Positions 1 through 64,000 of a DNA stretch of 64,000 nt are shown here, one piece after another. This DNA comes from an uncultured delta proteobacterium (lineage in GTDB: Bacteria; Desulfobacterota; Binatia; UBA9968). The notes under the pieces were generated by a model. It saw nothing but the letters and a program-made list of their open reading frames with translations, did no database searches and had not been told where the DNA came from. The stretch is from positions 96,001-160,000 of the forward strand of contig CAWJBB010000061.1 in assembly GCA_963840855.1 (NCBI GenBank), given 5' to 3'. Positions within the stretch are counted from its first letter, which is position 1. Each line of letters starts with the position of its first letter. The translations under genes were made by a program, and so were the position numbers.

Positions 1-1065
1 GTACCAGGCGTCGAATCCTTCCAGCCGTTGATGGCCATTGAGATTGACTCCGGACTTAAGCGGAGTTTCCGTTTGCTCGTTGACCGAAGCGAGATACGCC
101 GTCCAGCGCGGATCGGGCAAAAGCTTTTGCCGCTCGTCCAATACCAGTTTGCGAAATTCTTCGATGCCAAGGTTCGCGATTAAAAACTTGATCCGCGCCC
201 GCGCGCGGTTGCGCTTCTCGCCGAGACGGGCGAAGACGCGTGAGATCGCCTGCATCGTCGGCAACAACTCTTCTTCCGGCAGAAACTCATCGAACAGCTT
301 TGCCTTGTAAGGCACCGATCCCAAACCGCCGCCGACGTAAAAAACAAAGCCGCGCCGCACTTTCCCATTATCAACCTTGGTCTTGGCGATGGCGCCCATG
401 TCGTGCATGGTCACCAGGCCACAGGGATTCTGCGCACAACCGGAAAAAGCGATCTTGACCTTGCGCCCAAAGTCCTGGGTATCGGGATGGCCCATCAAAA
501 ATCTCGAACAGGCCTTCGCATACGGCGTCGTGTCGAACGTTTCCTCCCGGCAAATTCCCGACAACGGGCACGCCGTCACATTGCGCACGGAATTTCCGCA
601 GGCCTCGCGAGTGGTGATCCCGACGGCGGCAAGCCGGCGCATGAGCGCCGGCGTGTCGTCGATGTGAACATAGTGAAACTGGATATCCTGCCGGGTCGTG
701 ACGTGGGATACGCCGTCGGCATACTCCTCGGATAGATCGGCCAGGGTTTCTAACTGCGCCGGTGTTATGCCGCCAAAAGGAATCTTGATGCGCATCATCC
801 CCGGCGCGTCCCACAACGTGTCCGGTCCTTTGATCACATCGGCGGAGAGCTTGAGCTTCTGAACGCGAGTGCCGTCGTGACGCTGGCCGTTGTCGTATCG
901 CTGGCCGTAGATGCCGCGGCGCAGGCGAGTTTCAGCAAAAACCTTCTCGTCGATCTTGCCCTGCTTGCGCAGCTCCATCTGCTGCTCGAAGATATCGATC
1001 TCGCGGCCAAGGTCGGCAGGAATTCGCTCGCCCAGCTTTTCCTTCCAAGTGATTTGGTTCTTCAT
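1..1065 (-). CDS. Nitrite/sulfite reductase (siroheme, ferredoxin-type), 3' end runs off the window
   Basis: Manual translation from ATG at 1065: MKNQITWKEKLG...RLRRGIYGQR...MMRIKIPFG...HVTTRQDIQFH...REACGNSVRNVTACP...RKVKIAFSGC...VGGGLG. These are typical NIR/SIR motifs; the frame stays open to the window edge. Confidence 0.9.
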   Translation of the reverse strand, partial: MKNQITWKEKLGERIPADLGREIDIFEQQMELRKQGKIDEKVFAETRLRRGIYGQRYDNGQRHDGTRVQKLKLSADVIKGPDTLWDAPGMMRIKIPFGGITPAQLETLADLSEEYADGVSHVTTRQDIQFHYVHIDDTPALMRRLAAVGITTREACGNSVRNVTACPLSGICREETFDTTPYAKACSRFLMGHPDTQDFGRKVKIAFSGCAQNPCGLVTMHDMGAIAKTKVDNGKVRRGFVFYVGGGLGSVPYKAKLFDEFLPEEELLPTMQAISRVFARLGEKRNRARARIKFLIANLGIEEFRKLVLDERQKLLPDPRWTAYLASVNEQTETPLKSGVNLNGHQRLEGFDAWY

Positions 1066-1108
1066 AACAAAGACCTTTCTTCCAATGCGGACTGATCAGC
1101 GGTTTACT

Positions 1109-1131
1109 TTTCTGATTGTTTTAGTCAGGAA
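1109..1131. promoter_or_regulatory. Putative Rrf2-family operator upstream of the reductase
   Basis: Imperfect palindrome TTTCTGATTGTTTTAGTCAGGAA, resembling IscR/CymR-type sites, between the Rrf2 gene and the reductase start. Confidence 0.45.
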
Positions 1132-1157
1132 TTGTGGAAAATTTTTTTAAGCCTACC

Positions 1158-1592
1158 CTAGATGTAATACATCAACGCTGGCGTCTCGGTTTTACATAAA
1201 TCCGCCAGGGTGGTTTCCTCGAGCACCGTTTCCATAGCTCGTAAGCCGCGCGACCAGGTTTCATTCAAACGGCGTGTCACGATTGGTAACGGTTGGCCGC
1301 CGCGCCGGGCGCTTAGATCAAAAACTGCGATGGGACCTTCTAGGACCTGAATTACTTCTTTGATGCTGATACTCTCCGGAGGACGTGCCAGCGTATAACC
1401 GCCGGTCGGCCCCCTCGCGCCATGCACCAGTTCCCCTCTTTTTAGCAGCGCCATAATCTGACCTAGATACTGCTCTGGAATACCTTGGCTCTCCGCAATT
1501 TCCTTCAATTGAACGGCACGCTGCAGCCGATAACTGCTGGCCAGTTCCGCCAGTGCCAACAAACCGTAGTGGCCTTTCGAGCTCACTTTCAT
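1158..1592 (-). CDS. Rrf2 family transcriptional regulator (CymR/IscR-like, lacks the three-Cys cluster motif)
   Basis: MKVSSKGHYGLLAL...IPEQYLGQI...GARGPTGGYTLARPPESISIKEVIQVLEGP. Confidence 0.9.
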   Translation of the reverse strand: MKVSSKGHYGLLALAELASSYRLQRAVQLKEIAESQGIPEQYLGQIMALLKRGELVHGARGPTGGYTLARPPESISIKEVIQVLEGPIAVFDLSARRGGQPLPIVTRRLNETWSRGLRAMETVLEETTLADLCKTETPALMYYI

Positions 1593-1834
1593 ACCGTCAA
1601 CTCCATTACTATCTTGACATAAGTAAAAAGATCGAAAATGTCAAGAACCCTTGTTTTGCATGGAAACGGCGACGGAATTTGCCAGTTGCAGCGAGCTCCG
1701 CGAATTAAGCCATCCAGACCAAGGTCCGCCCGGCGCCCATCTGGCGCGTCAAGTTTGCAGTTGCTTGATGGAAACCGTTGAAGCTATATTTCGACCACTG
1801 CCATCTCTCGGAAGGACGTCCGGAGGTATTCTTT

Positions 1835-2869
1835 ATGATCCGCGCTCTAAAGGCTTTCGCCGGCTTCATGCTGTTTGCCATCGCAACGGGCGAGCTCGCC
1901 GAGAACGCGCGGGCCGCCTCCGGCGAGGTCGTCATTACCCACGCTAGCATGAGCACTTCGGCGATACCTCTCTGGGTGACGCAGCGACAAAACTTCTTCA
2001 GCAAGTATGGCGTCAAAGCACAGGTCGTGTGGGTACGTGGAAATCCAGCGCAAATCGCTACTCTGGCCTCGGGCGACACCCAGATTGCCTACGGTGGCGC
2101 GACCACCGCACTGGCGGCCGCGGTGGGTGGCAAGGAACTCAAAATGATCGCCAGCCTAAACAGCCGGGAGACGCTCGATGTTGTCGCGCGTCCTAATATC
2201 AAACAGCCCGAAGAGCTGCGCGGGAAAAAATTCGGCATCCAGAGCTTCGGCGGCGGAGTCTGGAAAACCGCCACGGTATGGCTTGAGCACTTCGGTCTGG
2301 ACGAAAAACGCGACAATATTCAAATGATCGTTATCGGCGACGTTACCGTCTTGAGCCAGGCCGTGGAGACCGGCAGAATCGACGCCACCGTCGTGCCCGG
2401 TTTTCTCAGCCGCCGCCTCGCGGAAAAAGGCTTCAATGTGCTCGGCCGCTCGGACAAGACGAGGCTTGCTTCCATCGGCATGGCCGTCCTCGTCGAGCCG
2501 GCATACTTGCAGCAAAATCTGGAAACGCTGCAAAACGTCATGAAGGCGCTGATCGAAGGCATGGTCTTCAGCGCCAGCGCCAAAAACAAGCCCGCCGTCA
2601 TCGAAACCATCGTGAAGCATTTCAAACTTAGCGATCCTGCCGCGGCAGACTCGGCCTATCAGGATATCCTCGCCCTGATTCGCGCCGAGGAGTACCGCAA
2701 ACCCTCCGTTCCCATAGACGGTCTGCGAGGGCTTCAACGGATCATGAAAACCCAGAACCCTAAAATTGGCGAGATCAACACGGATAATCTGGTCGATGCA
2801 AGCGTCATCCGGAGAATCGACCAGAGCGGTTTCTTCGAAAAACTCTACGCCGAGTATGGCGTAAAGTAG
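1835..2869 (+). CDS. ABC transporter substrate-binding protein, NMT1/THI5/SsuA-like
   Basis: Signal peptide; PLWVT...FFSKYG, ELRGKKFGI, C-terminal DASVIRRIDQSGFFEKLY; start moved to ATG 1835. Confidence 0.85.
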   Translation: MIRALKAFAGFMLFAIATGELAENARAASGEVVITHASMSTSAIPLWVTQRQNFFSKYGVKAQVVWVRGNPAQIATLASGDTQIAYGGATTALAAAVGGKELKMIASLNSRETLDVVARPNIKQPEELRGKKFGIQSFGGGVWKTATVWLEHFGLDEKRDNIQMIVIGDVTVLSQAVETGRIDATVVPGFLSRRLAEKGFNVLGRSDKTRLASIGMAVLVEPAYLQQNLETLQNVMKALIEGMVFSASAKNKPAVIETIVKHFKLSDPAAADSAYQDILALIRAEEYRKPSVPIDGLRGLQRIMKTQNPKIGEINTDNLVDASVIRRIDQSGFFEKLYAEYGVK

Positions 2870-2947
2870 GATCTGATTTTGTCTTTCGTTACGTCTTGAA
2901 CGATTTGAACGTCTTGAACGAATCCCCGCACAACAAATACCGTAGCA

Positions 2948-3793
2948 ATGATAACCATGCGAATTCACACCCAACTCGTAAGTTTTAAAACATCCGATAA
3001 TGAACGGCTCCACGGGCTGCTTTTCACGCCGCCGGACAAGAAATCTGATCTGGCGTTGATAATGGTGCACGGCGTAGCGATGAATTTTTACCTACCGCCA
3101 CTGCCGACGCTCGGACAGGCCCTCGCCGCGGGCGGCCATCATTGTTTCGTCATTAACACCCGCGGCCACGACTGGATTGCCCGCGCCGGCAATCTGACCC
3201 AGTTCGGCGGCGCCGCCTACGAGACCTTTGAAGAGTGCTTACTCGACCTCGACGGCGCCATCGACTGCATGGCGCGCCATGGCTACAAGCGCTTCCTCCT
3301 CGTCGGCCACAGTCTCGGCTGCGTGAAGTCGCTGCTTTACCAAGGCGCGCGTCAACGCGCCGATATCGCCGGCGTCATTTCCTGTTCCTGCCCGAAACAG
3401 TTTTATTCCGCGCGGGCGGAAGAACAACCCGAGTTCAAAGATCTTATGGCCAAAGCGGAGCGAATGATCGCGCAAGGCCAAGGCGACGACTTCCTCTGGG
3501 CGCAGACCAGCGGCGCGATGGGGATCTTTACCGCCAAGACCTATGAAAATAAATACGGCCGCCACGAGAAAAACGATGTCCGGCCCCAAGCTCGTCGGCT
3601 GGGGTGCCCGCACCTGGCCATCGCCGGCGGCGCCGAACACCCATTTTTCCCGGAGTACGCCAAGGCGCTGGCCGAAGCCGGTAGCGCAAGCGCAAGTTAC
3701 AGGATCGTTCCGGGAGCAAATCATTTTTATATCAACCACGAGCCGGAGGTCGTTGCGATCATCGCGGAGTGGCTCGAGCAATTCGCCCACTGA
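2948..3793 (+). CDS. Alpha/beta hydrolase (DUF1749-like)
   Basis: VHG oxyanion motif, GHSLG nucleophile elbow, GANHFY catalytic His. Confidence 0.85.
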   Translation: MITMRIHTQLVSFKTSDNERLHGLLFTPPDKKSDLALIMVHGVAMNFYLPPLPTLGQALAAGGHHCFVINTRGHDWIARAGNLTQFGGAAYETFEECLLDLDGAIDCMARHGYKRFLLVGHSLGCVKSLLYQGARQRADIAGVISCSCPKQFYSARAEEQPEFKDLMAKAERMIAQGQGDDFLWAQTSGAMGIFTAKTYENKYGRHEKNDVRPQARRLGCPHLAIAGGAEHPFFPEYAKALAEAGSASASYRIVPGANHFYINHEPEVVAIIAEWLEQFAH

Positions 3794-3871
3794 CTGCGCG
3801 CACGCCGGACCACGACATCACAGCACAATCATCATGTCGAGTTTCTCTCCGTCTCTGTCTCGTCTCACCCT

Positions 3872-4708
3872 ATGAACTGCCAAACTGAAATCTGCACGTT
3901 TAAAACCTCGGACAACGAGCGGCTGCATGGGGCGCTATTGACGCCGCCGGAGTCGCCGGCCGATCTCGCCCTCGTTTTCGTTCACGGCGTGGCGATGAAT
4001 TTCTACTTGCCGCCGTTGTTTCTCTTCGGCCAAGAGTTGGCGGCGCGCGGATACCATTGCTTCGTCATCAATACCCGCGGCCATGACTGGATCTGCCGCG
4101 CCGGAAACCTGACCAGGTTCGGCGGCTCGGCTTATGAAAATCTCGAGGACTGCCTCGCCGATCTCGACGGCGCTTTGGCATTCCTCGCTGCCCGTGGCTA
4201 CCGGCGATTCGTTCTGGTCGGCCACAGTCTCGGCGCCATCAAGTCAATCATCTACCAGGGCACCCGCCGTCGTTCGGACATGGCCGGCATCGTTTCCTGC
4301 TCCGCGCCGAAGCAATTTTACTCGGAGCGGATCGCGCGCCAGCCCAAGTTCCGCGAACTGATCGAACAAGCCGAATCGATGGTTAGCGATGGCAGAGGTG
4401 ACGACTTGATGTCAGTCGCCGTCGGCGCCACGCCGGGAATCTTTAGCGCCCGCACCCATCTCGATAAATACGGCAAGGACGACCGCAACGATTGCCGGCC
4501 CTACGCCAAGAGCCTTGGCTGTCCTTTGCTCGCCATCGTCGGCGGCGCCGAGCCAAAGTTGTTTCACGAATACGCTCAAGAAATCGTCGCCAACGCCGGT
4601 GCCAATGCAACCTACGAACAGGTCGACGGCGGCAATCATTTTTACAACCGGCACATAGCGCAGATCGTCGAGGTCATCGATCGGTGGCTGCGACGGTTTG
4701 AAGATTAA
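3872..4708 (+). CDS. Alpha/beta hydrolase, tandem paralog of 2948..3793
   Basis: Shares FKTSDNERLHG, VHGVAMNFYLPP, GHSLG and NHFY motifs with the upstream gene. Confidence 0.85.
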   Translation: MNCQTEICTFKTSDNERLHGALLTPPESPADLALVFVHGVAMNFYLPPLFLFGQELAARGYHCFVINTRGHDWICRAGNLTRFGGSAYENLEDCLADLDGALAFLAARGYRRFVLVGHSLGAIKSIIYQGTRRRSDMAGIVSCSAPKQFYSERIARQPKFRELIEQAESMVSDGRGDDLMSVAVGATPGIFSARTHLDKYGKDDRNDCRPYAKSLGCPLLAIVGGAEPKLFHEYAQEIVANAGANATYEQVDGGNHFYNRHIAQIVEVIDRWLRRFED

Positions 4709-4783
4709 GTGATTAGACTACAAAGAGCATGGCGCGGCAAAGCCGCAACCAACTAAACCAACTTGCCAACCACGAGCAGCCCC

Positions 4784-6016
4784 CTAAATTGCTATCAGAT
4801 CCCGCGGCTCCGCCGTCATGAACTCGAAACCGTTTTTTTTGATGCGCAGCGTGTGCTCGATCTGAATCCCGCCCATGCCCAGCTCGACGAGCGCCACCTC
4901 GACGTTGATCACCATGTTTTCCTGCAGGGGCACGTCGCTGGTTTCAGGCAAAAAGGGGCTGCTGAGCTTTTTTGGCGCGGTAAACTCGAAGGGGAATTCT
5001 CTTGCCTCGATGCCAATGGTGTGACCGACGAATTCTTTGTGTTCGTCCACGCCGGCTTGTTTGGTGCCGCGATTGAGCGCGTCGAGCAGTTCTGACGGGC
5101 GGCTGCCTGGTTTGCAAAGTTCCAGACAATCGGCGATTCCTTTTGTCCCGGCATCGAACAGTTTTCTTTGTGTCGCCGTCGGGGCTCCAAGCACCCCCGT
5201 TGCGCATACGTCCGAGTGGAGCGAATTGAGATAAATCCCCACGTCGGTGCGTAGAAGATCGCCGGGTTCGAGTTTCTTGGCAGACGGCGGAAAAATCCCA
5301 GCCGATCTCCGGCCGGACCCCAGGTGCTGCCATCCCACGGTTCCCCGCCCGCTGCCGATATGCTTGTGAAATTCCGCCGAAAGCTCGAGCTCCGTCGCGC
5401 CTACTGCGGCGCTCCGAAACATCGCGCTCACCGCCTTGTCATTAAGCTCGCAGGCTTTCTTGAGGCCGTTAATTTCGTCCTCGCTTTTGATCATACGAAT
5501 CAAACGAAAAAGATCGCTGCCATCGAGAAACTTCGCCTGTGGCAGCGCTTCCCGGAGATAATCTTTGACCTCCTGCGCCATGCCTTCGTGGTCCCAGGCC
5601 ACCGTGCGCCCGCTTAAGCCTTTGTCGCGCAGTAACCGAGTCAACGCTTCAGCAGGACTCTTGCCCAAGAGTTTTGCTTTGTCGAAGACTGAGACGAAGC
5701 GCGCTTCTTCCTCGCTCGGCGGCGCATCAGTCGCGTAACGCAGAGTGCGCCCGCCACCGTAGGTGTAGACTTCCTGGAGCCAAGGCTTTTGCGCCGCGAA
5801 GTAAGTCGCTTCTCCGGGATACATGAGCATGGCCGGGGTTTGATCCGGTGGGCGGCAGAAAACGACAAAGTTTGGCCGCTGGGAGTATTTGTGCACGCCT
5901 TGTCCCCACGGCGCAAAGTCGCTCATATAGATGACATTCTCACGCGTCGCTCCCACCAGCGCGTCGACGGAAAATCTTTGCATGAGTTCAAGGGCACGTT
6001 CGCGATTTAGTAGCAT
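4784..6016 (-). CDS. M24 family Xaa-Pro peptidase/creatinase-like
   Basis: Creatinase N-domain, MIKSEDEI linker, metal ligands in RTDVG...HSDV...GHTIG...NVE...IEHT; start MLLNRER. Confidence 0.85.
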   Translation of the reverse strand: MLLNRERALELMQRFSVDALVGATRENVIYMSDFAPWGQGVHKYSQRPNFVVFCRPPDQTPAMLMYPGEATYFAAQKPWLQEVYTYGGGRTLRYATDAPPSEEEARFVSVFDKAKLLGKSPAEALTRLLRDKGLSGRTVAWDHEGMAQEVKDYLREALPQAKFLDGSDLFRLIRMIKSEDEINGLKKACELNDKAVSAMFRSAAVGATELELSAEFHKHIGSGRGTVGWQHLGSGRRSAGIFPPSAKKLEPGDLLRTDVGIYLNSLHSDVCATGVLGAPTATQRKLFDAGTKGIADCLELCKPGSRPSELLDALNRGTKQAGVDEHKEFVGHTIGIEAREFPFEFTAPKKLSSPFLPETSDVPLQENMVINVEVALVELGMGGIQIEHTLRIKKNGFEFMTAEPRDLIAI

Positions 6017-6136
6017 GGCATTCTCGCTTTCCTTCGGGCTGCTGCCAAAGACGCCAGATCTCGTTGCGCTCAATGGCCTCCCTGCGACCACGTTCAGCCG
6101 TTACAATCGTTCCAGTCGTGGAAATTTATGTCATTT

Positions 6137-7117
6137 CTATATAGGACCATCGATGAACCCTGACTCGTCCAGCTCGCGGACTATGCTCAAGTCGACGAAT
6201 TGCTCGGGTTTGGCGCCTTTGGCTTTTTCATTCCTGGGCAAGCTGTCCAATATCGTCCTGATACCCGCCAGGGTCGGATAAGGTTTTTTGACGTAGAGCT
6301 TATTGGCATTTTCTTCGTATTGGGCTTCCACGACTTGACGGTCGTTGATCCTGAGGTATTTGCTCATGATCTTGAGGCTCTCTTGCTTATGATTTTTCAT
6401 CCATGCCATCGCCTCGATGATCCCTTTAGTGTAATTTACCACCGCTTTTCGGTTGCGCCCAACGATGGCGCGGGTGGTCGCCACGGCCGTGTGCTGGTAC
6501 TCGACCCCCGTGAGCGCCGTATCGAGGAGTTGACGGTGTCCTTGCTGTTTTAGATAGAGCGTCTCGCCAAGATTATACGCGCCGCCGTGCACCGTGCCGT
6601 TGGTCAACGCATTGACGCGAATCGCGCTGTCTCCCAGCGCCAAGATGGTTACATCTTTTTCCGGATCGATGCCGAGTCTGCTCAGACCGAAGCGCAGGGA
6701 GAAATCGGAAGACGATCCAAGGGTGCTGACGCCAAGCTTTTTGCCTTTGAGTTGCGCTGGCGTCGCAATGTCCTTATGAGCCACGATGTAAAAAGACATG
6801 GAGTTAATAAGCCCCATGAACATCACGACGTCACTGCCGCCGAGCGCGCTTTGCACGAAAGGCGGGCCGGCGGCGTGAATTATTTGGGCATCGCCGGAAA
6901 TCAATGGAAATACCGCCTTGGCGCCGGGAATATGGCCGACTACTTCCGCTTCGAGATTGTATTTCTGGAAAAACCGCAGATCTTTGGCCACGAGCAGCAC
7001 CATGTGGCTGGCTGCCAAACTGCCGAAAGCCGCGCGGAGTTTATCCTGGGCTCGAACGCTGCCGTTCAAACTCAGCAATAGACAGAACAGAACAAACACC
7101 CTGCAATGTTTCATCAT
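6137..7117 (-). CDS. ABC transporter substrate-binding protein, NMT1/THI5-like
   Basis: Signal peptide; LKGKKLGVSTLGSSSDF, IDPEKDVTI, FVDLSIVRELDESGFI. Confidence 0.85.
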   Translation of the reverse strand: MMKHCRVFVLFCLLLSLNGSVRAQDKLRAAFGSLAASHMVLLVAKDLRFFQKYNLEAEVVGHIPGAKAVFPLISGDAQIIHAAGPPFVQSALGGSDVVMFMGLINSMSFYIVAHKDIATPAQLKGKKLGVSTLGSSSDFSLRFGLSRLGIDPEKDVTILALGDSAIRVNALTNGTVHGGAYNLGETLYLKQQGHRQLLDTALTGVEYQHTAVATTRAIVGRNRKAVVNYTKGIIEAMAWMKNHKQESLKIMSKYLRINDRQVVEAQYEENANKLYVKKPYPTLAGIRTILDSLPRNEKAKGAKPEQFVDLSIVRELDESGFIDGPI

Positions 7118-7405
7118 TGCGTTCTCTTACAACCCATTCACCGTAACGCTAGCGCAAAGGGGCGTGTGCCGTCAACGTAATGTGAGCTTGTTTTTGTAGT
7201 TGCCTGGCGAGAATGAATGAAGTTATAGTTCGATATTGACGCGGAACCGGTCGCTAATAGGGAGTCATCATGCTCGTCAAAGCGATCAATTTCGTGACTC
7301 TGAAAGCCATGGATGACGAGCGGGATACTTGAGCCGATATTGAAATTGACAATGTCTCCGTCACAGTAATAGTCTCGGTCAGATGAAATCTAAAGGAGCT
7401 GGGGC

Positions 7406-8533
7406 ATGGGCAAAGAAACGTCGACCATCACGCGGCGCGATTTTCTCAAACTCACTGCCAAAACCGCGGTCTTTTCATCCGCTTTTCTAACCGGATGTGC
7501 AATCATGGCCACTGACCGCAGCAAGAAAACGGCCCGCGCCATCGACATTCATCATCACTACTTTCCTGCCGAGCTTATCGACGAGATCAAGCAGCACGGC
7601 AAATCATTGGGCATAGAATATCTGCCATCAAAGGGCGGGGCACATTCGCTGAGTTTCGGAAAGGGAAATCGAACCGGCGTCGACCCTGAAATCATGGACG
7701 TGGACAAGCGTCTGGAGGTCATGCGCGACGGCAGGGTCGCAATCGCGACCGTCGAGTCGCAACCCAGCGCTCAAGGCTATCCGCTCGACGGAAAACAGGG
7801 CGAAGCCTGGTCGCGGCTTTATAACGAAGGCATTCACAACCTGGTCAAACGCTATCCACAGCGCTTTGTCGGCATGGCGACAGTGCCGCTGCAAGATCCC
7901 GTGCGCGCCGCAAGCGTCCTGGAACAGGCGATTCGCGAGCTCAAATTTTCCGGAGTGACCATCGGATCGAACGTGAACGGCAAGTATTTCGATGGCAAAG
8001 ACTTCGATCCGTTCTGGAAAAAGGCCGAAGAGCTGGATGTGTTAATAATCATGCATCCGGACTCCATATTGGGCAGTGACAAAATGGGCGCCTACAGTCT
8101 ACGGACCGTTTGCGGCAACCCAGCCGACACGACACTGTCGGTGGGCTTTATGATTTACAGCGGCGTTTTCGACCGGTTTCCCAGACTCAAGCTCGGGCTG
8201 CTCCATGGCGGCGGTTTTTTTCCTTACCATCTCGGTCGTTTTGACCAGGGGTTCAAACGCAGCGGCGGAAGAGAGCCTTTCCCCGCTTCGCAACCTCCGA
8301 GCCGTTATCTCAAGAACCTCTATTTCGACAACCTGGTGTATCGGGTAGATACCGTCGAGTATCTTAAACGCGTGGTCGGCGCGGACCACGTCCTGGTCGG
8401 AACGGATTATCCCTATACTCTGGGAGATTGGATGTCGGTGGAAAAGATAGAGCAGATGAATTGCACGGAAAACGAGCGCGAAGCGATGCTGCATGGCAAC
8501 GCGCGGGCGCTGCTAAAATTGTCGACGATGTAA
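7406..8533 (+). CDS. Amidohydrolase_2 (ACMSD-like) with Tat signal and lipobox
   Basis: TRRDFLK twin-arginine motif, FLTGC lipobox, IDIHHH, IMHP, LHGGG, VGTDYP. Confidence 0.85.
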   Translation: MGKETSTITRRDFLKLTAKTAVFSSAFLTGCAIMATDRSKKTARAIDIHHHYFPAELIDEIKQHGKSLGIEYLPSKGGAHSLSFGKGNRTGVDPEIMDVDKRLEVMRDGRVAIATVESQPSAQGYPLDGKQGEAWSRLYNEGIHNLVKRYPQRFVGMATVPLQDPVRAASVLEQAIRELKFSGVTIGSNVNGKYFDGKDFDPFWKKAEELDVLIIMHPDSILGSDKMGAYSLRTVCGNPADTTLSVGFMIYSGVFDRFPRLKLGLLHGGGFFPYHLGRFDQGFKRSGGREPFPASQPPSRYLKNLYFDNLVYRVDTVEYLKRVVGADHVLVGTDYPYTLGDWMSVEKIEQMNCTENEREAMLHGNARALLKLSTM

Positions 8534-8574
8534 GACATTAACTCGATCGTTTACCAGCTCAATGGAGGAGAACG

Positions 8575-9715
8575 ATGAAGCGCCAAACCTCAACGATGAC
8601 CCGGCGCGATTTCCTGCAGCTCGCTGGCAAAACCGCGGTCGTCTCATCAGGTTTTTTGGCCGGCTGCGCGGCAACTTCAACGACTCGTCAGCCGCGACGC
8701 GTCGCGCGCCATCGACATTCATCATCATTATTTCGCGCCGGAGCTGATTGACGAGATCAAACAACATGGTAAAGCGCTCGGCATCGAGTATTTTCCACCC
8801 AAGGATGCAAAAGCCAACCCCTTCCAGTTCCAATTTCCCAAGGGCAATCGCCTGAGCCCCGATCCGCGCATGGCCGAGGTGGAAAACCGCCTCAAAATCA
8901 TGAGCGAGGGTCATATCGGCATCGCGACGGTTGAAGTTCATACCGCGTCGGTGGGCTATGAGCTCGACGGCCAGCGTGGCGAATCATGGTCGAAGCTTTA
9001 CAATGACGCGATTATGAATTTGGTCAAACGCCATCCCACTCGCTTCGCCGGTATCGCTACGGTACCGCTGCAAGATCCACCCCGCGCCGCGCGGGTGCTG
9101 GAACATGCCATACGCGACCTCAAAATGGTCGGCGTGACCCTCCCATCCAACGTCGTCGGCAAATACTACGACAGCAAAGACTTCGATCCGTTCTGGGCAA
9201 AGGCGCAGGAGCTGGACGTGCTCATGATCATGCACCCGGAATGGGTCGCCGGCGGCGACAGAATGGGCGCATACGGGCTGCGCACCGTGTGCGGCAATCC
9301 CGCCGATACGACCCTCTCGGTGGGTTACATGATTTACAGCGGGGTGTTCGATAGATTTCCCAATCTCAAACTCGCGCTGCTCCACGGCGGCGGCTTTTTT
9401 CCCTATCATCTCGGTAGATTCGATAACGGATTCCGTAGCGGTAGCGGCGCGGCGCGCTTGCCGGCCAAACAACCGCCGAGCAAATATCTAAAGAACCTCT
9501 ACTTCGACAACCTCGTCTACCGCGTCGAGACCGTCGAATATTTGAAACGCATGGTCGGCGCCGAACACGTGATGGTCGGCACCGATTATCCGTTCGATCT
9601 CGGCGATTGGATGGCCGCGGAAAAGATCCAACAAATGAACTGCACCGACGCCGAGCGCGAAGCGATGCTCCATGGCAACGCGAGAAAGCTGCTGCGGCTT
9701 CCGCGCAGCGCCTGA
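8575..9715 (+). CDS. Amidohydrolase_2 tandem paralog with Tat/lipobox; frameshift near 8700
   Basis: [25 protein letters not shown]...FLAGC; a frame change leads into [10 protein letters not shown] and the 8870..9715 ORF. Confidence 0.8.
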
Positions 9716-9744
9716 GCAATTTAAACCTGAGCGAAAAAGCTCCC

Positions 9745-11541
9745 ATGCAACGATTGATTGTATGCGCTACGCGCGCAACGGTTTTGCTGTTTGTGCTCTG
9801 CGCCGGAGCGCTCGCGCAGGACTCGCGCGCCAACGATCCCGCCAAGACCATTCGCGAACTATTCGCCGCGGAGTGGGACTACCAAATGGAGCAACATCCA
9901 ACCTGGGCTTCTAGTTTGGGGGACCGGCGCTGGAACGACCGTTGGAGCGATATCAGTCTAGAGTGCGATATTCAAACGGCATGATCACGATATCGAGACA
10001 TTGGCCAAACTAACGAAGATCGATCGCGCCGCGCTAACGCCCGTGGATCAATTGAACTACGACCTGTTTAAGAGAAATTACGAAAACGAGATCGAGGGTT
10101 TTCAATATCGCTGGTATCTGCTGCCGCTCAATCAGCTTGACGGCGTACACACGGTAAATCAGGCTGGCCGACGCGCTACGTTTCGAAACTCTCAAAGACT
10201 ACGAGGACTGGCTCGCGCGGCTAAGGGCGCTTCCCCGCCGCATCGATCAGACTCATGCTGATGCGCGCGGGGATCAAGGAAGGAATAATTCATCCGAAGA
10301 TCGTCTTGCAGCGAGTTCCAGCCCAGATCGATCATCAAATCAGTCAGCGATCCGAAAGCGAGTCCGCTCTACAAACCCTTCACAAAATTTTCGTCGTCGA
10401 TCACGGAAGCGGACCAAGCCCGTCTCGCTAAGGCCGCGGAAGAGACAATCGCTACTGCCGTAGTTCCGGCTTATCGTAAGTTAAAAGAATTCATCATCAG
10501 CGACTACTTGCCGGCGGCATGGGAACAAGTTGGACTATGGCAGTTTCCCAATGGCGCGGCGATGTACGCCTATTCCACACGCGACAACACAACCACCGAT
10601 CTAACGCCGCAGGAAATTCACGAGATCGGTTTAAAAGAGGTCAAAGCGCATCCGCGCGGAGATGCAGGCATCATCGACAAATTGGGCTTTCGAGGTTCTT
10701 TTGCCGAATTCGCGAAGTTTCTACGAAGCGATCCAAAATTTTATTTCAAAAGCGAAAATGAGTTACTCGAAGCTTATCGCGCGTTGAGCCGGCGCATCGA
10801 TCCATTGTTGGTTAAGATTTTTCGCACCCTGCCGCGCATGCCATACGGCATCGAGCCTGTGCCGGCGAATATCGCGCCCGACAGCCCCGTTGGACTTTAT
10901 CGCGGCCCGCCGCAGACGGTTCCCGCGCCGGCATAATCAACGTGAACACTTACAAACCCGAGATCAGACCGAAGTACGAAATGATGGCGCTGTCGCTGCA
11001 CGAGGGCGTGCCCGGACACCACCTGCAGATCGCTATCGCCATGGAGCAGCAAGGCATCCCCAACTTTCGGCGCTACGGCGGCTACACAGCGTTCATCGAA
11101 GGCTGGGGACTCTACGCCGAGTCGCTTGGCGACGAGATGGGTCTTTACGACGATCCGTATTCGAAGTTCGGCCAGCTCATGTACGAAATCTGGCGCGCCA
11201 GCCGGCTAGTCGTCGACACCGGCATGCACTATCTACGTTGGGACCGGCAGAAAGCCATCGACTTCATGGTGGAAAACACCGTGAAGCAGGAACTGGAAGT
11301 GGCCGCTGAAATCGACCGCTACATCGTCTGGCCGGGCCAGGCACTCGCTTACAAGATCGGCCAGCTCAAGATCTCCGAGCTCCGCGCCAAAGCGAAACAA
11401 ACACTCGGCGACAAATTTGACATCCGCGACTTCCACGACGAATTGCTCAAGGACGGCGCACTGCCGCTGGACCAGTTGGAAATAAAGATGAATGCATGGA
11501 TCGCCAAGTCAGAAGAAGTAAGCAAAAACTGTGGAATCTAA
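9745..11541 (+). CDS. DUF885 family protein, split by several indels
   Basis: Fragments 9745-9984, 10001-10261, 10508-10936 and 10942-11541 carry DUF885 motifs ([39 protein letters not shown]). Confidence 0.85.
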
Positions 11542-11556
11542 TTGGGATAGGAACAT

Positions 11557-13485
11557 ATGGTAACTCCAATCGTATCCCCTTACGGCTCATGGAAATCGCC
11601 GATCACCGCCGATTTGGTCGCCGGCGGCGAGATCGGGCTTGAGCAAATCCGGATCGACGGCGATGATATTTATTGGATCGAGCGGCGCGCTCACGAAGGC
11701 GGGAGGAAAGTCATCGTCCGACGCTCGGCGGACGGAACGGTGATGGATGTTACGCCGGCAGGATTCAACGCGCGAACGCGAGTGCACGAATACGGCGGCG
11801 GCGACTACGCGGTTTCGAACGGACCATTGTTTTTTCCAATTTCACCGATCAACGTCTTTACCTCCAAGAACGCGGTTCCGAACCGCAACCTCTGACCCCG
11901 CCGCTGCGCTGCGTTACGCCGACGGGCAATTCGATTGCCGAAGAAATCTTTTCTTCTGCGTGCGCGAGGATCATTCCGGTCAAGGCGAAGCCGTCAATAC
12001 TATCGTCCGCATCGATCTCAACGGCGGCGACGCCGGCACAATCGTGGTTTCAGGAAACGATTTCTATTCCTCGCCGCGTCTGAGTCCCGACGGCTCGCGG
12101 CTAGCATGGCTCACATGGAATCATCCCAACATGCCGTGGGACGGCACGGAGCTTTGGGTCGGCAAACTGAGCGAAGACGGATCGGTGACCGAGAAAGACA
12201 AAATCGCCGGCGGCGTAAATGAATCGATTTTTCAGCCGCAGTGGTCGCCGGATGGCACGCTCTATTTTGTTTCCGACCGCACCGGCTGGTGGAATCTTTA
12301 CCGATGGCGAGAAAATCAAGTCGAGCCGCTGTGTCCGATGGAAGCCGAGTTCGGCCAGCCGCAGTGGGTATTCGGCGGCTGCGCTTTACGGCTTCGCATC
12401 CGAAACGACGAATCGTCTGCAGCTACAGCCAGAACGGCCGGGATTACCTCGCCGCGCTCGACACGGCGACGAGAACGCTGGGCACATCGAACTTCCCTAT
12501 TCGGCCGATTTCCCAAGTTCGCGTCGCTGGTGACCGCGTGGTTTTCATCGGCGCGTCTGCGATGGAGACTAGCGCCATCGTCTCGTTGGATCTGGCCACG
12601 AAAAATCTCGAAGTGTTGCGAAGATCACGAGAAACAGCCGTCGATGCCGGATATCTCTCCGAAGCGCGAGCCATCGAGTTCCCCACCGAACAGGGCCTAA
12701 CAGCGCATGGATATTTCTATCCGCCGCGCAATCGCGATTACGCCGCGCCGGCGAATGAAAAACCGCCGCTGTTGGTCATGAGCCATGGCGGACCGACCTC
12801 GTCGAGCTCCGGCTCACTAAAATATTCGATTCAATACTGGACCAGCCGCGGCATCGCCGTCCTCGATGTGAATTACGGCGGCAGCTCCGGTTACGGACGC
12901 GCCTATCGCGAACGATTGAACGGCAACTGGGGCATCGTCGATGTCGATGACTGCATCAATGGCGCCCGCTATCTTGTCGAAATCGGCGAAGCCGATGGCA
13001 ACCGCCTGGCAATTCGCGGCGGCAGCGCCGGCGGTTATACGACGCTCTGCGCGCTCACGTTCCGTAACGCATTCAAAGCCGGAGCCAGCCATTACGGCAT
13101 CAGCGACTTGGAGGCACTCGCCAGGGACACGCACAAGTTCGAGTCGCGCTATCTCGACCGCTTGATCGGTCCATATCCTGAACGGCGCGATCTATACATC
13201 GAACGCTCGCCGATTCACTTCACCGATCGGTTAAATTGTCCGATGATTATGTTTCAGGGACTGGAGGACAAAGTCGTTCCGCCCAATCAGGCCGAAAAGA
13301 TGGTCGAAGCCGTGCGCGCAAAAAAGTTGCCCGTGGCCTATCTCACCTTCGAAGGCGAGCAGCACGGCTTTCGCAAAGCGGAAAACATCAAGCGTGTTCT
13401 CGAAGCGGAGCTTTATTTCTACTCGAAAGTATTCGGCTTTGAACTGGCTGATCCGGTCGTGCCGGTAGAGATCGAGAACCTGTAG
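11557..13485 (+). CDS. S9 family peptidase (acylaminoacyl-peptidase-like), frameshifted
   Basis: [12 protein letters not shown]-terminus, [28 protein letters not shown] across three overlapping ORFs. Confidence 0.9.
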
Positions 13486-13710
13486 ACAGAAAATCCGTTA
13501 ACCACACGATGTCATCGTCCTAATGAATAGAGTGATCTATAACGCGCGCTGCAGCCACTCCCTCGAGCGGGCATTCAAACCGCGCGAGTTCCTATTTTGT
13601 ATTCCTTCTTTTTTTCACAATTAGCCGGAAAAAACACCTAGTCCACATTGGTTGTGGGACGGGTATGACACGCTTATGTGGAGGGAGTCGGTTAACAGGC
13701 TCCCAAACAA

Positions 13711-14415
13711 ATGAAGTTCGACGCTGTCATTTTCGATCTATTCGGGACATTGGTGGGCGACTTTGTGTCGTCAGCCGGTCAAATGAATGCCGAACTGGCT
13801 GCGGCTCTTGAAGTACCCTATGAACCGTTCATGCGCCTCTGGAGAGAAACGACGGAGATGCGCACGAACGGCGCCTTTCAGACTGTGGAAGCCAGTATAG
13901 AATATGTTTGCGTTGCCATGGGTGCGCAGATAACGGCTGAACAGTTGTCGAAGGCGGTTGAGATTCGTTTGCGGCATACAAGGCGAGCTCTCGAGCCCAA
14001 ACCGGACGCCGTTGCGACGCTCGCGCGACTAAAACACGAGGGATACAAATTAGGATTGCTCAGTAATTGTTCAATCGAGATTTCTATTCTCTGGCAAGAG
14101 ACAGTTTTTGCCAATTTAATTGATTACCCCATCTTCTCCTGCCGAGAACGTTTGAAGAAACCGGACCCTCGTATCTATCATCTCGCCTGTGAGCGCCTCG
14201 GCGTCGAACCCGGGGACTGTATCTACGTTGCTGACGGCGAAAACTACGAATTGACGGCGGCGGCCGAAGTCGGCATGCATCCCGTGTTGATTCGAACATC
14301 CTCACAGGAAACCCGTGGCGAGGTGCTGCGAGAAGCCAGAGAATGGCAGGGAGATACTGTTTCTTCGTTGCCGGAAGTTCTAAGACTAATCGACATCACG
14401 AGTAACCCATCATGA
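13711..14415 (+). CDS. HAD family hydrolase
   Basis: FDLFGTL motif I, LLSN, KKPDPRIY, YVADG. Confidence 0.85.
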   Translation: MKFDAVIFDLFGTLVGDFVSSAGQMNAELAAALEVPYEPFMRLWRETTEMRTNGAFQTVEASIEYVCVAMGAQITAEQLSKAVEIRLRHTRRALEPKPDAVATLARLKHEGYKLGLLSNCSIEISILWQETVFANLIDYPIFSCRERLKKPDPRIYHLACERLGVEPGDCIYVADGENYELTAAAEVGMHPVLIRTSSQETRGEVLREAREWQGDTVSSLPEVLRLIDITSNPS

Positions 14416-14478
14416 ACTACAGGCAGCGACACGTATGGGAATTCACCTTGTTCAGTATCTGCCAAACTCGTTGATCAA

Positions 14479-15018
14479 ATGAGAAGTGTGATATCGCGTG
14501 TTGTTGTCATCTGCCCAGGTAACCGCAAGACCAGCTCCTGGTCTCTCGCCGACGCATTGAGTTGTCCTCATGTCGAACTTGACGCACTCCACTGGCAACC
14601 GAACTGGGTCCCGAGGGCAGCGGCCGAATTTCGCGCGCTCACAGCGCAGGCCCTCTCCCAGGATTGCTGGGTAACAGACGGGAACTACGGTGTCGTCCGC
14701 GATCTCGTGTGGTCGCGAGCCACGACTGTGATCTGGCTCAACTACGCTTTTCGATTGGTCCTGTGGCGCGCCCTGGCGCGCACAGTGCGACGCGTGTTGA
14801 CGCGAGAAGAGCTTTTCTCGGGCAACCGTGAATCGTTGCGCATGGCTTTTTTCAGCCGTGAGTCGATTCTTTGGTGGGTCGTTACCACCTTTAATCGATG
14901 TCGGAAGCAGTACCGTGAGTTATTTGACAAGAAAATATTTCCCCAGCGTTCCTACATCGAATTTCGGAAACCATCCGAGGCTGAGAGTTTTCTCGAGAGA
15001 CTCAAGACTGGAACCTGA
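14479..15018 (+). CDS. Adenylate kinase/topology-modulation-like P-loop protein with degenerate Walker A
   Basis: HVELDALHWQPNW, WVTDGNY, VIWLNY, GNRES; the P-loop reads CPGNRKTS. Confidence 0.7.
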   Translation: MRSVISRVVVICPGNRKTSSWSLADALSCPHVELDALHWQPNWVPRAAAEFRALTAQALSQDCWVTDGNYGVVRDLVWSRATTVIWLNYAFRLVLWRALARTVRRVLTREELFSGNRESLRMAFFSRESILWWVVTTFNRCRKQYRELFDKKIFPQRSYIEFRKPSEAESFLERLKTGT

Positions 15019-15102
15019 CGCTAACCGAGCGAACAGCTGGCAACGTGAGCTTCTAGCGAACGCGGCATCTATCAGACCGGCTACTACACTAAGGAGTATC
15101 CT

Positions 15103-15480
15103 ATGACAACTACAACAGCTGTGTCACTTTGCAGTGCCGCAACCCTGTTTGTCGTAAAGGATGTTCTGCAAAGCGTCGAGCATTACCGTGATGTCCTCGG
15201 ATTTCGCACCGAGTTCACCTACGGCGAACCGACTTTCTACGCGGGGGTTGAACGGGACGCGGTCGTCATTCATCTCCAAGCCGCTGACCGCACCGAACGG
15301 CTGCCCGGACATGGCGCGGTTAACGTCTTCGTAACCGACGTAGACGCCCTGTTTCATGAGCTCAAATCGCGGGGCGCCAAAATCCTGAGTGAGCCGAAGG
15401 ACTACCCGTACGGCATGCGCGACTTCGACATCAATGACCTTGACGGCAACCAGCTTTGCTTCGGGATGGAGTCGAAGTGA
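15103..15480 (+). CDS. VOC/glyoxalase/bleomycin-resistance family protein
   Basis: HYRDVLGF...VTDVDALF...PYGMRDFDINDLDGNQLCFG. Confidence 0.85.
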   Translation: MTTTTAVSLCSAATLFVVKDVLQSVEHYRDVLGFRTEFTYGEPTFYAGVERDAVVIHLQAADRTERLPGHGAVNVFVTDVDALFHELKSRGAKILSEPKDYPYGMRDFDINDLDGNQLCFGMESK

Positions 15481-15513
15481 CCTAGAGGGGCAGTCGAGAG
15501 GCTAACGAAAACG

Positions 15514-15957
15514 ATGTCGAACGTTATAAAATTGCACGATGCGGTTAAACGGGGCGACCTCGGCAGCATCAAGGCGCTGGTTGAAGAGAACCGGGACTTA
15601 GCGAACTCGCGGAGCGAGACGGATGCCAGAGGCACCTATCCGCTTCATGTCGCGGCTGAGTTCGGCCAACCGGGCGCAGCTCGGGCGCTTTTGAAATACG
15701 GGGCCGATGTGTCGCTTTTGGATTCGGAGAACGAGGCTATCGCCCTTGGTTGGGCGGCGTTTTTCGGCCGTCCTGAAGTTGTGGCTGTCTTGCTCGAAGC
15801 CGGGTCGGAGCCGAGCCAACGCAACAAGCACGGCCTTACACCGCTCGGCTGCGCCGTGGGAGGGACGCAGGGAAGATGGAAGCAGTTTTCCAACGCGACG
15901 GTAGAAGAGTGGCAGCGTGCCGCCGAGATCATCCGTTCATATGGCGGCGTGGAGTGA
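15514..15957 (+). CDS. Ankyrin repeat protein
   Basis: LHDAVKRGD, YPLHVAAEFG, ALGWAAFFG, GLTPLGCA repeats. Confidence 0.9.
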   Translation: MSNVIKLHDAVKRGDLGSIKALVEENRDLANSRSETDARGTYPLHVAAEFGQPGAARALLKYGADVSLLDSENEAIALGWAAFFGRPEVVAVLLEAGSEPSQRNKHGLTPLGCAVGGTQGRWKQFSNATVEEWQRAAEIIRSYGGVE

Positions 15958-16106
15958 TATCTCTCTCCCGGCGGTGTCGCGACGACGTGACAATCTTGTC
16001 CGAGCAGTTTTCGTGACCGTATAGAGATCTACAAGAAACTTGGTTTCAAGGAGACTGAACGGCGGCTTGAGAAAGGGTACCATCGGGTCTACATGCAAAA
16101 GACAGT

Positions 16107-16229
16107 CTAGCAGGTACTTCATGCTTCGAGAGCCTAAGCATAAACAGAATTTTCGCAATATTTCAAAGCCTCCTCCGTTCGTCCTGAGCTCGTCGAAGGA
16201 TTCCTAGGGAGTTTTTCAGCAGCCTACTA
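16107..16229. repeat. Degenerate MITE/REP-like palindromic element
   Basis: CTTCATGCTTCGAGAGCC...CCGTTCGTCCTGAGCTCGTCGAAGGA...TTTTTCAGCAGCCT; matches the element at 31564-31756. Confidence 0.6.
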
Positions 16230-16307
16230 TATAAGAAATAGAACAGGATTGGTCATTCGCGTCTCTACTGCTTGCGTCTCCTGTGATTACCGGTAGATAG
16301 GCAAATC

Positions 16308-16992
16308 ATGAATATGAGGCGTATTCGCCATCGGGTTGTAGTTTTTTCGAATGGCCTATTCATTGGAGCCACGGTTTTTACTTCTGCGCCAGTCGGCGCC
16401 CTCGATCCAAAAACTTGGCAGGCTTCAATCAATTCGCAGACTGGGGAAAGATACATTCCGGTTGAGCTTTGGGCCGGAGCGGATTGGGACGGAAAGAAAG
16501 AACTGAAGATGCCGCCGGTGGATGCTACGTACAGGCATCGGAGGGCCCAATACGAGATAAAAGGGCCTACGGAATGGACTCACCCTGTGACTGGCCACCC
16601 CTTCGTCGTCTACGAGCGAATAAATCCCGGCAGAGACGGCATTAAATTGCAACGATTCACGATTAACCAGGAGAAAAGCGGGCTCGGCCGCGTCTATGAC
16701 GCCAGGCCAGGACTGGGGACACGAATGTTTTCGGGAGGGCTCAAGTTTCCATTAGGGTTTTGGAAAGAAGGCGAGACGAGAAAATTTCTATACAAGCACT
16801 ATGAAAGCTCCAGGGTTGCCGATCGCGCGGAATCCATCACCATCAAACAAATAAACTTTCAATTTCAACAAAGCCCCCATTGCTTGGAGTTCTGCATGGA
16901 CGACACCCGATAGAGAAGAAAAGCGAATCTACGATCACCAGACTTATATCTATTGCCCCGGCCAAAGCATGGTGAGCCAGATTCAACATTGA
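16308..16992 (+). CDS. Hypothetical secreted protein (probable indel near 16895)
   Basis: 201-aa ORF with signal-like N-terminus; an alternate frame continues WTTPDREEKRIYDHQTYIYCPGQSMVSQIQH to TGA 16992. Confidence 0.6.
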
Positions 16993-17139
16993 GGCTTCGG
17001 TTTCACCATAATCAGAGCATCATTACCAAATTCAGTTTTGAGCGTGCCCGGAAACTGAGTGAGTCAGTCATTCAGTTACCAATAAGCGGCTAAGCTCACA
17101 TGGCTCACTGAAAGCGTTCGCAGGAAAATCGTCGAGCTT

Positions 17140-17213
17140 GCCGGGATTGGCCGCTACATCGTCGCGGAAAAGAATGGCCGGGTTGTCGGCCGATAAATGA
17201 TCACGTAGGAGTA
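17140..17213 (+). pseudogene. Remnant of a GNAT acetyltransferase
   Basis: GRYIVAEKNGRVVGR*MIT* resembles the GNAT motif Y-x-VAE-x-x-G-x-VVG-x-LMITYEW, with in-frame stops. Confidence 0.4.
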
Positions 17214-17223
17214 ATCACGAAGA

Positions 17224-18396
<1,173 letters not shown>

Positions 18397-18524
18397 ATAT
18401 GAATCGTGGTGCGTGATTCGTGCTCGTGCTCGTCTCATGGTGCTTCGGGCTCTTTACACGGACACGAGCCACGAGCACGTTTATGCTACCCGTAACCGGT
18501 TGAGCGCCAAGGAAAGCCCGAGCT

Positions 18525-19697
18525 ATGCACAAACAGCTGACTAATTTTCTCCTGAAAGGCGGCCAACTGCTCGATCCTGCGAATGGCAAAGACGGTCTAT
18601 TCGACATTCGCGTCACCGACGGCGTCGTCGATGCCATCGCGCCGAATCTCGAACCCGACGGCGCCGCCGTGATAGATGTCAAGAACCTTATTGTGACGCC
18701 GGGCTTGATCGATGTTCATCTTCACTTGATGAAAGGCCTTGGCGCATTCGGTGTTGACCCCGATATTTTCGGCGTTGGCTCTGGCGTCACAACGGTGGTC
18801 GACGCGGGCAGCGCGGGACATACACTCCTAAATGTCTTTCGCAATTACATCACCAACAACGCCAAGACGCGGGTGTTCAACTACATCAATCTCTCAACTC
18901 TGGGCGGCGTAACCGGCCCGGGCTTCAGCATTCTAGCCGACCCGCGGCTAATCGACGAAGAGAAGATCGCCAATGCCGTTGAAGCCAACCGCGACATTAT
19001 CGTCGGCATCAAGATCATGGCGACGGGAGGCGCGCTTGGCGCGCAGGGACTGAAGCCCCTCGAACGCGCGCGCAAGCTCGGCGATGAGCTAAAAATTCCC
19101 CTATTGGTTCACATCGGCGAGAGCTGGACCAAAGGTACCGAACCGGTGGCGGTCGGCGACGTGCTGAAGTATTTAAATCCCGGCGACATCATCACGCATA
19201 TGTTCACGGCGCATCCCGGCGGCCTACTTGATACCAACGGAAAACTCTGGCCGCAGGTACGCGACGCCAAAGAAACAGGCGTGCTGATGGACGTGGGTCA
19301 TGGCCTGCATAACCTTAACTTCGATGTTGCGCGCAAAGTGCTCGATCAGGGCTTGCAGCCCGACGGCGTTTCCACGGATGGCCACCGCGGAAATCGCGCA
19401 GGACCGGTGTACGACTTGCCGACTACGATGGCGAAACTTATGGCGCTGGGATTCTCGTTGAATCAGGTGGTCGGGATGGCGACGGTGAACGCCGCTCGAC
19501 TGCTGGGTCGCGGCGATGAAATGGGAACCTTACGCATACGTCAGCCTGCCGAGATTTCGGTTTTGCGTCTTACCGATCGAGAATGGACCGCGATCGATTC
19601 ACAGAAGGGAACGATACCGGCTAGGCAGGCATTGGCGCCGGTATACGCCATTCGCGGCGATACCATTTACGAATCCTTACCGGTTCAACGGCCGTAA
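18525..19697 (+). CDS. Amidohydrolase/deacetylase family metallohydrolase (dihydroorotase-like)
   Basis: PGLIDVHLH, GVTTVVDAGSAG, GDIITH, DVGHG, STD. Confidence 0.85.
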   Translation: MHKQLTNFLLKGGQLLDPANGKDGLFDIRVTDGVVDAIAPNLEPDGAAVIDVKNLIVTPGLIDVHLHLMKGLGAFGVDPDIFGVGSGVTTVVDAGSAGHTLLNVFRNYITNNAKTRVFNYINLSTLGGVTGPGFSILADPRLIDEEKIANAVEANRDIIVGIKIMATGGALGAQGLKPLERARKLGDELKIPLLVHIGESWTKGTEPVAVGDVLKYLNPGDIITHMFTAHPGGLLDTNGKLWPQVRDAKETGVLMDVGHGLHNLNFDVARKVLDQGLQPDGVSTDGHRGNRAGPVYDLPTTMAKLMALGFSLNQVVGMATVNAARLLGRGDEMGTLRIRQPAEISVLRLTDREWTAIDSQKGTIPARQALAPVYAIRGDTIYESLPVQRP

Positions 19698-19703
19698 GAC
19701 CGC

Positions 19704-19728
19704 GTAGGGGCCGGTCGCGACCGGCCTT
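19704..19728. repeat. GTAG-type REP palindrome
   Basis: GTAGGGGCCGGTCGCGACCGGCCTT between convergent genes; sibling at 29311. Confidence 0.65.
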
Positions 19729-19729
19729 C

Positions 19730-21184
19730 TTATCGTCTTCTTCGAGTGGTCGTAGTCCCAAACAGCGACCCCAAAGCACCGCGAATGATCTCTCGGCCAA
19801 CTTGACTGCCGATCGCACGCGCGGCACTGGTACCGAGCGCTCCTAATAGTTTTCCTGCCTCGTTCTGCCACCCGCTGTCCTGTCGACCCGCGGTCTGTTC
19901 TACCTGTGGCGCGCGCGCCTGGAGCATCTCATACGCCGACTCCCGGTCCAGCGCCTTTTCGTAATGGCCGGCGACCGTAGATTGCTTAATGACCTGCTCT
20001 CGTTCAGCGCCGCTTAGCGGCGGCAATTGGCTCTGCGGTGGATAGATCAATGCACGGTCAACCATGTTCGGCTGCCCTTTGTCGTTGAGAAAGGAAACCA
20101 GCGCCTCGCCGACGCCAAGTTCGGTAATAACCGTTACAACGTCGATGTCCTTGCTCTGGCGAAAAGTCTGCGCCGCCGCTTTGACCGCCTTCTGATCTCG
20201 CGGTGTAAACGCTCGCAGCGCATGCTGCACGCGGTTCCCCAACTGGCCAAGCACGACATCGGGAATGTCCAGTGGATTCTGTGTGACGAAATAGACGCCC
20301 ACGCCTTTTGACCGAATCAAGCGGATAACCTGCTCGATTTTTTCCAGCAAAACCTTGGGGGCGTCGTTGAACAGCAAGTGCGCTTCGTCGAAAAAGAAAA
20401 CTAGCTTGGGCTTCTCGGGATCGCCCACCTCCGGCAAGCGCTCGAACAACTCGGATAACAGCCAAAGCAGAAACGTGGCATAAAGGTGCGGCGCATTGAT
20501 GAGCTTGTCGGCGGCAAGAATGTTGATCACGCCGCGGCCTGAACTATCGGTCTGCATCAGATCGTCGAGATCCAATGCAGGCTCGCCGAAAAATCGCTCG
20601 CCGTCCTGCCCTTCGAGCTTCAACAACGCCCGCTGAATCGCGCCGATGCTGGCTGGCGACACGTTGCCATATTTGGTTTTGAACTGCGCCACGTTATCAC
20701 CCACATACTGCAACATGGCACGCAGGTCCTTCAGATCGAGAAGCAACATGCCGTTGTCGTCGGCGACCTTGAATACGAGATTCAATACGCCGGCTTGCGT
20801 CTCATTGAGATCAAGCACACGCGGTAGCAAGAGCGGACCCATTTCGGAAATGGTCGTACGCACGGGATGGCCTTGTTGCCCATAGACATCCCAGAACGTC
20901 ACCGGGTAGCCGGCGAATGTAAAATCTTCGATGCCGAGTTGCGCCACGCGCTCGCTGATCTTTGGGTTTTCTTGCCCGGGTCCGGCAATACCCGACACGT
21001 CGCCTTTAACGTCGGCCATAAAAACCGGCACTCCGATACGGCTGAAACTTTCCGCGATCACCCGTAGCGTAACCGTCTTGCCCGTGCCGGTGGCGCCGGC
21101 AATTAGCCCATGCCGATTGGCCATGCGCGGCAGTATACCCTGGGTCTGGCGGCCTTTTGCGATTGGAAGTTCTTCGGTCATCAT
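19730..21184 (-). CDS. Helicase HerA-like ATPase, DUF853/YjgR family
   Basis: [39 protein letters not shown]. Confidence 0.92.
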
Positions 21185-21356
21185 TTTTGCTCCTTTGCAG
21201 CACTACCCGGCGGCGCTGCCCTATAGAACCTATTTGTAAACTACCTGGGGGATGAATTAAAGATTCTCAGGGGCGTCTAAACGTTCAGTAAGGCACTCAA
21301 TGCGCCACGTGGCGGGTGGCGTGTTTGGGACGAAATACCAACAAGGAGGATTTGTC

Positions 21357-21683
21357 ATGAAACGAGTTTTGGGAATCTTGTTTGCGGCCATGTTGATGGC
21401 CTCTGCGGCAATCGCCGCCGGTCCGAAGGATTACCAGGTAACAGGGCCTGTTTTGGACGTCAACGACGACATGATCATCGTTGAGAAAGGTAAGGAGAAA
21501 TGGGAAATCGGACGCAACAAAGACACTACGGTCAAAGGCGATCTGAAGAAAGGCTCCAAGGTCACCGTCCACTATAAAATGACCGCAACGAGTGTCGAAT
21601 CGAAGGACGCTCCCCAAACAAAAGCCAAAGTCGAAACTAAAACTGATACTAAAGCTAAGACCGACGCCAAGACCACCAAATAA
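21357..21683 (+). CDS. Small secreted OB-fold-like hypothetical protein with Lys/Thr-rich tail
   Basis: AGGAGG RBS, signal peptide, YQVTGPVLDV...YKMTATSVE. Confidence 0.75.
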   Translation: MKRVLGILFAAMLMASAAIAAGPKDYQVTGPVLDVNDDMIIVEKGKEKWEIGRNKDTTVKGDLKKGSKVTVHYKMTATSVESKDAPQTKAKVETKTDTKAKTDAKTTK

Positions 21684-21704
21684 CTGCCCCATCCTTCCTT
21701 GGAA

Positions 21705-21868
21705 CTGCCCCACCAGTTTCCCGGAGCGGGCCGGATAACCGGCCCGCTTTTTGTTCTGACTCGGGTACCACGCGTCTGTGTGGGGGAATCTCTGTAACTG
21801 CCAGACTCCCAAATACAATGCCGAATTGATGCCCACCGGGTGCCTTCCCCGGCCCCACGCGGGGGCAG
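21705..21868 (-). ncRNA. Candidate structured RNA (6S-like long hairpin)
   Basis: Nested pairings on the minus strand: CTGCCCC/GGGGCAG, CCGGGG/CTCCGG, ATTCGG/CCGAGT, GGGAGTCT/AGATTCCC; the wobble pairs are G-U only on the minus strand. Confidence 0.35.
21724..21751 (+). terminator. Rho-independent terminator
   Basis: AGCGGGCCGG-ATAA-CCGGCCCGCT followed by a T-run. Confidence 0.7.
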
Positions 21869-21979
21869 AATACTGATTGGTTTCTTTTTGAATGAATTGT
21901 CTCAAAATTGAAGAGTTGTTTTGAAGCGCGGAATTGTATATTTATAAGAGATTGATTCAAGCGAGGGATTACGCCCACG

Positions 21980-22699
21980 ATGTCACGCGCGGAAATCATA
22001 GTCGTCCACAGCTCGGACTTACATCTCGGTACCGATGACAGCTTCAGCAATACCGACCGCCTGGCGGTGCTTCCGAAGGTGCTGAGAGCCGCGTCCGCGA
22101 TGAACGCCAATGTCGTCCTTTTAGCCGGCGATTCCTTTGACAATCACCGCCAACCGGAGCAGCTCTTGGAGCGTGCCGCCCAGATATTGCGCGATTACGC
22201 AAAACCAGTCGTTATCCTGCCGGGAAATCATGATCCGCTGACGCCCGACTCCGTATACCGGCGCGGGGGCCTGGCGCGCGTTCCCAATGTTAGTATCCTC
22301 GGTCTCAACGCGGACGAAACGGTGACCTTCAGCGAATTGGACTTGGGCATCTGGGGCAAGGCCCATGTCGACTACACCGACATGTCACCTCTCGCAAACC
22401 CCGGGGAGCGGGTGATGCGCTGGCATATCGCCGCGGCCCACGGTCATTACGTCGATGAAATTCGCGATCCCAATCGCCTGATCGGTTCCTGGCTGATCCA
22501 CCGCGAGGAGCTATACGCCACAGACGCCGACTACGTCGCCCTCGGCCACTGGAACCAGGCAACGCAGGTGGGCGATGAAAAAAGTAACGCTTACTATTCG
22601 GGTTCGCCGGAATACACCGGCACGGTCAATATCGTCAAGATGCGCGATAACGGACAGATCGAAGTCTATCAGAGTCCTCTGAACGGCCCATCCAAATAG
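21980..22699 (+). CDS. Metallophosphoesterase (SbcD/Mre11-like nuclease domain)
   Basis: HSSDLHLG, AGDSFD, PGNHD, AHG, YVALGHW, YSGSPE. Confidence 0.85.
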   Translation: MSRAEIIVVHSSDLHLGTDDSFSNTDRLAVLPKVLRAASAMNANVVLLAGDSFDNHRQPEQLLERAAQILRDYAKPVVILPGNHDPLTPDSVYRRGGLARVPNVSILGLNADETVTFSELDLGIWGKAHVDYTDMSPLANPGERVMRWHIAAAHGHYVDEIRDPNRLIGSWLIHREELYATDADYVALGHWNQATQVGDEKSNAYYSGSPEYTGTVNIVKMRDNGQIEVYQSPLNGPSK

Positions 22700-22717
22700 A
22701 AAGCAATCCAGTCACGC

Positions 22718-23704
22718 CTAAGCGGTCGTTGGCATATGAGTTTGGTCCGCCGGGAAGACTGGATTTTTTGGCCGCTTTCCTTCCAGCACGCGAATCACTT
22801 CTGCAGCCGCGCCCCATTCGCCGCGCTGAGCTGCTTCCAACGTCATCGCGCCCACGTGCGGCGTCCAAAGGACGTTGTCTAGTTTCAATAGCGGATGGCC
22901 CTTCGCCGGCGGCTCATCAGCCATAACATCCAAGGCCGCCCCAGCGATCTTTTTTTGCCGCAATACTTCAAGTAGTGCTTGCTCATCGGCAATGCCGCCC
23001 CGCGCAGCATTGAGGAGATACGCGGACGGCTTCAGCAGAGCCAGTTCCGCGGCGCCAATCATGCCCTTCGTTTCCCGATTGAGAGGACAATGGATCGTTA
23101 CAAAGTCGGATTGCGCCATCAATTCTCCCAGATCGACCCATCTACCGCCCAGCGCGGTGACATGGGATTCGGGAATATACGGGTCGTGTACCATGAATTC
23201 CATGTCGAAGGCCCGCGCTCGAATTGCGACCCGCGTCCCGATATTGCCCATGCCGACGATACCGAGGGTCTTGCCGGCCAACTCGGTGCCGGTAAATTTG
23301 AGATATTCACTCCAGCGGTTTTCTTTCACCGCGCGATTGGCTTCGTGGGTGTGGCGCGCCAGGGCGATTATCTGTCCGAAAACCAACTCCGCCACCGAGA
23401 CGGAGTTGCTGCCCGGCTGATTGGTCACCCAGATTTTCAGTTCCTGCGCGGCGTCGAGATCGACGCGCGACGGATCGACGCCAACACCGGTGCGGGCGAT
23501 GATCTTGAGCCTTCCACCGGCCGTTTCCATGTGTTTTCTGGTAATCTTACCTTTGCGGCTGATCACCGCATCGACGCGGCGCGCTTCGATCTCCCAGCGT
23601 TCCGGTTCCACCCAGGGATTGACGACCACCAGTTCCACCCGTTCGCCCAGCCATTTGAGGACTTCAGGCTGAAACTCTTCGACAAGAACTCGCCCCAATG
23701 ACAT
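22718..23704 (-). CDS. D-isomer-specific 2-hydroxyacid dehydrogenase (SerA-like, no ACT domain)
   Basis: ARTGVG, GIVGMGNIG, NAARGG, AALDV, TPHVG. Confidence 0.88.
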   Translation of the reverse strand: MSLGRVLVEEFQPEVLKWLGERVELVVVNPWVEPERWEIEARRVDAVISRKGKITRKHMETAGGRLKIIARTGVGVDPSRVDLDAAQELKIWVTNQPGSNSVSVAELVFGQIIALARHTHEANRAVKENRWSEYLKFTGTELAGKTLGIVGMGNIGTRVAIRARAFDMEFMVHDPYIPESHVTALGGRWVDLGELMAQSDFVTIHCPLNRETKGMIGAAELALLKPSAYLLNAARGGIADEQALLEVLRQKKIAGAALDVMADEPPAKGHPLLKLDNVLWTPHVGAMTLEAAQRGEWGAAAEVIRVLEGKRPKNPVFPADQTHMPTTA

Positions 23705-23923
23705 ATCGGTAACTCCCTTCATCGAGTCGCGGTCTCGGCTTTTCACCGCCGCGCATCACTCCAGAAAGAATCCGGCGAATAAATTTGGCAAAGCGACTTA
23801 TGAAATAGACGGGTAAGCGAGTGGTCTACCCGGTTCACGCATGGCTTCGAAGATGCCGTGAAAAACGACAACGCCCGCACCAAAGTGAAGGCCTTGTCGT
23901 TCTTATCGGTTTGACCGCGAAGA

Positions 23924-25019
23924 TTAAACTTCTTTTGACTTGATCGTGTACTTGAAGTTGCCCGGATCCAGACTGTCGCGCCTGCCGTTCGCGGTCTCTA
24001 ACTGGGGATACATGAGGAAACCGACCTCCGGTCCATTGGAGTTCGGCAGTTTCACATCATGTGAGTAATTGTACGGTAGCCAGTTCATCTCCCACGCGCC
24101 GAATAGTTTCGCCCGCGCCCTTTGTACTTTAGCATCGTCGAGGGGCAGGGGGTCGCCCGGCAGATTCTCTTCCAAAACAACCTTGCGCACGTCGGCCGGG
24201 TCCACGGGCACCCAACCGTAACCGTTTAGATAAACATCGGCCCGGCAGTGCTGCGCTCCGGTGATGTCGTCGGCTCTGCCCAGGCTCTTGAATTCACTTG
24301 AGTTGGCCACCCTAATACCGTAAACATCCCGCGCCGGCAGCGCCGCGGCGCGCGCCAAGCCGACGAATAATGCATTGAGGTCGGCGCACTTTCCGCCGAG
24401 ATATCCGGTGCGAAGCATCGTCGAGATGTCGCCGATCCCACAGCCTTTGACTTTTGGGTCTCGGAAAGTATTATCGACGATCCAATCGTATATGGCTTTC
24501 GCTCTGTCGACATCGCTCTTGCGGTTAGCCGTAATCCCGCGCGCGGTGGTGGCAACGATGCCATCGGTTCTGATGAGCTTTGACGGCTGGCGAAAATAAT
24601 GCAGCACGGCTTTATCTTCGCGCACCGACGAGTCCGGCTTTTTCGATACGTCTACACTTCGGTCCTTGGTCATAAACCGGCTAGTGACTTCCATCATCGG
24701 CGCCTTTTCTCCGGCCGCCCACTCGGCGAAAACTAACCCAGTGCCGACCTTATCGGTCTGAATTGTTTGCACCGCTTTAAAATTACCGTTCCACTTGTCG
24801 CCCTGCCGTTTGAAATAGTCGGTCTCTTTCATCAAGGGTATGGGAACCCACGCGCGCACCGCCCCCACCGGCTCCTTGACTTCGATGGTAGTCGTCACCT
24901 CAAAGGTCCGCCATTTCGCTTCATCGGCGGCAGCCATAGCGACAAACTTCGGAAAGCCGCCCAGCTGCCAATCCGGCCGAAACAGTCAGCCCTTGCCTTA
25001 AAAACTCTCGACGATCCAT
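23924..25019 (-). CDS. Tat-exported transglutaminase-like protein (indel near 24960)
   Basis: MDRREFLRQG Tat signal at 25019; GGKCADLN, AQHCRA and WVPVDPAD catalytic motifs. Confidence 0.85.
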
Positions 25020-25145
25020 AGCTCCTCCCTTTTTACCAGATAGGATATTACGATGGACGGATCATACCGCTTGGACATCCATTGTCAATTCAGAAAACGA
25101 ACTAAAAACGGGACCCCATAACGGTCTGAACCCATAACGATTGCC

Positions 25146-25610
25146 CTAGTTTTTGGCGAGGAAAGCGAGCACTTCTTCGGGATGCTCCTCGGCCTTTTTG
25201 ACGGCCGGCCAATGCTTTATCACGTCGCCCTTCGGCCCAATGACTACCGTGGAGCGGATCGTCCCTTGAACTTCCTTGCCGTACATCATTTTCTTGCCAA
25301 ACGCGCCGTATTTTTTCATCACTTCGGCATCCGGATCGGACAGAAGCACATAGGGTAGCTCGTACTTTTCGGCGAACTTGTCATGGGTGGGGATGCTATC
25401 CTTGCTAACGCCTAAAACCACAACACCCTTCTTTTTGAATGACGGGTTCAAATCACGGAACCCGCAAGCCTCCTTCGTTCAACCCGGCGTGCTGTCTTTA
25501 GGGTAAAAAAACATCACGACGGTTTTGCCCTTGTAGGCATCCAGCGAGTGTTTCTTGCCGTCGTTGCCTTCGAGGCTGAACACCGGTGCCTTCTTGCCTT
25601 CAAGATTCAT
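25146..25610 (-). CDS. bcp: Selenocysteine-containing Bcp/PrxQ peroxiredoxin (U44)
   Basis: MNLEGKKAP...[22 protein letters not shown]; in-frame TGA at 25479-25481 at the peroxidatic Cys position; hairpin GCGGGTTC-CGTGATTT-GAACCCGT 13 nt downstream. Confidence 0.9.
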
Positions 25611-25679
25611 ATCGAGAAATCCTCCTGATGGATGAATTGAATCACGCTCTGTCTGCCATAGCCGAAGTCCTTTGGCAAA

Positions 25680-26488
25680 TTATGCGGGTTGCAATGCAAC
25701 AGCGGCAGCCGCCTGCGCCATCCTGCGAATTGGGTCGTAATCACGGTCGTCCGAGGCGACGAAGCGAGCGATTCGCCCTTCGTTCAAGGTCACGATGCCG
25801 AACGGATCACGGTGCATGTCGAGTAATAGAGCGCGAATCATGCCTCGTCGATGGGCGGGAACCGACTTGGAAATTACCCAGGGCGGGATGGGGCTGGGTC
25901 CCAAGGTCTCGATCACCCGGAGTTGCTCCGATATCTCCGGGCTGCTCCTGTGCGGCCCATTCCAAAACAGTGCTGTCGATGGCGGCGCAGTCGACCCGGC
26001 GGTCCAAAATCATCCGCAGGGAATTCACATGGGCGCCCGACTCCACCGCCCTAGCGAAAAAGCCAGCGTACGCGCCTAGACCCGCTAGATGAGCTCGAAC
26101 GACATTGTAACCGGAATGAGATCTTGGTTCGTTGAAAGCCCAAACCCGTCCGCGGAGATCGGAAAAACATCGATAGGGGCTTTGTCGATGTACGACGAGA
26201 TCGGAAAAATACACCGGGCGGTTCTCATACCGGCGTCCAACGGGAACCGGCACGGCCAATAGTTCCACTTGAGTGCGAAACAGTTCGAGCTTTGTGAACG
26301 TACGGTAAACCGCAGAGCCAGAGCACCTGAATCTCGCCGGCATCGAACATCCTCTCGCGTTCCTGCCAGGGAATGCCGCCGACATACTCGGTATCTATGC
26401 CGATTTTATTTTGAATGTAGCGCGCCAGGGCCCGGCAGAACGGCTCGGTGTTCTCGGCCATACAGGAAGCGATTTTCAGGAGCTTCAT
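25680..26488 (-). CDS. PhnD/SsuA-type substrate-binding-fold protein without signal peptide (two indels)
   Basis: WLCGLPYV, PVYFSDLVV, NEPRSHSGY, SGAH, AAIDSTV, LGPSPIPP, YDPIR across ORFs 26225-26512, 25807-26385 and 25680-25916. Confidence 0.8.
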
Positions 26489-26498
26489 TACGCGGTCT

Positions 26499-26780
26499 TC
26501 AACCCGCGACATTCACGCCGCGCCAGAAAGCGACGTAGTTCTTGATTGATTTTGCGGCCTCCTTGGGTTCGGGATAGAACCAGGCGGCATCTTGATTCGC
26601 CTGATCCCCCACATGAATGTGATAGTAGCTGGCGATCCCTTTCCAGGGGCAAGTCGTATGCTTGTCGCTCGAACGGAAGTATTCACGCTTGATTGAATCA
26701 GGCGGGAAGTAGTGATTTCCCTCAATCACGACCGTTTGGTCGGACTCGGCCAAAACCACATTTTCCCAGGTCGCTTTCAT
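26499..26780 (-). CDS. DUF427 family protein
   Basis: EGNHYFPP, TTCPWKGIASYY, AAWFYPEP, YVAFW. Confidence 0.92.
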   Translation of the reverse strand: MKATWENVVLAESDQTVVIEGNHYFPPDSIKREYFRSSDKHTTCPWKGIASYYHIHVGDQANQDAAWFYPEPKEAAKSIKNYVAFWRGVNVAG

Positions 26781-26792
26781 TGGGCACCTCCA

Positions 26793-28154
26793 TCAAAAAT
26801 CGGATACACAGCGGAATTTGGCGAATACATACGGATAGTGGGCCTGGTACCAATTGCGAAAACTGGGGCGCACGAGATCCCTCGCCGTGGCCCAAGAGGC
26901 CCCTTTTAAAACAAAATGTTTGCCGTCGAAGAAATCCGCCGAATAGTCCGGATAGCTGCGGATATAGGGGCTGAACTCCGGCAACGGAGCAAATGGTGTA
27001 TCTGTGAGTTCCCAACCATTGCCCACTAGCTCGGCAACACCCCATCGGCTCCTTCCTTCCGGTAGTGAGCCCACCGGCACCGGCGACCAGGCGACAAAAT
27101 CAAAATTGCCATGCTCCTGCTCTGGCCAGCCATTGCCCCAAGGATACGGCGTTTCCCTTTCGTCCGGCCCGTAGAAGGCCGCCCGGTGATACTCAGCTTC
27201 CGTCGGCAGCCGTTTGCCGCGCCAGCGCGCATACGCGCGCGCCTCCGCTAGACTTACATAAACAGGCCAGCTCGCTACTCGCGACAAAGGCAACTCGTCG
27301 AACATGGCGCGGTAAAACCAGCCCTCTTCCCGCTCGCTCCAGCAGGTCGGATAATGTTTCTCTTCGCGTGTCTTCCAGCGATAGTCCTCGGCGCGCCAGT
27401 AACATTCGCTATCGTAAGCTCCCGATACGACGAATTCGAAGAACTCGCCGTTCGTCACCGGCAGCGTTTCGATGCGAAACGACGGCACATCGACAACCAG
27501 TTCACCGAATTCATTGTCCCAACCAAAGGGAATATCGTCAAATCTCGCGCCGAGGCGAGCTTTGCCCGCGGGGATTGGGACCGGCCGGGAATGAGACGCG
27601 GGGTGAAAGGAGTATGGAGCCATTTTTGTCGGCGGCTGTTTTTTATCGTAGGGCATCCGCTGCAACATGTACAACAGAGTTTCTTGGTGCATGTACTCGT
27701 GCTCGAGTATCATTTGAAAAATCCGCCCGCCCCGCGCCATAACCTGAGTCATTCCGCGCTCAGAGATCGCTTCGACTGACTGCAAAATAGCGCCCCGCGC
27801 TTCGTCCCGGTAATCCAGGGTAGCCGCCAGACTCGGCCATTCATCAGGCACATCGGGATGCCAATGGCACTCCCCCGTATCGACATCCGGATCGATGCCG
27901 CGGCAAAACAGATCGTCGAAGTATGGATTACACGACCGCCAGTTTAGTAGAGCGCCGCACACTTGATTCCAGGCGAAGGCGGGAAGATGGCCGACATAGA
28001 AAATAAACGGATGGCGCCAGACGATCGGTCGAGCCAAAATATCCTGCGCCGAAACGATGGCGAAAATTTCATCCGTTCGTGCCCACGCCGCGACAAATTG
28101 TTCGCGAATCAGCTCGGCGTTTTTCTGATCTCTCCGTTGTAACGACAGTGCCAT
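26793..28154 (-). CDS. Non-heme iron sulfoxide synthase (EgtB/OvoA superfamily, fungal Egt1-like; DinB_2 + FGE-sulfatase domains)
   Basis: RHPFIFYVGHLPAF, RGIDPDVD...CHWHPDVPDEWP, HEYMHQETLLYM, RLPTEAE, GNGWE, YSADFFDGKH, SFRNWYQ. Confidence 0.88.
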   Translation of the reverse strand: MALSLQRRDQKNAELIREQFVAAWARTDEIFAIVSAQDILARPIVWRHPFIFYVGHLPAFAWNQVCGALLNWRSCNPYFDDLFCRGIDPDVDTGECHWHPDVPDEWPSLAATLDYRDEARGAILQSVEAISERGMTQVMARGGRIFQMILEHEYMHQETLLYMLQRMPYDKKQPPTKMAPYSFHPASHSRPVPIPAGKARLGARFDDIPFGWDNEFGELVVDVPSFRIETLPVTNGEFFEFVVSGAYDSECYWRAEDYRWKTREEKHYPTCWSEREEGWFYRAMFDELPLSRVASWPVYVSLAEARAYARWRGKRLPTEAEYHRAAFYGPDERETPYPWGNGWPEQEHGNFDFVAWSPVPVGSLPEGRSRWGVAELVGNGWELTDTPFAPLPEFSPYIRSYPDYSADFFDGKHFVLKGASWATARDLVRPSFRNWYQAHYPYVFAKFRCVSDF

Positions 28155-28165
28155 TGGGTATCCTC

Positions 28166-28209
28166 ATAGTTGATTTCTATTTTCTATATACTAAATAGCC
28201 TGTTCCTAT
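28166..28209. promoter_or_regulatory. Two LysR-type boxes ATAG-N7-CTAT
   Basis: ATAGTTGATTTCTAT (28166-28180) and ATAGCCTGTTCCTAT (28195-28209), directly upstream of the sulfoxide synthase start. Confidence 0.7.
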
Positions 28210-28367
28210 GAAAGAGAGTTCAGAAAAATTTTCTCGCTCCAGTAGCAACAATAAACGAACCCCTTCGCGGGCGGGGTTTTAACCCCGGCCTTGACCAAAG
28301 GGGATGCTCGCCCCCTTTGGAAACCCCATAAGATTGTTCCCGCCTCAAGCGGCGGGGTTTAATGGAA

Positions 28368-29276
28368 TTATTCCTTGAGAAAGTCGCGAAAGGCCCGGGC
28401 AATGGGGTGCAGCGGGCGGCGCTTGTGAAACACCGCATAAAAGCCGCGCTTCATGGTCAATCCACGGATCGGCACTTCGACTATAGTCCCCTCTTTCACT
28501 TCGTGGCGGATCGAGATGCGCGACAAGATGGAGAACCCGAATCCCGCCATCAAGGCTTCTTTCACCGCCTCGGTGCTGCCGAGTTCCATGGTGATGTTCA
28601 ATAGATCGTCCGCGGGATGCCGGCGTTCCGCCAGGAGCTGTCGGATGGTATCCAGCGTGCCCGACCCGTGCTCTCGTGAGATGAACTTTTCGGCGCGCAG
28701 ATCTCCAAGCGGCACTCCTTTGCGCCGGCTCCAGGGATGTCCTTTCGGGACCGCCAGAACCATTTCGTCATCCCAAATTTTCTCAAAAGAAAGCCTGCTG
28801 TCGCCGCCTTTGAAGCCGACAAACCCGATCTCGACCTTGCCGTCCAGCAGCTCCTCAACGATACTGGCGGAATCGCCGATTCGCAGTATCGGCTTGACGG
28901 CAGGATACTTTTTTGTGAATGCGCCGAGTTTCGGCGGCAGTAAATACTCGCCGGGGATGCTGCTGCCGCCGACCCATAGCTCGCCGCTGAGAGTGCCGTG
29001 GAACTGTTCGACGGCGGCCACAGTCTCCCGCTTGAATACGAGGAGATCTTTTGCCCTTTCGGCGAGCATCTGTCCCAATGGCGTGAAACTGACCTTTCCT
29101 GAAATACGATAAAATAGTTTGCCGCCGACGGCTCTCTCCAATTCCTGAACATGCGCGCTTATGGTGGGTTGGCGTAAGGAGAGCAGCTCCGCCGCCTGCG
29201 AAAAACTCTTGAGTTCGGCGACCCAGTAAAAAATTTCCAGCTTGTAGAGATCTAAATCGGCCTTGGTTTTAGCCAT
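28368..29276 (-). CDS. LysR family regulator, CysL-like/selenium-metabolism-associated type
   Basis: SFSQAAELLSLRQPTISAHV HTH; GGSSIPGEYLLP, REHGSGT, ELGSTEAVK. Confidence 0.88.
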   Translation of the reverse strand: MAKTKADLDLYKLEIFYWVAELKSFSQAAELLSLRQPTISAHVQELERAVGGKLFYRISGKVSFTPLGQMLAERAKDLLVFKRETVAAVEQFHGTLSGELWVGGSSIPGEYLLPPKLGAFTKKYPAVKPILRIGDSASIVEELLDGKVEIGFVGFKGGDSRLSFEKIWDDEMVLAVPKGHPWSRRKGVPLGDLRAEKFISREHGSGTLDTIRQLLAERRHPADDLLNITMELGSTEAVKEALMAGFGFSILSRISIRHEVKEGTIVEVPIRGLTMKRGFYAVFHKRRPLHPIARAFRDFLKE

Positions 29277-29310
29277 AGGCGCTTGCGGAGTTTCGCGTGA
29301 CGCGTTTTCG

Positions 29311-29340
29311 AGTAGGGGACGGTCGCGACCGTCCCCTACT
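29311..29340. repeat. Perfect 30-bp REP palindrome
   Basis: AGTAGGGGACGGTCG|CGACCGTCCCCTACT. Confidence 0.75.
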
Positions 29341-29410
29341 GGTTTAGCGGGTATCCTGATCAGGAGAGAAACGGGGGCACGCGAGAATTGTCTCGGTGCC
29401 CCCCGTAGAT

Positions 29411-29878
29411 TTACTTCTTCAGGAACTCTAGCACTTCCGCGGGATGTGCCTCCGGGTTTGTAACCGGAATCCAGTGTTTCTTGATCGTTCCGTCAGGTCC
29501 GATCAGCGCCGTGGAGCGAATCGGTCCCTCGACGGTCTCCCCTTGCGCGTTTTGCCGTGGGCCCCAGGCGCCATACGTCTTCATCACGCCGACTTGTGGG
29601 TCGGATAGTAAGACGAATGGCAAATTGAATTTGGCGACAAACTGATTGTGGGAATCGATACTGTCTCTGCTAACACCGACGACTACGGTATTGACTTGCG
29701 TTACGGTTTCGATAGCGTCGCGGAACCCGCACGCTTCTTTGGTTCAGCCAGGGGTATCGTCCTTAGGATAGAACCAAAGCACTACGTTTTTCCCGGCGTA
29801 GTCGGCCAACGAATGTTTCTTTCCGTCGCTACCCTCCAGGGTAAACGCCGGAGCCTTCTGTCCTTCAAGACCTGCCAT
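29411..29878 (-). CDS. bcp: Second selenocysteine-containing Bcp/PrxQ peroxiredoxin (U45)
   Basis: [10 protein letters not shown]...[22 protein letters not shown]; in-frame TGA at 29744-29746; downstream stem GCGTGCGGGTTC...GAAACCGTAACGC. Confidence 0.9.
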
Positions 29879-30000
29879 CGTGCACCTCCGTTTTGATATT
29901 GTGACTATCTGTTTACCACACCCCGAAAGTATCTATCAAACAACAAAAGCCGTTATTTGTAATTGTCAACGGCCTCCTTTGAGGCTATATTTTGTCGCAA

Positions 30001-31092
30001 ATGGCCAAACAATCTTCTTTGTTCGAGTTTCACAAACTTAAAGGCGCGGTTTTCGCCGAACAGGACGGTTGGCTCTTGCCGATTCATTTCGGTAATCCTG
30101 CCGCGGAATACGACGCGGTGCGCGGAGCGGCGGGGTTGATCGACCTCTCCCACCGGGGCCTGTTACAGGTCACCGGCCCCGACCGTGTCGCCTTCCTCCA
30201 GGGAATGCTTTCCAACGATCTCCTGGCTCTCAAACCCTTCGCAGGCCAGTTCGCGACGATCCTCAGTCAACAAGGCAAAGTATTGGCTGACGTTCGGGTT
30301 CTTTGCGCCATGAACTCTTTGTACCTGGATTTTTCGGAGTCGTTGAAGGACAAGATTATCGCGCATCTGAACCGCTATCTGGTCGCAGATGAAGTCGAAA
30401 TCGCCGACCGCTCCGAAGAATATGCGACCCTTTCACTGCAAGGGCCCCATGCTGAAACACTCTTGCTGGCACTTGCCGGACAAGTTGATTTGCCTAAGCA
30501 GATCGCGCATCACGGCATCATCAATGCCGGCGGCGCCGCGATTTGCGTGGTCCGGGCGAGTCACACCGGTGAGTCAGGATTCGATCTCGTCATTCCGAGA
30601 GCGGAGCTGGTCAAGGTTGCGCAACGGCTGACTGATATCGGCCAGCAGTTCAGCGCGGCGTGGATCGGTCAGGAAGCGCTGGAAACACTCCGCATCGAAG
30701 CCGGCATTCCACGTTATGGGGTCGACTTCACCGAGGACAATTTGCTCCTTGAGACCGGGCTCGATACCCATGTGAGTTTTACCAAAGGCTGCTATTTGGG
30801 CCAAGAAATCGTCGAACGCGTGCGTTCGCGCGGGCATGTAAACAGAAAACTATGCGGCCTGCTGATTGGCGGCGCAACCCCCGCTCGCCACGGTGATGCC
30901 ATTCGGACGGATGATAAACAAGTTGGGGCGATTACCAGTTCGGTCTACTCTCCGAGACTAAAGCAAGCCGTAGCTCTAGGCTATGTTCATCGCGATAACT
31001 GGGAGCCTGGAACCCATCTGGCCATCGACCGTGACAGTGCTTCACTAAGCGCACTGGTTACCGAGCTGCCATTCGTAAAAACGGGGCCTTGA
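30001..31092 (+). CDS. Folate-binding aminomethyltransferase family protein (YgfZ/GcvT-like)
   Basis: DLSHRG, LRIEAGIP, SFTKGCYLGQE YgfZ signature. Confidence 0.9.
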   Translation: MAKQSSLFEFHKLKGAVFAEQDGWLLPIHFGNPAAEYDAVRGAAGLIDLSHRGLLQVTGPDRVAFLQGMLSNDLLALKPFAGQFATILSQQGKVLADVRVLCAMNSLYLDFSESLKDKIIAHLNRYLVADEVEIADRSEEYATLSLQGPHAETLLLALAGQVDLPKQIAHHGIINAGGAAICVVRASHTGESGFDLVIPRAELVKVAQRLTDIGQQFSAAWIGQEALETLRIEAGIPRYGVDFTEDNLLLETGLDTHVSFTKGCYLGQEIVERVRSRGHVNRKLCGLLIGGATPARHGDAIRTDDKQVGAITSSVYSPRLKQAVALGYVHRDNWEPGTHLAIDRDSASLSALVTELPFVKTGP

Positions 31093-31153
31093 ACGCCCGC
31101 CTTATTTACGTATATTAGGGCGAGCATCTTGATTTCGAGGAGAATACCGATAC

Positions 31154-31456
31154 ATGGCCTTTACCAAGATTTGCAAAATCAGCGACGTGAAAGCCGGCTG
31201 CGGCAGGGGTGTTGAAATCAATGGGAAAAATGTCGCGGTTTTTAACCTGGATGGGAATTATTACGCGATTAACGATATTTGCGGCCATCGGGGCGGCCCG
31301 CTCTCCGAGGGGGAAGTCGACGGCACGACGGTAATCTGCCCGTGGCACGGGTGGCGCTACAACGTCACCAACGGAGACAACGAATTGATTCCCGCCCTGC
31401 CAACCGAAAAGTACGAATTGAAGATTGAAGACGACGATATCCTCGTCGACATCTGA
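31154..31456 (+). CDS. Rieske [2Fe-2S] ferredoxin
   Basis: CGH...CPWH. Confidence 0.92.
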   Translation: MAFTKICKISDVKAGCGRGVEINGKNVAVFNLDGNYYAINDICGHRGGPLSEGEVDGTTVICPWHGWRYNVTNGDNELIPALPTEKYELKIEDDDILVDI

Positions 31457-31563
31457 CGATTCAATCACCCAAGACTACACATCATATCGCGGCAAGACGC
31501 AAAGTGACTCGCCTTGTCATTTCGACCGAAGGGAGAAATCTTTCTTAGATCCCTCGCATTTGC

Positions 31564-31695
31564 CAGACTGTGCGAAAACTGCGTTCATGGTTCGACGGGG
31601 CTCACCACGAACGGATGTCAGACATTACAAATCAAATATTTAGCCGTTCGCCCTGAGCGTCGTCGAAGGGCTCCTAAGAGTTTTCACACAGTCTG
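31564..31695. mobile_element. MITE-like element with 17-bp terminal inverted repeats
   Basis: CAGACTGTGCGAAAACT / AGTTTTCACACAGTCTG (1 mismatch) plus internal inverted repeat TTCGAC..CTCA..CGAACGG / CCGTTCG..TGAG..GTCGAA; non-coding. Confidence 0.7.
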
Positions 31696-31752
31696 ACGTT
31701 GCAGCGAGGCGATTGAGCGCAACGAAGCATATGGGTCTTTTTCAGCAGCCTG

Positions 31753-32298
31753 CTAGCTTTTGAAATGAAGCCCTAGGTAATCCCGTAACGCGTCCCGCGT
31801 GCTGTCGAAGGCGAGTTCATCCCACGGAATCTCATTCGGTTTGAAAACCCTGGCATCCACCGATTCGTCCGCGGCGGCCAGCGTGCCGCTGACCACCTCG
31901 GCCGTGTAAACTACGATTACATTGGGCGAGCGCGGATAAGAATAAACGTTAAGCAACGGCCCAAGTTTCACGTCTAAGTTCGATTCTTCTTTAGTTTCTC
32001 TGATCGCCGCGTCATACACGGCCTCGCCGCGATCGACGTAGCCGCCGGGAAATACCCATTTGCCCAGCGCCGGCTCAACGCCCCGTTTGAGCAGCACGAT
32101 ACCGCCATCCAGAGTGAAAATGGTTCCCGCCACCACCTTGGGATCCTGATAGAAAATAAACGAACAGACTTGGCAGACTAGGCGTTTCGGCTCGTTGGCC
32201 TTCACGACCCGTTTATCGAGCGCGCCGCCGCAGCGCGGGCAATAGCGGAACTCCACATGGCCATGGGCATGGTGGGCGTGGTGGTGATCGACTGCCAT
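31753..32298 (-). CDS. NUDIX hydrolase with N-terminal zinc ribbon
   Basis: YCPRCG...CQVC; PGGYVDRGEAVYDAAIRETKEESNL Nudix box. Confidence 0.92.
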   Translation of the reverse strand: MAVDHHHAHHAHGHVEFRYCPRCGGALDKRVVKANEPKRLVCQVCSFIFYQDPKVVAGTIFTLDGGIVLLKRGVEPALGKWVFPGGYVDRGEAVYDAAIRETKEESNLDVKLGPLLNVYSYPRSPNVIVVYTAEVVSGTLAAADESVDARVFKPNEIPWDELAFDSTRDALRDYLGLHFKS

Positions 32299-32357
32299 AC
32301 TATAATTCTTAACGTAGATTGCGTTGAAACGAAAGAACTTTTCTGCAATCGTTACTC

Positions 32358-33042
32358 ATGCTTCGCGCCGTGATATTCGATTTCAACGGGATCATCGTCG
32401 ACGACGAACCGATTCATTTTAAGCTCTTCCAAAAGGTCCTTGGCGAAGAAGGAATCTCGCTTACCGAAGAGGCCTACTATGGGCGCTATCTTGGATTTGA
32501 CGACCGGGGAGCTTTTTTCGCCGGTTATCGGGAAAACAACCGTCAACTAAGCCAAGAAAAACTCGTCGAGCTGATCGACAGAAAAGGCGTCTATTATCAG
32601 GAAGCGATTCGGCATCATGTCGCGATCTTCCCGGGAGTCAAGAGCTTGATTGCCGGCTTGGCCGGGAACGTGCCATTGGCAGTCGCCTCAGGCGCTTTGA
32701 GACAAGAAATCGATACGCATTCTCGCCACCGCCGGACTGCTGAATCAATTTCAGGCCATCGTTAGCGCCGAAGAGGTAAACCAAGGAAAGCCAGAGCCGG
32801 AAATTTTTTTCAAAGCATTGGCCAAACTCAACGCCATCGGCGACAACGGAAGTAACATCACCCCCGCTGAGTGCGTCGTCATCGAAGATTCGAAGGAAGG
32901 CATCAAAGGCGCCCGGCGCGCCGGCATGAAATGCCTGGCGGTGACCAATTCTTATCCGGCCGACCTGCTCAGCGAAGCCAACGCCGTCGTCAAAAGCCTT
33001 GAACAAGTCGAACTAAAGTTCCTGCAAAAATTATGTAGCTAG
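32358..33042 (+). CDS. HAD family phosphatase (indel near 32720)
   Basis: FDFNGIIVDDEP, VASG, GKPEPEIF, VIEDSKEG across two frames. Confidence 0.85.
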
Positions 33043-33236
33043 CCCGCAGCGCTTCCGGAAAACTCAGGCCGTGGCCATCAGCAACTCACCCCAAACATCC
33101 CGCAAACTATTCCACCGCGATGAGCACGTAGTTCACGGGTCTTTGGCGCCCATAAAAATCAGTTCTCGAACAAGAGACGAACCATGACCAATTTTTGGAG
33201 ATGTACTTGACGGAGAATTTCAGTTCAATCCTGGCA

Positions 33237-33330
33237 TCATCGAATCACCCTGTCCGCTCTCGCCAGCACATTCGGCGGAATCGTCAGCCCGATCTGTTTC
33301 GCCGTCTTGAGATTAATCACCAGCTCAAAA
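33237..33330 (-). pseudogene. 3' tail of an ABC_sub_bind (PF04392-like) gene
   Basis: [30 protein letters not shown], fused to a truncated cargo ORF. Confidence 0.8.
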
Positions 33331-33399
33331 ATAGGACGCTGCCCCATTAAATAATTGAAGAAATAGGTTGAAGCCCAAGACTTCTCGAAGAGTCCTCAT
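33325..33399 (-). pseudogene. Truncated copy of the DUF5658-like ORF at 40566..40888
   Basis: [24 protein letters not shown] versus [23 protein letters not shown]. Confidence 0.7.
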
Positions 33400-33476
33400 G
33401 TCACCCTCGCTGGTTGCGAAACGGACGTGGTGTCGAGTCGTTGCGCGTTGACGTGCGGTAGAACCATCTTCCTCGC

Positions 33477-33671
33477 CTAAAAATAGGCGGCCACGAGGGT
33501 AACGACCGTGCACAAACCAATGATGACCATACCGAATTGAAACACCCCACGAAGAGACGTATCTCCGCTCAACTCTTTCCTGACCCAGATCAGCGGCACA
33601 AAGAGAAGCGTTAAAAGAAAAATAGCAATTTCTGTATGGCTGATGGTCATTAGTGCGAGTTCCGGTTGCAT
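33477..33671 (-). CDS. Small two-TM protein; nonsense-shortened copy of 40885..41163
   Basis: MQPELAL...AAYF*; has TAG where the paralog has CAG. Confidence 0.6.
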   Translation of the reverse strand: MQPELALMTISHTEIAIFLLTLLFVPLIWVRKELSGDTSLRGVFQFGMVIIGLCTVVTLVAAYF

Positions 33672-33716
33672 CGACTTTCGCTCCGCACGGCGTGCTCTGG
33701 ACAGACAATCAGTGAT

Positions 33717-33971
33717 TTAGCGAGTTCGGCGCCGGGCGATGCTCTTGTTAACCCACTTGGTTGCTTCCGGGCAGAGGGTTTTGGTGGATTCGAGAATAAG
33801 GTTAGCGTCGGCGCTATCGCAAAGAACTCTGATCATTTTTTTTGGTTTTGCTGCTCGTTGGTCGTAAACAATCTCGCCACACATCAGGATAGCGTAGAGG
33901 CGAGACTCTTTCTGGAGCTGAGCCACAATCCGGTCGTAGTGTTCCGCAAAAATGTCAACCAATATTTTCAC
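33717..33971 (-). CDS. Hypothetical protein, paralog of 41429..41683
   Basis: 75 of 84 residues identical to the second copy. Confidence 0.7.
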   Translation of the reverse strand: MKILVDIFAEHYDRIVAQLQKESRLYAILMCGEIVYDQRAAKPKKMIRVLCDSADANLILESTKTLCPEATKWVNKSIARRRTR

Positions 33972-34051
33972 TGATAAAATCTAGCCTCGTTAAGATGTCA
34001 TTCTTGTTAAAACGTCATGATCTCTAACAAAGAAAAAGCTCCCTCGGCCGT

Positions 34052-34276
34052 TCAGTGAAGAGCGTTTGGCCGCTCCCGCCGTGTCGCAGCAAAGAGCGTC
34101 GCTATTTTTTGCCTTTCTTCAAGCGACATGGAACCTGCTGTACAGTCTCCACGTTTTGGGATTAATGCCGCGCCATCGTCGCTGAAAATCCAATAGCGCA
34201 ACCACGCTTGACGAAGAGTGTATCTTTGCCTTTGCAGTGCTTGGAAGAATATGCGCCACGGGAGCAATGTTGTCAT
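34052..34276 (-). CDS. Hypothetical protein of a three-copy PWR-x-FF family
   Basis: LLPWRIFF...WL..W.F...G.AL...SLEE.QK.A.LF, shared with 41177..41404 and 41745..41978. Confidence 0.65.
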   Translation of the reverse strand: MTTLLPWRIFFQALQRQRYTLRQAWLRYWIFSDDGAALIPKRGDCTAGSMSLEERQKIATLFAATRRERPNALH

Positions 34277-34303
34277 GTCAGCATCGCGCGAAGGCAGCTC
34301 GCT

Positions 34304-34564
34304 TTATGGAGCTACAGACTTGGGCGGCTTCGCGGAGTCTTCAAGCTTAGTATCGGGCTGTTGAATCTGCGGATCACCAGGCTCCGGCAGCTCTAGCTTT
34401 CTTAAAATGTCGCTTCCAGCTGGAGGCGGCTTGTTCGAGATGACCAGCCGACCGTGGAAATCTCTGTATATGTAATGCTCCTCGGCTTGGCCTTGTGTGG
34501 CTAGAGCGAGGCCCAAAAACAGGTAAAAGCAAAATACCAGTGCAATAGTAGTAAAGGTTTTCAC
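34304..34564 (-). CDS. Small secreted DUF4124-like protein
   Basis: AAGGAG RBS, signal peptide, YIYRDFHGRLVISNKPP. Confidence 0.65.
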   Translation of the reverse strand: MKTFTTIALVFCFYLFLGLALATQGQAEEHYIYRDFHGRLVISNKPPPAGSDILRKLELPEPGDPQIQQPDTKLEDSAKPPKSVAP

Positions 34565-34593
34565 GGGCGCGCTCCTTTTTCACGTCGGTGAAA

Positions 34594-34609
34594 AGCAGCA
34601 TATGTGCCG
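34594..34609 (-). promoter_or_regulatory. Sigma54 -24/-12 promoter
   Basis: CGGCACATATGCTGCT on the minus strand, 30 bp upstream of the DUF4124-like start. Confidence 0.5.
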
Positions 34610-35174
34610 CGACACGATTGACGGAAAATGCGGTCTACCGCTCCTCAGAGTACGCTATCGTGTTTGTCAAATTGGCCCGAAAGCTTGTCTGGAAAATTTA
34701 CAGCGGGCAGAAGGCTAAAGATAATCTCCTGTGCTGGGCGGCATAGGCACCCCTCCCAACCGTGACAATAACTTGATCATGTGTCCGCGATGCTACAAAC
34801 TTCCGACATTCTATGGCCCACCGCATACACCGGTCCCACGCGAATCGCTGGCGGGGAGTTCCGTTAGCAATGACGGCGTTCGACTTGGAAGTTGGGGTAA
34901 GGCGTTACATGCCGCTGGGATAGACCTAAATTTGTATTTTATGCATCACACGTGGCGGAAAACCGGAACTGACTGATAAAGGCCAACCTGGTCAAAGAAT
35001 ACCGGGTACTGACCGACAGAAGCGGTGGGTGTGTTTTGGCACGACGATGAGTTCGGATTGCTTGGAAGGCGAAGTCAATTCAATCTCGGTCTATTTCAGC
35101 AGTTGAGCGGCGCTCGAAAAGGGTCCCTCACGAACGAATCATTTAAGGCGTCAGAAAATTAGCGAAAGTAATCA

Positions 35175-36173
35175 TTAATTTCCGTATAGCTTCTTGATGA
35201 AGCCGCTGTCGTCGATTTCCTTCAAAATCGATGGATCGATAAAGTCGCCCGGGTTTAGGTTTTTCATCTGCGGCCTCGTCTTGGCGAGCTGATCGATTAT
35301 CGTTTGGATTCCTTCGCGGTCCGGGTAGGGCATTCTCCGGATCAGTCTCTGGGACATCTCGTCATAAGCCACTTGGACCAGCGATAGATCGTCGAGCCGG
35401 GTATATTTTTTCAGTACGTTCAGTGCAAGGTCTTTGTTCGTCTTAAACACGTAGATGCCTTCGAGATAGGCTTTCATGAATCGGACGACGACGTCCCGGT
35501 TGGCCTGAATGAAGCTTTTTCGCGCGCCGAAACCATGCATTGAATAAGTCACCCCAAGCTGGCTCAAATCGGCGAGAACGGCGGAACCCGACCGTATCGC
35601 CAGCGTCGCGAAGGGCTCGGAGAGGACGACGGCGTCCACGGCTTTGTTTTGTAGCGCAAGAAACTCTTCTTGCTCGCCGCCCACCTGGATAATGGCAACG
35701 TCTTTATCGGGAACCAGTCCCCAGCGAGTCAACGCATAGCGGATGGAAAAATCGCTGGCGCCCCCCAGCCGGGAAATGCCGACTTTCTTGCCCTTCAACA
35801 TTTCCGGCTTTTTGATCTCCGGATGCGAGATAATCTTGAACACAAAAGTATTGAGCGTCGCGGTCAGCCCGACGAAGTCGCCGCCGCCCATGTTAGCGTT
35901 GATGTTGGCGACACCGGCGCTGGTGATGAACTGAATCTCGCCGGCCAGAGCCGCCTGAACGGCCCGCGAGCTCACCGGAACAAAAAGAATTTCGGCGTCC
36001 ACGCCGTATTTACGCGCGAGGTCGAGCTCCTTCATGATGTAAACCGGATCAAATTGGATGCCTATGGAGGTGTAGGCTGCGCGGACTTTGGGGAGGTTTT
36101 GTCCCTGGGCTATGCCTGCTAAACCTAAAATGAAAGTCAGCCCAATTGCAAAACTTTTGACGCTTAACATCAT
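35175..36173 (-). CDS. ABC transporter substrate-binding protein, NMT1/THI5-like
   Basis: Signal peptide; LKGKKVGISRLGGASDF, FIDPSILKEIDDSGFIKKLY. Confidence 0.87.
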   Translation of the reverse strand: MMLSVKSFAIGLTFILGLAGIAQGQNLPKVRAAYTSIGIQFDPVYIMKELDLARKYGVDAEILFVPVSSRAVQAALAGEIQFITSAGVANINANMGGGDFVGLTATLNTFVFKIISHPEIKKPEMLKGKKVGISRLGGASDFSIRYALTRWGLVPDKDVAIIQVGGEQEEFLALQNKAVDAVVLSEPFATLAIRSGSAVLADLSQLGVTYSMHGFGARKSFIQANRDVVVRFMKAYLEGIYVFKTNKDLALNVLKKYTRLDDLSLVQVAYDEMSQRLIRRMPYPDREGIQTIIDQLAKTRPQMKNLNPGDFIDPSILKEIDDSGFIKKLYGN

Positions 36174-36371
36174 TCTTCTCTCTCCTTTTGTCTGCTATGC
36201 CATTGTTCCGTCACTGACAATAGAGTTCGTCAATAAAGCCTGAACGGTGGAGCTCCTCGATGCACGTGTAAGACCAGATTCAGCCTGAGATTGAACCGAA
36301 CGGCGCCTCGGGCAAACTTCGCAGGATCGAGTCGTCGGAGAAAACCGATCGATCCTAGCGTCGTCGGGTGG

Positions 36372-37355
36372 TTATTTGATTACTCTGTCCGCTCGCACCA
36401 GCACATTCGGCGGGATCGTCAGGCCGATCTGCTTGGCGGTTTTCAGATTAACGATGAATTCAAACTTCGTCGGCTGCTCCACCGGGAGATCTGCGGGCTT
36501 GGCGCCTTTGAGAATTTTGTCGACATAAGTGGCGGCGCGCCGGTCCAGGTTGAGGAGGCTCACGCCGTAGGACATAAGCCCACCGGCTTCGACGTACCGG
36601 GGTTCGTGGTATATCGCCGGGAGTCGGTTCTTTACCGCAAGGTCTGCAATCTGTGCCCTCTGAGCACCAAGGATGCCGCTCGCTAGTACGAGGACTCCGT
36701 CCGCGCGCCCCTTGCTCACTGCTTGAAATGTATTCTCAATATTTTTGAAATCTAAAACGTCGAGATATTGAAGCGTCACTCCGAACGCCTTCGCGGCGAG
36801 TTCCAGCTCTTTCCTTAGTGCGTCGGCAGGGCTGGTTGAAACCCCAAGGACGGCCAAGCGAGAGAGTTTAGGGACGACCTCTTTCAGAACCTCCAATCGT
36901 TTACCGTTTAGCTCCGGGGCAAGGGCGGACAGTCCCGTGATGTTTCCACCAGGCCGCGCCAGGCTGGCGATGATACCGTCGCCAACGGGATCGGCATCGT
37001 TGGTCATGACAATGGGAATCGTATTGGTCGCTTCCTTGACGGCACGGGTTGCGGTTGAACCGCTCGTGACGATGACGTCAAATTTGAGACGCGCCATTTC
37101 GGCCGCGAGTGCCGGAAGGCGCTCGAGTTTTCCGTCAGCGGATCGCCAATCAATGACGATGTTTTTACCCTCCACGTAGTGAAGGTCGCGCAGTCCCTGC
37201 CGGAATGCCTCGTGGCGGGCCGTGTTGGCGGAAAGGGAGACACCCCCTAGGTATCCAATCCGCGGGACTTTCTTTGGCTGCTGCGCGTCGGCTATGACTC
37301 CAATAGCAAGTAGAATCACTACGAACAGGATTGACAAGACACCAGCTTTTTTCAT
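36372..37355 (-). CDS. ABC transporter substrate-binding protein (ABC_sub_bind/PF04392-like), intact
   Basis: [52 protein letters not shown]. Confidence 0.92.
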   Translation of the reverse strand: MKKAGVLSILFVVILLAIGVIADAQQPKKVPRIGYLGGVSLSANTARHEAFRQGLRDLHYVEGKNIVIDWRSADGKLERLPALAAEMARLKFDVIVTSGSTATRAVKEATNTIPIVMTNDADPVGDGIIASLARPGGNITGLSALAPELNGKRLEVLKEVVPKLSRLAVLGVSTSPADALRKELELAAKAFGVTLQYLDVLDFKNIENTFQAVSKGRADGVLVLASGILGAQRAQIADLAVKNRLPAIYHEPRYVEAGGLMSYGVSLLNLDRRAATYVDKILKGAKPADLPVEQPTKFEFIVNLKTAKQIGLTIPPNVLVRADRVIK

Positions 37356-37442
37356 TGCACACCTAGTTCTCGACGTTACTTTTCCATACGGTTTATTTAC
37401 ATTCGGACGAACTCATTCAGCGTAACACCGATGGAGAGGTCG

Positions 37443-37778
37443 CTATTTGCCCACTGCCTTCAGTGCGGCCCTTGCTCGTTGCTCCGGCGTGGCCCAGTCG
37501 GCAGGAAGGTTCTTGGCTCGAGTGATCTTGGAGAGTTCCTTCAGGTACCGCTCGGATCGGCCAAGCTGCTCCATGCGTTGGTCAATCATGTAAGCTTGAA
37601 CGGGGTCGGTCGAATAGTTGGGGACTTTAGCGCGTCGCCATCGGCCCGCGCGATCCTGCTTCTTGCCTATAAGCACGCCTTCATGCTTGTGGACATTCTT
37701 CCAGCCGAACACTTTCTGCGCCGTTGCGGCGTCTAATGCAGGGCCAGGCCGCGTTATATCTCCAACTTTATGGGCCAT
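37443..37778 (-). CDS. Phage ABA sandwich domain-like protein
   Basis: LDAATAQKVFGW...PNYSTD...A...ATPEQRARAALKA. Confidence 0.6.
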   Translation of the reverse strand: MAHKVGDITRPGPALDAATAQKVFGWKNVHKHEGVLIGKKQDRAGRWRRAKVPNYSTDPVQAYMIDQRMEQLGRSERYLKELSKITRAKNLPADWATPEQRARAALKAVGK

Positions 37779-38512
37779 ACAGTTTTGAGAAACAGGCGGC
37801 GTTTGGAACAACGAGTTTCATTCAATCCTAGCATCGCTGCTTGGTTTTCTGCGATCACCTAATCACTTTGTCTGCTCTCGCCAGCAAATTTGGTGGAATC
37901 GTTAGGCCGATTTGCTTCGCAGCTTTGAGGTTAATGATGAACTCGAACTTTGTCGGCTGTTCGACCGGCAGGTCAGCGGGCTTCGCGCCCCTTAGAATTT
38001 TGTCGACCATTACTGCGGCGCGCTGGTAGGATTCGGTGTCGTCTGCGCCATACGACATCAATCCACCGAGGGTGACGTATTCCTTCCGAGTGGAGATCGC
38101 GGGGAGCCGGTTTTTTGCTGCCAATCCCACGACCCGTGGGCTATTGGCCGCGAATAAGGTGGCCTGGGTCATCAAGACAGCGCCACTGCGTACTTTGACA
38201 GCGTCGCGAAAAGCAGTCTCGTATCTATCGGCACTGCTCACTTCCATGGAGTGCAGTTGCAACCCTAATTGCCGCGCTGGCTCCTGGCTATCTTTCCATT
38301 GTTCGGCGGACGCGGGATTCTTTGGATCCCACAGTATCGCCACGCGTGTGAGTTTGGGAATGGTTTCTTTGAGTATCTCCAGCCGTTTGCCGGACAGGAG
38401 TGCATTTATGGTGCTGAAGCCTGTAACATTACCTCCGGGCCGCGCCAAGTTGGTGACTAGCCCAGAGCCAACCGGATCAGGTACATTATAGAAAACGATC
38501 GGGATCAGCTTA

Positions 38513-39567
38513 GGCGTTGTAAATAAATAAAGGTATCAATCGAAGGATAATTGGTGTATGATTTTCGAGCATGAACAGGCTGTCCGAATTGAAGCGGAAG
38601 TTGCGTACCGCATGGCCGCATTTGGACGAACGTACGCGGCGCATCATGGCTGCCAGTGAAGCATTGAGTCTGGGCTATGGAGGGGTTTCTGCGGTACGAC
38701 GTGCGTGTGGCTTGTCGCGCAAGGCGATCCGCAAAGGGATGCGGGAAATCCAGGCAAGGGGTAAGCCGTTGGTGGGCCGTATTCGTCGGCCCGGAGCGGG
38801 CCGCAAACCCATCATCGAGTCCGATCCGGGGCTGGTGCAGACGATCGAGGGGTTGATTGATGAGCAAACGCGCGGAGACCCGCAGTCTGCGCTGCGTTGG
38901 ATTTGCAAAAGTACGCGAGCCATCGCCCAGGAACTGGATCAGCAGCAACATCCTGCCAGCCACATGAAGGTCGCGCAGATTCTTCATCAACTGGGCTATA
39001 GCCTCCAGAGCAATCGCAAAACCGAGGAGGGAGCGGATCACCCCGATCGCGATGCCCAGTTTCGCCACATCAACCTCACGGTCAAAAGATGCCTGAGGCA
39101 AGGGATCCCAGTCATTTCGGTGGACACGAAAAAGAAGGAACTGGTTGGGAACTACCACAATGGCGGCCAGCAATGGCGTGTGGCCAAAAAGCCCAGGCGG
39201 GTTCAAGGTCACGACTTTCCCAGTCCAGAAGTTGCCCGCGCCTATCCCTACGGCATTTACGACATTGGACGCAACGCCGGTTTTGTTAACGTGGGAACCG
39301 ACCACGATACCGGTGCCTTTGCGGTGGCATCGATTCGGGGTTGGTGGCGCACGGAGGGCCGGCGCATTTATCCGCATGCGAAAACGATCCTGATTACGGC
39401 CGACGGCGGTGGCAGTAACGGGTGGCGGTTGCGGCTGTGGAAGTTGGAGCTGCAAAAATTCGCCAACCAGACCGCACTGGGCATTGAGGTCTGTCACTTT
39501 CCTCCCGGCACCAGCAAATGGAACAAAATCGAGCACCGACTGTTTTTCTTTATTTATTTACAATTCC
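38513..39567 (+). mobile_element. ISAzo13-family IS with internal deletion
   Basis: Inverted ends GGCGTTGTAAATAAATAAAG / CTTTATTTATTTACAATTCC; 3-bp TTA duplication at 38510-38512 and 39568-39570. Confidence 0.9.
38571..39547 (+). pseudogene. ISAzo13 DDE transposase, C-terminally truncated
   Basis: ISVDTKKKELVG, ITADGGGSNG, PPGTSKWNKIEHRLF, then runs straight into the right inverted repeat. Confidence 0.88.
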
Positions 39568-40392
39568 TTAGTCGCGCCCTTGGCGGCGCGGACTTCAACC
39601 GTTGTTGGTGCGATAATTACGTCGGCCTTGAGCCGCACGAGTTCCTCAGCCAAAGCAGGTAGGCGCTCGAGTTTATCCTCGGCGTAGCGATACTCGATGG
39701 TAATCGATTTGCCTTCGACGTATCCGAGAGCAGCCAACGCACGCCGAAATCTCTCGCCGCCGCCGCCCGGCCCGCCTGGCGACCGGCCGCCGAGCCAGCC
39801 GAGCTTAGCAACCTTCCCCGGCTGTTGCGTCTCGGCGATTGCTGCAACAACAAGCAGCATCATTACAACAAGGATTAATGGCACCGCAGCCCTCTTCATT
39901 GCGCACCTCGTTTCGACGTTATGTATCACGCGGATGGAAATAAAGAAAAGGTGATTACGGATTTACGGCGAAAGGCGACGGGTAGTCGTCGAGTAGGAAG
40001 GCCGGATTTCTCCTAAGATTGAACTGAACGACGCAACGGACAAATCTCACAAGATTAGGGGCGCTTTAGTTTTGGGCACTACACGCTGATGAACAATGGC
40101 CATTTGAGCAGTTTCAAAATGCGCTCGCGAACCCTAGGTATGGACGGGCCGAAGCCTGAAGCCCGCTGGCAAGTGCTGAATGCGTCGCTGAACGCGATCA
40201 AGCGGGTGGTTCGTCGATGAAGTTGCAAGCGACGCATACACGATGGCAGTGAATGTTAAGGCTTGTCGCGAAGCCGGTGATTGTTATCCGGCGGATCTGC
40301 ATGGGCCGCCCAGCCGTCGCCGACAGCAATCCAGCCGCGCGCAGCCCTGGGCCGCCAGCACATAGATTCACGAAATATCGCTCGTTATGAGT

Positions 40393-40563
40393 TCAATCGC
40401 AGCGGCGGTCGTACATAGCGTAATGCTGGCAGAATCGCAGGTACTCAACCCGGCTGGAAAATTGGGACTGCTCGTAGACCAGGCGCCGGGCGGGGCTCGT
40501 CGAGCAACCGGCGAAAATAGCGGCGCTAAGAGCTACGGCGAGAACCATCGATGTAATATTCAT
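40393..40563 (-). CDS. Small putative lipoprotein (56 aa)
   Basis: MNITSMVLAVALSAAIFAGC lipobox; follows the DUF5658-like gene. Confidence 0.5.
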   Translation of the reverse strand: MNITSMVLAVALSAAIFAGCSTSPARRLVYEQSQFSSRVEYLRFCQHYAMYDRRCD

Positions 40564-40565
40564 GG

Positions 40566-40888
40566 CTATTTTCCTTTCATCAAGCGGAGTGAATCAAATG
40601 GAAAACTAGGTAAACAAGAAGAACCTAGAGCCGAATAGACTATCGCCACGAAGGTCAAGCCTCGAAGCGGCACCATCGGTCGGTAACGACCAATCGAATA
40701 CAATATAACGAGCAGAGCACAGAAAAGACCTTCCAATAGATCAACGCCCACAAAACCCCCCAAGCATCAATCGCAGCACTGACGAACGGGTTCAATTCGG
40801 ATTCGCCGCGAGACAGGATGAAATAGGACGCGGTCCCATCGAATAGCTGAAGAAACAGGTTGAAGCTCAAAAGCTCTCGAAGATTCAT
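40566..40888 (-). CDS. DUF5658-like membrane protein (indel near 40725)
   Basis: LQLFDGTASY...GESELNPFV...WK motif with hydrophobic helices over two frames. Confidence 0.6.
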
Positions 40889-41163
40889 GTTGTCGCCCTG
40901 ACAGGTTGGGAAACGGACGTGGTGTCGAGTCGTTGGGCGTTGAAGTGCCGTCGACCCATCTTCCTCGCCTGAAAATAGGCAGCCATGAGGGCAACGACCG
41001 TGCATAAACCAATGATGACCAAACCGAGTTGAAACACACCTTGAACCCGCGCATCTCCGCTCAACTCTTTCCTGACCGAGATGAGCAGAACAAAGAGAAG
41101 CGTCACAAGAATAATCCCAATAACAGTGTAACTGATGGCTTTGAGTGCGAGTTCCGGTTGCAT
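40885..41163 (-). CDS. Small two-TM hypothetical protein
   Basis: MQPELALKAISY...; ATGA overlap with the next gene; paralog at 33477. Confidence 0.6.
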   Translation of the reverse strand: MQPELALKAISYTVIGIILVTLLFVLLISVRKELSGDARVQGVFQLGLVIIGLCTVVALMAAYFQARKMGRRHFNAQRLDTTSVSQPVRATT

Positions 41164-41176
41164 CGAGTATGGCCTC

Positions 41177-41404
41177 TCAGTGAAGGGTTCTTGGCCCTCT
41201 TCCCAATGCCATAAGGAAAAGCACCGCTCGTTTCTGCTTTTCCTCAAGCGACAAGGGTGGAGCTTTGTGCTTTTCCCGTCCTAGGACCAAGGCTGCGCCA
41301 CCATTGGTAAAGGTCCACCGCACTAACCACGTTTGAACGGTTTGGGAATCTTGTTTCTGAAGGTCTTTAAAAAAGGCTCGCCAAGGGATCAATGTTGTCG
41401 GCAT
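41177..41404 (-). CDS. Hypothetical protein, PWR-x-FF family
   Basis: MPTTLIPWRAFF...SLEEKQKRAVLF. Confidence 0.65.
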   Translation of the reverse strand: MPTTLIPWRAFFKDLQKQDSQTVQTWLVRWTFTNGGAALVLGREKHKAPPLSLEEKQKRAVLFLMALGRGPRTLH

Positions 41405-41428
41405 CGAAGAGGTCTCCCAATGGGCAAC

Positions 41429-41683
41429 TTAGCGAGGTCCGTGACGGGCAATGCTTTGCTTAACCCACCAGGTTGCTTCCGGGCAAAGCGTCTTGGTGGA
41501 TTCGAGAATAAAGTTAGCGTCGGCGCTATCGCAAAGAACTCTGATTATTTTCTTTGGTTTTGCTGCTCGTTGGTCGTAAACAATCTCGCCACACATCAGG
41601 ATAGCGTAGAGGCGAGACTCTTTCTGGAGCTGAGCCACAATCCGGTTGTAGTGTTCCGCAAAAATGTCAACCAATATTTTCAC
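41429..41683 (-). CDS. Hypothetical protein, paralog of 33717..33971
   Basis: Near-identical duplicate. Confidence 0.7.
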   Translation of the reverse strand: MKILVDIFAEHYNRIVAQLQKESRLYAILMCGEIVYDQRAAKPKKIIRVLCDSADANFILESTKTLCPEATWWVKQSIARHGPR

Positions 41684-41744
41684 TGACAGAATCTAGCCTT
41701 GTTAAAACGTCATGACCTCTAAAGAAAGATGCTCGCTTGGTCGT

Positions 41745-41978
41745 TCAGTGGAGGGTTCTTAGCCGCTCCCGCCGTATCGCAGCAAAGAGCGTCGCTATTT
41801 TCTGCTTTTCCTCAAGTGAGAATAGCGTCGCTTCGTAGTTTGCGCCGCCATCCACGAGGGCTGTGCCAGCGTCAGAAAACGCCCAACGTGCTAACCAGGA
41901 TTGAAGGTGTTCTTGTTTGTGTTGTCGGGTGCTAAGCGCGTGAAAGAATACGCGCCACGGGATCAATGGTGCCGGCAT
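41745..41978 (-). CDS. Hypothetical protein, PWR-x-FF family
   Basis: MPAPLIPWRVFF...SLEEKQKIATLF; sigma54-like CGGCACGCCATTGGCT at 42005-42020 upstream. Confidence 0.65.
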   Translation of the reverse strand: MPAPLIPWRVFFHALSTRQHKQEHLQSWLARWAFSDAGTALVDGGANYEATLFSLEEKQKIATLFAAIRRERLRTLH

Positions 41979-42581
41979 CGAGGAAGTCCCCCGATGACAC
42001 ATAAAGCCAATGGCGTGCCGTGCCGATTTGACTTGTATTGGCGAATTGTGTTCGCAAAAACACACCTTTGCCGCGTGCTTAAGGGGAGGTCACTTCGGGC
42101 GCGAATTTGCGAACGGGTGTTTTGGCCCTGTCAGAACAGACCGCTAAGGCGCCATCGTCTGCTCGCAATTGCGTGGAATTTTTATGGCTCACACGAGACA
42201 GCGAAACCAAGCCAGACTACGCTCTCGAAACTTCGATAGGGAAAAGCTGAACAGGAAGGAATTCTATCTCGTCCCGACCGACTGAATATGATTCACGCCG
42301 TTTTCTCCAAAAGGACGGGCGACCAATATGCTGCGCTCACGGAGAGAGTTTGGGATTCCAAAGGGTGGAAATATGGATTGCACGATGGTCGCAGCGGTTC
42401 CCGTACTTCCCGTGGGCTACGTTGTTAGTGCGAGACGGATTGCTGACAGGCGGATGATTCTAGCGGGATACCGCTTGGCGGATTTTAACGCGGGTAGAAA
42501 GGAATAAGACCGGGATCAGCGGGCACATCGCCGTCCCGCTGTTCCCCCGATCTCGTCTATTCTTTCTTCTCTCGTTTTTGG

Positions 42582-42881
42582 CTAATCTCTGGCGTTGCGC
42601 GTCGCTATCCACACAGCCAGCGCGCCCATGCCGAGACCGATCGCGAAGCCACGGCCCACCGCGCGTAACGGATGGTGCTTGACGCGATGTGCCGCATCTT
42701 CTATCAAGTCTTCAGCGGCATAACGGGTGCGCTTGGCCAACCGCTTGGCCTCAGTCACTGCATCTTCGACGGCGTGAGAAGCTGCGGTTTTCAAGCGCTC
42801 GGCTTCGCCTCCCACTTCCACCAGCCGCTCTCCAACGTGCATGGCTTTCCCGAGCAAGCCGTTTTTCTCTTTCTCTTCCAT
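42582..42881 (-). CDS. DUF883/ElaB/YqjD-like tail-anchored protein
   Basis: GAGGAGG RBS; coiled region then VKHHPLRAVG..FAIGLGMGAL. Confidence 0.7.
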   Translation of the reverse strand: MEEKEKNGLLGKAMHVGERLVEVGGEAERLKTAASHAVEDAVTEAKRLAKRTRYAAEDLIEDAAHRVKHHPLRAVGRGFAIGLGMGALAVWIATRNARD

Positions 42882-42959
42882 AATCGATTCCTCCTCTTTT
42901 TCAGTCGGCTGATATGGGACTTGTCGCGTTTTTACGTTCTCAGCTAATTTGATGTATAC

Positions 42960-42974
42960 GCAACCTCCGTGCCT
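42960..42974 (-). promoter_or_regulatory. Sigma54 -24/-12 promoter
   Basis: AGGCACGGAGGTTGC on the minus strand, upstream of the DUF883-like gene. Confidence 0.6.
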
Positions 42975-43241
42975 AACGAACGACTCCTAAAATCAATCAC
43001 TTACAAAACGTCTCGCAATAGCAGGTGTTAGCCGAAAAGGTACAGTGGTAGGAAAAATCAAACTCGCGATAAGGCCATTTTTGTGGAGCCCACACCCGAG
43101 TTCGGCAGTGAGGCCAGTGTGATAACGCGAGCCGAATCGCTGATAGGCGGATTATTCTGGCGGGATACCGGTTGGCGGATCTAGGATGAAGTCGTAGGAG
43201 AATATAGTTCAATCCTAGCGTCGCCGTTTGGCTTTCTTCCG

Positions 43242-44228
43242 TTACTTAATTACCTTGTCCGCCCGCGCCAGCACATTGGGCGGGATCGTCAGGCCGATTT
43301 GCTTGGCGGCTTTCAGATTGATGATGAACTCGAACTTTATCGGCTGCTCAACGGGAAGGTCCGCGGGTTTCGTACCTTTAAGGATCTTGTCCACATAAGT
43401 GGCGGTGCGCCGGAACATGGCGACAATGTCAGCCGCATAAGACGTGAGGCCGCCCGTCTCAACATATTCGCTGTTTGGATACATCGCCGGCAGCCGGTTC
43501 TTGGCTGCGAGGTCTACGATCCGTGGTCGAAGGCGATCCAGCGTAGGTTGTTGCAGCCCGATAAAAGCACCGGCGCGCCCTGTTGTCATTGCCGAAAAAG
43601 CATTCTCCAAATCGTTGGGCCCTCGAACTTCTACGGGTCGAAGCTGCAGACCCAACGCTCGCGTGGCGACCTCCAGCTCTTTTATCTGCGGGCCGTGGCC
43701 TCCAGTGCCGGGGTCCGTGAGGACAGCCACGAGGGAAAGCTGGGGAATAATTTCTTTGAGCAGCTCTAGGCGCTTTCCCCCCAGCTCCGGCGCTAGATGG
43801 GTTAATCCTGTGATGTTACCCCCAGGCCTTGCTAGGCTCGCCCACGAACCCGAGCTCAACAGGGTCACTGCCATGCGCCATGACGACTGGGATCAGCTTG
43901 GTAGCATTCTTAGCCGCTCGAATTGCAGTAGATCCGCCGGCAACGATGACATCAACGTTTAGACGGACTAGCTCTCCCGCCAGGTCGGGGAGCCGATCCA
44001 ACTTCCCTTCCGTATATCGGGGCTCGATGGCCAAGCTCTGTCCCTCAACATACCCAGCTCGCGCAAACCTTGGCGGAACGCTTCAATGCGGGCGGCATCA
44101 GAGGAAGGTGAGAGCACCGATAAATACCCTATCCGATGGACTTTCTTCGGCTGCTGCGCCTCGGCGATGACTGCAACAGCAAGCAGTACCACTGCAATCA
44201 GGATCGATGGCACCGCAGCTCTCTTCAT
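43242..44228 (-). CDS. ABC_sub_bind protein (two indels)
   Basis: Three overlapping ORFs give a complete PF04392-like sequence. Confidence 0.88.
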
Positions 44229-44436
44229 TGCCCACCTCGTTTCGAGTGTTTTGTATCACGCGGATCGAAATAAAGGAAAGTGTGACTTACGGCAGAAGGC
44301 GACCGTGCTTCGTCGAGGGGAAAAACCAGATTTTTAGCTTGAGATTGAACTGATCGACGCATCCGGCAAATCTTAAAGGATTTGATTCGTCGGAGAATTC
44401 AGTTCAATCCTGGCATCGCTGCGTGGTTTTCTGCAA
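44229..44436. repeat. Complete copy of the conserved inter-SBP spacer with hairpin
   Basis: GATTGAACTGA (44343-44353) / TCAGTTCAATC (44399-44409) with inner stems; whole or partial copies near 33209, 36271, 37356, 37811, 39900, 43190, 45422, 53311, 54410, 59916 and 62110. Confidence 0.85.
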
Positions 44437-45421
44437 TCACTTTATGACCTTGTCCGCCCGCGCCAGCACGTTGGGCGGAATCGTCACGCCTATCTGCTTG
44501 GCGGTTTTTAGATTAATCACAAACTCAAACTTCGTAGGCTGCTCCACCGGGAGATCAGCGGGCTTCGTGCCTTTGAGGATCTTATCCACGTACGTAGCCG
44601 CGCGCCGGTACAGATCCGGGACGTTGGTCCCATAGGACATCAGTCCGCCAGCCGCCACGAACTCTGTCGCCCAAAACATGGTCGGCAGCCGGTGCTCTGC
44701 CGCAATGTCTACAATTCTTGCTCTCTGCCTGAGAAACATCTGGCTCGTGAGCACGAGGAGCGTGCCGGCCCGCACTCTCTTCATCGCCGAGAGAGCACTG
44801 CCGAACTCCTTGGGATCTCGGACCTCGAAAGAGCTGAAGCTTCACTGACAATGCTCGAGCGGCCGTCTCCACCTCTTGCAGTATGGGGGCGCTAATTGGA
44901 TCCTTCGGATTTGAAAGGACGGCGACGGGGGAGAGGTCGGGGAAGGCCTCCTTGAGCAACTCGAGCCTTTTGGCGCTCAAGTCCGTGGTTAGATTGGTCA
45001 ACCCCGTGATGTTCCCGCCCGGCCGTGCGAGACTTGCGACGAGCCCGCTACCAACCGGATAGGAAACTGCTGTAAACACGATCGGGATCTTTGGGGTAGC
45101 ATTCTTCGCGGCCAGGGCCGCTCCCGTAGCAGAGACAAAGATAACGTTGACGTTAAGACGCACGAGTTCGGCCGAGAGATCGGGTAACCGATCGACCTTG
45201 CCCTCTGCACTTCGAAACTCAAAGGCGATATTCTGGCCCTCGACATAACCGAGCCTACGCAACTCCTGAAAAAACACCTCAAGAAAAGGTTCGGAGCGCG
45301 GGACGTCGAAGGTCAGAATGCCGAGCTGGAAGAGCTTCGCCGGCTGCTGAGCCTCGGCCATCAGTCCAACGACAAGCAGTGTTACTGCAATCAGGATTGA
45401 TGACACACCAGCTTTTTTCAT
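44437..45421 (-). CDS. ABC_sub_bind protein (one indel near 44830)
   Basis: MKKAGVSSIL...[11 protein letters not shown]...[13 protein letters not shown]. Confidence 0.88.
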
Positions 45422-46039
45422 TGCATACCTTGTTCTGGACATTACTTATCACGCGGACGGAAATAAAGAAAAGTGTGATTTACCGGGGAAGGCGACAGGG
45501 ATTCGTTGAGCAGCAAGGCCAGATTCACTCCGAGATTGAATTGACGACGCAACGGACAAATCTCACAGGATTGCGTCGTCGGAGAAATCAGTTCAATTAG
45601 AAGGTTAACGCCACGCTTCACCGGAAGCGATGGTTAGACGCTCCCGACGATGAACTGGGTAACATTTCGGAAATGGCGTGACTCGTTCGGTTTTTGCCAC
45701 ATCAGTTGTCGGACTGCTTCCTTTGCTTCTTCTATCCGGCCAGGATCGAGTTTTGCTGTCGTTACACCGGCTAATACTTCCCAGGCAAACGCAAAGGTAT
45801 CAAATACGAATCCTAGCTCTTGAGCACCTTGATCGGAAGGTTCGCGACCGATATCGGATCGTCAATGTTACGGGCGTTGATGGCGAGCCAATCGGAAAGC
45901 GTCGCATCGTTTTCCAGCGCTCTCGTGGTGAGTAACGCAGCCACAGTTCTTGCAGCGATAGTCCCGAGCACGTTCCATTAACACCACCACTTGTTTCCCG
46001 CCTGATCGCGTGCTCCGCTGCATGCCAAGGGTCTTTCGC

Positions 46040-46200
46040 TCCGTGACGGGGCTTTTCTTCTATAATGGCGATCAAGTAAAGGGCGAAGAAATACGCTCGT
46101 CCAAGGACCTACTCAATCCCAAATGGCGCGGCAAGATTTCGACCGACGATCCCATGGTAGCCGGAACTGGCGCGGCGAACGCGGCAATGCTCTGCTTTTC
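46040..46200 (+). pseudogene. Internal fragment of an extracellular solute-binding protein
   Basis: FFYNGDQVKGEEIRSSKDLLNPKWRGKISTDDPMVAGTG. Confidence 0.6.
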
Positions 46201-46308
46201 GACAAAATCCCGGTCCCCCCAGCACCATCTCGGCTAGGAGATCTTCCCACGGCGTGGCGAAACCTTGGCGGATACCGTCTTGAACGAATCCTACTTGGTT
46301 AGTGCGGG

Positions 46309-46935
46309 CTATAGCGGCTTGATTTGCACCTTGCGCCACTTGATCGCGCCGCCAGGTGTTTCCTTGGGACCGCCGCCATACTGGAGGGATAACGGTCCCT
46401 CCGCGAACTGGCCGTGCTGGATATCAGCGGTCTTGACACCATTGAGCACGACGGTCAACTGCGAGCCCTTAGCCGTGATTTCATACGTGTTCCATTTGCC
46501 GCCTGCCTTGGGCATGGGCGATACCGGGGCGACATTGACGATGGCCCCCGTGCCATACTCCGGGCCGGCCCGCTGGTCGTAGATATTCACCTCGTAGGCG
46601 CTCTTGGAACCGATGTCCTTGGGATCAGAAATGCGAATGTAAATACCGCTGTTCGTAGTGTGGTCTGCCCAGAACTCGGCGCGAATCTGGAAGTCCTTGT
46701 AGGAGTTCTTCGACACGAGATGGCCGCCCTTGCCCTTGTCGGCCACGATCGCGCCATCCTCGGCTCGCCAGTTGGCATCGCCGGTCCGGTTCCAGTTGTC
46801 CAGGGTCTTGGGGTTGGAGCCGTCAAGAAGCGTGATCCATCCTGCGTCCCTTTGATCAGACAGCTGAGGTGAACAGCCGAGAGCGGTGAATCCGACAAAA
46901 AACAGAGCCATCGTGACGACAGAGAAGGGATTCAT
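46309..46935 (-). CDS. DUF1080 (3-keto-disaccharide hydrolase-like) lipoprotein
   Basis: ALGC lipobox; GWITLLDG, NSGIYIR, YEVNI, GKWNTYEI, GPLSLQ. Confidence 0.87.
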   Translation of the reverse strand: MNPFSVVTMALFFVGFTALGCSPQLSDQRDAGWITLLDGSNPKTLDNWNRTGDANWRAEDGAIVADKGKGGHLVSKNSYKDFQIRAEFWADHTTNSGIYIRISDPKDIGSKSAYEVNIYDQRAGPEYGTGAIVNVAPVSPMPKAGGKWNTYEITAKGSQLTVVLNGVKTADIQHGQFAEGPLSLQYGGGPKETPGGAIKWRKVQIKPL

Positions 46936-46985
46936 TGTGATCTCCTCCTTCGTTATGGGTTATTGTCAAGGTTCTGAAATCTGCG

Positions 46986-48379
46986 TGTCACCGAACAATT
47001 AAAAGTGCACTGGTTTAAACTTTAAAAGTGCACTAATTGTCTTCTTTGGGTTTTCATCATCCATTGAACCAGGGAGGACAAGATGGGCAAGCATCTGCGC
47101 AAGCTTTTTTCGGTAGACCAGGTAAAGGAAGTGTTTCAGAGGTATCTATCACGGCAGATCGCAGTGGATCAGGCATCGGCAATACTCAAGATTCGAAGGC
47201 GTCAGTTTTTCAAATTGTTGAAGCTTTATCGGGAGGGGCCAGAGAGTTTTTCCTTGGATTACACAAGAAAGGCACCTCCTCGGAAGATCGATGCCAAAGC
47301 AGAGGCAAGGATCATGCAGGAACTGAAGAAAGAGACCGAGATCATTGGGGACAAGCGCAATCCGGTGCGGTTCTACAACTACAGTTATGTGAAAGAGGTC
47401 CTGGAGAAGAAGCACAAAGTGAGTGTGTCTTTGCCGACGATCATCCGGCGGGCGAAAAAAATGGGCATTACCAGCAAAGGCCATCTAGAAAGGCCCACGA
47501 CCGGGAGATCCTGACCAACTATGTGGGAGAACTTCTCCAGCATGATACCTCCTACCATCTGTGGTCTCCGCTGGCACAAACCAAGTGGTATCTCATCACG
47601 ACCATCGACGATCACAGCCGTAGGATTTTGCATGGGGAGCTGTGGGACAAGGAGACCTCCTGGACCCATATCGTGGCTCAGAAGGCCGTGCTGACGCAGT
47701 TTGGCTGTCCGTTGAAGTACTATGTCGACAATCATTCGATCTTCCGCTACGTGGAGAAAAGAGACAGCGTGTGGAGGAAGTTTGACACTCCAGAGGAGCA
47801 AGCCTTGGTCCAGTGGAAGGAGGTTCTTAAAGACTTAAGCATCGAGGTGGTTTATGCCTTGAGTCCTGCCGCCAAGGGAAAAGTGGAGCGGCCCTACCAA
47901 TGGCTGCAGGATCACCTGGTCAGGACGTGTGTCCGGGAGGGAATCACAAGCATCAATCAAGGTCGGCAAGTGCTCTATGAAGAGCTTCATCAGTACAACT
48001 ACAAACGGGTTCACTCCACTACCGGAGAAATCCCGGTCCTTCGCTATGACAAGGCTCTTGAGGAAAACAGAGGCCTGTTTCGGAGATTTGAAATCCCCCG
48101 ACCGTATCAGACCCTTGATGATATTTTCTGTTACCGATTCAAAAGGACGGTGGACCCTTATCGAAAGGTCTCCTGGAACACACTGAAGTTCAGCGTTTCG
48201 GGTGTTCCTATTCGTGAAGAAGTGGAACTGCGGATCAGTTTCAACCTTAAAACCCGGCTGGCCCTCATTCGATTCTGGTATCAGGAAAAGCTCGTGGGAG
48301 AGCGACAAGTCAAAGCCGAGGATCTCAAGAAAGTGCACTTTTAAATGTTCAACAGTGCACTTTTAAAAGTTTCCCAACA
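46986..48379 (+). mobile_element. IS1202/IS481-related IS with 16-bp target duplication
   Basis: TGT...ACA ends; repeated AAAAGTGCACT motifs, two at each end; flanking direct repeat GGTTCTGAAATCTGCG at 46970-46985 and 48380-48395. Confidence 0.88.
47083..48344 (+). CDS. DDE transposase (rve-type), -1 frame change at the A7 run 47455-47461
   Basis: N-terminal HTH; GELLQHDTSYHLW, IDDHSR, YVDNHSIF, SPAAKGKVER. Confidence 0.87.
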
Positions 48380-48940
48380 GGTTCTGAAATCTGCGCCGCC
48401 GCGTAAGGGTGAGTGATCGAGGGTTTTTGAGATGCGGCCACGCAGAACCCCAGAGTTCTCGCAAGACCATATGCAGCGCCCACGTTCAGGACGCTTGAAC
48501 CACGCGAAAAAGATGACCCGGCATCTGAGCTGCTTGTTTTCGGGGTGGAGACTATCGGATATGATAGCGTTATGTCAACTTAAACGTTGACGCCTGGGTT
48601 GAGTCAATTGACTTAGATGCTTCCCTTCGCCAGATCCTGAAACCACATTCGGATCTTCGGTTCAGTCTCGATCTTTTCCATATCGCTCAGCAATCGCGCC
48701 TCGCCAACCCTCAAACCGCTCACCGATCATGCGCTGCGTAAGCCCCTGTATTCGATGCAATAGTTTCATCACTCACCGTCCACTTCAAGCAATCGCGATT
48801 TGTGATTTTGCATTATGCGAACCTACTGCTGCTACTGGACGGCTGAAGCGTGCGAGTCAGATTACGCCATTATCACGAAGCGGCTTGCAAGCGAACCCGA
48901 GGTGCGTCTCACAAGGGTTGGTTGTGAAGAGGTGGACTGG

Positions 48941-48991
48941 AAAACGCTCCTTGGAGATATAGCTTTGCTATGCGCGAACTGCCATCGCTAA
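48941..48991 (+). pseudogene. Remnant of an HNH endonuclease C-terminus
   Basis: KTLLGDIALLCANCHR*. Confidence 0.4.
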
Positions 48992-49341
48992 ACGTCGGTT
49001 AGACATCAACGAAGTGCGAAAGTTTATTGCTCCCGGTTTGATCGGTGTTGAGCAGACAACGAATGACACCAGCGAGGCACTAAGCTCGTTTCCATAAAAC
49101 CTCTAAGTCATAACGTTGCTACGCTAATTCAGGGCCAAACCGCCCGCCTCGCCCTTTCTGCCCGAAATCACACAAGTTCAGCCTAGAGCAATCTTGAATT
49201 TCTAGGCACACGCCACCCAAAACAACCGCACATCCGCTCGGCATACCGTTGGCTCTAGAGAGTCCGCGTGCCGTTATGGCTGCGCTCTCTGAACGAAAGC
49301 GAGCAAGGATCATTCACTAAGAGGAGAATAGCTAGCTCCCC

Positions 49342-49605
49342 ATGCAAATTACGCAAGTCAAAATTTTCCAGATCGACGGGGGTAACCTAGTCGCTTACGC
49401 CGATATTACAATCGACGATTGTTTTCGTGTGCGAGGCCTTAAAATCTTCCGCCGCCCAACCGGATACTCTATCGCTATGCCTCAGGCGAAACTAAACAAG
49501 GGCAAGTACAAGGAAATTGCTTTTGCGTTAGATGCTAAGACACGGAAGATGATCGAGGACACAGTGATTGCTGAATACGAAAAGGTAGCTGGAAAGCGAA
49601 AATAG
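49342..49605 (+). CDS. spoVG: SpoVG family protein
   Basis: MQITQVKI...LVAYADITIDDCFRVRGLKI...IAMP...YKEIAF; sigma54-like CGGCATACCGTTGGCT at 49239-49254. Confidence 0.85.
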   Translation: MQITQVKIFQIDGGNLVAYADITIDDCFRVRGLKIFRRPTGYSIAMPQAKLNKGKYKEIAFALDAKTRKMIEDTVIAEYEKVAGKRK

Positions 49606-49617
49606 TGAGGAATTTCG

Positions 49618-49851
49618 ATGAGCAGTTTACTGTACAAACGACACTCTATCATTTACGGCGCTGCACTGGACGAGTTCACCGGGAGATATGCCCCGACCGG
49701 TCAAATCGTTTGGCACAGTCGTAAAGGCAAGCATGGGACGCATTCCTTTGCTCTGTCGGCACTATTTTCTACGGCTGACGAGGCAAAAGTCGTGGCGGAA
49801 GAAGAGGCGAAGACGTGGGCTGAGCGCCGCCTAGTAGATGTGAGGCCATAG
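49618..49851 (+). CDS. Hypothetical protein
   Basis: GAGG RBS, tightly packed after spoVG. Confidence 0.6.
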   Translation: MSSLLYKRHSIIYGAALDEFTGRYAPTGQIVWHSRKGKHGTHSFALSALFSTADEAKVVAEEEAKTWAERRLVDVRP

Positions 49852-49853
49852 CG

Positions 49854-50102
49854 ATGCAGTTGCGGCCTTCCCCAATAACATTGCGAAACGTTTGCAACTG
49901 GCCTCCGGCATGGGTGCGCTTGGGTCGGGCACACACCAGAGCGGCCAAGACAATTGCCGGCGAAATCGGCGTTCTGAAAGAGGTGCGTTGTTACGAGGAT
50001 CGTCCCAGCAGAATCTACCTGACAGTCGATCATGGCCGCACCGCTTACGCCATCCAAGCGGTTGGTACTTCGGAGCTGCCGTATGAGGAGAAGCGGAAAT
50101 GA
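49854..50102 (+). CDS. Hypothetical protein (NWPP-x-W...GEIGVL), possibly truncated
   Basis: Operon-like spacing; ATGA overlap with the next ORF. Confidence 0.5.
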   Translation: MQLRPSPITLRNVCNWPPAWVRLGRAHTRAAKTIAGEIGVLKEVRCYEDRPSRIYLTVDHGRTAYAIQAVGTSELPYEEKRK

Positions 50103-50296
50103 GCATAAGCACAAACACAGATCATGAAAAGCGAAAGACAGAAGTAAAAGTGCGTTGCCAAGAATGTGAAAGCGAAACAATTCCAGAAGGACTGTACTGC
50201 ATGAATTGCGGCCATATCCCAGATTGGAGGAGTAGCAATGGGCGAGGCCTCGGCCAGCTCGGCTATGACCCAGACCGGCGCGACTCGTCCCGATAG
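50099..50296 (+). CDS. Small zinc-ribbon protein
   Basis: CQEC...YCMNCG. Confidence 0.5.
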   Translation: MSISTNTDHEKRKTEVKVRCQECESETIPEGLYCMNCGHIPDWRSSNGRGLGQLGYDPDRRDSSR

Positions 50297-50444
50297 CGCT
50301 GTCCTGAAAGAGAGAAAAGATTACTTAGGATTTGCCCAATGGCCACGATTCCTGACGCCAAACAACGGTTGATGGGTTCCCACTGTTACTGGTTGCGACA
50401 AGTTATCCCTACGAATGGCTTGCGTTACCGGACCATGGATACGC

Positions 50445-51401
50445 TTATTGAGGGCTATCTACCCAGCTGAGATCTTTCTCGTACCCAAGTGAAATCAACA
50501 TGTCACCCGCCTGCCGAGCGAAAGCTTTTTTTTCTTTAACACCGAGCCTCCTCCTCCAAACCCCCGTGCTGGTATTGTAAATGGCGCGCTTTGACAGGAG
50601 TTTTTCAGGGTCACCGTCCAAACCAAGAAAGACCAAAATCGTCGAGAGCGTGTTTCTTGGATCTTCGATAAGACTTTCGTATCTAAGCTCCAGGTACCGG
50701 ACAAAGCCCGGGTCTACGCCGTTACGCCCGAGAGCAAGAAGACTGCGCCAGCGCGCGGCTGCCTCAGGTACAGTGGTTGGCCCCCACGGCAGATTCAGGT
50801 TGGAACACGCGACGTCCCTTCCATCCCGAATGATGTGGATAACCCGCGCGAAGGGAAAGAGCTTTGGAATGCGACAAAGATAGCGCAACAGGCCCGGCGT
50901 CTTATTGATCCAATAGGGCTTCTTTGTCCTGCCACAGTGGAAGGAAAAGAGCCTATACACGTATTCTCTTGCCAGCCGATAAACATCTTCTTCCGTGAGA
51001 GGTCCCGCCTGAAGAGTTTTGAGCCACCGATCCGTTTCGCGTTCGAATTCCTCCCGCCAGTAGTGAATGCCTGATGGAAAGTCTCTGTTCGTCTGCCTGC
51101 CGGTTGCAGGATCGATTGTCCATTCATCGAACGAAAGGACCTTTTGATGAAATTTCTCGCACTCAGATCGAAAGCGATGCACTATTTGCGCTTCCCCGGT
51201 ATACGAAACGACTCTCCGCGAGAGAGAATCGCCCCAGAACCAGCACGCTTTCTCACAATGTAGGAGTAGATTTCTCAAGAACTTCGTTTCGTAGAGCGCC
51301 GACAGAAGCGGATGCTCTCCTAGCAGTGTCACAAGCAGCGTCGTTCCCGACCGCGGAACCCCCACGATAAATGTCGGCGCAAAAGAATTGGAGTTGTTCA
51401 T
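50445..51401 (-). CDS. Sulfotransferase family protein
   Basis: FIVGVPRSGTTLL, WINKTP, IHIIRDGRDVACS, LRYESLIEDP. Confidence 0.9.
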   Translation of the reverse strand: MNNSNSFAPTFIVGVPRSGTTLLVTLLGEHPLLSALYETKFLRNLLLHCEKACWFWGDSLSRRVVSYTGEAQIVHRFRSECEKFHQKVLSFDEWTIDPATGRQTNRDFPSGIHYWREEFERETDRWLKTLQAGPLTEEDVYRLAREYVYRLFSFHCGRTKKPYWINKTPGLLRYLCRIPKLFPFARVIHIIRDGRDVACSNLNLPWGPTTVPEAAARWRSLLALGRNGVDPGFVRYLELRYESLIEDPRNTLSTILVFLGLDGDPEKLLSKRAIYNTSTGVWRRRLGVKEKKAFARQAGDMLISLGYEKDLSWVDSPQ

Positions 51402-51720
51402 TACGGATCCCAGAAAATCAGTTGACCGTAAGCCGCCGACGCGAGCAACGGCCGCTTCGATCTAGCGCTCGCGGGGATCCACTGGATGTCGCTGATCGTG
51501 CTCGCATGCTCAGGATAATCGCGGAGCAAAACTCCATCCGAGGTCCATAGTCGAACTTTTCTACCGGCGGCGGACGCTAGCAACGCGTCGCTCCCAAGCC
51601 CGCCATTGCACGCCATCGTCTCCACCCAGGCAGCGCCACCGTCCAGGGTTCGCTGCTCTGCACAGTTAACCAAATTCCAGAATTTGATTTTGCCGTCTTG
51701 GCCGGGCGCTGGCGAAGCGG
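51401..51720 (-). pseudogene. WD40-repeat protein fragment
   Basis: GQDGKIKFWN, LASAAGRKVRLWT, HASTISDIQW; truncated at both ends. Confidence 0.6.
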
Positions 51721-52684
51721 TTACCGTCGGCACTCCAACCGACCTTCGACGTGCCGAAACAATGAGGTTGCAATAACATTGATGCAATACAACAAAGATT
51801 TACTCGGCGAATTATCCATCAATACGTTGGTGGCAGACCTGGGAAAGCAATGGAACGTAAGGGAAATGAGCCGTCAAGAAGCCCGATCGTTCGAGATGCT
51901 GGAAGGGTTTTAGGCCATGGCGCGCAGCGGAGTACGGCCAGGAATTCCCATTCCATTAACCGCGTCGTCAAATGCGCCTGGCCTCAAACCAGAGCCCAGG
52001 AAGCCCACGCCAAACGCCTCTACTTAGAGAAACAATTCGTAGCTCTACGTCACGGAGCGCTATGCCGCCACTTGTGCAATCGGCGATCGTCCCTGCGACC
52101 CAGATTATTGTACCCCGCTTCGCGAGCTTTAGGTCTGGATAATGCTCAGCATTAACATTGACATAAATCCCATGTAGTAGCCACTGTCCTGCAGCATAAG
52201 ACGAATGTCTCGGCCCCTGCGACGTGCGTCATATAGTTTCGTCTGCCACTGCACCTTTAGGCCATCAAACTCGTGAGCACGGTTATTTCTATTAATGGGT
52301 GCTGCAGTGTTGATTTGGTTTTGGATCTCTTTTGGTAGAGGGCGCGTAAGAAACTGCTCTTGGTCAAATGGAGGTGGGGATGATGTGACGTTTTTCAACG
52401 CGCGAAAACGGTATGGAGACAGCGCGCCTAGCGCGCCGAGTAACATTCCCCTACGCGATCGAACGCCCAATCCTTGTTCCGATGTAACCATCCAAACATG
52501 CGTGTTGGTTCCGTCTTGTAGTAGGTCATGATTCTCGCATGGCCAAAAAAGCAAAAACGAAACTGGGCAAACGAACAATAGTCACCACAACAGAGCAGGA
52601 TTTTCAGAATGCGCTAGAGGTCCTTAGATCGTGCAATTAAGCAATTCCTAAAGCAAATCCGACTGTATTAGGGGAGCGTAGATG

Positions 52685-52700
52685 AGCAAACCCCGTGCCA
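52685..52700 (-). promoter_or_regulatory. Consensus sigma54 promoter
   Basis: TGGCACGGGGTTTGCT on the minus strand. Confidence 0.6.
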
Positions 52701-52738
52701 TTTATGCGGAAAGATGGCATTGCTTGCTTTTCATGAAG

Positions 52739-53125
52739 TTAGCGATGAAAGCATCGGGCGGGATGTTGTCTTATGTAGGGAATTAGACGCCTGAGTGTTC
52801 GGGTTTTACTGCCACGCGAGACCGGACAATGCTCACGACTTTCGTCTAATTTGAAAGGTTTGGGTATAAGGGCTTGAATCCCCTCCCTTTCGCACCGGGC
52901 CTGGGTCTCGGGGTCGTGATAGTCACTGGTAAATATAACCTTCACTTGGGGGTTTATCTGCTGCAGGCGGGAATGCATCATCCGTCCGTCCATCTCTGGT
53001 AACTCTATATCGCTCAAGATCACATCGATTTGGTCCTTGTGATGTTCGTAAACGGCAATGGCCTCGGGACCGTCCTGCGCCGTCATAGTTAGCGGCTCAT
53101 CGTCAACAAGGAGTATCGCGTCTTT
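52739..53125 (-). pseudogene. Response regulator receiver domain, degraded
   Basis: ILLVDDEPL joined directly to TAQDGPEA (first helix missing); ILSDIELPEMDG, PKPF; no clean start. Confidence 0.7.
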
Positions 53126-53361
53126 GTGCCTTTTTTGTCACCGCAAAAGGCTATCATGCCCTGCGGCTCGCCTTGAATCCTGAACCTATTTTGAATCCTG
53201 AAACCTATTTTCAGTACTACTGCCAATCGTGGACGAACGGCGTCTTTGGGCAGGCGTCCTAATTCTGGCGATCAGGATCGTGAAAATGCGACACGTTGTT
53301 TGCGGACTACGTTGATGGAGAATTCAGTTCAATCCTGGCATCGCCGCTTGGTTTGCTGCGA

Positions 53362-54344
53362 TCACTTAATCACCTTGTCCGCTCGCACGAGCACATTTGG
53401 CGGGATCGTGAGGCCGATCTGCTTAGCTGCTTTCAGATTGATGATGAACTCAAACTTCGTCGGTTGCTCCACGGGGAGATCGGCGGGCTTCGCGCCTTTC
53501 AGAATTTTGTCCACATAAGTAGCAGCGCGCCGATACAAGTCGCTGGCGTTCACACCATATGACATCAGTCCCCGGCCTCCACTTCTTGTGCACTTTCGTA
53601 AATCACTGGAAGCTGACTCTTTACTGCGAGTGCTGCAACCTCTGTTCGGTGAGCAGACAAGCTGGGGCCCGGCACCCGGAAAAGGACGGCGTCAGCGCGT
53701 CCCTTGGCTGCATCTCGGAATGCGGTCTCAAAATCTTTGGGACTTACGATGTTCAGGGATTGAAGCTTCACTCCGAGTGGTCTTGCGGCGATCTCGATCT
53801 CTTTTAACACTAGCGCATAGTCCGCACTCCCTGAACTCGCGAACAGGGCCACGCGCGATAGCTTTGGAACGATCTCCTTCAGAAGCTCCAGCCGTTTTCC
53901 ACTTAGCTCCGGGCGAAGGATTGCCAATCCAGTAATGTTCCCTCCCGGCCGCGCAAGGCTGGCGACTAAACCGCTTCCAACAGGATCGCCACCCCGCACC
54001 ATGACAATTGGGATTGCGGCGGTCGCCTCCTTGGCTGCGCGTATCTCTCCCGAACCGATTGCAACGATGACGTCTACCTTGAGACGCACCAGTTCGGCCG
54101 CGAGCGCGGGATTGCGATCTAGTTTTCCTTCATTAGCTCGCCATTCAATGACAAGGTTTTTTCCTTCCACGTAGCCGAGGTCGCGCAGACCCTCCCGGAA
54201 TGCCTCGCTATAGGACCGGTTAGCCGAAGTGGAGGGAGTTAGGTATCCTATCCGCGGCACTTTCTTCGGCTGCTGCGCGTCGGCGGGAAAGCAAAGCGCA
54301 AAGAGCATGGCGCAAAGCGTAAGGACCGTGATTTTTCTCGTCAT
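53362..54344 (-). CDS. ABC_sub_bind protein (one indel near 53570)
   Basis: [14 protein letters not shown]...[13 protein letters not shown]...[13 protein letters not shown]. Confidence 0.88.
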
Positions 54345-54851
54345 GCTTTTCTCTGCTCTTTCCACGCGACACTCGACCCTCGACACTCGACCGTTATCAC
54401 TTGATTCATTGCGCACCTCGTTTCGAGCGTTACTTATCACGCGGATGGAGATAAAGGAAAGTGTGATTTACACGACAGAAGGCTAAAGGTATTCCGTCGA
54501 GTGGGAAAACCAGATTTTTAGCCTGAGATTGAGTTGATCGACGCTTCAGTTCAATCGGATGGTGGATACACCTTTTTGATTGGTAGTCAGAAGGGCTGCC
54601 GTACTGCGTATCTACTTTGGACTCTTTTGTAGCTGTCCGGGACGTGTCCGGGTCCGCGTGAATCGAACCGAACCGCCGACACGAGGCAAAAAAACCGAAG
54701 ATCGCCAAGTGATATGCAGTGATAAATCTTTTCAGATCAACGACTTCACATCCGCTCCGGTTTCACTGAGTGAGAAGGATTGCTAACCAGGTTTGGAACA
54801 AAAACCGGAACAATTCTTCGGCTAGGTTTCCTGCTTGATCCAAGTTGCGCT

Positions 54852-55925
54852 TCATCTCGCCGTTTTTACACGCGCCGCCGTCGCACTGGTAATGTAAGGA
54901 ACGGCAGATTTCGGGTATGGCGCAACACTGCTAACGTTGATTTCGCAAAGCACATAGGTGTCTTTGCCGCTTTTGTCCTTGGGCCCGAGCAGGAAATCGC
55001 AATCCCAGAGAATGGGAAGATTCTCGGTTTCGATTCCAAGCAGTTGCTGCGCTGCCGGCAGCCAGTCATGCTCTAACTTTTGTTTCAGAGCCTGGAATTC
55101 CGGCTTGGTGGGCGGATCGTAAAACCGGGGGCCAGGTTGGGGCGCTTCCGTTGGCGGTGCGCCGGAAGGCGCAGGGAACAACGCATTGACAGCCTGATGT
55201 CCAAATCCGGCCACCCTCTCTTCAACGAGATAACAGCGAATCATGCCGTCCGGGAGCCGCTCTTGATATTTCTGGTCAATCATCCGACCATCCGACAAAA
55301 AATATTCTTCGCAACGCGCAAAGAATTTATCTAGCGTGATCTCCTCTTCGGTGCAGCCGCGTTTCGCATGGCGAACCCGAAGAATGCTTTCCGGCTGCGC
55401 CGGCCTGCCGCTAACGCGTCCAGCACTCATTTGGACTTTCCAGACGCCGATTCCGCCGTTACCACGGTACTGCTTGAGTACACGGGCTTCCCCATTCGCT
55501 AAGCGCGCAGGCAGTTCCTGACGCATCTGTTCCATGCTGCTGTAAAGATGCGTATCGCATCCCCAACCGATATGACGCGTTCGGTATAAAACTTCCTTGG
55601 TTCCCAATTTCAGGATGATGTCGGGATGGGCGCTGATAAAAATCCCGTTCGCTGCCACCTCACGAAGCATGGAATCGAGAACCGACCTGTTGCGCCCGTC
55701 TTGAATAGGATTGACCCACACGAGGACACCGTCAACTCGCATAAGTTGATCCCGAACCTCAGCGCAAAAATCGTCGCTATAAACCGCGGGTTCCGCGTAT
55801 ATCCCTCTATCGGCAAAAGCCGCCAATAAATCCGCAAACCGGTTATTTTCAGTGGTTGCGTTCGTCCTGTCTCTGTAATCACCAGGGTAGAGAATTGCGA
55901 TCCGTTCGCGATCATCCTGCGCCAT
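54852..55925 (-). CDS. Cj0069-family ATP-grasp protein
   Basis: GVLVWVNP, HPDIILKLGTKEVL, RVLKQYRGNGGIGVW, LWDCDFLLG, LCEINVSSV. Confidence 0.8.
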   Translation of the reverse strand: MAQDDRERIAILYPGDYRDRTNATTENNRFADLLAAFADRGIYAEPAVYSDDFCAEVRDQLMRVDGVLVWVNPIQDGRNRSVLDSMLREVAANGIFISAHPDIILKLGTKEVLYRTRHIGWGCDTHLYSSMEQMRQELPARLANGEARVLKQYRGNGGIGVWKVQMSAGRVSGRPAQPESILRVRHAKRGCTEEEITLDKFFARCEEYFLSDGRMIDQKYQERLPDGMIRCYLVEERVAGFGHQAVNALFPAPSGAPPTEAPQPGPRFYDPPTKPEFQALKQKLEHDWLPAAQQLLGIETENLPILWDCDFLLGPKDKSGKDTYVLCEINVSSVAPYPKSAVPYITSATAARVKTAR

Positions 55926-56033
55926 GCGAGTTTCTCTTTCGTGCGTCTTCGACGCGGACGTTTCCCGCGTCCACGCGTGTTACTAACAAGAATTCAGGGC
56001 TGCCTGACAGGCTTAAGCCGGCGCAATTGGTTT

Positions 56034-56627
56034 TTATGAATGTGCATTTTGGCTGTAAAGCGTCGAGACATTCTCCCAATTGAGGTTTTGCATGAACGCA
56101 TCGACATAGGCGGCTGCTTTGGCGCCGTAGTCGATATGATACGAATGCTCGTACATATCGAGCGCGAGAATTGGGCTGCCTCCTGCCAGAGAACAGGTAT
56201 GATCGGCAGCCCACTGATTGATGAGCTTTTTATCGCGACGCGAATAGGTCAACAAAACCCACCCCGATCCGCCGCCGAGCGCTTTACCCATCGCGGCAAA
56301 CTGGGTCTGCCATCTTTCCAGGCTGCCAAAGTCTCTGACCAAGGCTCCTTGCAGATTTTTGTCGGGTTCGCCTCTGTTTCCAAAGCCGTCAAAATAAAGT
56401 TCGTGCAAGATCATCGAGTTGCTGGCAATCAACTCTTCGCGCTTCAAGCCGTTGATGAGAAACACGGGGGCGGTTGCGAAATCCAGCGATTCCAATTGCT
56501 CTGTGATGGCATTCAGGCGTTTCACCGCGCCGCCGTAATTGTTCTCGTAGTGACTAACGATGAGTTGTTCCGAGAGCCCTTTGAGCTTGGCGGGAACGCA
56601 GGAGAGCGGTTTCATTTCGTACGGCAT
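56034..56627 (-). CDS. chrC: Fe/Mn superoxide dismutase family protein, ChrC-like
   Basis: HYENNYGGAVKRLN, LHELYF, GGSGW, DMYEHSY; downstream of chrA. Confidence 0.8.
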   Translation of the reverse strand: MPYEMKPLSCVPAKLKGLSEQLIVSHYENNYGGAVKRLNAITEQLESLDFATAPVFLINGLKREELIASNSMILHELYFDGFGNRGEPDKNLQGALVRDFGSLERWQTQFAAMGKALGGGSGWVLLTYSRRDKKLINQWAADHTCSLAGGSPILALDMYEHSYHIDYGAKAAAYVDAFMQNLNWENVSTLYSQNAHS

Positions 56628-56645
56628 AAAGGATTCCTCCGAGGG

Positions 56646-57317
56646 TTACTTGGAATCAAGAGACTCAACAGCAAGATCATCGAAATACGCAACCGAATCC
56701 GCCTTAGTCCAAAGCCCCACCTTTCCGCCCTCTGTAAATGTTCGGTCACGAGCATCTATGACCATCTTGCTATTCCAATACACTTGGAAGCGATCATCTC
56801 GCGCATCGATACTAAGCGTGTTCCAAGCGCCTGCCGCTACTAGTCCATCCCAACCTGCAAACTGCTGACGCTTGCCATCTTTGACGTAGTAAAGACGGAC
56901 ATTATTTTCCAAAGCGTTGGCGCGGACCACGTAATAGTTGTTCTCATCGAGGTACCGGAAAACGAGCCCACAAGCCTGGTCAACTTTTCCGGAAACTGCT
57001 TTACAGCGTACGGACAAACGAAGATTTGCAAGCGAAACAGAATCCGCGACGGCGACGGGAAAACGGTAGCTGGTCGCATCCGTGTCTAACTGCGCCAGAA
57101 CCTTCGTCCCACTCGGGGAGTCCTTTTCAGCTCCCACCAGCCATCGGCCCGTGCGACCGCTTCCGGTTCTCGCGAAGCTAAAACGGGACGGAGGTTTACC
57201 GGCCGGATCGCTTTCAAAATCCCACTTCCAGCTTACGGCATTGCCGTGTGTAGTAAGAGTCATAATGATGGCAAAAACACTCATTCCAAAAAACAGGATC
57301 CCCCGGAAGAATTTCAC
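56646..57317 (-). CDS. Secreted beta-sandwich protein (DUF1080/ConA-like)
   Basis: Signal peptide; GKVDQACGLVFRY..NNYYVVRANALENN; GKVGLWTKADSV..FDDL. Confidence 0.75.
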   Translation of the reverse strand: MKFFRGILFFGMSVFAIIMTLTTHGNAVSWKWDFESDPAGKPPSRFSFARTGSGRTGRWLVGAEKDSPSGTKVLAQLDTDATSYRFPVAVADSVSLANLRLSVRCKAVSGKVDQACGLVFRYLDENNYYVVRANALENNVRLYYVKDGKRQQFAGWDGLVAAGAWNTLSIDARDDRFQVYWNSKMVIDARDRTFTEGGKVGLWTKADSVAYFDDLAVESLDSK

Positions 57318-57396
57318 TGCTTATCCTCCGTCCGGACAAGTTTTCCACGGTAATCGTAAAGCGGTTCGTAAACTGATGCTCCCCTCAAGAGCGAGA

Positions 57397-58635
57397 TCAC
57401 CCGCCGCGCACGAGGGGCCAGAGAATCAATCCGACCACCCCCGAAACGGTGACGATAATCGGTTCGGAAATTTTGAAACGCCAGAGGATGCCGAAGCTCA
57501 CCAGCGCGATGATCACCGTCGGCCAATCCGTGATCGCCCGCGTGGCGAGAACTATGACGGCGCCGGTGATGGCGCCGGTAGCCGCGGCGGTCGCGCCGTC
57601 AACGAACGCTTTGAGTTGAGGATTTTCGCGGTGGCGTTTGAACCACGGCGCCGGGATGATGGTAAATACGTAAACCGGTAAAAAAATACCGATGGAGGCC
57701 ATGACCGCCCCGGCGAACCCGGCAACTAAAAAACCGATGAAGGCGACGGTAATGACCACAGGGCCCGGCGTGATCATCGCCACCGCGACCGCGTCAAGAA
57801 ATTGATGCTCGGTTAGCCAACCGAATTGTTGCACCACTCCTTGCTGCAAAAATGGAATGATAGCTAGTCCGCTGCCGAACACGAAGGCGCCCGCCTTTGT
57901 GAAAAATAGCAAAATCTGCGCGAGCAGATCCTGAGAATCGGCCGCAGTACCCGTTTGCCGGAGCCACGCCTCCAGCAACCAAACAGCCGCCCCCAGGATT
58001 GCGGCGCCGAGACTCATGAGCAAACCGCTTTTCCAACCCGGCCAGGCGTGCGCCAGCAGTACCACGAGGCCTGCGAGAATGAAGAATTCCGCCAACTCGG
58101 CTTGCGCCCATACTGTAACCACCGTGAGGATCGCAAAAACACTCCACAGCACAGGATCACGCTTGTTGGTGCTGCGCGCCAACTTGTATGCGGCGATTGC
58201 AATAATGGCGATCACCGTGGCGCCAATGGCATAGAAAAGAGCCTGCATCCACCACAGCCCGCCGTATGCGACGTAAGCGAGCGAGATGGCGACGACCATA
58301 AGAAACGAAGGGATGATAAAGGCCAGCCCAACCAAAGTCGCGCCGATTGTGCCCGCTTCGAAATAGCCGATGGCAATGGCTGTCTGTGCCGCGAGTGGCC
58401 CCGGCATGATTTGAGCAAGCGCCAGTGACAGCTTGTAGGTATCTTCGGTGATCCACTGCCGTCGCTCGACCAGGTCTCGATGCATGAAGCCCACCAATGC
58501 AACGGGGCCACCGAACCCTATGGTGCCGAGCTTGAGAAAGTAAGCGGTGAGAGGCCAAAGGCCGGCTTTGTTTACAGAGATTGCTTCAGCGCTTGCCGTA
58601 CCCGGCCTCTGTATTGAACTGGATGTTTGTTGCAT
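57397..58635 (-). CDS. chrA: Chromate efflux transporter
   Basis: GTIGFGGP, AQIMPGPLAAQ, AFVFGSG, AMITPGPVV. Confidence 0.93.
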   Translation of the reverse strand: MQQTSSSIQRPGTASAEAISVNKAGLWPLTAYFLKLGTIGFGGPVALVGFMHRDLVERRQWITEDTYKLSLALAQIMPGPLAAQTAIAIGYFEAGTIGATLVGLAFIIPSFLMVVAISLAYVAYGGLWWMQALFYAIGATVIAIIAIAAYKLARSTNKRDPVLWSVFAILTVVTVWAQAELAEFFILAGLVVLLAHAWPGWKSGLLMSLGAAILGAAVWLLEAWLRQTGTAADSQDLLAQILLFFTKAGAFVFGSGLAIIPFLQQGVVQQFGWLTEHQFLDAVAVAMITPGPVVITVAFIGFLVAGFAGAVMASIGIFLPVYVFTIIPAPWFKRHRENPQLKAFVDGATAAATGAITGAVIVLATRAITDWPTVIIALVSFGILWRFKISEPIIVTVSGVVGLILWPLVRGG

Positions 58636-58738
58636 AAGGTACCCTTGTTCCCTGCGCCTCTTTTTGCCGGTGCTTCTGTTCGTGTAGTCTATATTGTATC
58701 CGTTATATAACAGCTGTATCTTTATCAAGGAAATATCG

Positions 58739-59716
58739 ATGCAGTCAACAAACGAAGGGCGGTGGTTTCTGCTTATTCATCAGATTCCACCGAAGCCAAA
58801 TTACTTGCGGGTAAAAATCTGGCGCCGATTACAGCGGCTCGGCGCAGTGCCGATCAAAAACACCGTTTACGTTCTACCGAAAAGCGATCAGGCACGAGAA
58901 GATTTTCAGTGGGTGCTGCGAGAGATTGTGCAGGGAGGCGGAGACGGTACTCTCTGCGAAGCTCGATTGGTTGACGGAGTGACCGATGAGCAGGTTGAGG
59001 CGTTGTTTCAGTCGGCTCGCGAGGCCGACTACGGACAGATTGCTAAAGACGCCCGTGTGATAGCCAAGACTCTACCGACCAGAGGCAAACTCGCGACGCA
59101 GGATACGACTCAAATTCAACAGGATATAGTGCGACTCAAACGACGGCTTGATGAGGTCGTCGCGATCGATTTCTTCGGCGCTCCGGCTCGGGAGGCCGCA
59201 ACTGGATTGATCACGGGGATCGAAGCTCGCTTGCCCAGCAGTAAAGCAAGCCATCGCGCTTTCGAAACGGGAGAGCGCGCTCGCGAGAACTTGTTAGGCA
59301 AGACTTGGGTGACACGTAAAGGAATCCACGTTGACCGAATGGCAAGCGCCTGGCTCGTCCGCCATTTCATCGATTCGGATGCGAAATTCAAGTTTGTTCC
59401 AGCCAAGGGCTATAAGCCACTCAATGATGAAATACGATTCGACATGTTCGAGGCAGAATACACGCATGTGGGAGACCGCTGCACTTTTGAAGTTTTAATC
59501 GACAGTCTCGGGATTTCGGATTCTGCCCTGAGTGCGATTGGCGAGATCGTTCACGATATCGATTTGAAGGATGCAAAATTTGAACGGCACGAAACCACCG
59601 GCGTTGACCACTTGATTGCGGGCATAGCTATGGCCCATAAGGACGATGAGAGTCGGCTCGCCCAGGCTGCTGCCGTCTTCAATAACCTGTACGAGTATTT
59701 TAAGAGAAAGGAGTAA
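58739..59716 (+). CDS. chrB: Chromate resistance regulator ChrB
   Basis: RVKIWRRLQRLGA, IDFFG, WVTRKGIHVDRMASAWL, FDM...THVGDRCTFE, IVHDIDLKD. Confidence 0.92.
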   Translation: MQSTNEGRWFLLIHQIPPKPNYLRVKIWRRLQRLGAVPIKNTVYVLPKSDQAREDFQWVLREIVQGGGDGTLCEARLVDGVTDEQVEALFQSAREADYGQIAKDARVIAKTLPTRGKLATQDTTQIQQDIVRLKRRLDEVVAIDFFGAPAREAATGLITGIEARLPSSKASHRAFETGERARENLLGKTWVTRKGIHVDRMASAWLVRHFIDSDAKFKFVPAKGYKPLNDEIRFDMFEAEYTHVGDRCTFEVLIDSLGISDSALSAIGEIVHDIDLKDAKFERHETTGVDHLIAGIAMAHKDDESRLAQAAAVFNNLYEYFKRKE

Positions 59717-60140
59717 GACTTTAGGATGGACCTCCGGGAGCATAAATCGCGACGGTTCCGGAATTGGCTCCACTTTGCTTTGGCTCATTTGGGTTGAATT
59801 CGAATGTGCCAAAAACCATCTGAAAAGGCACGGCAAATTCCTCAGATTTTTGGCTAATTCAGCGGAACGCATTCGGCAGCCAATAAAAAATGATTTTGGA
59901 TAGGGGCGGAATTAAGTAGAAGGAGAAATCAGTTTAATCCTGGCATCGCGGCTTCGCTTTCCTTCGCTCACTACACCAGAACAGTGGCGGCTTATCCAAA
60001 GTCGAATTTCGGACGTGTTCGGCGAAAGCGAAGCGCTCAGTTTAAGGTTGTCGCTGGCGGGCGCCGGACGTTGGGCCGTCGCCAACCCGGTTGACGCGGT
60101 AGCTTGTCTTGTATCTCCCGTTCGAAATCTCCCAGCTGGG

Positions 60141-61346
60141 CTAAGGCGCGTTATAATTCTGTCCGGCTACCAGCCAGGGCGTCTGACCGAAGGTGAGCTT
60201 CCCGAATACTCCGGCGTGATCGGATGCCCAATTGGGCGGCAGGAATAACGGGAAGATGGGAACCTGGCCTGTGACGAACGCCAGCGGCACGAACGACTGT
60301 TCGCGTACGAAGATGACGTCGATTCTTTCGTTGAGGAGTGACACCGTGTTTGACAGGTCCGCCAACTGGCAGCAGGTGAAACCGCCCGGATTGAAGAACT
60401 TAAGAGGGTTCGTGTCCCAGATGTCCGCGAAACCCGCGCCGGCGATGATCTGGTAGGGCGGAGTGACGCCGGCGATTGGTTCATGCTCGGGCGAGGAGTT
60501 GAAGTCGCCGACGAGAATCAGCGTCAGGTTGGGGGGCGTGGTTGCTTGCAACGTTGCGACCAGTTCCACCGACTGTAGGGACTGGAAAATCGCGCCGAGC
60601 TCCCTGACCTCAAGATGCGTGTTGACAAAGCGATATTTCTTCCCCCTCACGGTGGCGTCGACGCCGACGAAGCCTTTCTGGATACTGATCGGCTCGTCGA
60701 AGAACGGCGAATCGACTTGCGCCACGGTGGTGTAGTTGCAGCCGTCCTCTGAGGGCGAGGACTGGAGTGGGAAAGGAAACGGTGTCAGTGGAACAATAAC
60801 CCCACAGAGCCCGCCGGCGGTGACGTTCCCCTTTAGTAGAGTGAACGTGACGCCTTTTCGGGCCAGAATCACGTCACGGTCGACCACCCTCACCGTCTCA
60901 GGGGTTCCGTCCCCATTCACGTCGAAGAGAATTGTAATGTCCAAGTTTACTACTGTCGCTGCCACAACATAACTCTGGCCCTTGGCAGCAAGGGCGGCGA
61001 GAGTCACGGCCAGATGGTCGACGAAGGGCGGTCCGACATTCGCCCCGTTCAGCTTGAGATCAACGACCTCCTGGAGGCCGATCAGATCCGGCTCGGTGAG
61101 GGCGACCTCCGTGGCCAAGCGCTGGGCTCTAAGCGGGAAGTTGTTGGCTGCAGCCTGCGTGAGCGCAGTGGCCGCTGCGACGAACAACTCCTCTGGCGTC
61201 TGCGCCAGAATTATCGGCGTCAGATCCGCACCGAGATACTGATTTCGCGTCATCACCTTGACAATGTCGCCGTCAGCAAAAGTCGGAGCGGAAAATACGG
61301 TGAGAACCAGCAGTCCCCCGAGGGCGAGTCCGAATAGGCGTTTCAT
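60141..61346 (-). CDS. Secreted endonuclease/exonuclease/phosphatase family protein
   Basis: Signal peptide; VMTRN, IGLQEV, VNTHLE, VGDFNS, RIDVIF, SDHAGV. Confidence 0.88.
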   Translation of the reverse strand: MKRLFGLALGGLLVLTVFSAPTFADGDIVKVMTRNQYLGADLTPIILAQTPEELFVAAATALTQAAANNFPLRAQRLATEVALTEPDLIGLQEVVDLKLNGANVGPPFVDHLAVTLAALAAKGQSYVVAATVVNLDITILFDVNGDGTPETVRVVDRDVILARKGVTFTLLKGNVTAGGLCGVIVPLTPFPFPLQSSPSEDGCNYTTVAQVDSPFFDEPISIQKGFVGVDATVRGKKYRFVNTHLEVRELGAIFQSLQSVELVATLQATTPPNLTLILVGDFNSSPEHEPIAGVTPPYQIIAGAGFADIWDTNPLKFFNPGGFTCCQLADLSNTVSLLNERIDVIFVREQSFVPLAFVTGQVPIFPLFLPPNWASDHAGVFGKLTFGQTPWLVAGQNYNAP

Positions 61347-61767
61347 CGTGCCTCTCCTTTCGCAAAAGGTTCGCCGCTGGACGGCGCCGTCCTCACATTT
61401 ACCGGACCGAGAAAAACCCGATTAGGAAGGTCGGGCTGGTAACCCAAATCTTTGCTTAGGACAACGCGGAAACCATAGTCAAGACAGCGTCAGTCTGTCA
61501 ATGCCGAAGTAGTGAGTGCCGAAGTAGTGAGTATGCTGACCAGTATATTACTGATTTGAAAAATCCCACCTGTCACCGCCGCGCGGTTTTCTTCCATCAC
61601 ATTGTCGGCCATTTTTCAATTTCACGATCACGGCTCGTTAAATCGCTTCTTTTTCGGCTTACGTGACTAGGAATATTTACCGAATTCGCCTTTGAATTAT
61701 ACCAGGCCATTGCTGTTCGAATAAGGCCCTTGTTTTTAAGCGCCGGGTTACCTATAAGAGCCGAACC

Positions 61768-62091
61768 ATGAAAGTCACACGACTCTACACCGGAGTGGAC
61801 CGCCAGTCGCATTTCGAAGAAATCGAGGTGGAGATCAACAAGCTCCAGCCGGGGGATGGTATTGTTTTCCGTGAAGGTACCCCCGACAGTGTTAACCGCT
61901 GGCATCAGGCACCTAGACGGCAGTATGTGATCAACCTGTCAGGTGAAACTGAGATCGAGATCGGCGATGGTACCAAGCGGCGCTTCGGCCCTGGCGATGT
62001 TCTTCTGGCAGAGGATACTTCCGGTCAGGGTCATATCTCGCGAGACGTAGGCGCCCAGCCGCGCCGCTTTGTATTCATCCCTGTAAAATAA
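61768..62091 (+). CDS. Cupin-fold protein
   Basis: WHQAPRRQYVINLSG...EDTSGQGHISR. Confidence 0.85.
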   Translation: MKVTRLYTGVDRQSHFEEIEVEINKLQPGDGIVFREGTPDSVNRWHQAPRRQYVINLSGETEIEIGDGTKRRFGPGDVLLAEDTSGQGHISRDVGAQPRRFVFIPVK

Positions 62092-62201
62092 GAGAAGCGC
62101 ATTTCATCGCAGCACGAACTGTTCGCGTCAGACAAATTTCACAAGATTTGGTTGATGGAGAATTCAATTCAATCCTGGCAGCGCAGCTTGGTTTTCTGCC
62201 A

Positions 62202-62255
62202 TCACTTGATCACTTTGTCCGCGCGCGCCAACACATTCAGCGGAATCGTGAGACC
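62202..62255 (-). pseudogene. 3' tail of an ABC_sub_bind gene
   Basis: GLTIPLNVLARADKVIK*, followed on the minus strand by the conserved spacer. Confidence 0.75.
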
Positions 62256-62553
62256 CCATAGCAAGATTTCACCATTTAGGTGTATCCGTCCGATCTGTAA
62301 TTACCGAAACTGTGTTGTTCGGCAAAAACAGAACTTGAGATCGATTGATTAAAGATCGAACGTTTCGGTCTACACTTTGCCTGGGGCTGATGGAGTTGCC
62401 GCCGCGTGCAAGCAAAGATGCAAAACGATAAGAAGTTCCTGGATCGAATCGATGGCCTCGCCGACAAGATCTTTCAACAAGGCCTTGAGCCTTGACGGCC
62501 CACAGACCCTATAGCCCAATCTCTTCCCTCGAATCCAGCCTCCTTGTGTAGAC

Positions 62554-63267
62554 TTAATTCACGCGGCTCATCGCCTTTCTCAGTGCTGTGACCAATTTGC
62601 AGAAGTTAGCGTTGGTATTATTCTTACGCAATTCTCTGGTATCGCAGCCTGGAGCAAATAGTGACTCGCGATAAGTCTTTCCCATTTCTAACTGCACACC
62701 GGCGCCGGTCGTAGTTTTATTGCAGATGTTCTCGGGATTATTGCCATTTGTGTCTGCGTCGTCATTACTAGTAGCAGCGGGTATCCCTGCTGCTGTCAAT
62801 TCTTCCAGGACAATATTCATTAGCTCGGTATCAAGCCCACCGATTTGAATTTTTCCGTTAGCAGCCGTGTCGCTCAAGCCGTGTAATGAAAGGCAACGCT
62901 TCGAAATCTGAACCAACTTCAACGCAATGGGATCATCATAATGGGTGGAAGTGACATGCAGTTTGCTATTACAGTCAGCCAACAGACCTTCGAAGATCCA
63001 TAGATCATGCAATCCAAAACAATCTGAAGCGTGGGCAAAAGTTGCCGGATGATATCCGGCAACGGCTAGGGCGATTTCGCTGGTACCGGGCTCGATCCCG
63101 CCGCCGTGAAGGGCGAGAACTATCTTCTGACCTTCAAGATTGTCGGTAGCTTGACCTTCTACGATCTGAATCCATTCATGGCGCCTCCAGCGCTTGCCGT
63201 AGGTTGTTCCCTCAACGTTTGATGGATCTTTATAGAGTGCTGTCATCGAACAGTATTGGTCTGGCAT
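62554..63267 (-). CDS. Poly-gamma-glutamate hydrolase family protein (DUF867)
   Basis: HGGGIEPGTSEIA, FEG, LHVTSTHYDDP, SLHG, NICN, GVQLEM. Confidence 0.85.
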   Translation of the reverse strand: MPDQYCSMTALYKDPSNVEGTTYGKRWRRHEWIQIVEGQATDNLEGQKIVLALHGGGIEPGTSEIALAVAGYHPATFAHASDCFGLHDLWIFEGLLADCNSKLHVTSTHYDDPIALKLVQISKRCLSLHGLSDTAANGKIQIGGLDTELMNIVLEELTAAGIPAATSNDDADTNGNNPENICNKTTTGAGVQLEMGKTYRESLFAPGCDTRELRKNNTNANFCKLVTALRKAMSRVN

Positions 63268-63299
63268 AGTATTTTTCCTCTCCGTTATTGGGGCACGTA

Positions 63300-64000
63300 C
63301 TAAACAGGCCATTCCGGTGTGCGCCCAGCATAAGTGATCGAGAACAAGATGTCCTCGATCTCCGCGTTCCTGAAAAGGTTCTTGGTCGTGTCATCGGTCG
63401 GCAGCGCCAATTCCCACTCGCCGATAGGAGCTTTGTTGTCGGTAATCGGCAGCCACTTGCTGCCATTCGCTCTGCGCGTGCTGATGACGCCATCGATCGA
63501 ATCAGCGGAACCGCCGACTGGAGTCTCGTCGTTCTGCCTTTTGAACAAGAGCCGAACGCCCTGTATTTCGATAGGTTGTCCATTTGCTGGGGCAAGGTAG
63601 AACACCAAATGCTCCGTCTTCAGATCGTCAAGGTTGGGAAGGAAGTCCGCGCGCCCGGTCTTGAAGCGCACCGTCATCGGCGTCGCCGCTTGGTCGGGGT
63701 TGTGGAGTTCGTACCACTGATCCGGGAACTGCAGGCGGAAACTCAACGGCTGATCGACGCTGGGATCCGGATCGAGTGTCTGGATCACCTGCTGCCGGTA
63801 GTCGAAACTGTTCAGAGCCGTGTATTCGAGGGTCAGGAGAACGTCGGCGATGCTGGAGTAGTCGAAAGGGTTGGCCGCCTTAGGCAGCTCGAGGCGCCAG
63901 ACGGTATCTACGCCAGCTCCCTCGAAAGGCAGCAGCAGCTCAGGCTGGGAATCGGGGACGAGTTCGAACAGGCCGGTCGCGTCCCGGGGCGAGGTGAGGC
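63300..64000 (-). CDS. C-terminus of a Tc toxin subunit A-like protein (5' end outside the window)
   Basis: GLFEL...LLPFEGAGVDTVWRLELPKAANPFDYSSIADVLLTLEYTA, followed by FPDQWYELHN...GEWEL...IEDILFSITY. Confidence 0.75.
   Translation of the reverse strand, partial: LTSPRDATGLFELVPDSQPELLLPFEGAGVDTVWRLELPKAANPFDYSSIADVLLTLEYTALNSFDYRQQVIQTLDPDPSVDQPLSFRLQFPDQWYELHNPDQAATPMTVRFKTGRADFLPNLDDLKTEHLVFYLAPANGQPIEIQGVRLLFKRQNDETPVGGSADSIDGVISTRRANGSKWLPITDNKAPIGEWELALPTDDTTKNLFRNAEIEDILFSITYAGRTPEWPV

Follow-up and report, generated by a model that had tools for sequence, protein, structure and literature searches.

A conserved palindrome at the boundaries of orphan solute-binding-protein genes, a candidate homology-guided exchange point in a Binatia-type bacterium

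In the 7.1 Mb genome (a MAG) of a Binatia-type soil bacterium one solute-binding-protein (SBP) gene exists in some hundred copies, counted as 114 PF04392 matches, and the boundaries of these genes bear a conserved imperfect palindrome that recurs throughout positions 33209-62255 of the window, the 64,000-nt stretch of DNA analysed here. The reading that we favour, and to which we give about an even chance, is that this palindrome is a selected, lineage-specific element at which homology guides the exchange of DNA. Kept by selection, it would mark the edges of modules the size of a gene, for the most part orphan PF04392 SBP genes but unrelated genes as well, and ectopic recombination between copies, within identical stretches of 15–20 nt, would swap the DNA on either side. 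A literature search found no description of such a boundary palindrome element.

Against 114 PF04392 matches the whole genome has about five PF02653 permease loci, and no permease or ATPase was found among the 54 ORFs scanned at 31–64 kb of the window, as an earlier note on this DNA had remarked. Some hundred periplasmic binding-protein genes with few cognate permease loci recall the Bug/TctC proteins of Bordetella, a large expansion of orphan solute receptors; we know of no conserved boundary palindrome in expansions of that type. The window copies are old paralogs (49–71% amino-acid identity to each other), and the intact gene and six of the seven other pieces pass the Pfam PF04392 gathering score (25.9). 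Five full or nearly full genes and two 3' tails had been listed on the minus strand; their positions, family and strand hold, but only one of the five is intact, and the piece 37855-38448 joins 39558-39929 as one gene (Table 1). The frameshift in 53362-54440 may be an assembly error, because the extra base, at 53569, occurs in the contigs of three public runs. The coding sequence of the intact gene is ~95% identical (blastn 94.4–94.9%) to two copies on contig C35. These three most recent SBP copies have the coding sequence in common and differ in their flanks, the window copy being without a canonical leader by flank alignment, so that the proposed amplification of an SBP-plus-spacer unit is too simple.

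Table 1. Features of the window; coordinates of nhmmer matches are those of contig C61 minus 96000, and hmm gives the profile positions matched.
Feature	Coordinates	Strand	Evidence and remarks
3' module after SBP tail ~33240-33374	33186-33239	-	nhmmer hmm 13-66
SBP 3' tail	~33240-33374	-	tblastn residues 274-327
NMT1-type SBP gene	35175-36173		Pfam NMT1; comes after trailer + palindrome of 36372-37355
Trailer + diverged palindrome 3' of intact SBP 36372-37355	36267-36375	-	nhmmer hmm 1-112; fold z -0.7
Intact PF04392 SBP gene	36372-37355	-	327 aa; Pfam 173.6 bits (cut-off 25.9)
Single SBP gene, IS-split at residue 113	37855-39929 (37855-38448 + 39558-39929)	-	tblastn residues 113-327 and 1-113
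ISAzo13-family fragment, ~1.05 kb	~38506-39560		splits SBP gene 37855-39929
ISAzo13 transposase ORF	38571-39662	+	NCBIfam 471.7 bits
Palindrome right half + leader of IS-split SBP	39902-40062	-	nhmmer hmm 43-200
3' module (trailer + left half) after SBP 43242-44228	43182-43234	-	nhmmer hmm 2-55
SBP pseudogene	43242-44228	-	translation: three in-frame stops across frameshifted stretch
Full tandem spacer	44231-44430	-	nhmmer hmm 1-200, 201.8 bits
SBP gene, one-base frameshift	44437-45442	-	two overlapping ORFs, Pfam halves, sequence
Palindrome + leader of SBP 44437-45442	45426-45597	-	nhmmer hmm 23-198; upstream SBP gene absent; similarity begins at ATTGAAC
ISNCY/IS481-like insertion within 'cargo'	46986-48379	+	rve ORF 47037-48344; NCBIfam 132.7 bits, below cut-off
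3' module after SBP 53362-54440	53308-53353	-	nhmmer hmm 3-48
SBP gene, one-base frameshift in G run	53362-54440	-	ORFs, Pfam
Mini palindrome GATTGAACTGA-8 nt-TCAACTCAATC + leader of SBP 53362-54440	54412-54557	-	nhmmer hmm 58-200
Orphan 3' module	59909-59960	-	nhmmer hmm 1-52; no SBP HSP upstream; ~180 nt downstream of non-SBP gene 60141-61346 (EEP family, Pfam Exo_endo_phos)
Trailer + degenerate palindrome after SBP tail 62202-62255	62104-62195	-	nhmmer hmm 1-97; direct repeat D4
SBP 3' tail	62202-62255	-	

The 208-bp spacer at 44229-44436 belongs to a family of repeats and has three parts: a gene trailer of ~20 nt (hmm 1-20 in its nhmmer match), an imperfect palindrome of ~75 nt running from ATTGAAC to GTTCAAT (hmm 21-97), and an SBP gene leader of ~100 nt (hmm 98-200). 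Its arms GATTGAACTGA/TCAGTTCAATC, which lie 45 nt apart, show 100% complementarity, and its DNA fold of -16.8 kcal/mol (z -3.9) was equalled by none of 200 shuffles. Across the family the arms GGATTGAACTGAA and TTCAGTTCAATCC (0.90 and 0.88) and the near-invariant hexamers that back them, TTCTCC (0.97) and GCGTCG (0.96), are the most conserved segments; the fold is a 12-bp outer stem, a one-sided 4–5-nt bulge and then a 5-bp CGACG/CGTCG stem. Beside a non-SBP neighbour the similarity starts at ATTGAAC and stops just past GTTCAATC, which makes the palindrome a discrete unit. The split spacer copies reported earlier are real, with breaks within a few bases of the nhmmer ends, except that 37380 and 37811 are weak or truncated. 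Their 'left' part is simply what adjoins the downstream gene on its 5' side, and their 'right' part what adjoins the upstream gene on its 3' side; 37855-38448 and 39558-39929 being one gene, the left part at 40058 and the right part at 37811 stand at the two ends of the same gene.

The data support the spacer as a real, selected element, not passively decaying duplicated DNA. Distances among nine tandem spacers were 0.21/0.27/0.30, compared with 0.34–0.35 in 400 nt of coding DNA next to them, and they did not track the coding distances of either neighbour (Mantel r ~0), as passive decay along with the SBP genes would have them do. Over 73 copies the hairpin core has an identity of 0.752 inside genomes and of 0.709 from one genome to another. 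As support for the fold, covariation added nothing to sequence conservation (80.1% of cells paired, 79.7% in shuffles), RNAalifold returned no consensus structure for the palindrome, and Rfam, of which the attC model is not part, had no match at E<=1 over 31–64 kb.

A profile scan of the genome and its relatives, as the earlier note had proposed, yielded 118 nhmmer matches in the MAG, or 93 copies once 25 opposite-strand shadows were dropped; outside these the arm 11-mer occurs at chance level genome-wide (132 found, ~115 expected). The element is present in eight of the 24 further genomes from this bacterial family (six genera including that of this MAG), in none of 16 genomes of two sister families, and in nine of 74 loci from other MAGs. 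The trailer and leader are found only beside SBP genes, and in three organisms or more the palindrome by itself separates unrelated genes; of the 93 copies, 37 have an SBP gene on neither side. On contig C75 a YHS-domain ORF, an AurF-like ORF and small ORFs lie between copies, with 42–218 nt from stop to site, and palindrome copies enclose an alpha/beta hydrolase at locus L009 and a GYD-domain ORF at L013.

Short, palindromic and multi-copy, the element might be a selfish REP- or MITE-like repeat that has spread into SBP intergenic regions, in a genome that also has a large REP-like family and 10 Y1_Tnp (IS200/RAYT-type) matches, or an assembly or binning artefact of a MAG with an estimated contamination of 8.3%. 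We regard this as very improbable. The copies are confined to SBP islands and always share the strand of the SBP genes around them, which also speaks against a MITE, and the element was found independently in many MAGs. A test for linkage to an HUH/RAYT enzyme had been suggested; all 10 Y1_Tnp loci are distant from copies. None of 523 REP-like clusters lies within 2 kb of a copy; that family is a separate one that avoids the SBP islands, and the polarity TTGAAC...GTTCAA is opposite to its own. REP/BIME elements are short extragenic palindromes at gene ends, sometimes paired, that seed rearrangements and stabilise upstream mRNA (e.g. malE-malF). The element described here is likewise a short conserved palindrome at gene ends, but it is longer and composite, is not genome-wide and has no RAYT linkage.

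The DNA between split copies had been taken for captured cargo, and ordinary IS insertion affects two of these five stretches. The ISAzo13 stretch is no cargo between spacer halves but an IS fragment inside one SBP gene, with a 99.6% copy on contig C72 and a 94% copy in genome G001. For the ISNCY/IS481-like insertion a same-genus genome provides the empty site, its two flanks abutting in G002:C367. The statement that no integrase is visible needs the qualification that both elements bring transposase genes into the window, the second scoring below cut-off, and the supposed phage ABA protein (37431-37811) has no Pfam match. In same-genus genomes the cargo shows no synteny, against the invariant cargo that passive duplication would lead one to expect.

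It is conceivable, if doubtful, that the flanks are simply the cis-regulatory 3' stem-loop and promoter/leader of the SBP family under purifying selection, that ordinary tandem and segmental duplication built the arrays, and that the cargo is an accumulation of genes, IS elements and deletions. The restriction of trailer and leader to SBP genes agrees with this, as do the two plain IS insertions, the large segmental duplications between islands, and the ordinary, non-SBP contexts of the cargo genes in same-genus genomes; with paralogs this old, flanks under no selection would be worn away and functional blocks alone would still align. On the other hand, neither a terminator nor a promoter consensus was found. 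None of 14 terminator-like sites (a G+C-rich stem and then a T run) in 36–46 kb, a number at the level of shuffles (11.6), falls within a spacer, and neither does a sigma-70-like site. The copies that lack SBP neighbours also weigh against it, a sequence-conserved 75-nt element after unrelated genes being unlike independent terminators.

The ends of partial copies are not scattered uniformly but fall at the two bases and the apex of the palindrome: of 100 internal ends, 24 lie in hmm 51-60, 22 in 91-110 and 21 in 11-30 (chi2 103, p = 8e-15, with approximate nhmmer alignment ends and copies that are not independent). Recent duplications, taken as blocks of >=93% identity, place 16 of 79 block ends in spacer matches, which take up 3.3% of the bases in the islands (p = 6e-9), although some of the 99–100% duplicates could be assembly or strain artefacts. 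This sixfold enrichment would have to be incidental if the flanks were cis-regulatory only. Only two recent hybrids were mapped, with crossovers in shared stretches of 18 nt and 16 nt that occupy different intervals, one including GCGTCG and the right arm and the other lying at the apex. As sites of homology-guided exchange the copies would be preferred points because there are ~90 of them, similar, in one orientation and in a few genomic islands. Homologous exchange that involves two full copies would be expected to restore full palindromes, so that the ~19 3'-only and ~16 5'-only copies call for some other process, which may be deletion at the apex or the separate history of mini-palindromes.

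Alternatively, the palindrome could be a true target of site-specific recombination, with a tyrosine recombinase that moves the modules as cassettes, a possibility that we think unlikely. It might be a divergent attC, with the arrays as CALIN-type clusters of cassettes on which the genome's IntI acts, or a pair of abutting Xer/dif-like core sites (11–13-bp arms, 6–8-bp centre) might flank the modules, as pdif sites do. The attC layout comprises an R box, an unpaired spacer, an L box and single extrahelical bases, with the consensus RYYYAAC/GTTRRRY. Each palindrome box deviates from that consensus at one position, and a stem of 11–12 bp with a one-sided 4–5-nt bulge differs from that layout. 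One attC description (10.1101/030866) places the highest conservation in the AAC/GTT triplets and gives the variable loop a length of 20–100 nt; the palindrome has the same AAC...GTT polarity at its outer ends, ~45 nt between its arms, and extra unpaired bases on the expected, 5' arm. It is moreover 70–80 nt long and lies 3' of genes, module boundaries are at ATTGAAC and GTTCAAT, copies are similar within a genome, and same-strand arrays with copies 0.4–2.5 kb apart separate unrelated, mostly single genes far from any integrase. The genome does encode an integron integrase (TIGR02249, 440.7–442 bits, cut-off 265), and the C75 array contains an integrase N-terminal fragment. Nevertheless, IntI and the element show no statistical link in 25 family genomes (four with both, five with the element only, seven, including the unpublished G009, with IntI only, nine with neither), and no copy lies in the 20 kb around the IntI gene on contig C1. 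Many copies are truncated, at 33, 47–59 or 64–78, unlike those of attC arrays; the nearest ORF of copies without an SBP neighbour is on the same strand in 23/35 cases upstream and 21/35 downstream (crude ORF calls); and PF04392 dominates here, with its own ~100-nt leader.

As to core sites of the dif kind, near-invariant hexamers adjoin each arm, the copies that are 3'-only or 5'-only can be read as having 13+6+13 and 11+8+11 layouts, one crossover interval spans a hexamer and arm, and contig C35 has an Xer-like recombinase and an IS91 transposase 174 nt from a truncated copy. That recombinase is, however, part of an IS91-type insertion, and the second crossover lies outside any putative core; the two crossovers do not fall at one point. 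The pdif modules of Acinetobacter plasmids are gene-sized, with inverted sites of two ~11-bp arms, one of them variable, and a 6–8-bp centre. Gene-sized modules between inverted-arm sites are a likeness of architecture only, read from sequence; here each junction would have two sites, not one, and the centres differ (TTCTCC and GCGTCG).

Taken together, the earlier description was right about the repeat and in need of correction on gene integrity, cargo and integrase. Its interpretation stands as to a selected element, clustered breakpoints and a concentration of junctions, but its integron-like platform, on which a recombinase would capture cargo, is not supported, given the lack of IntI association, the lack of copies near IntI and the differing crossover intervals. 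Among its three options, a recombinase target, a homologous-recombination anchor or a self-propagating cassette, the anchor fits best, and we infer that exchange is homology-guided and not enzyme-directed. As the primary function that keeps the palindrome conserved, a role at RNA 3' ends or as an insulator, or as a protein-binding site, would be the likeliest candidate, for which the analyses of covariation, consensus fold, Rfam families, terminators and sigma-70 sites gave no direct support. Swapping between its copies would have given rise to the tandem arrays, hybrid junctions and half-copies, and to the cargo that lies between copies.

An iterated nhmmer profile of 200 positions, seeded with the spacer at 44229-44436 between PF04392 solute-binding protein (SBP) genes, gives 118 matches in the genome of the source MAG (7.1 Mb in 93 contigs, completeness 94%, contamination 8.3%). 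These reduce to 93 once 25 weaker matches on the opposite strand are removed, shadows that arise because the element is a palindrome. The 93 copies are distributed over 16 contigs and in every case share the strand of the SBP genes around them, and ten of them are in the window, at the sites named in the earlier note. An SBP 3' end is directly upstream of 35 copies and an SBP start directly downstream of 31, with SBP genes on both sides of ten copies and on neither side of 37. The profile finds no copy in the large SBP arrays on contigs C6, C32, C34 and C68, which shows that only part of the SBP family has the element, and an 11-nt arm motif outside the profile matches is at chance level (132 found, ∼115 expected genome-wide), so that the element is not a genome-wide repeat. 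In a self-comparison, SBP paralogs are 66-73% identical in coding sequence and 77-86% in their flanks.

Features of the spacer, the window, other contigs (C) of the source MAG and loci (L) fetched from it; bare numbers are window positions.
Feature	Location	Strand	Family or remark
Trailer	profile 1-20		after SBP stop codon
Complementary arms	profile 21-33 (GGATTGAACTGAA) and 77-89 (TTCAGTTCAATCC)		
Hexamers TTCTCC and GCGTCG	one directly inside each arm		near-invariant
SBP-specific leader	profile 98-200		ends GAGGTG ahead of start codon
SBP gene, intact 327-aa frame	36372-37355	minus	PF04392
SBP gene in two halves	37855-38448 and 39558-39929	minus	PF04392
SBP gene, three stops in a frameshifted stretch	43242-44228	minus	PF04392
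SBP gene, one-base frameshift	44437-45442	minus	PF04392
SBP gene, one-base frameshift in a G run	53362-54440	minus	PF04392
SBP 3' tails	near 33240-33374 and 62202-62255	minus	PF04392
Small-ORF cluster, two copies	33329-34126 and 40821-41819		no clear families
Poly-gamma-glutamate hydrolase gene	62554-63312		
ORF cut by window end	63300-63998		C-terminal TcB-binding domain of Tc-toxin TcA
REP-like repeats in window	2896-2919		
SRAP genes, examples	L089:9519-10199, L085:1264-1974		islands on C50, C27, C85, C75
Histidine-kinase-rich examples	L083:7062-9758, L084:2744-8683		
158-nt segment	C27:165734-165891, C50:82025, C50:98065, C50:99311, C65:418		non-coding
2.69-kb element, one of seven copies	C85:105125-107814		
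Integron integrase (IntI)	C1:45987-46880		TIGR02249
IntI and adjoining recombinase genes	C1:42600-47012 (L093:2601-7012)		
IS91-family transposase and Xer-like recombinase	C35:32582-34726 (L094)		

Each arm and its hexamer together read GGATTGAACTGAATTCTCC and GCGTCGTTCAGTTCAATCC. Mean column conservation is 0.97 for TTCTCC and 0.96 for GCGTCG, 0.90 and 0.88 for the arms, and 0.73 for the inner part and apex. Folded as single-stranded DNA, the copy at 44335-44420 reaches -16.8 kcal/mol (z = -3.9), a value that none of 200 shuffles equals; half copies show no significant fold by the same comparison. Shorter forms were also found, consisting of two arms separated by 8 nt at 54.5 kb or by TTCTCC on contig C50, and the copies classed as 3'-only can be read as 13+6+13 mini-palindromes. 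Covariation does not prove the fold, as a hand-written structure pairs 80.1% of cells compared with 79.7% in shuffles, a consequence of arms that hardly vary. RNAalifold gave no consensus for 37 copies, Rfam no matches at E≤1 between 31 and 64 kb, and a promoter and terminator scan no terminator-like or sigma-70-like sites in the spacers.

The palindrome also occurs between genes unrelated to SBPs. On contigs C75, C85, C27 and C50, copies follow one another at 0.4-2.5 kb, and the DNA between them lacks SBP similarity; ORFs there include one for a YHS-domain protein, one for a weakly AurF-like protein and small ones without families. Among loci from other MAGs, one (L009) has the order SBP, palindrome, alpha/beta hydrolase with a TAT signal, palindrome, and another (L013) has palindrome, GYD-domain ORF, palindrome, small ORFs, palindrome, SBP. 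Where the neighbour is not an SBP gene, similarity begins at ATTGAAC and ends right after GTTCAATC, and these limits identify the palindrome as a discrete unit. For copies lacking an SBP neighbour, the nearest ORF is co-oriented in 23 of 35 cases upstream and 21 of 35 downstream, only moderate figures obtained with crude ORF calls.

We note several further features of the SBP-rich islands. SRAP (YedK/HMCES-type, PF02586) genes and fragments have 12 of their 13 genomic matches there, and on C75 the N-terminal half of an SBP is fused in frame to the C-terminal part of an SRAP protein. Hybrid histidine kinases (GAF or MASE1), response regulators and a GGDEF protein recur by SBP arrays on C75, C85, C27 and C50, and there are hints that these orphan SBPs may serve sensors, not transporters. 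The last ∼160 nt of SBP coding sequence are 75-90% identical in DNA family-wide, palindrome-free arrays included, which explains why 3' tails are the easiest fragments to recognise. At five places a 158-nt segment (94-97% identical) takes the place of all but the last ∼10 codons of the SBP gene, ahead of a normal trailer and palindrome, and could represent one end of an unidentified mobile element. A separate REP-like family is very abundant genome-wide, with a single occurrence in the window, and its units are runs of three to five GTTCAA, repeated every 7 or 9 nt, that pair with runs of TTGAAC at a distance of ∼39 nt. It forms 523 clusters and 138 hairpin-type pairs, and no cluster is within 2 kb of an SBP-type palindrome, whereas ∼17 would be predicted by the proportion of the genome that the islands occupy.

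The element is present in eight of 24 other genomes of the same family, in six genera including that of the source MAG, and in none of 16 genomes searched from two sister families. Nine of 74 loci fetched from other MAGs contain it, and viral contigs searched for a 19-nt arm pattern returned one chance match and no element. The accessible portions of the literature on Binatia substrate-binding proteins and PF04392, including PMC9602780, contain no description of it that we could find. The array of conserved spacers proposed in the earlier note is real and more general than supposed, extending to 93 copies, to other genomes and to non-SBP genes.

Hairpin-core identity over 73 copies is 0.709 between genomes and 0.752 within them, and cores nearly as alike between as within genomes argue that the element is old and held by selection, not recently homogenised. 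Over nine tandem spacers, differences amount to 0.21, 0.27 and 0.30 for the three parts, compared with 0.34-0.35 in the adjoining 400 nt of coding sequence, and Mantel correlations with either neighbour are ∼0, so that spacer identity does not simply track that of the genes, as the earlier note would have expected from passive tandem duplication and decay. As to which neighbour the halves of the palindrome follow, a Mantel test was not significant (n = 9). We regard the palindrome as a selected boundary element; a role at RNA 3' ends or as an insulator, a protein-binding site and a recombination site are candidate reasons for this selection.

Uniformly scattered breakpoints, the pattern that the same note had set against its own proposal, were likewise not observed. 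Of 100 internal alignment ends, 24 are at profile positions 51-60 (the apex), 22 at 91-110 (the right base) and 21 at 11-30 (the left base), a non-uniform distribution (chi-square 103, p = 8e-15), albeit one in which local-alignment ends are approximate and the copies are related. Recent blocks, with at least 93% identity over at least 250 nt to another place in the genome, were collected from 333 kb of island sequence. Their unique ends fall inside spacer matches in 16 of 79 cases, compared with 3.3% of bases (binomial p = 6e-9), and many of the ends outside spacers belong to IS copies. Block ends on the profile are at 27, 31, 40, 50, 82, 88, 88, 95 and 98, all within the palindrome. The palindrome is a preferred place where neighbouring DNA is swapped.

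At C85:104930, a hybrid matches one C69 locus on the left (99.96% over 2352 nt) and another C69 locus on the right, with the crossover within the shared GCGTCGTTCAGTTCAATC; a second, at C46:104631, matches C75 on the left (99.3% over 3152 nt) and C50 on the right, and its crossover is within the shared AATCCTGTGAGATTTG, at the apex. The two crossovers are in different intervals, each the longest identical stretch available, and thus have the look of homology-guided events and not of a fixed-point recombinase (n = 2). The intact SBP coding sequence of the window has two further copies on C35, all ∼95% identical; in the window copy the canonical leader breaks off ∼12 nt ahead of the start, and the 3' flanks of the three are cut at different points. 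The histories of SBP genes and flanks are decoupled. A 2.69-kb element is present in seven copies at 99-100% identity, one of which interrupts an SBP gene after residue 81. The best of the public sequencing runs contained 0.22 of the sampled words, and in four runs (soil and other metagenome contigs and one metatranscriptome), with short unitigs and heavy cross-mapping of paralogs, joints between spacer halves were indistinguishable from other paralogous tandem spacers.

Only one of the PF04392 sequences between 33 and 62 kb has an intact frame, and the closest relatives of the SBPs are mostly from MAGs titled 'Candidatus Binatia' or 'Deltaproteobacteria'. An extra base in the G run of the gene at 53362-54440 is seen in contigs from three public runs, so that this frameshift may reflect an error of assembly. 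The 54 ORFs scanned include no permease or ATPase, and with 114 PF04392 matches genome-wide compared with ∼5 PF02653 permease loci, orphan is a fair term for these genes. Part of the DNA between spacer halves, which the earlier note took for captured cargo, is plain IS activity. An ISAzo13-family fragment with a 99.6% identical copy on C72 splits an SBP gene exactly at residue 113, and an ISNCY/IS481-like rve ORF sits in the long intervening segment at 45.6-53.3 kb; both flanks of this insertion abut in the same-genus genome G002, which therefore has the empty site. The DUF1080-type, NMT1-type SBP, chrA-chrB and gamma-PGA hydrolase genes are single-gene patches of 81-91% identity in same-genus genomes, where their surroundings contain neither SBP genes nor the element, protein level included, and synteny with five related genomes does not extend beyond such patches. 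At this same-genus level there is no sign of the invariant cargo that the earlier note had also set against its proposal. The two copies of the small-ORF cluster are 83-86% identical, the first adjoining an SBP tail, and the poly-gamma-glutamate hydrolase gene adjoins the TcB-binding-domain ORF.

The source MAG encodes an integron integrase on contig C1, scoring 440.7-442 bits against a cut-off of 265. No element copies are near the gene on that contig, and no cassette-like array follows it; it adjoins three consecutive tyrosine-recombinase genes on the other strand. Across 25 family genomes four have both element and IntI, five the element only, seven IntI only and nine neither, where IntI is counted only over the cut-off, the IntI-only class includes the unpublished G009, and MAG incompleteness weakens absences; element and IntI show no association. 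Related sites suspected beside the IntI genes of G002 and G018, two other genomes, are genome-wide GTTCAA-repeat palindromes. The element resembles attC in its AAC...GTT polarity, its size and its place 3' of genes, although it differs in stem geometry and in its abundant half copies. In the description of IntegronFinder, the AAC/GTT triplets are the most conserved attC positions, loops are 20-100 nt, and clusters without an integrase are named CALIN (10.1101/030866). The IS91-family transposase and Xer-like recombinase on C35 are inserted in a palindrome copy, cut just before the right arm, in what looks like an ordinary insertion. The element halves presumably resemble Xer/dif-type sites, with a conserved arm of 11-13 bp, a centre of 6-8 bp and a weaker second arm, and the arrangement is reminiscent of pdif modules, each module here being flanked by dif-like sites in inverted orientation.

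The capture site envisaged in the earlier note is partly borne out, as a selected boundary palindrome and a preferred place of exchange, with part of its cargo reassigned to IS elements. The data point to exchange between dispersed copies more than to an integron-like enzyme. We consider it rather unlikely that an undescribed Binatia-type cassette system recombines at the palindrome, which would then be a divergent class of attC or a pair of dif-like sites. In such a system gene-sized modules, chiefly orphan PF04392 genes together with their leader, would be cut out, reordered and inserted at the palindrome, and this would account for the assembly of ∼100 SBP genes with neighbours of mixed kinds.

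Soil bacteria commonly have very large expansions of orphan solute-binding proteins, the origin of which is to our knowledge unexplained. The expansion described here comes with a conserved, structured boundary element older than the split of several genera, and recent rearrangements demonstrably happen at it. This makes the growth and shrinkage of paralog arrays, and their uptake of unrelated genes, accessible to tests. If a recombinase is involved, an uncultured phylum would have a new platform for cassettes; if none is, exchange between dispersed copies would offer a clean natural case of a dispersed functional palindrome steering genome plasticity.
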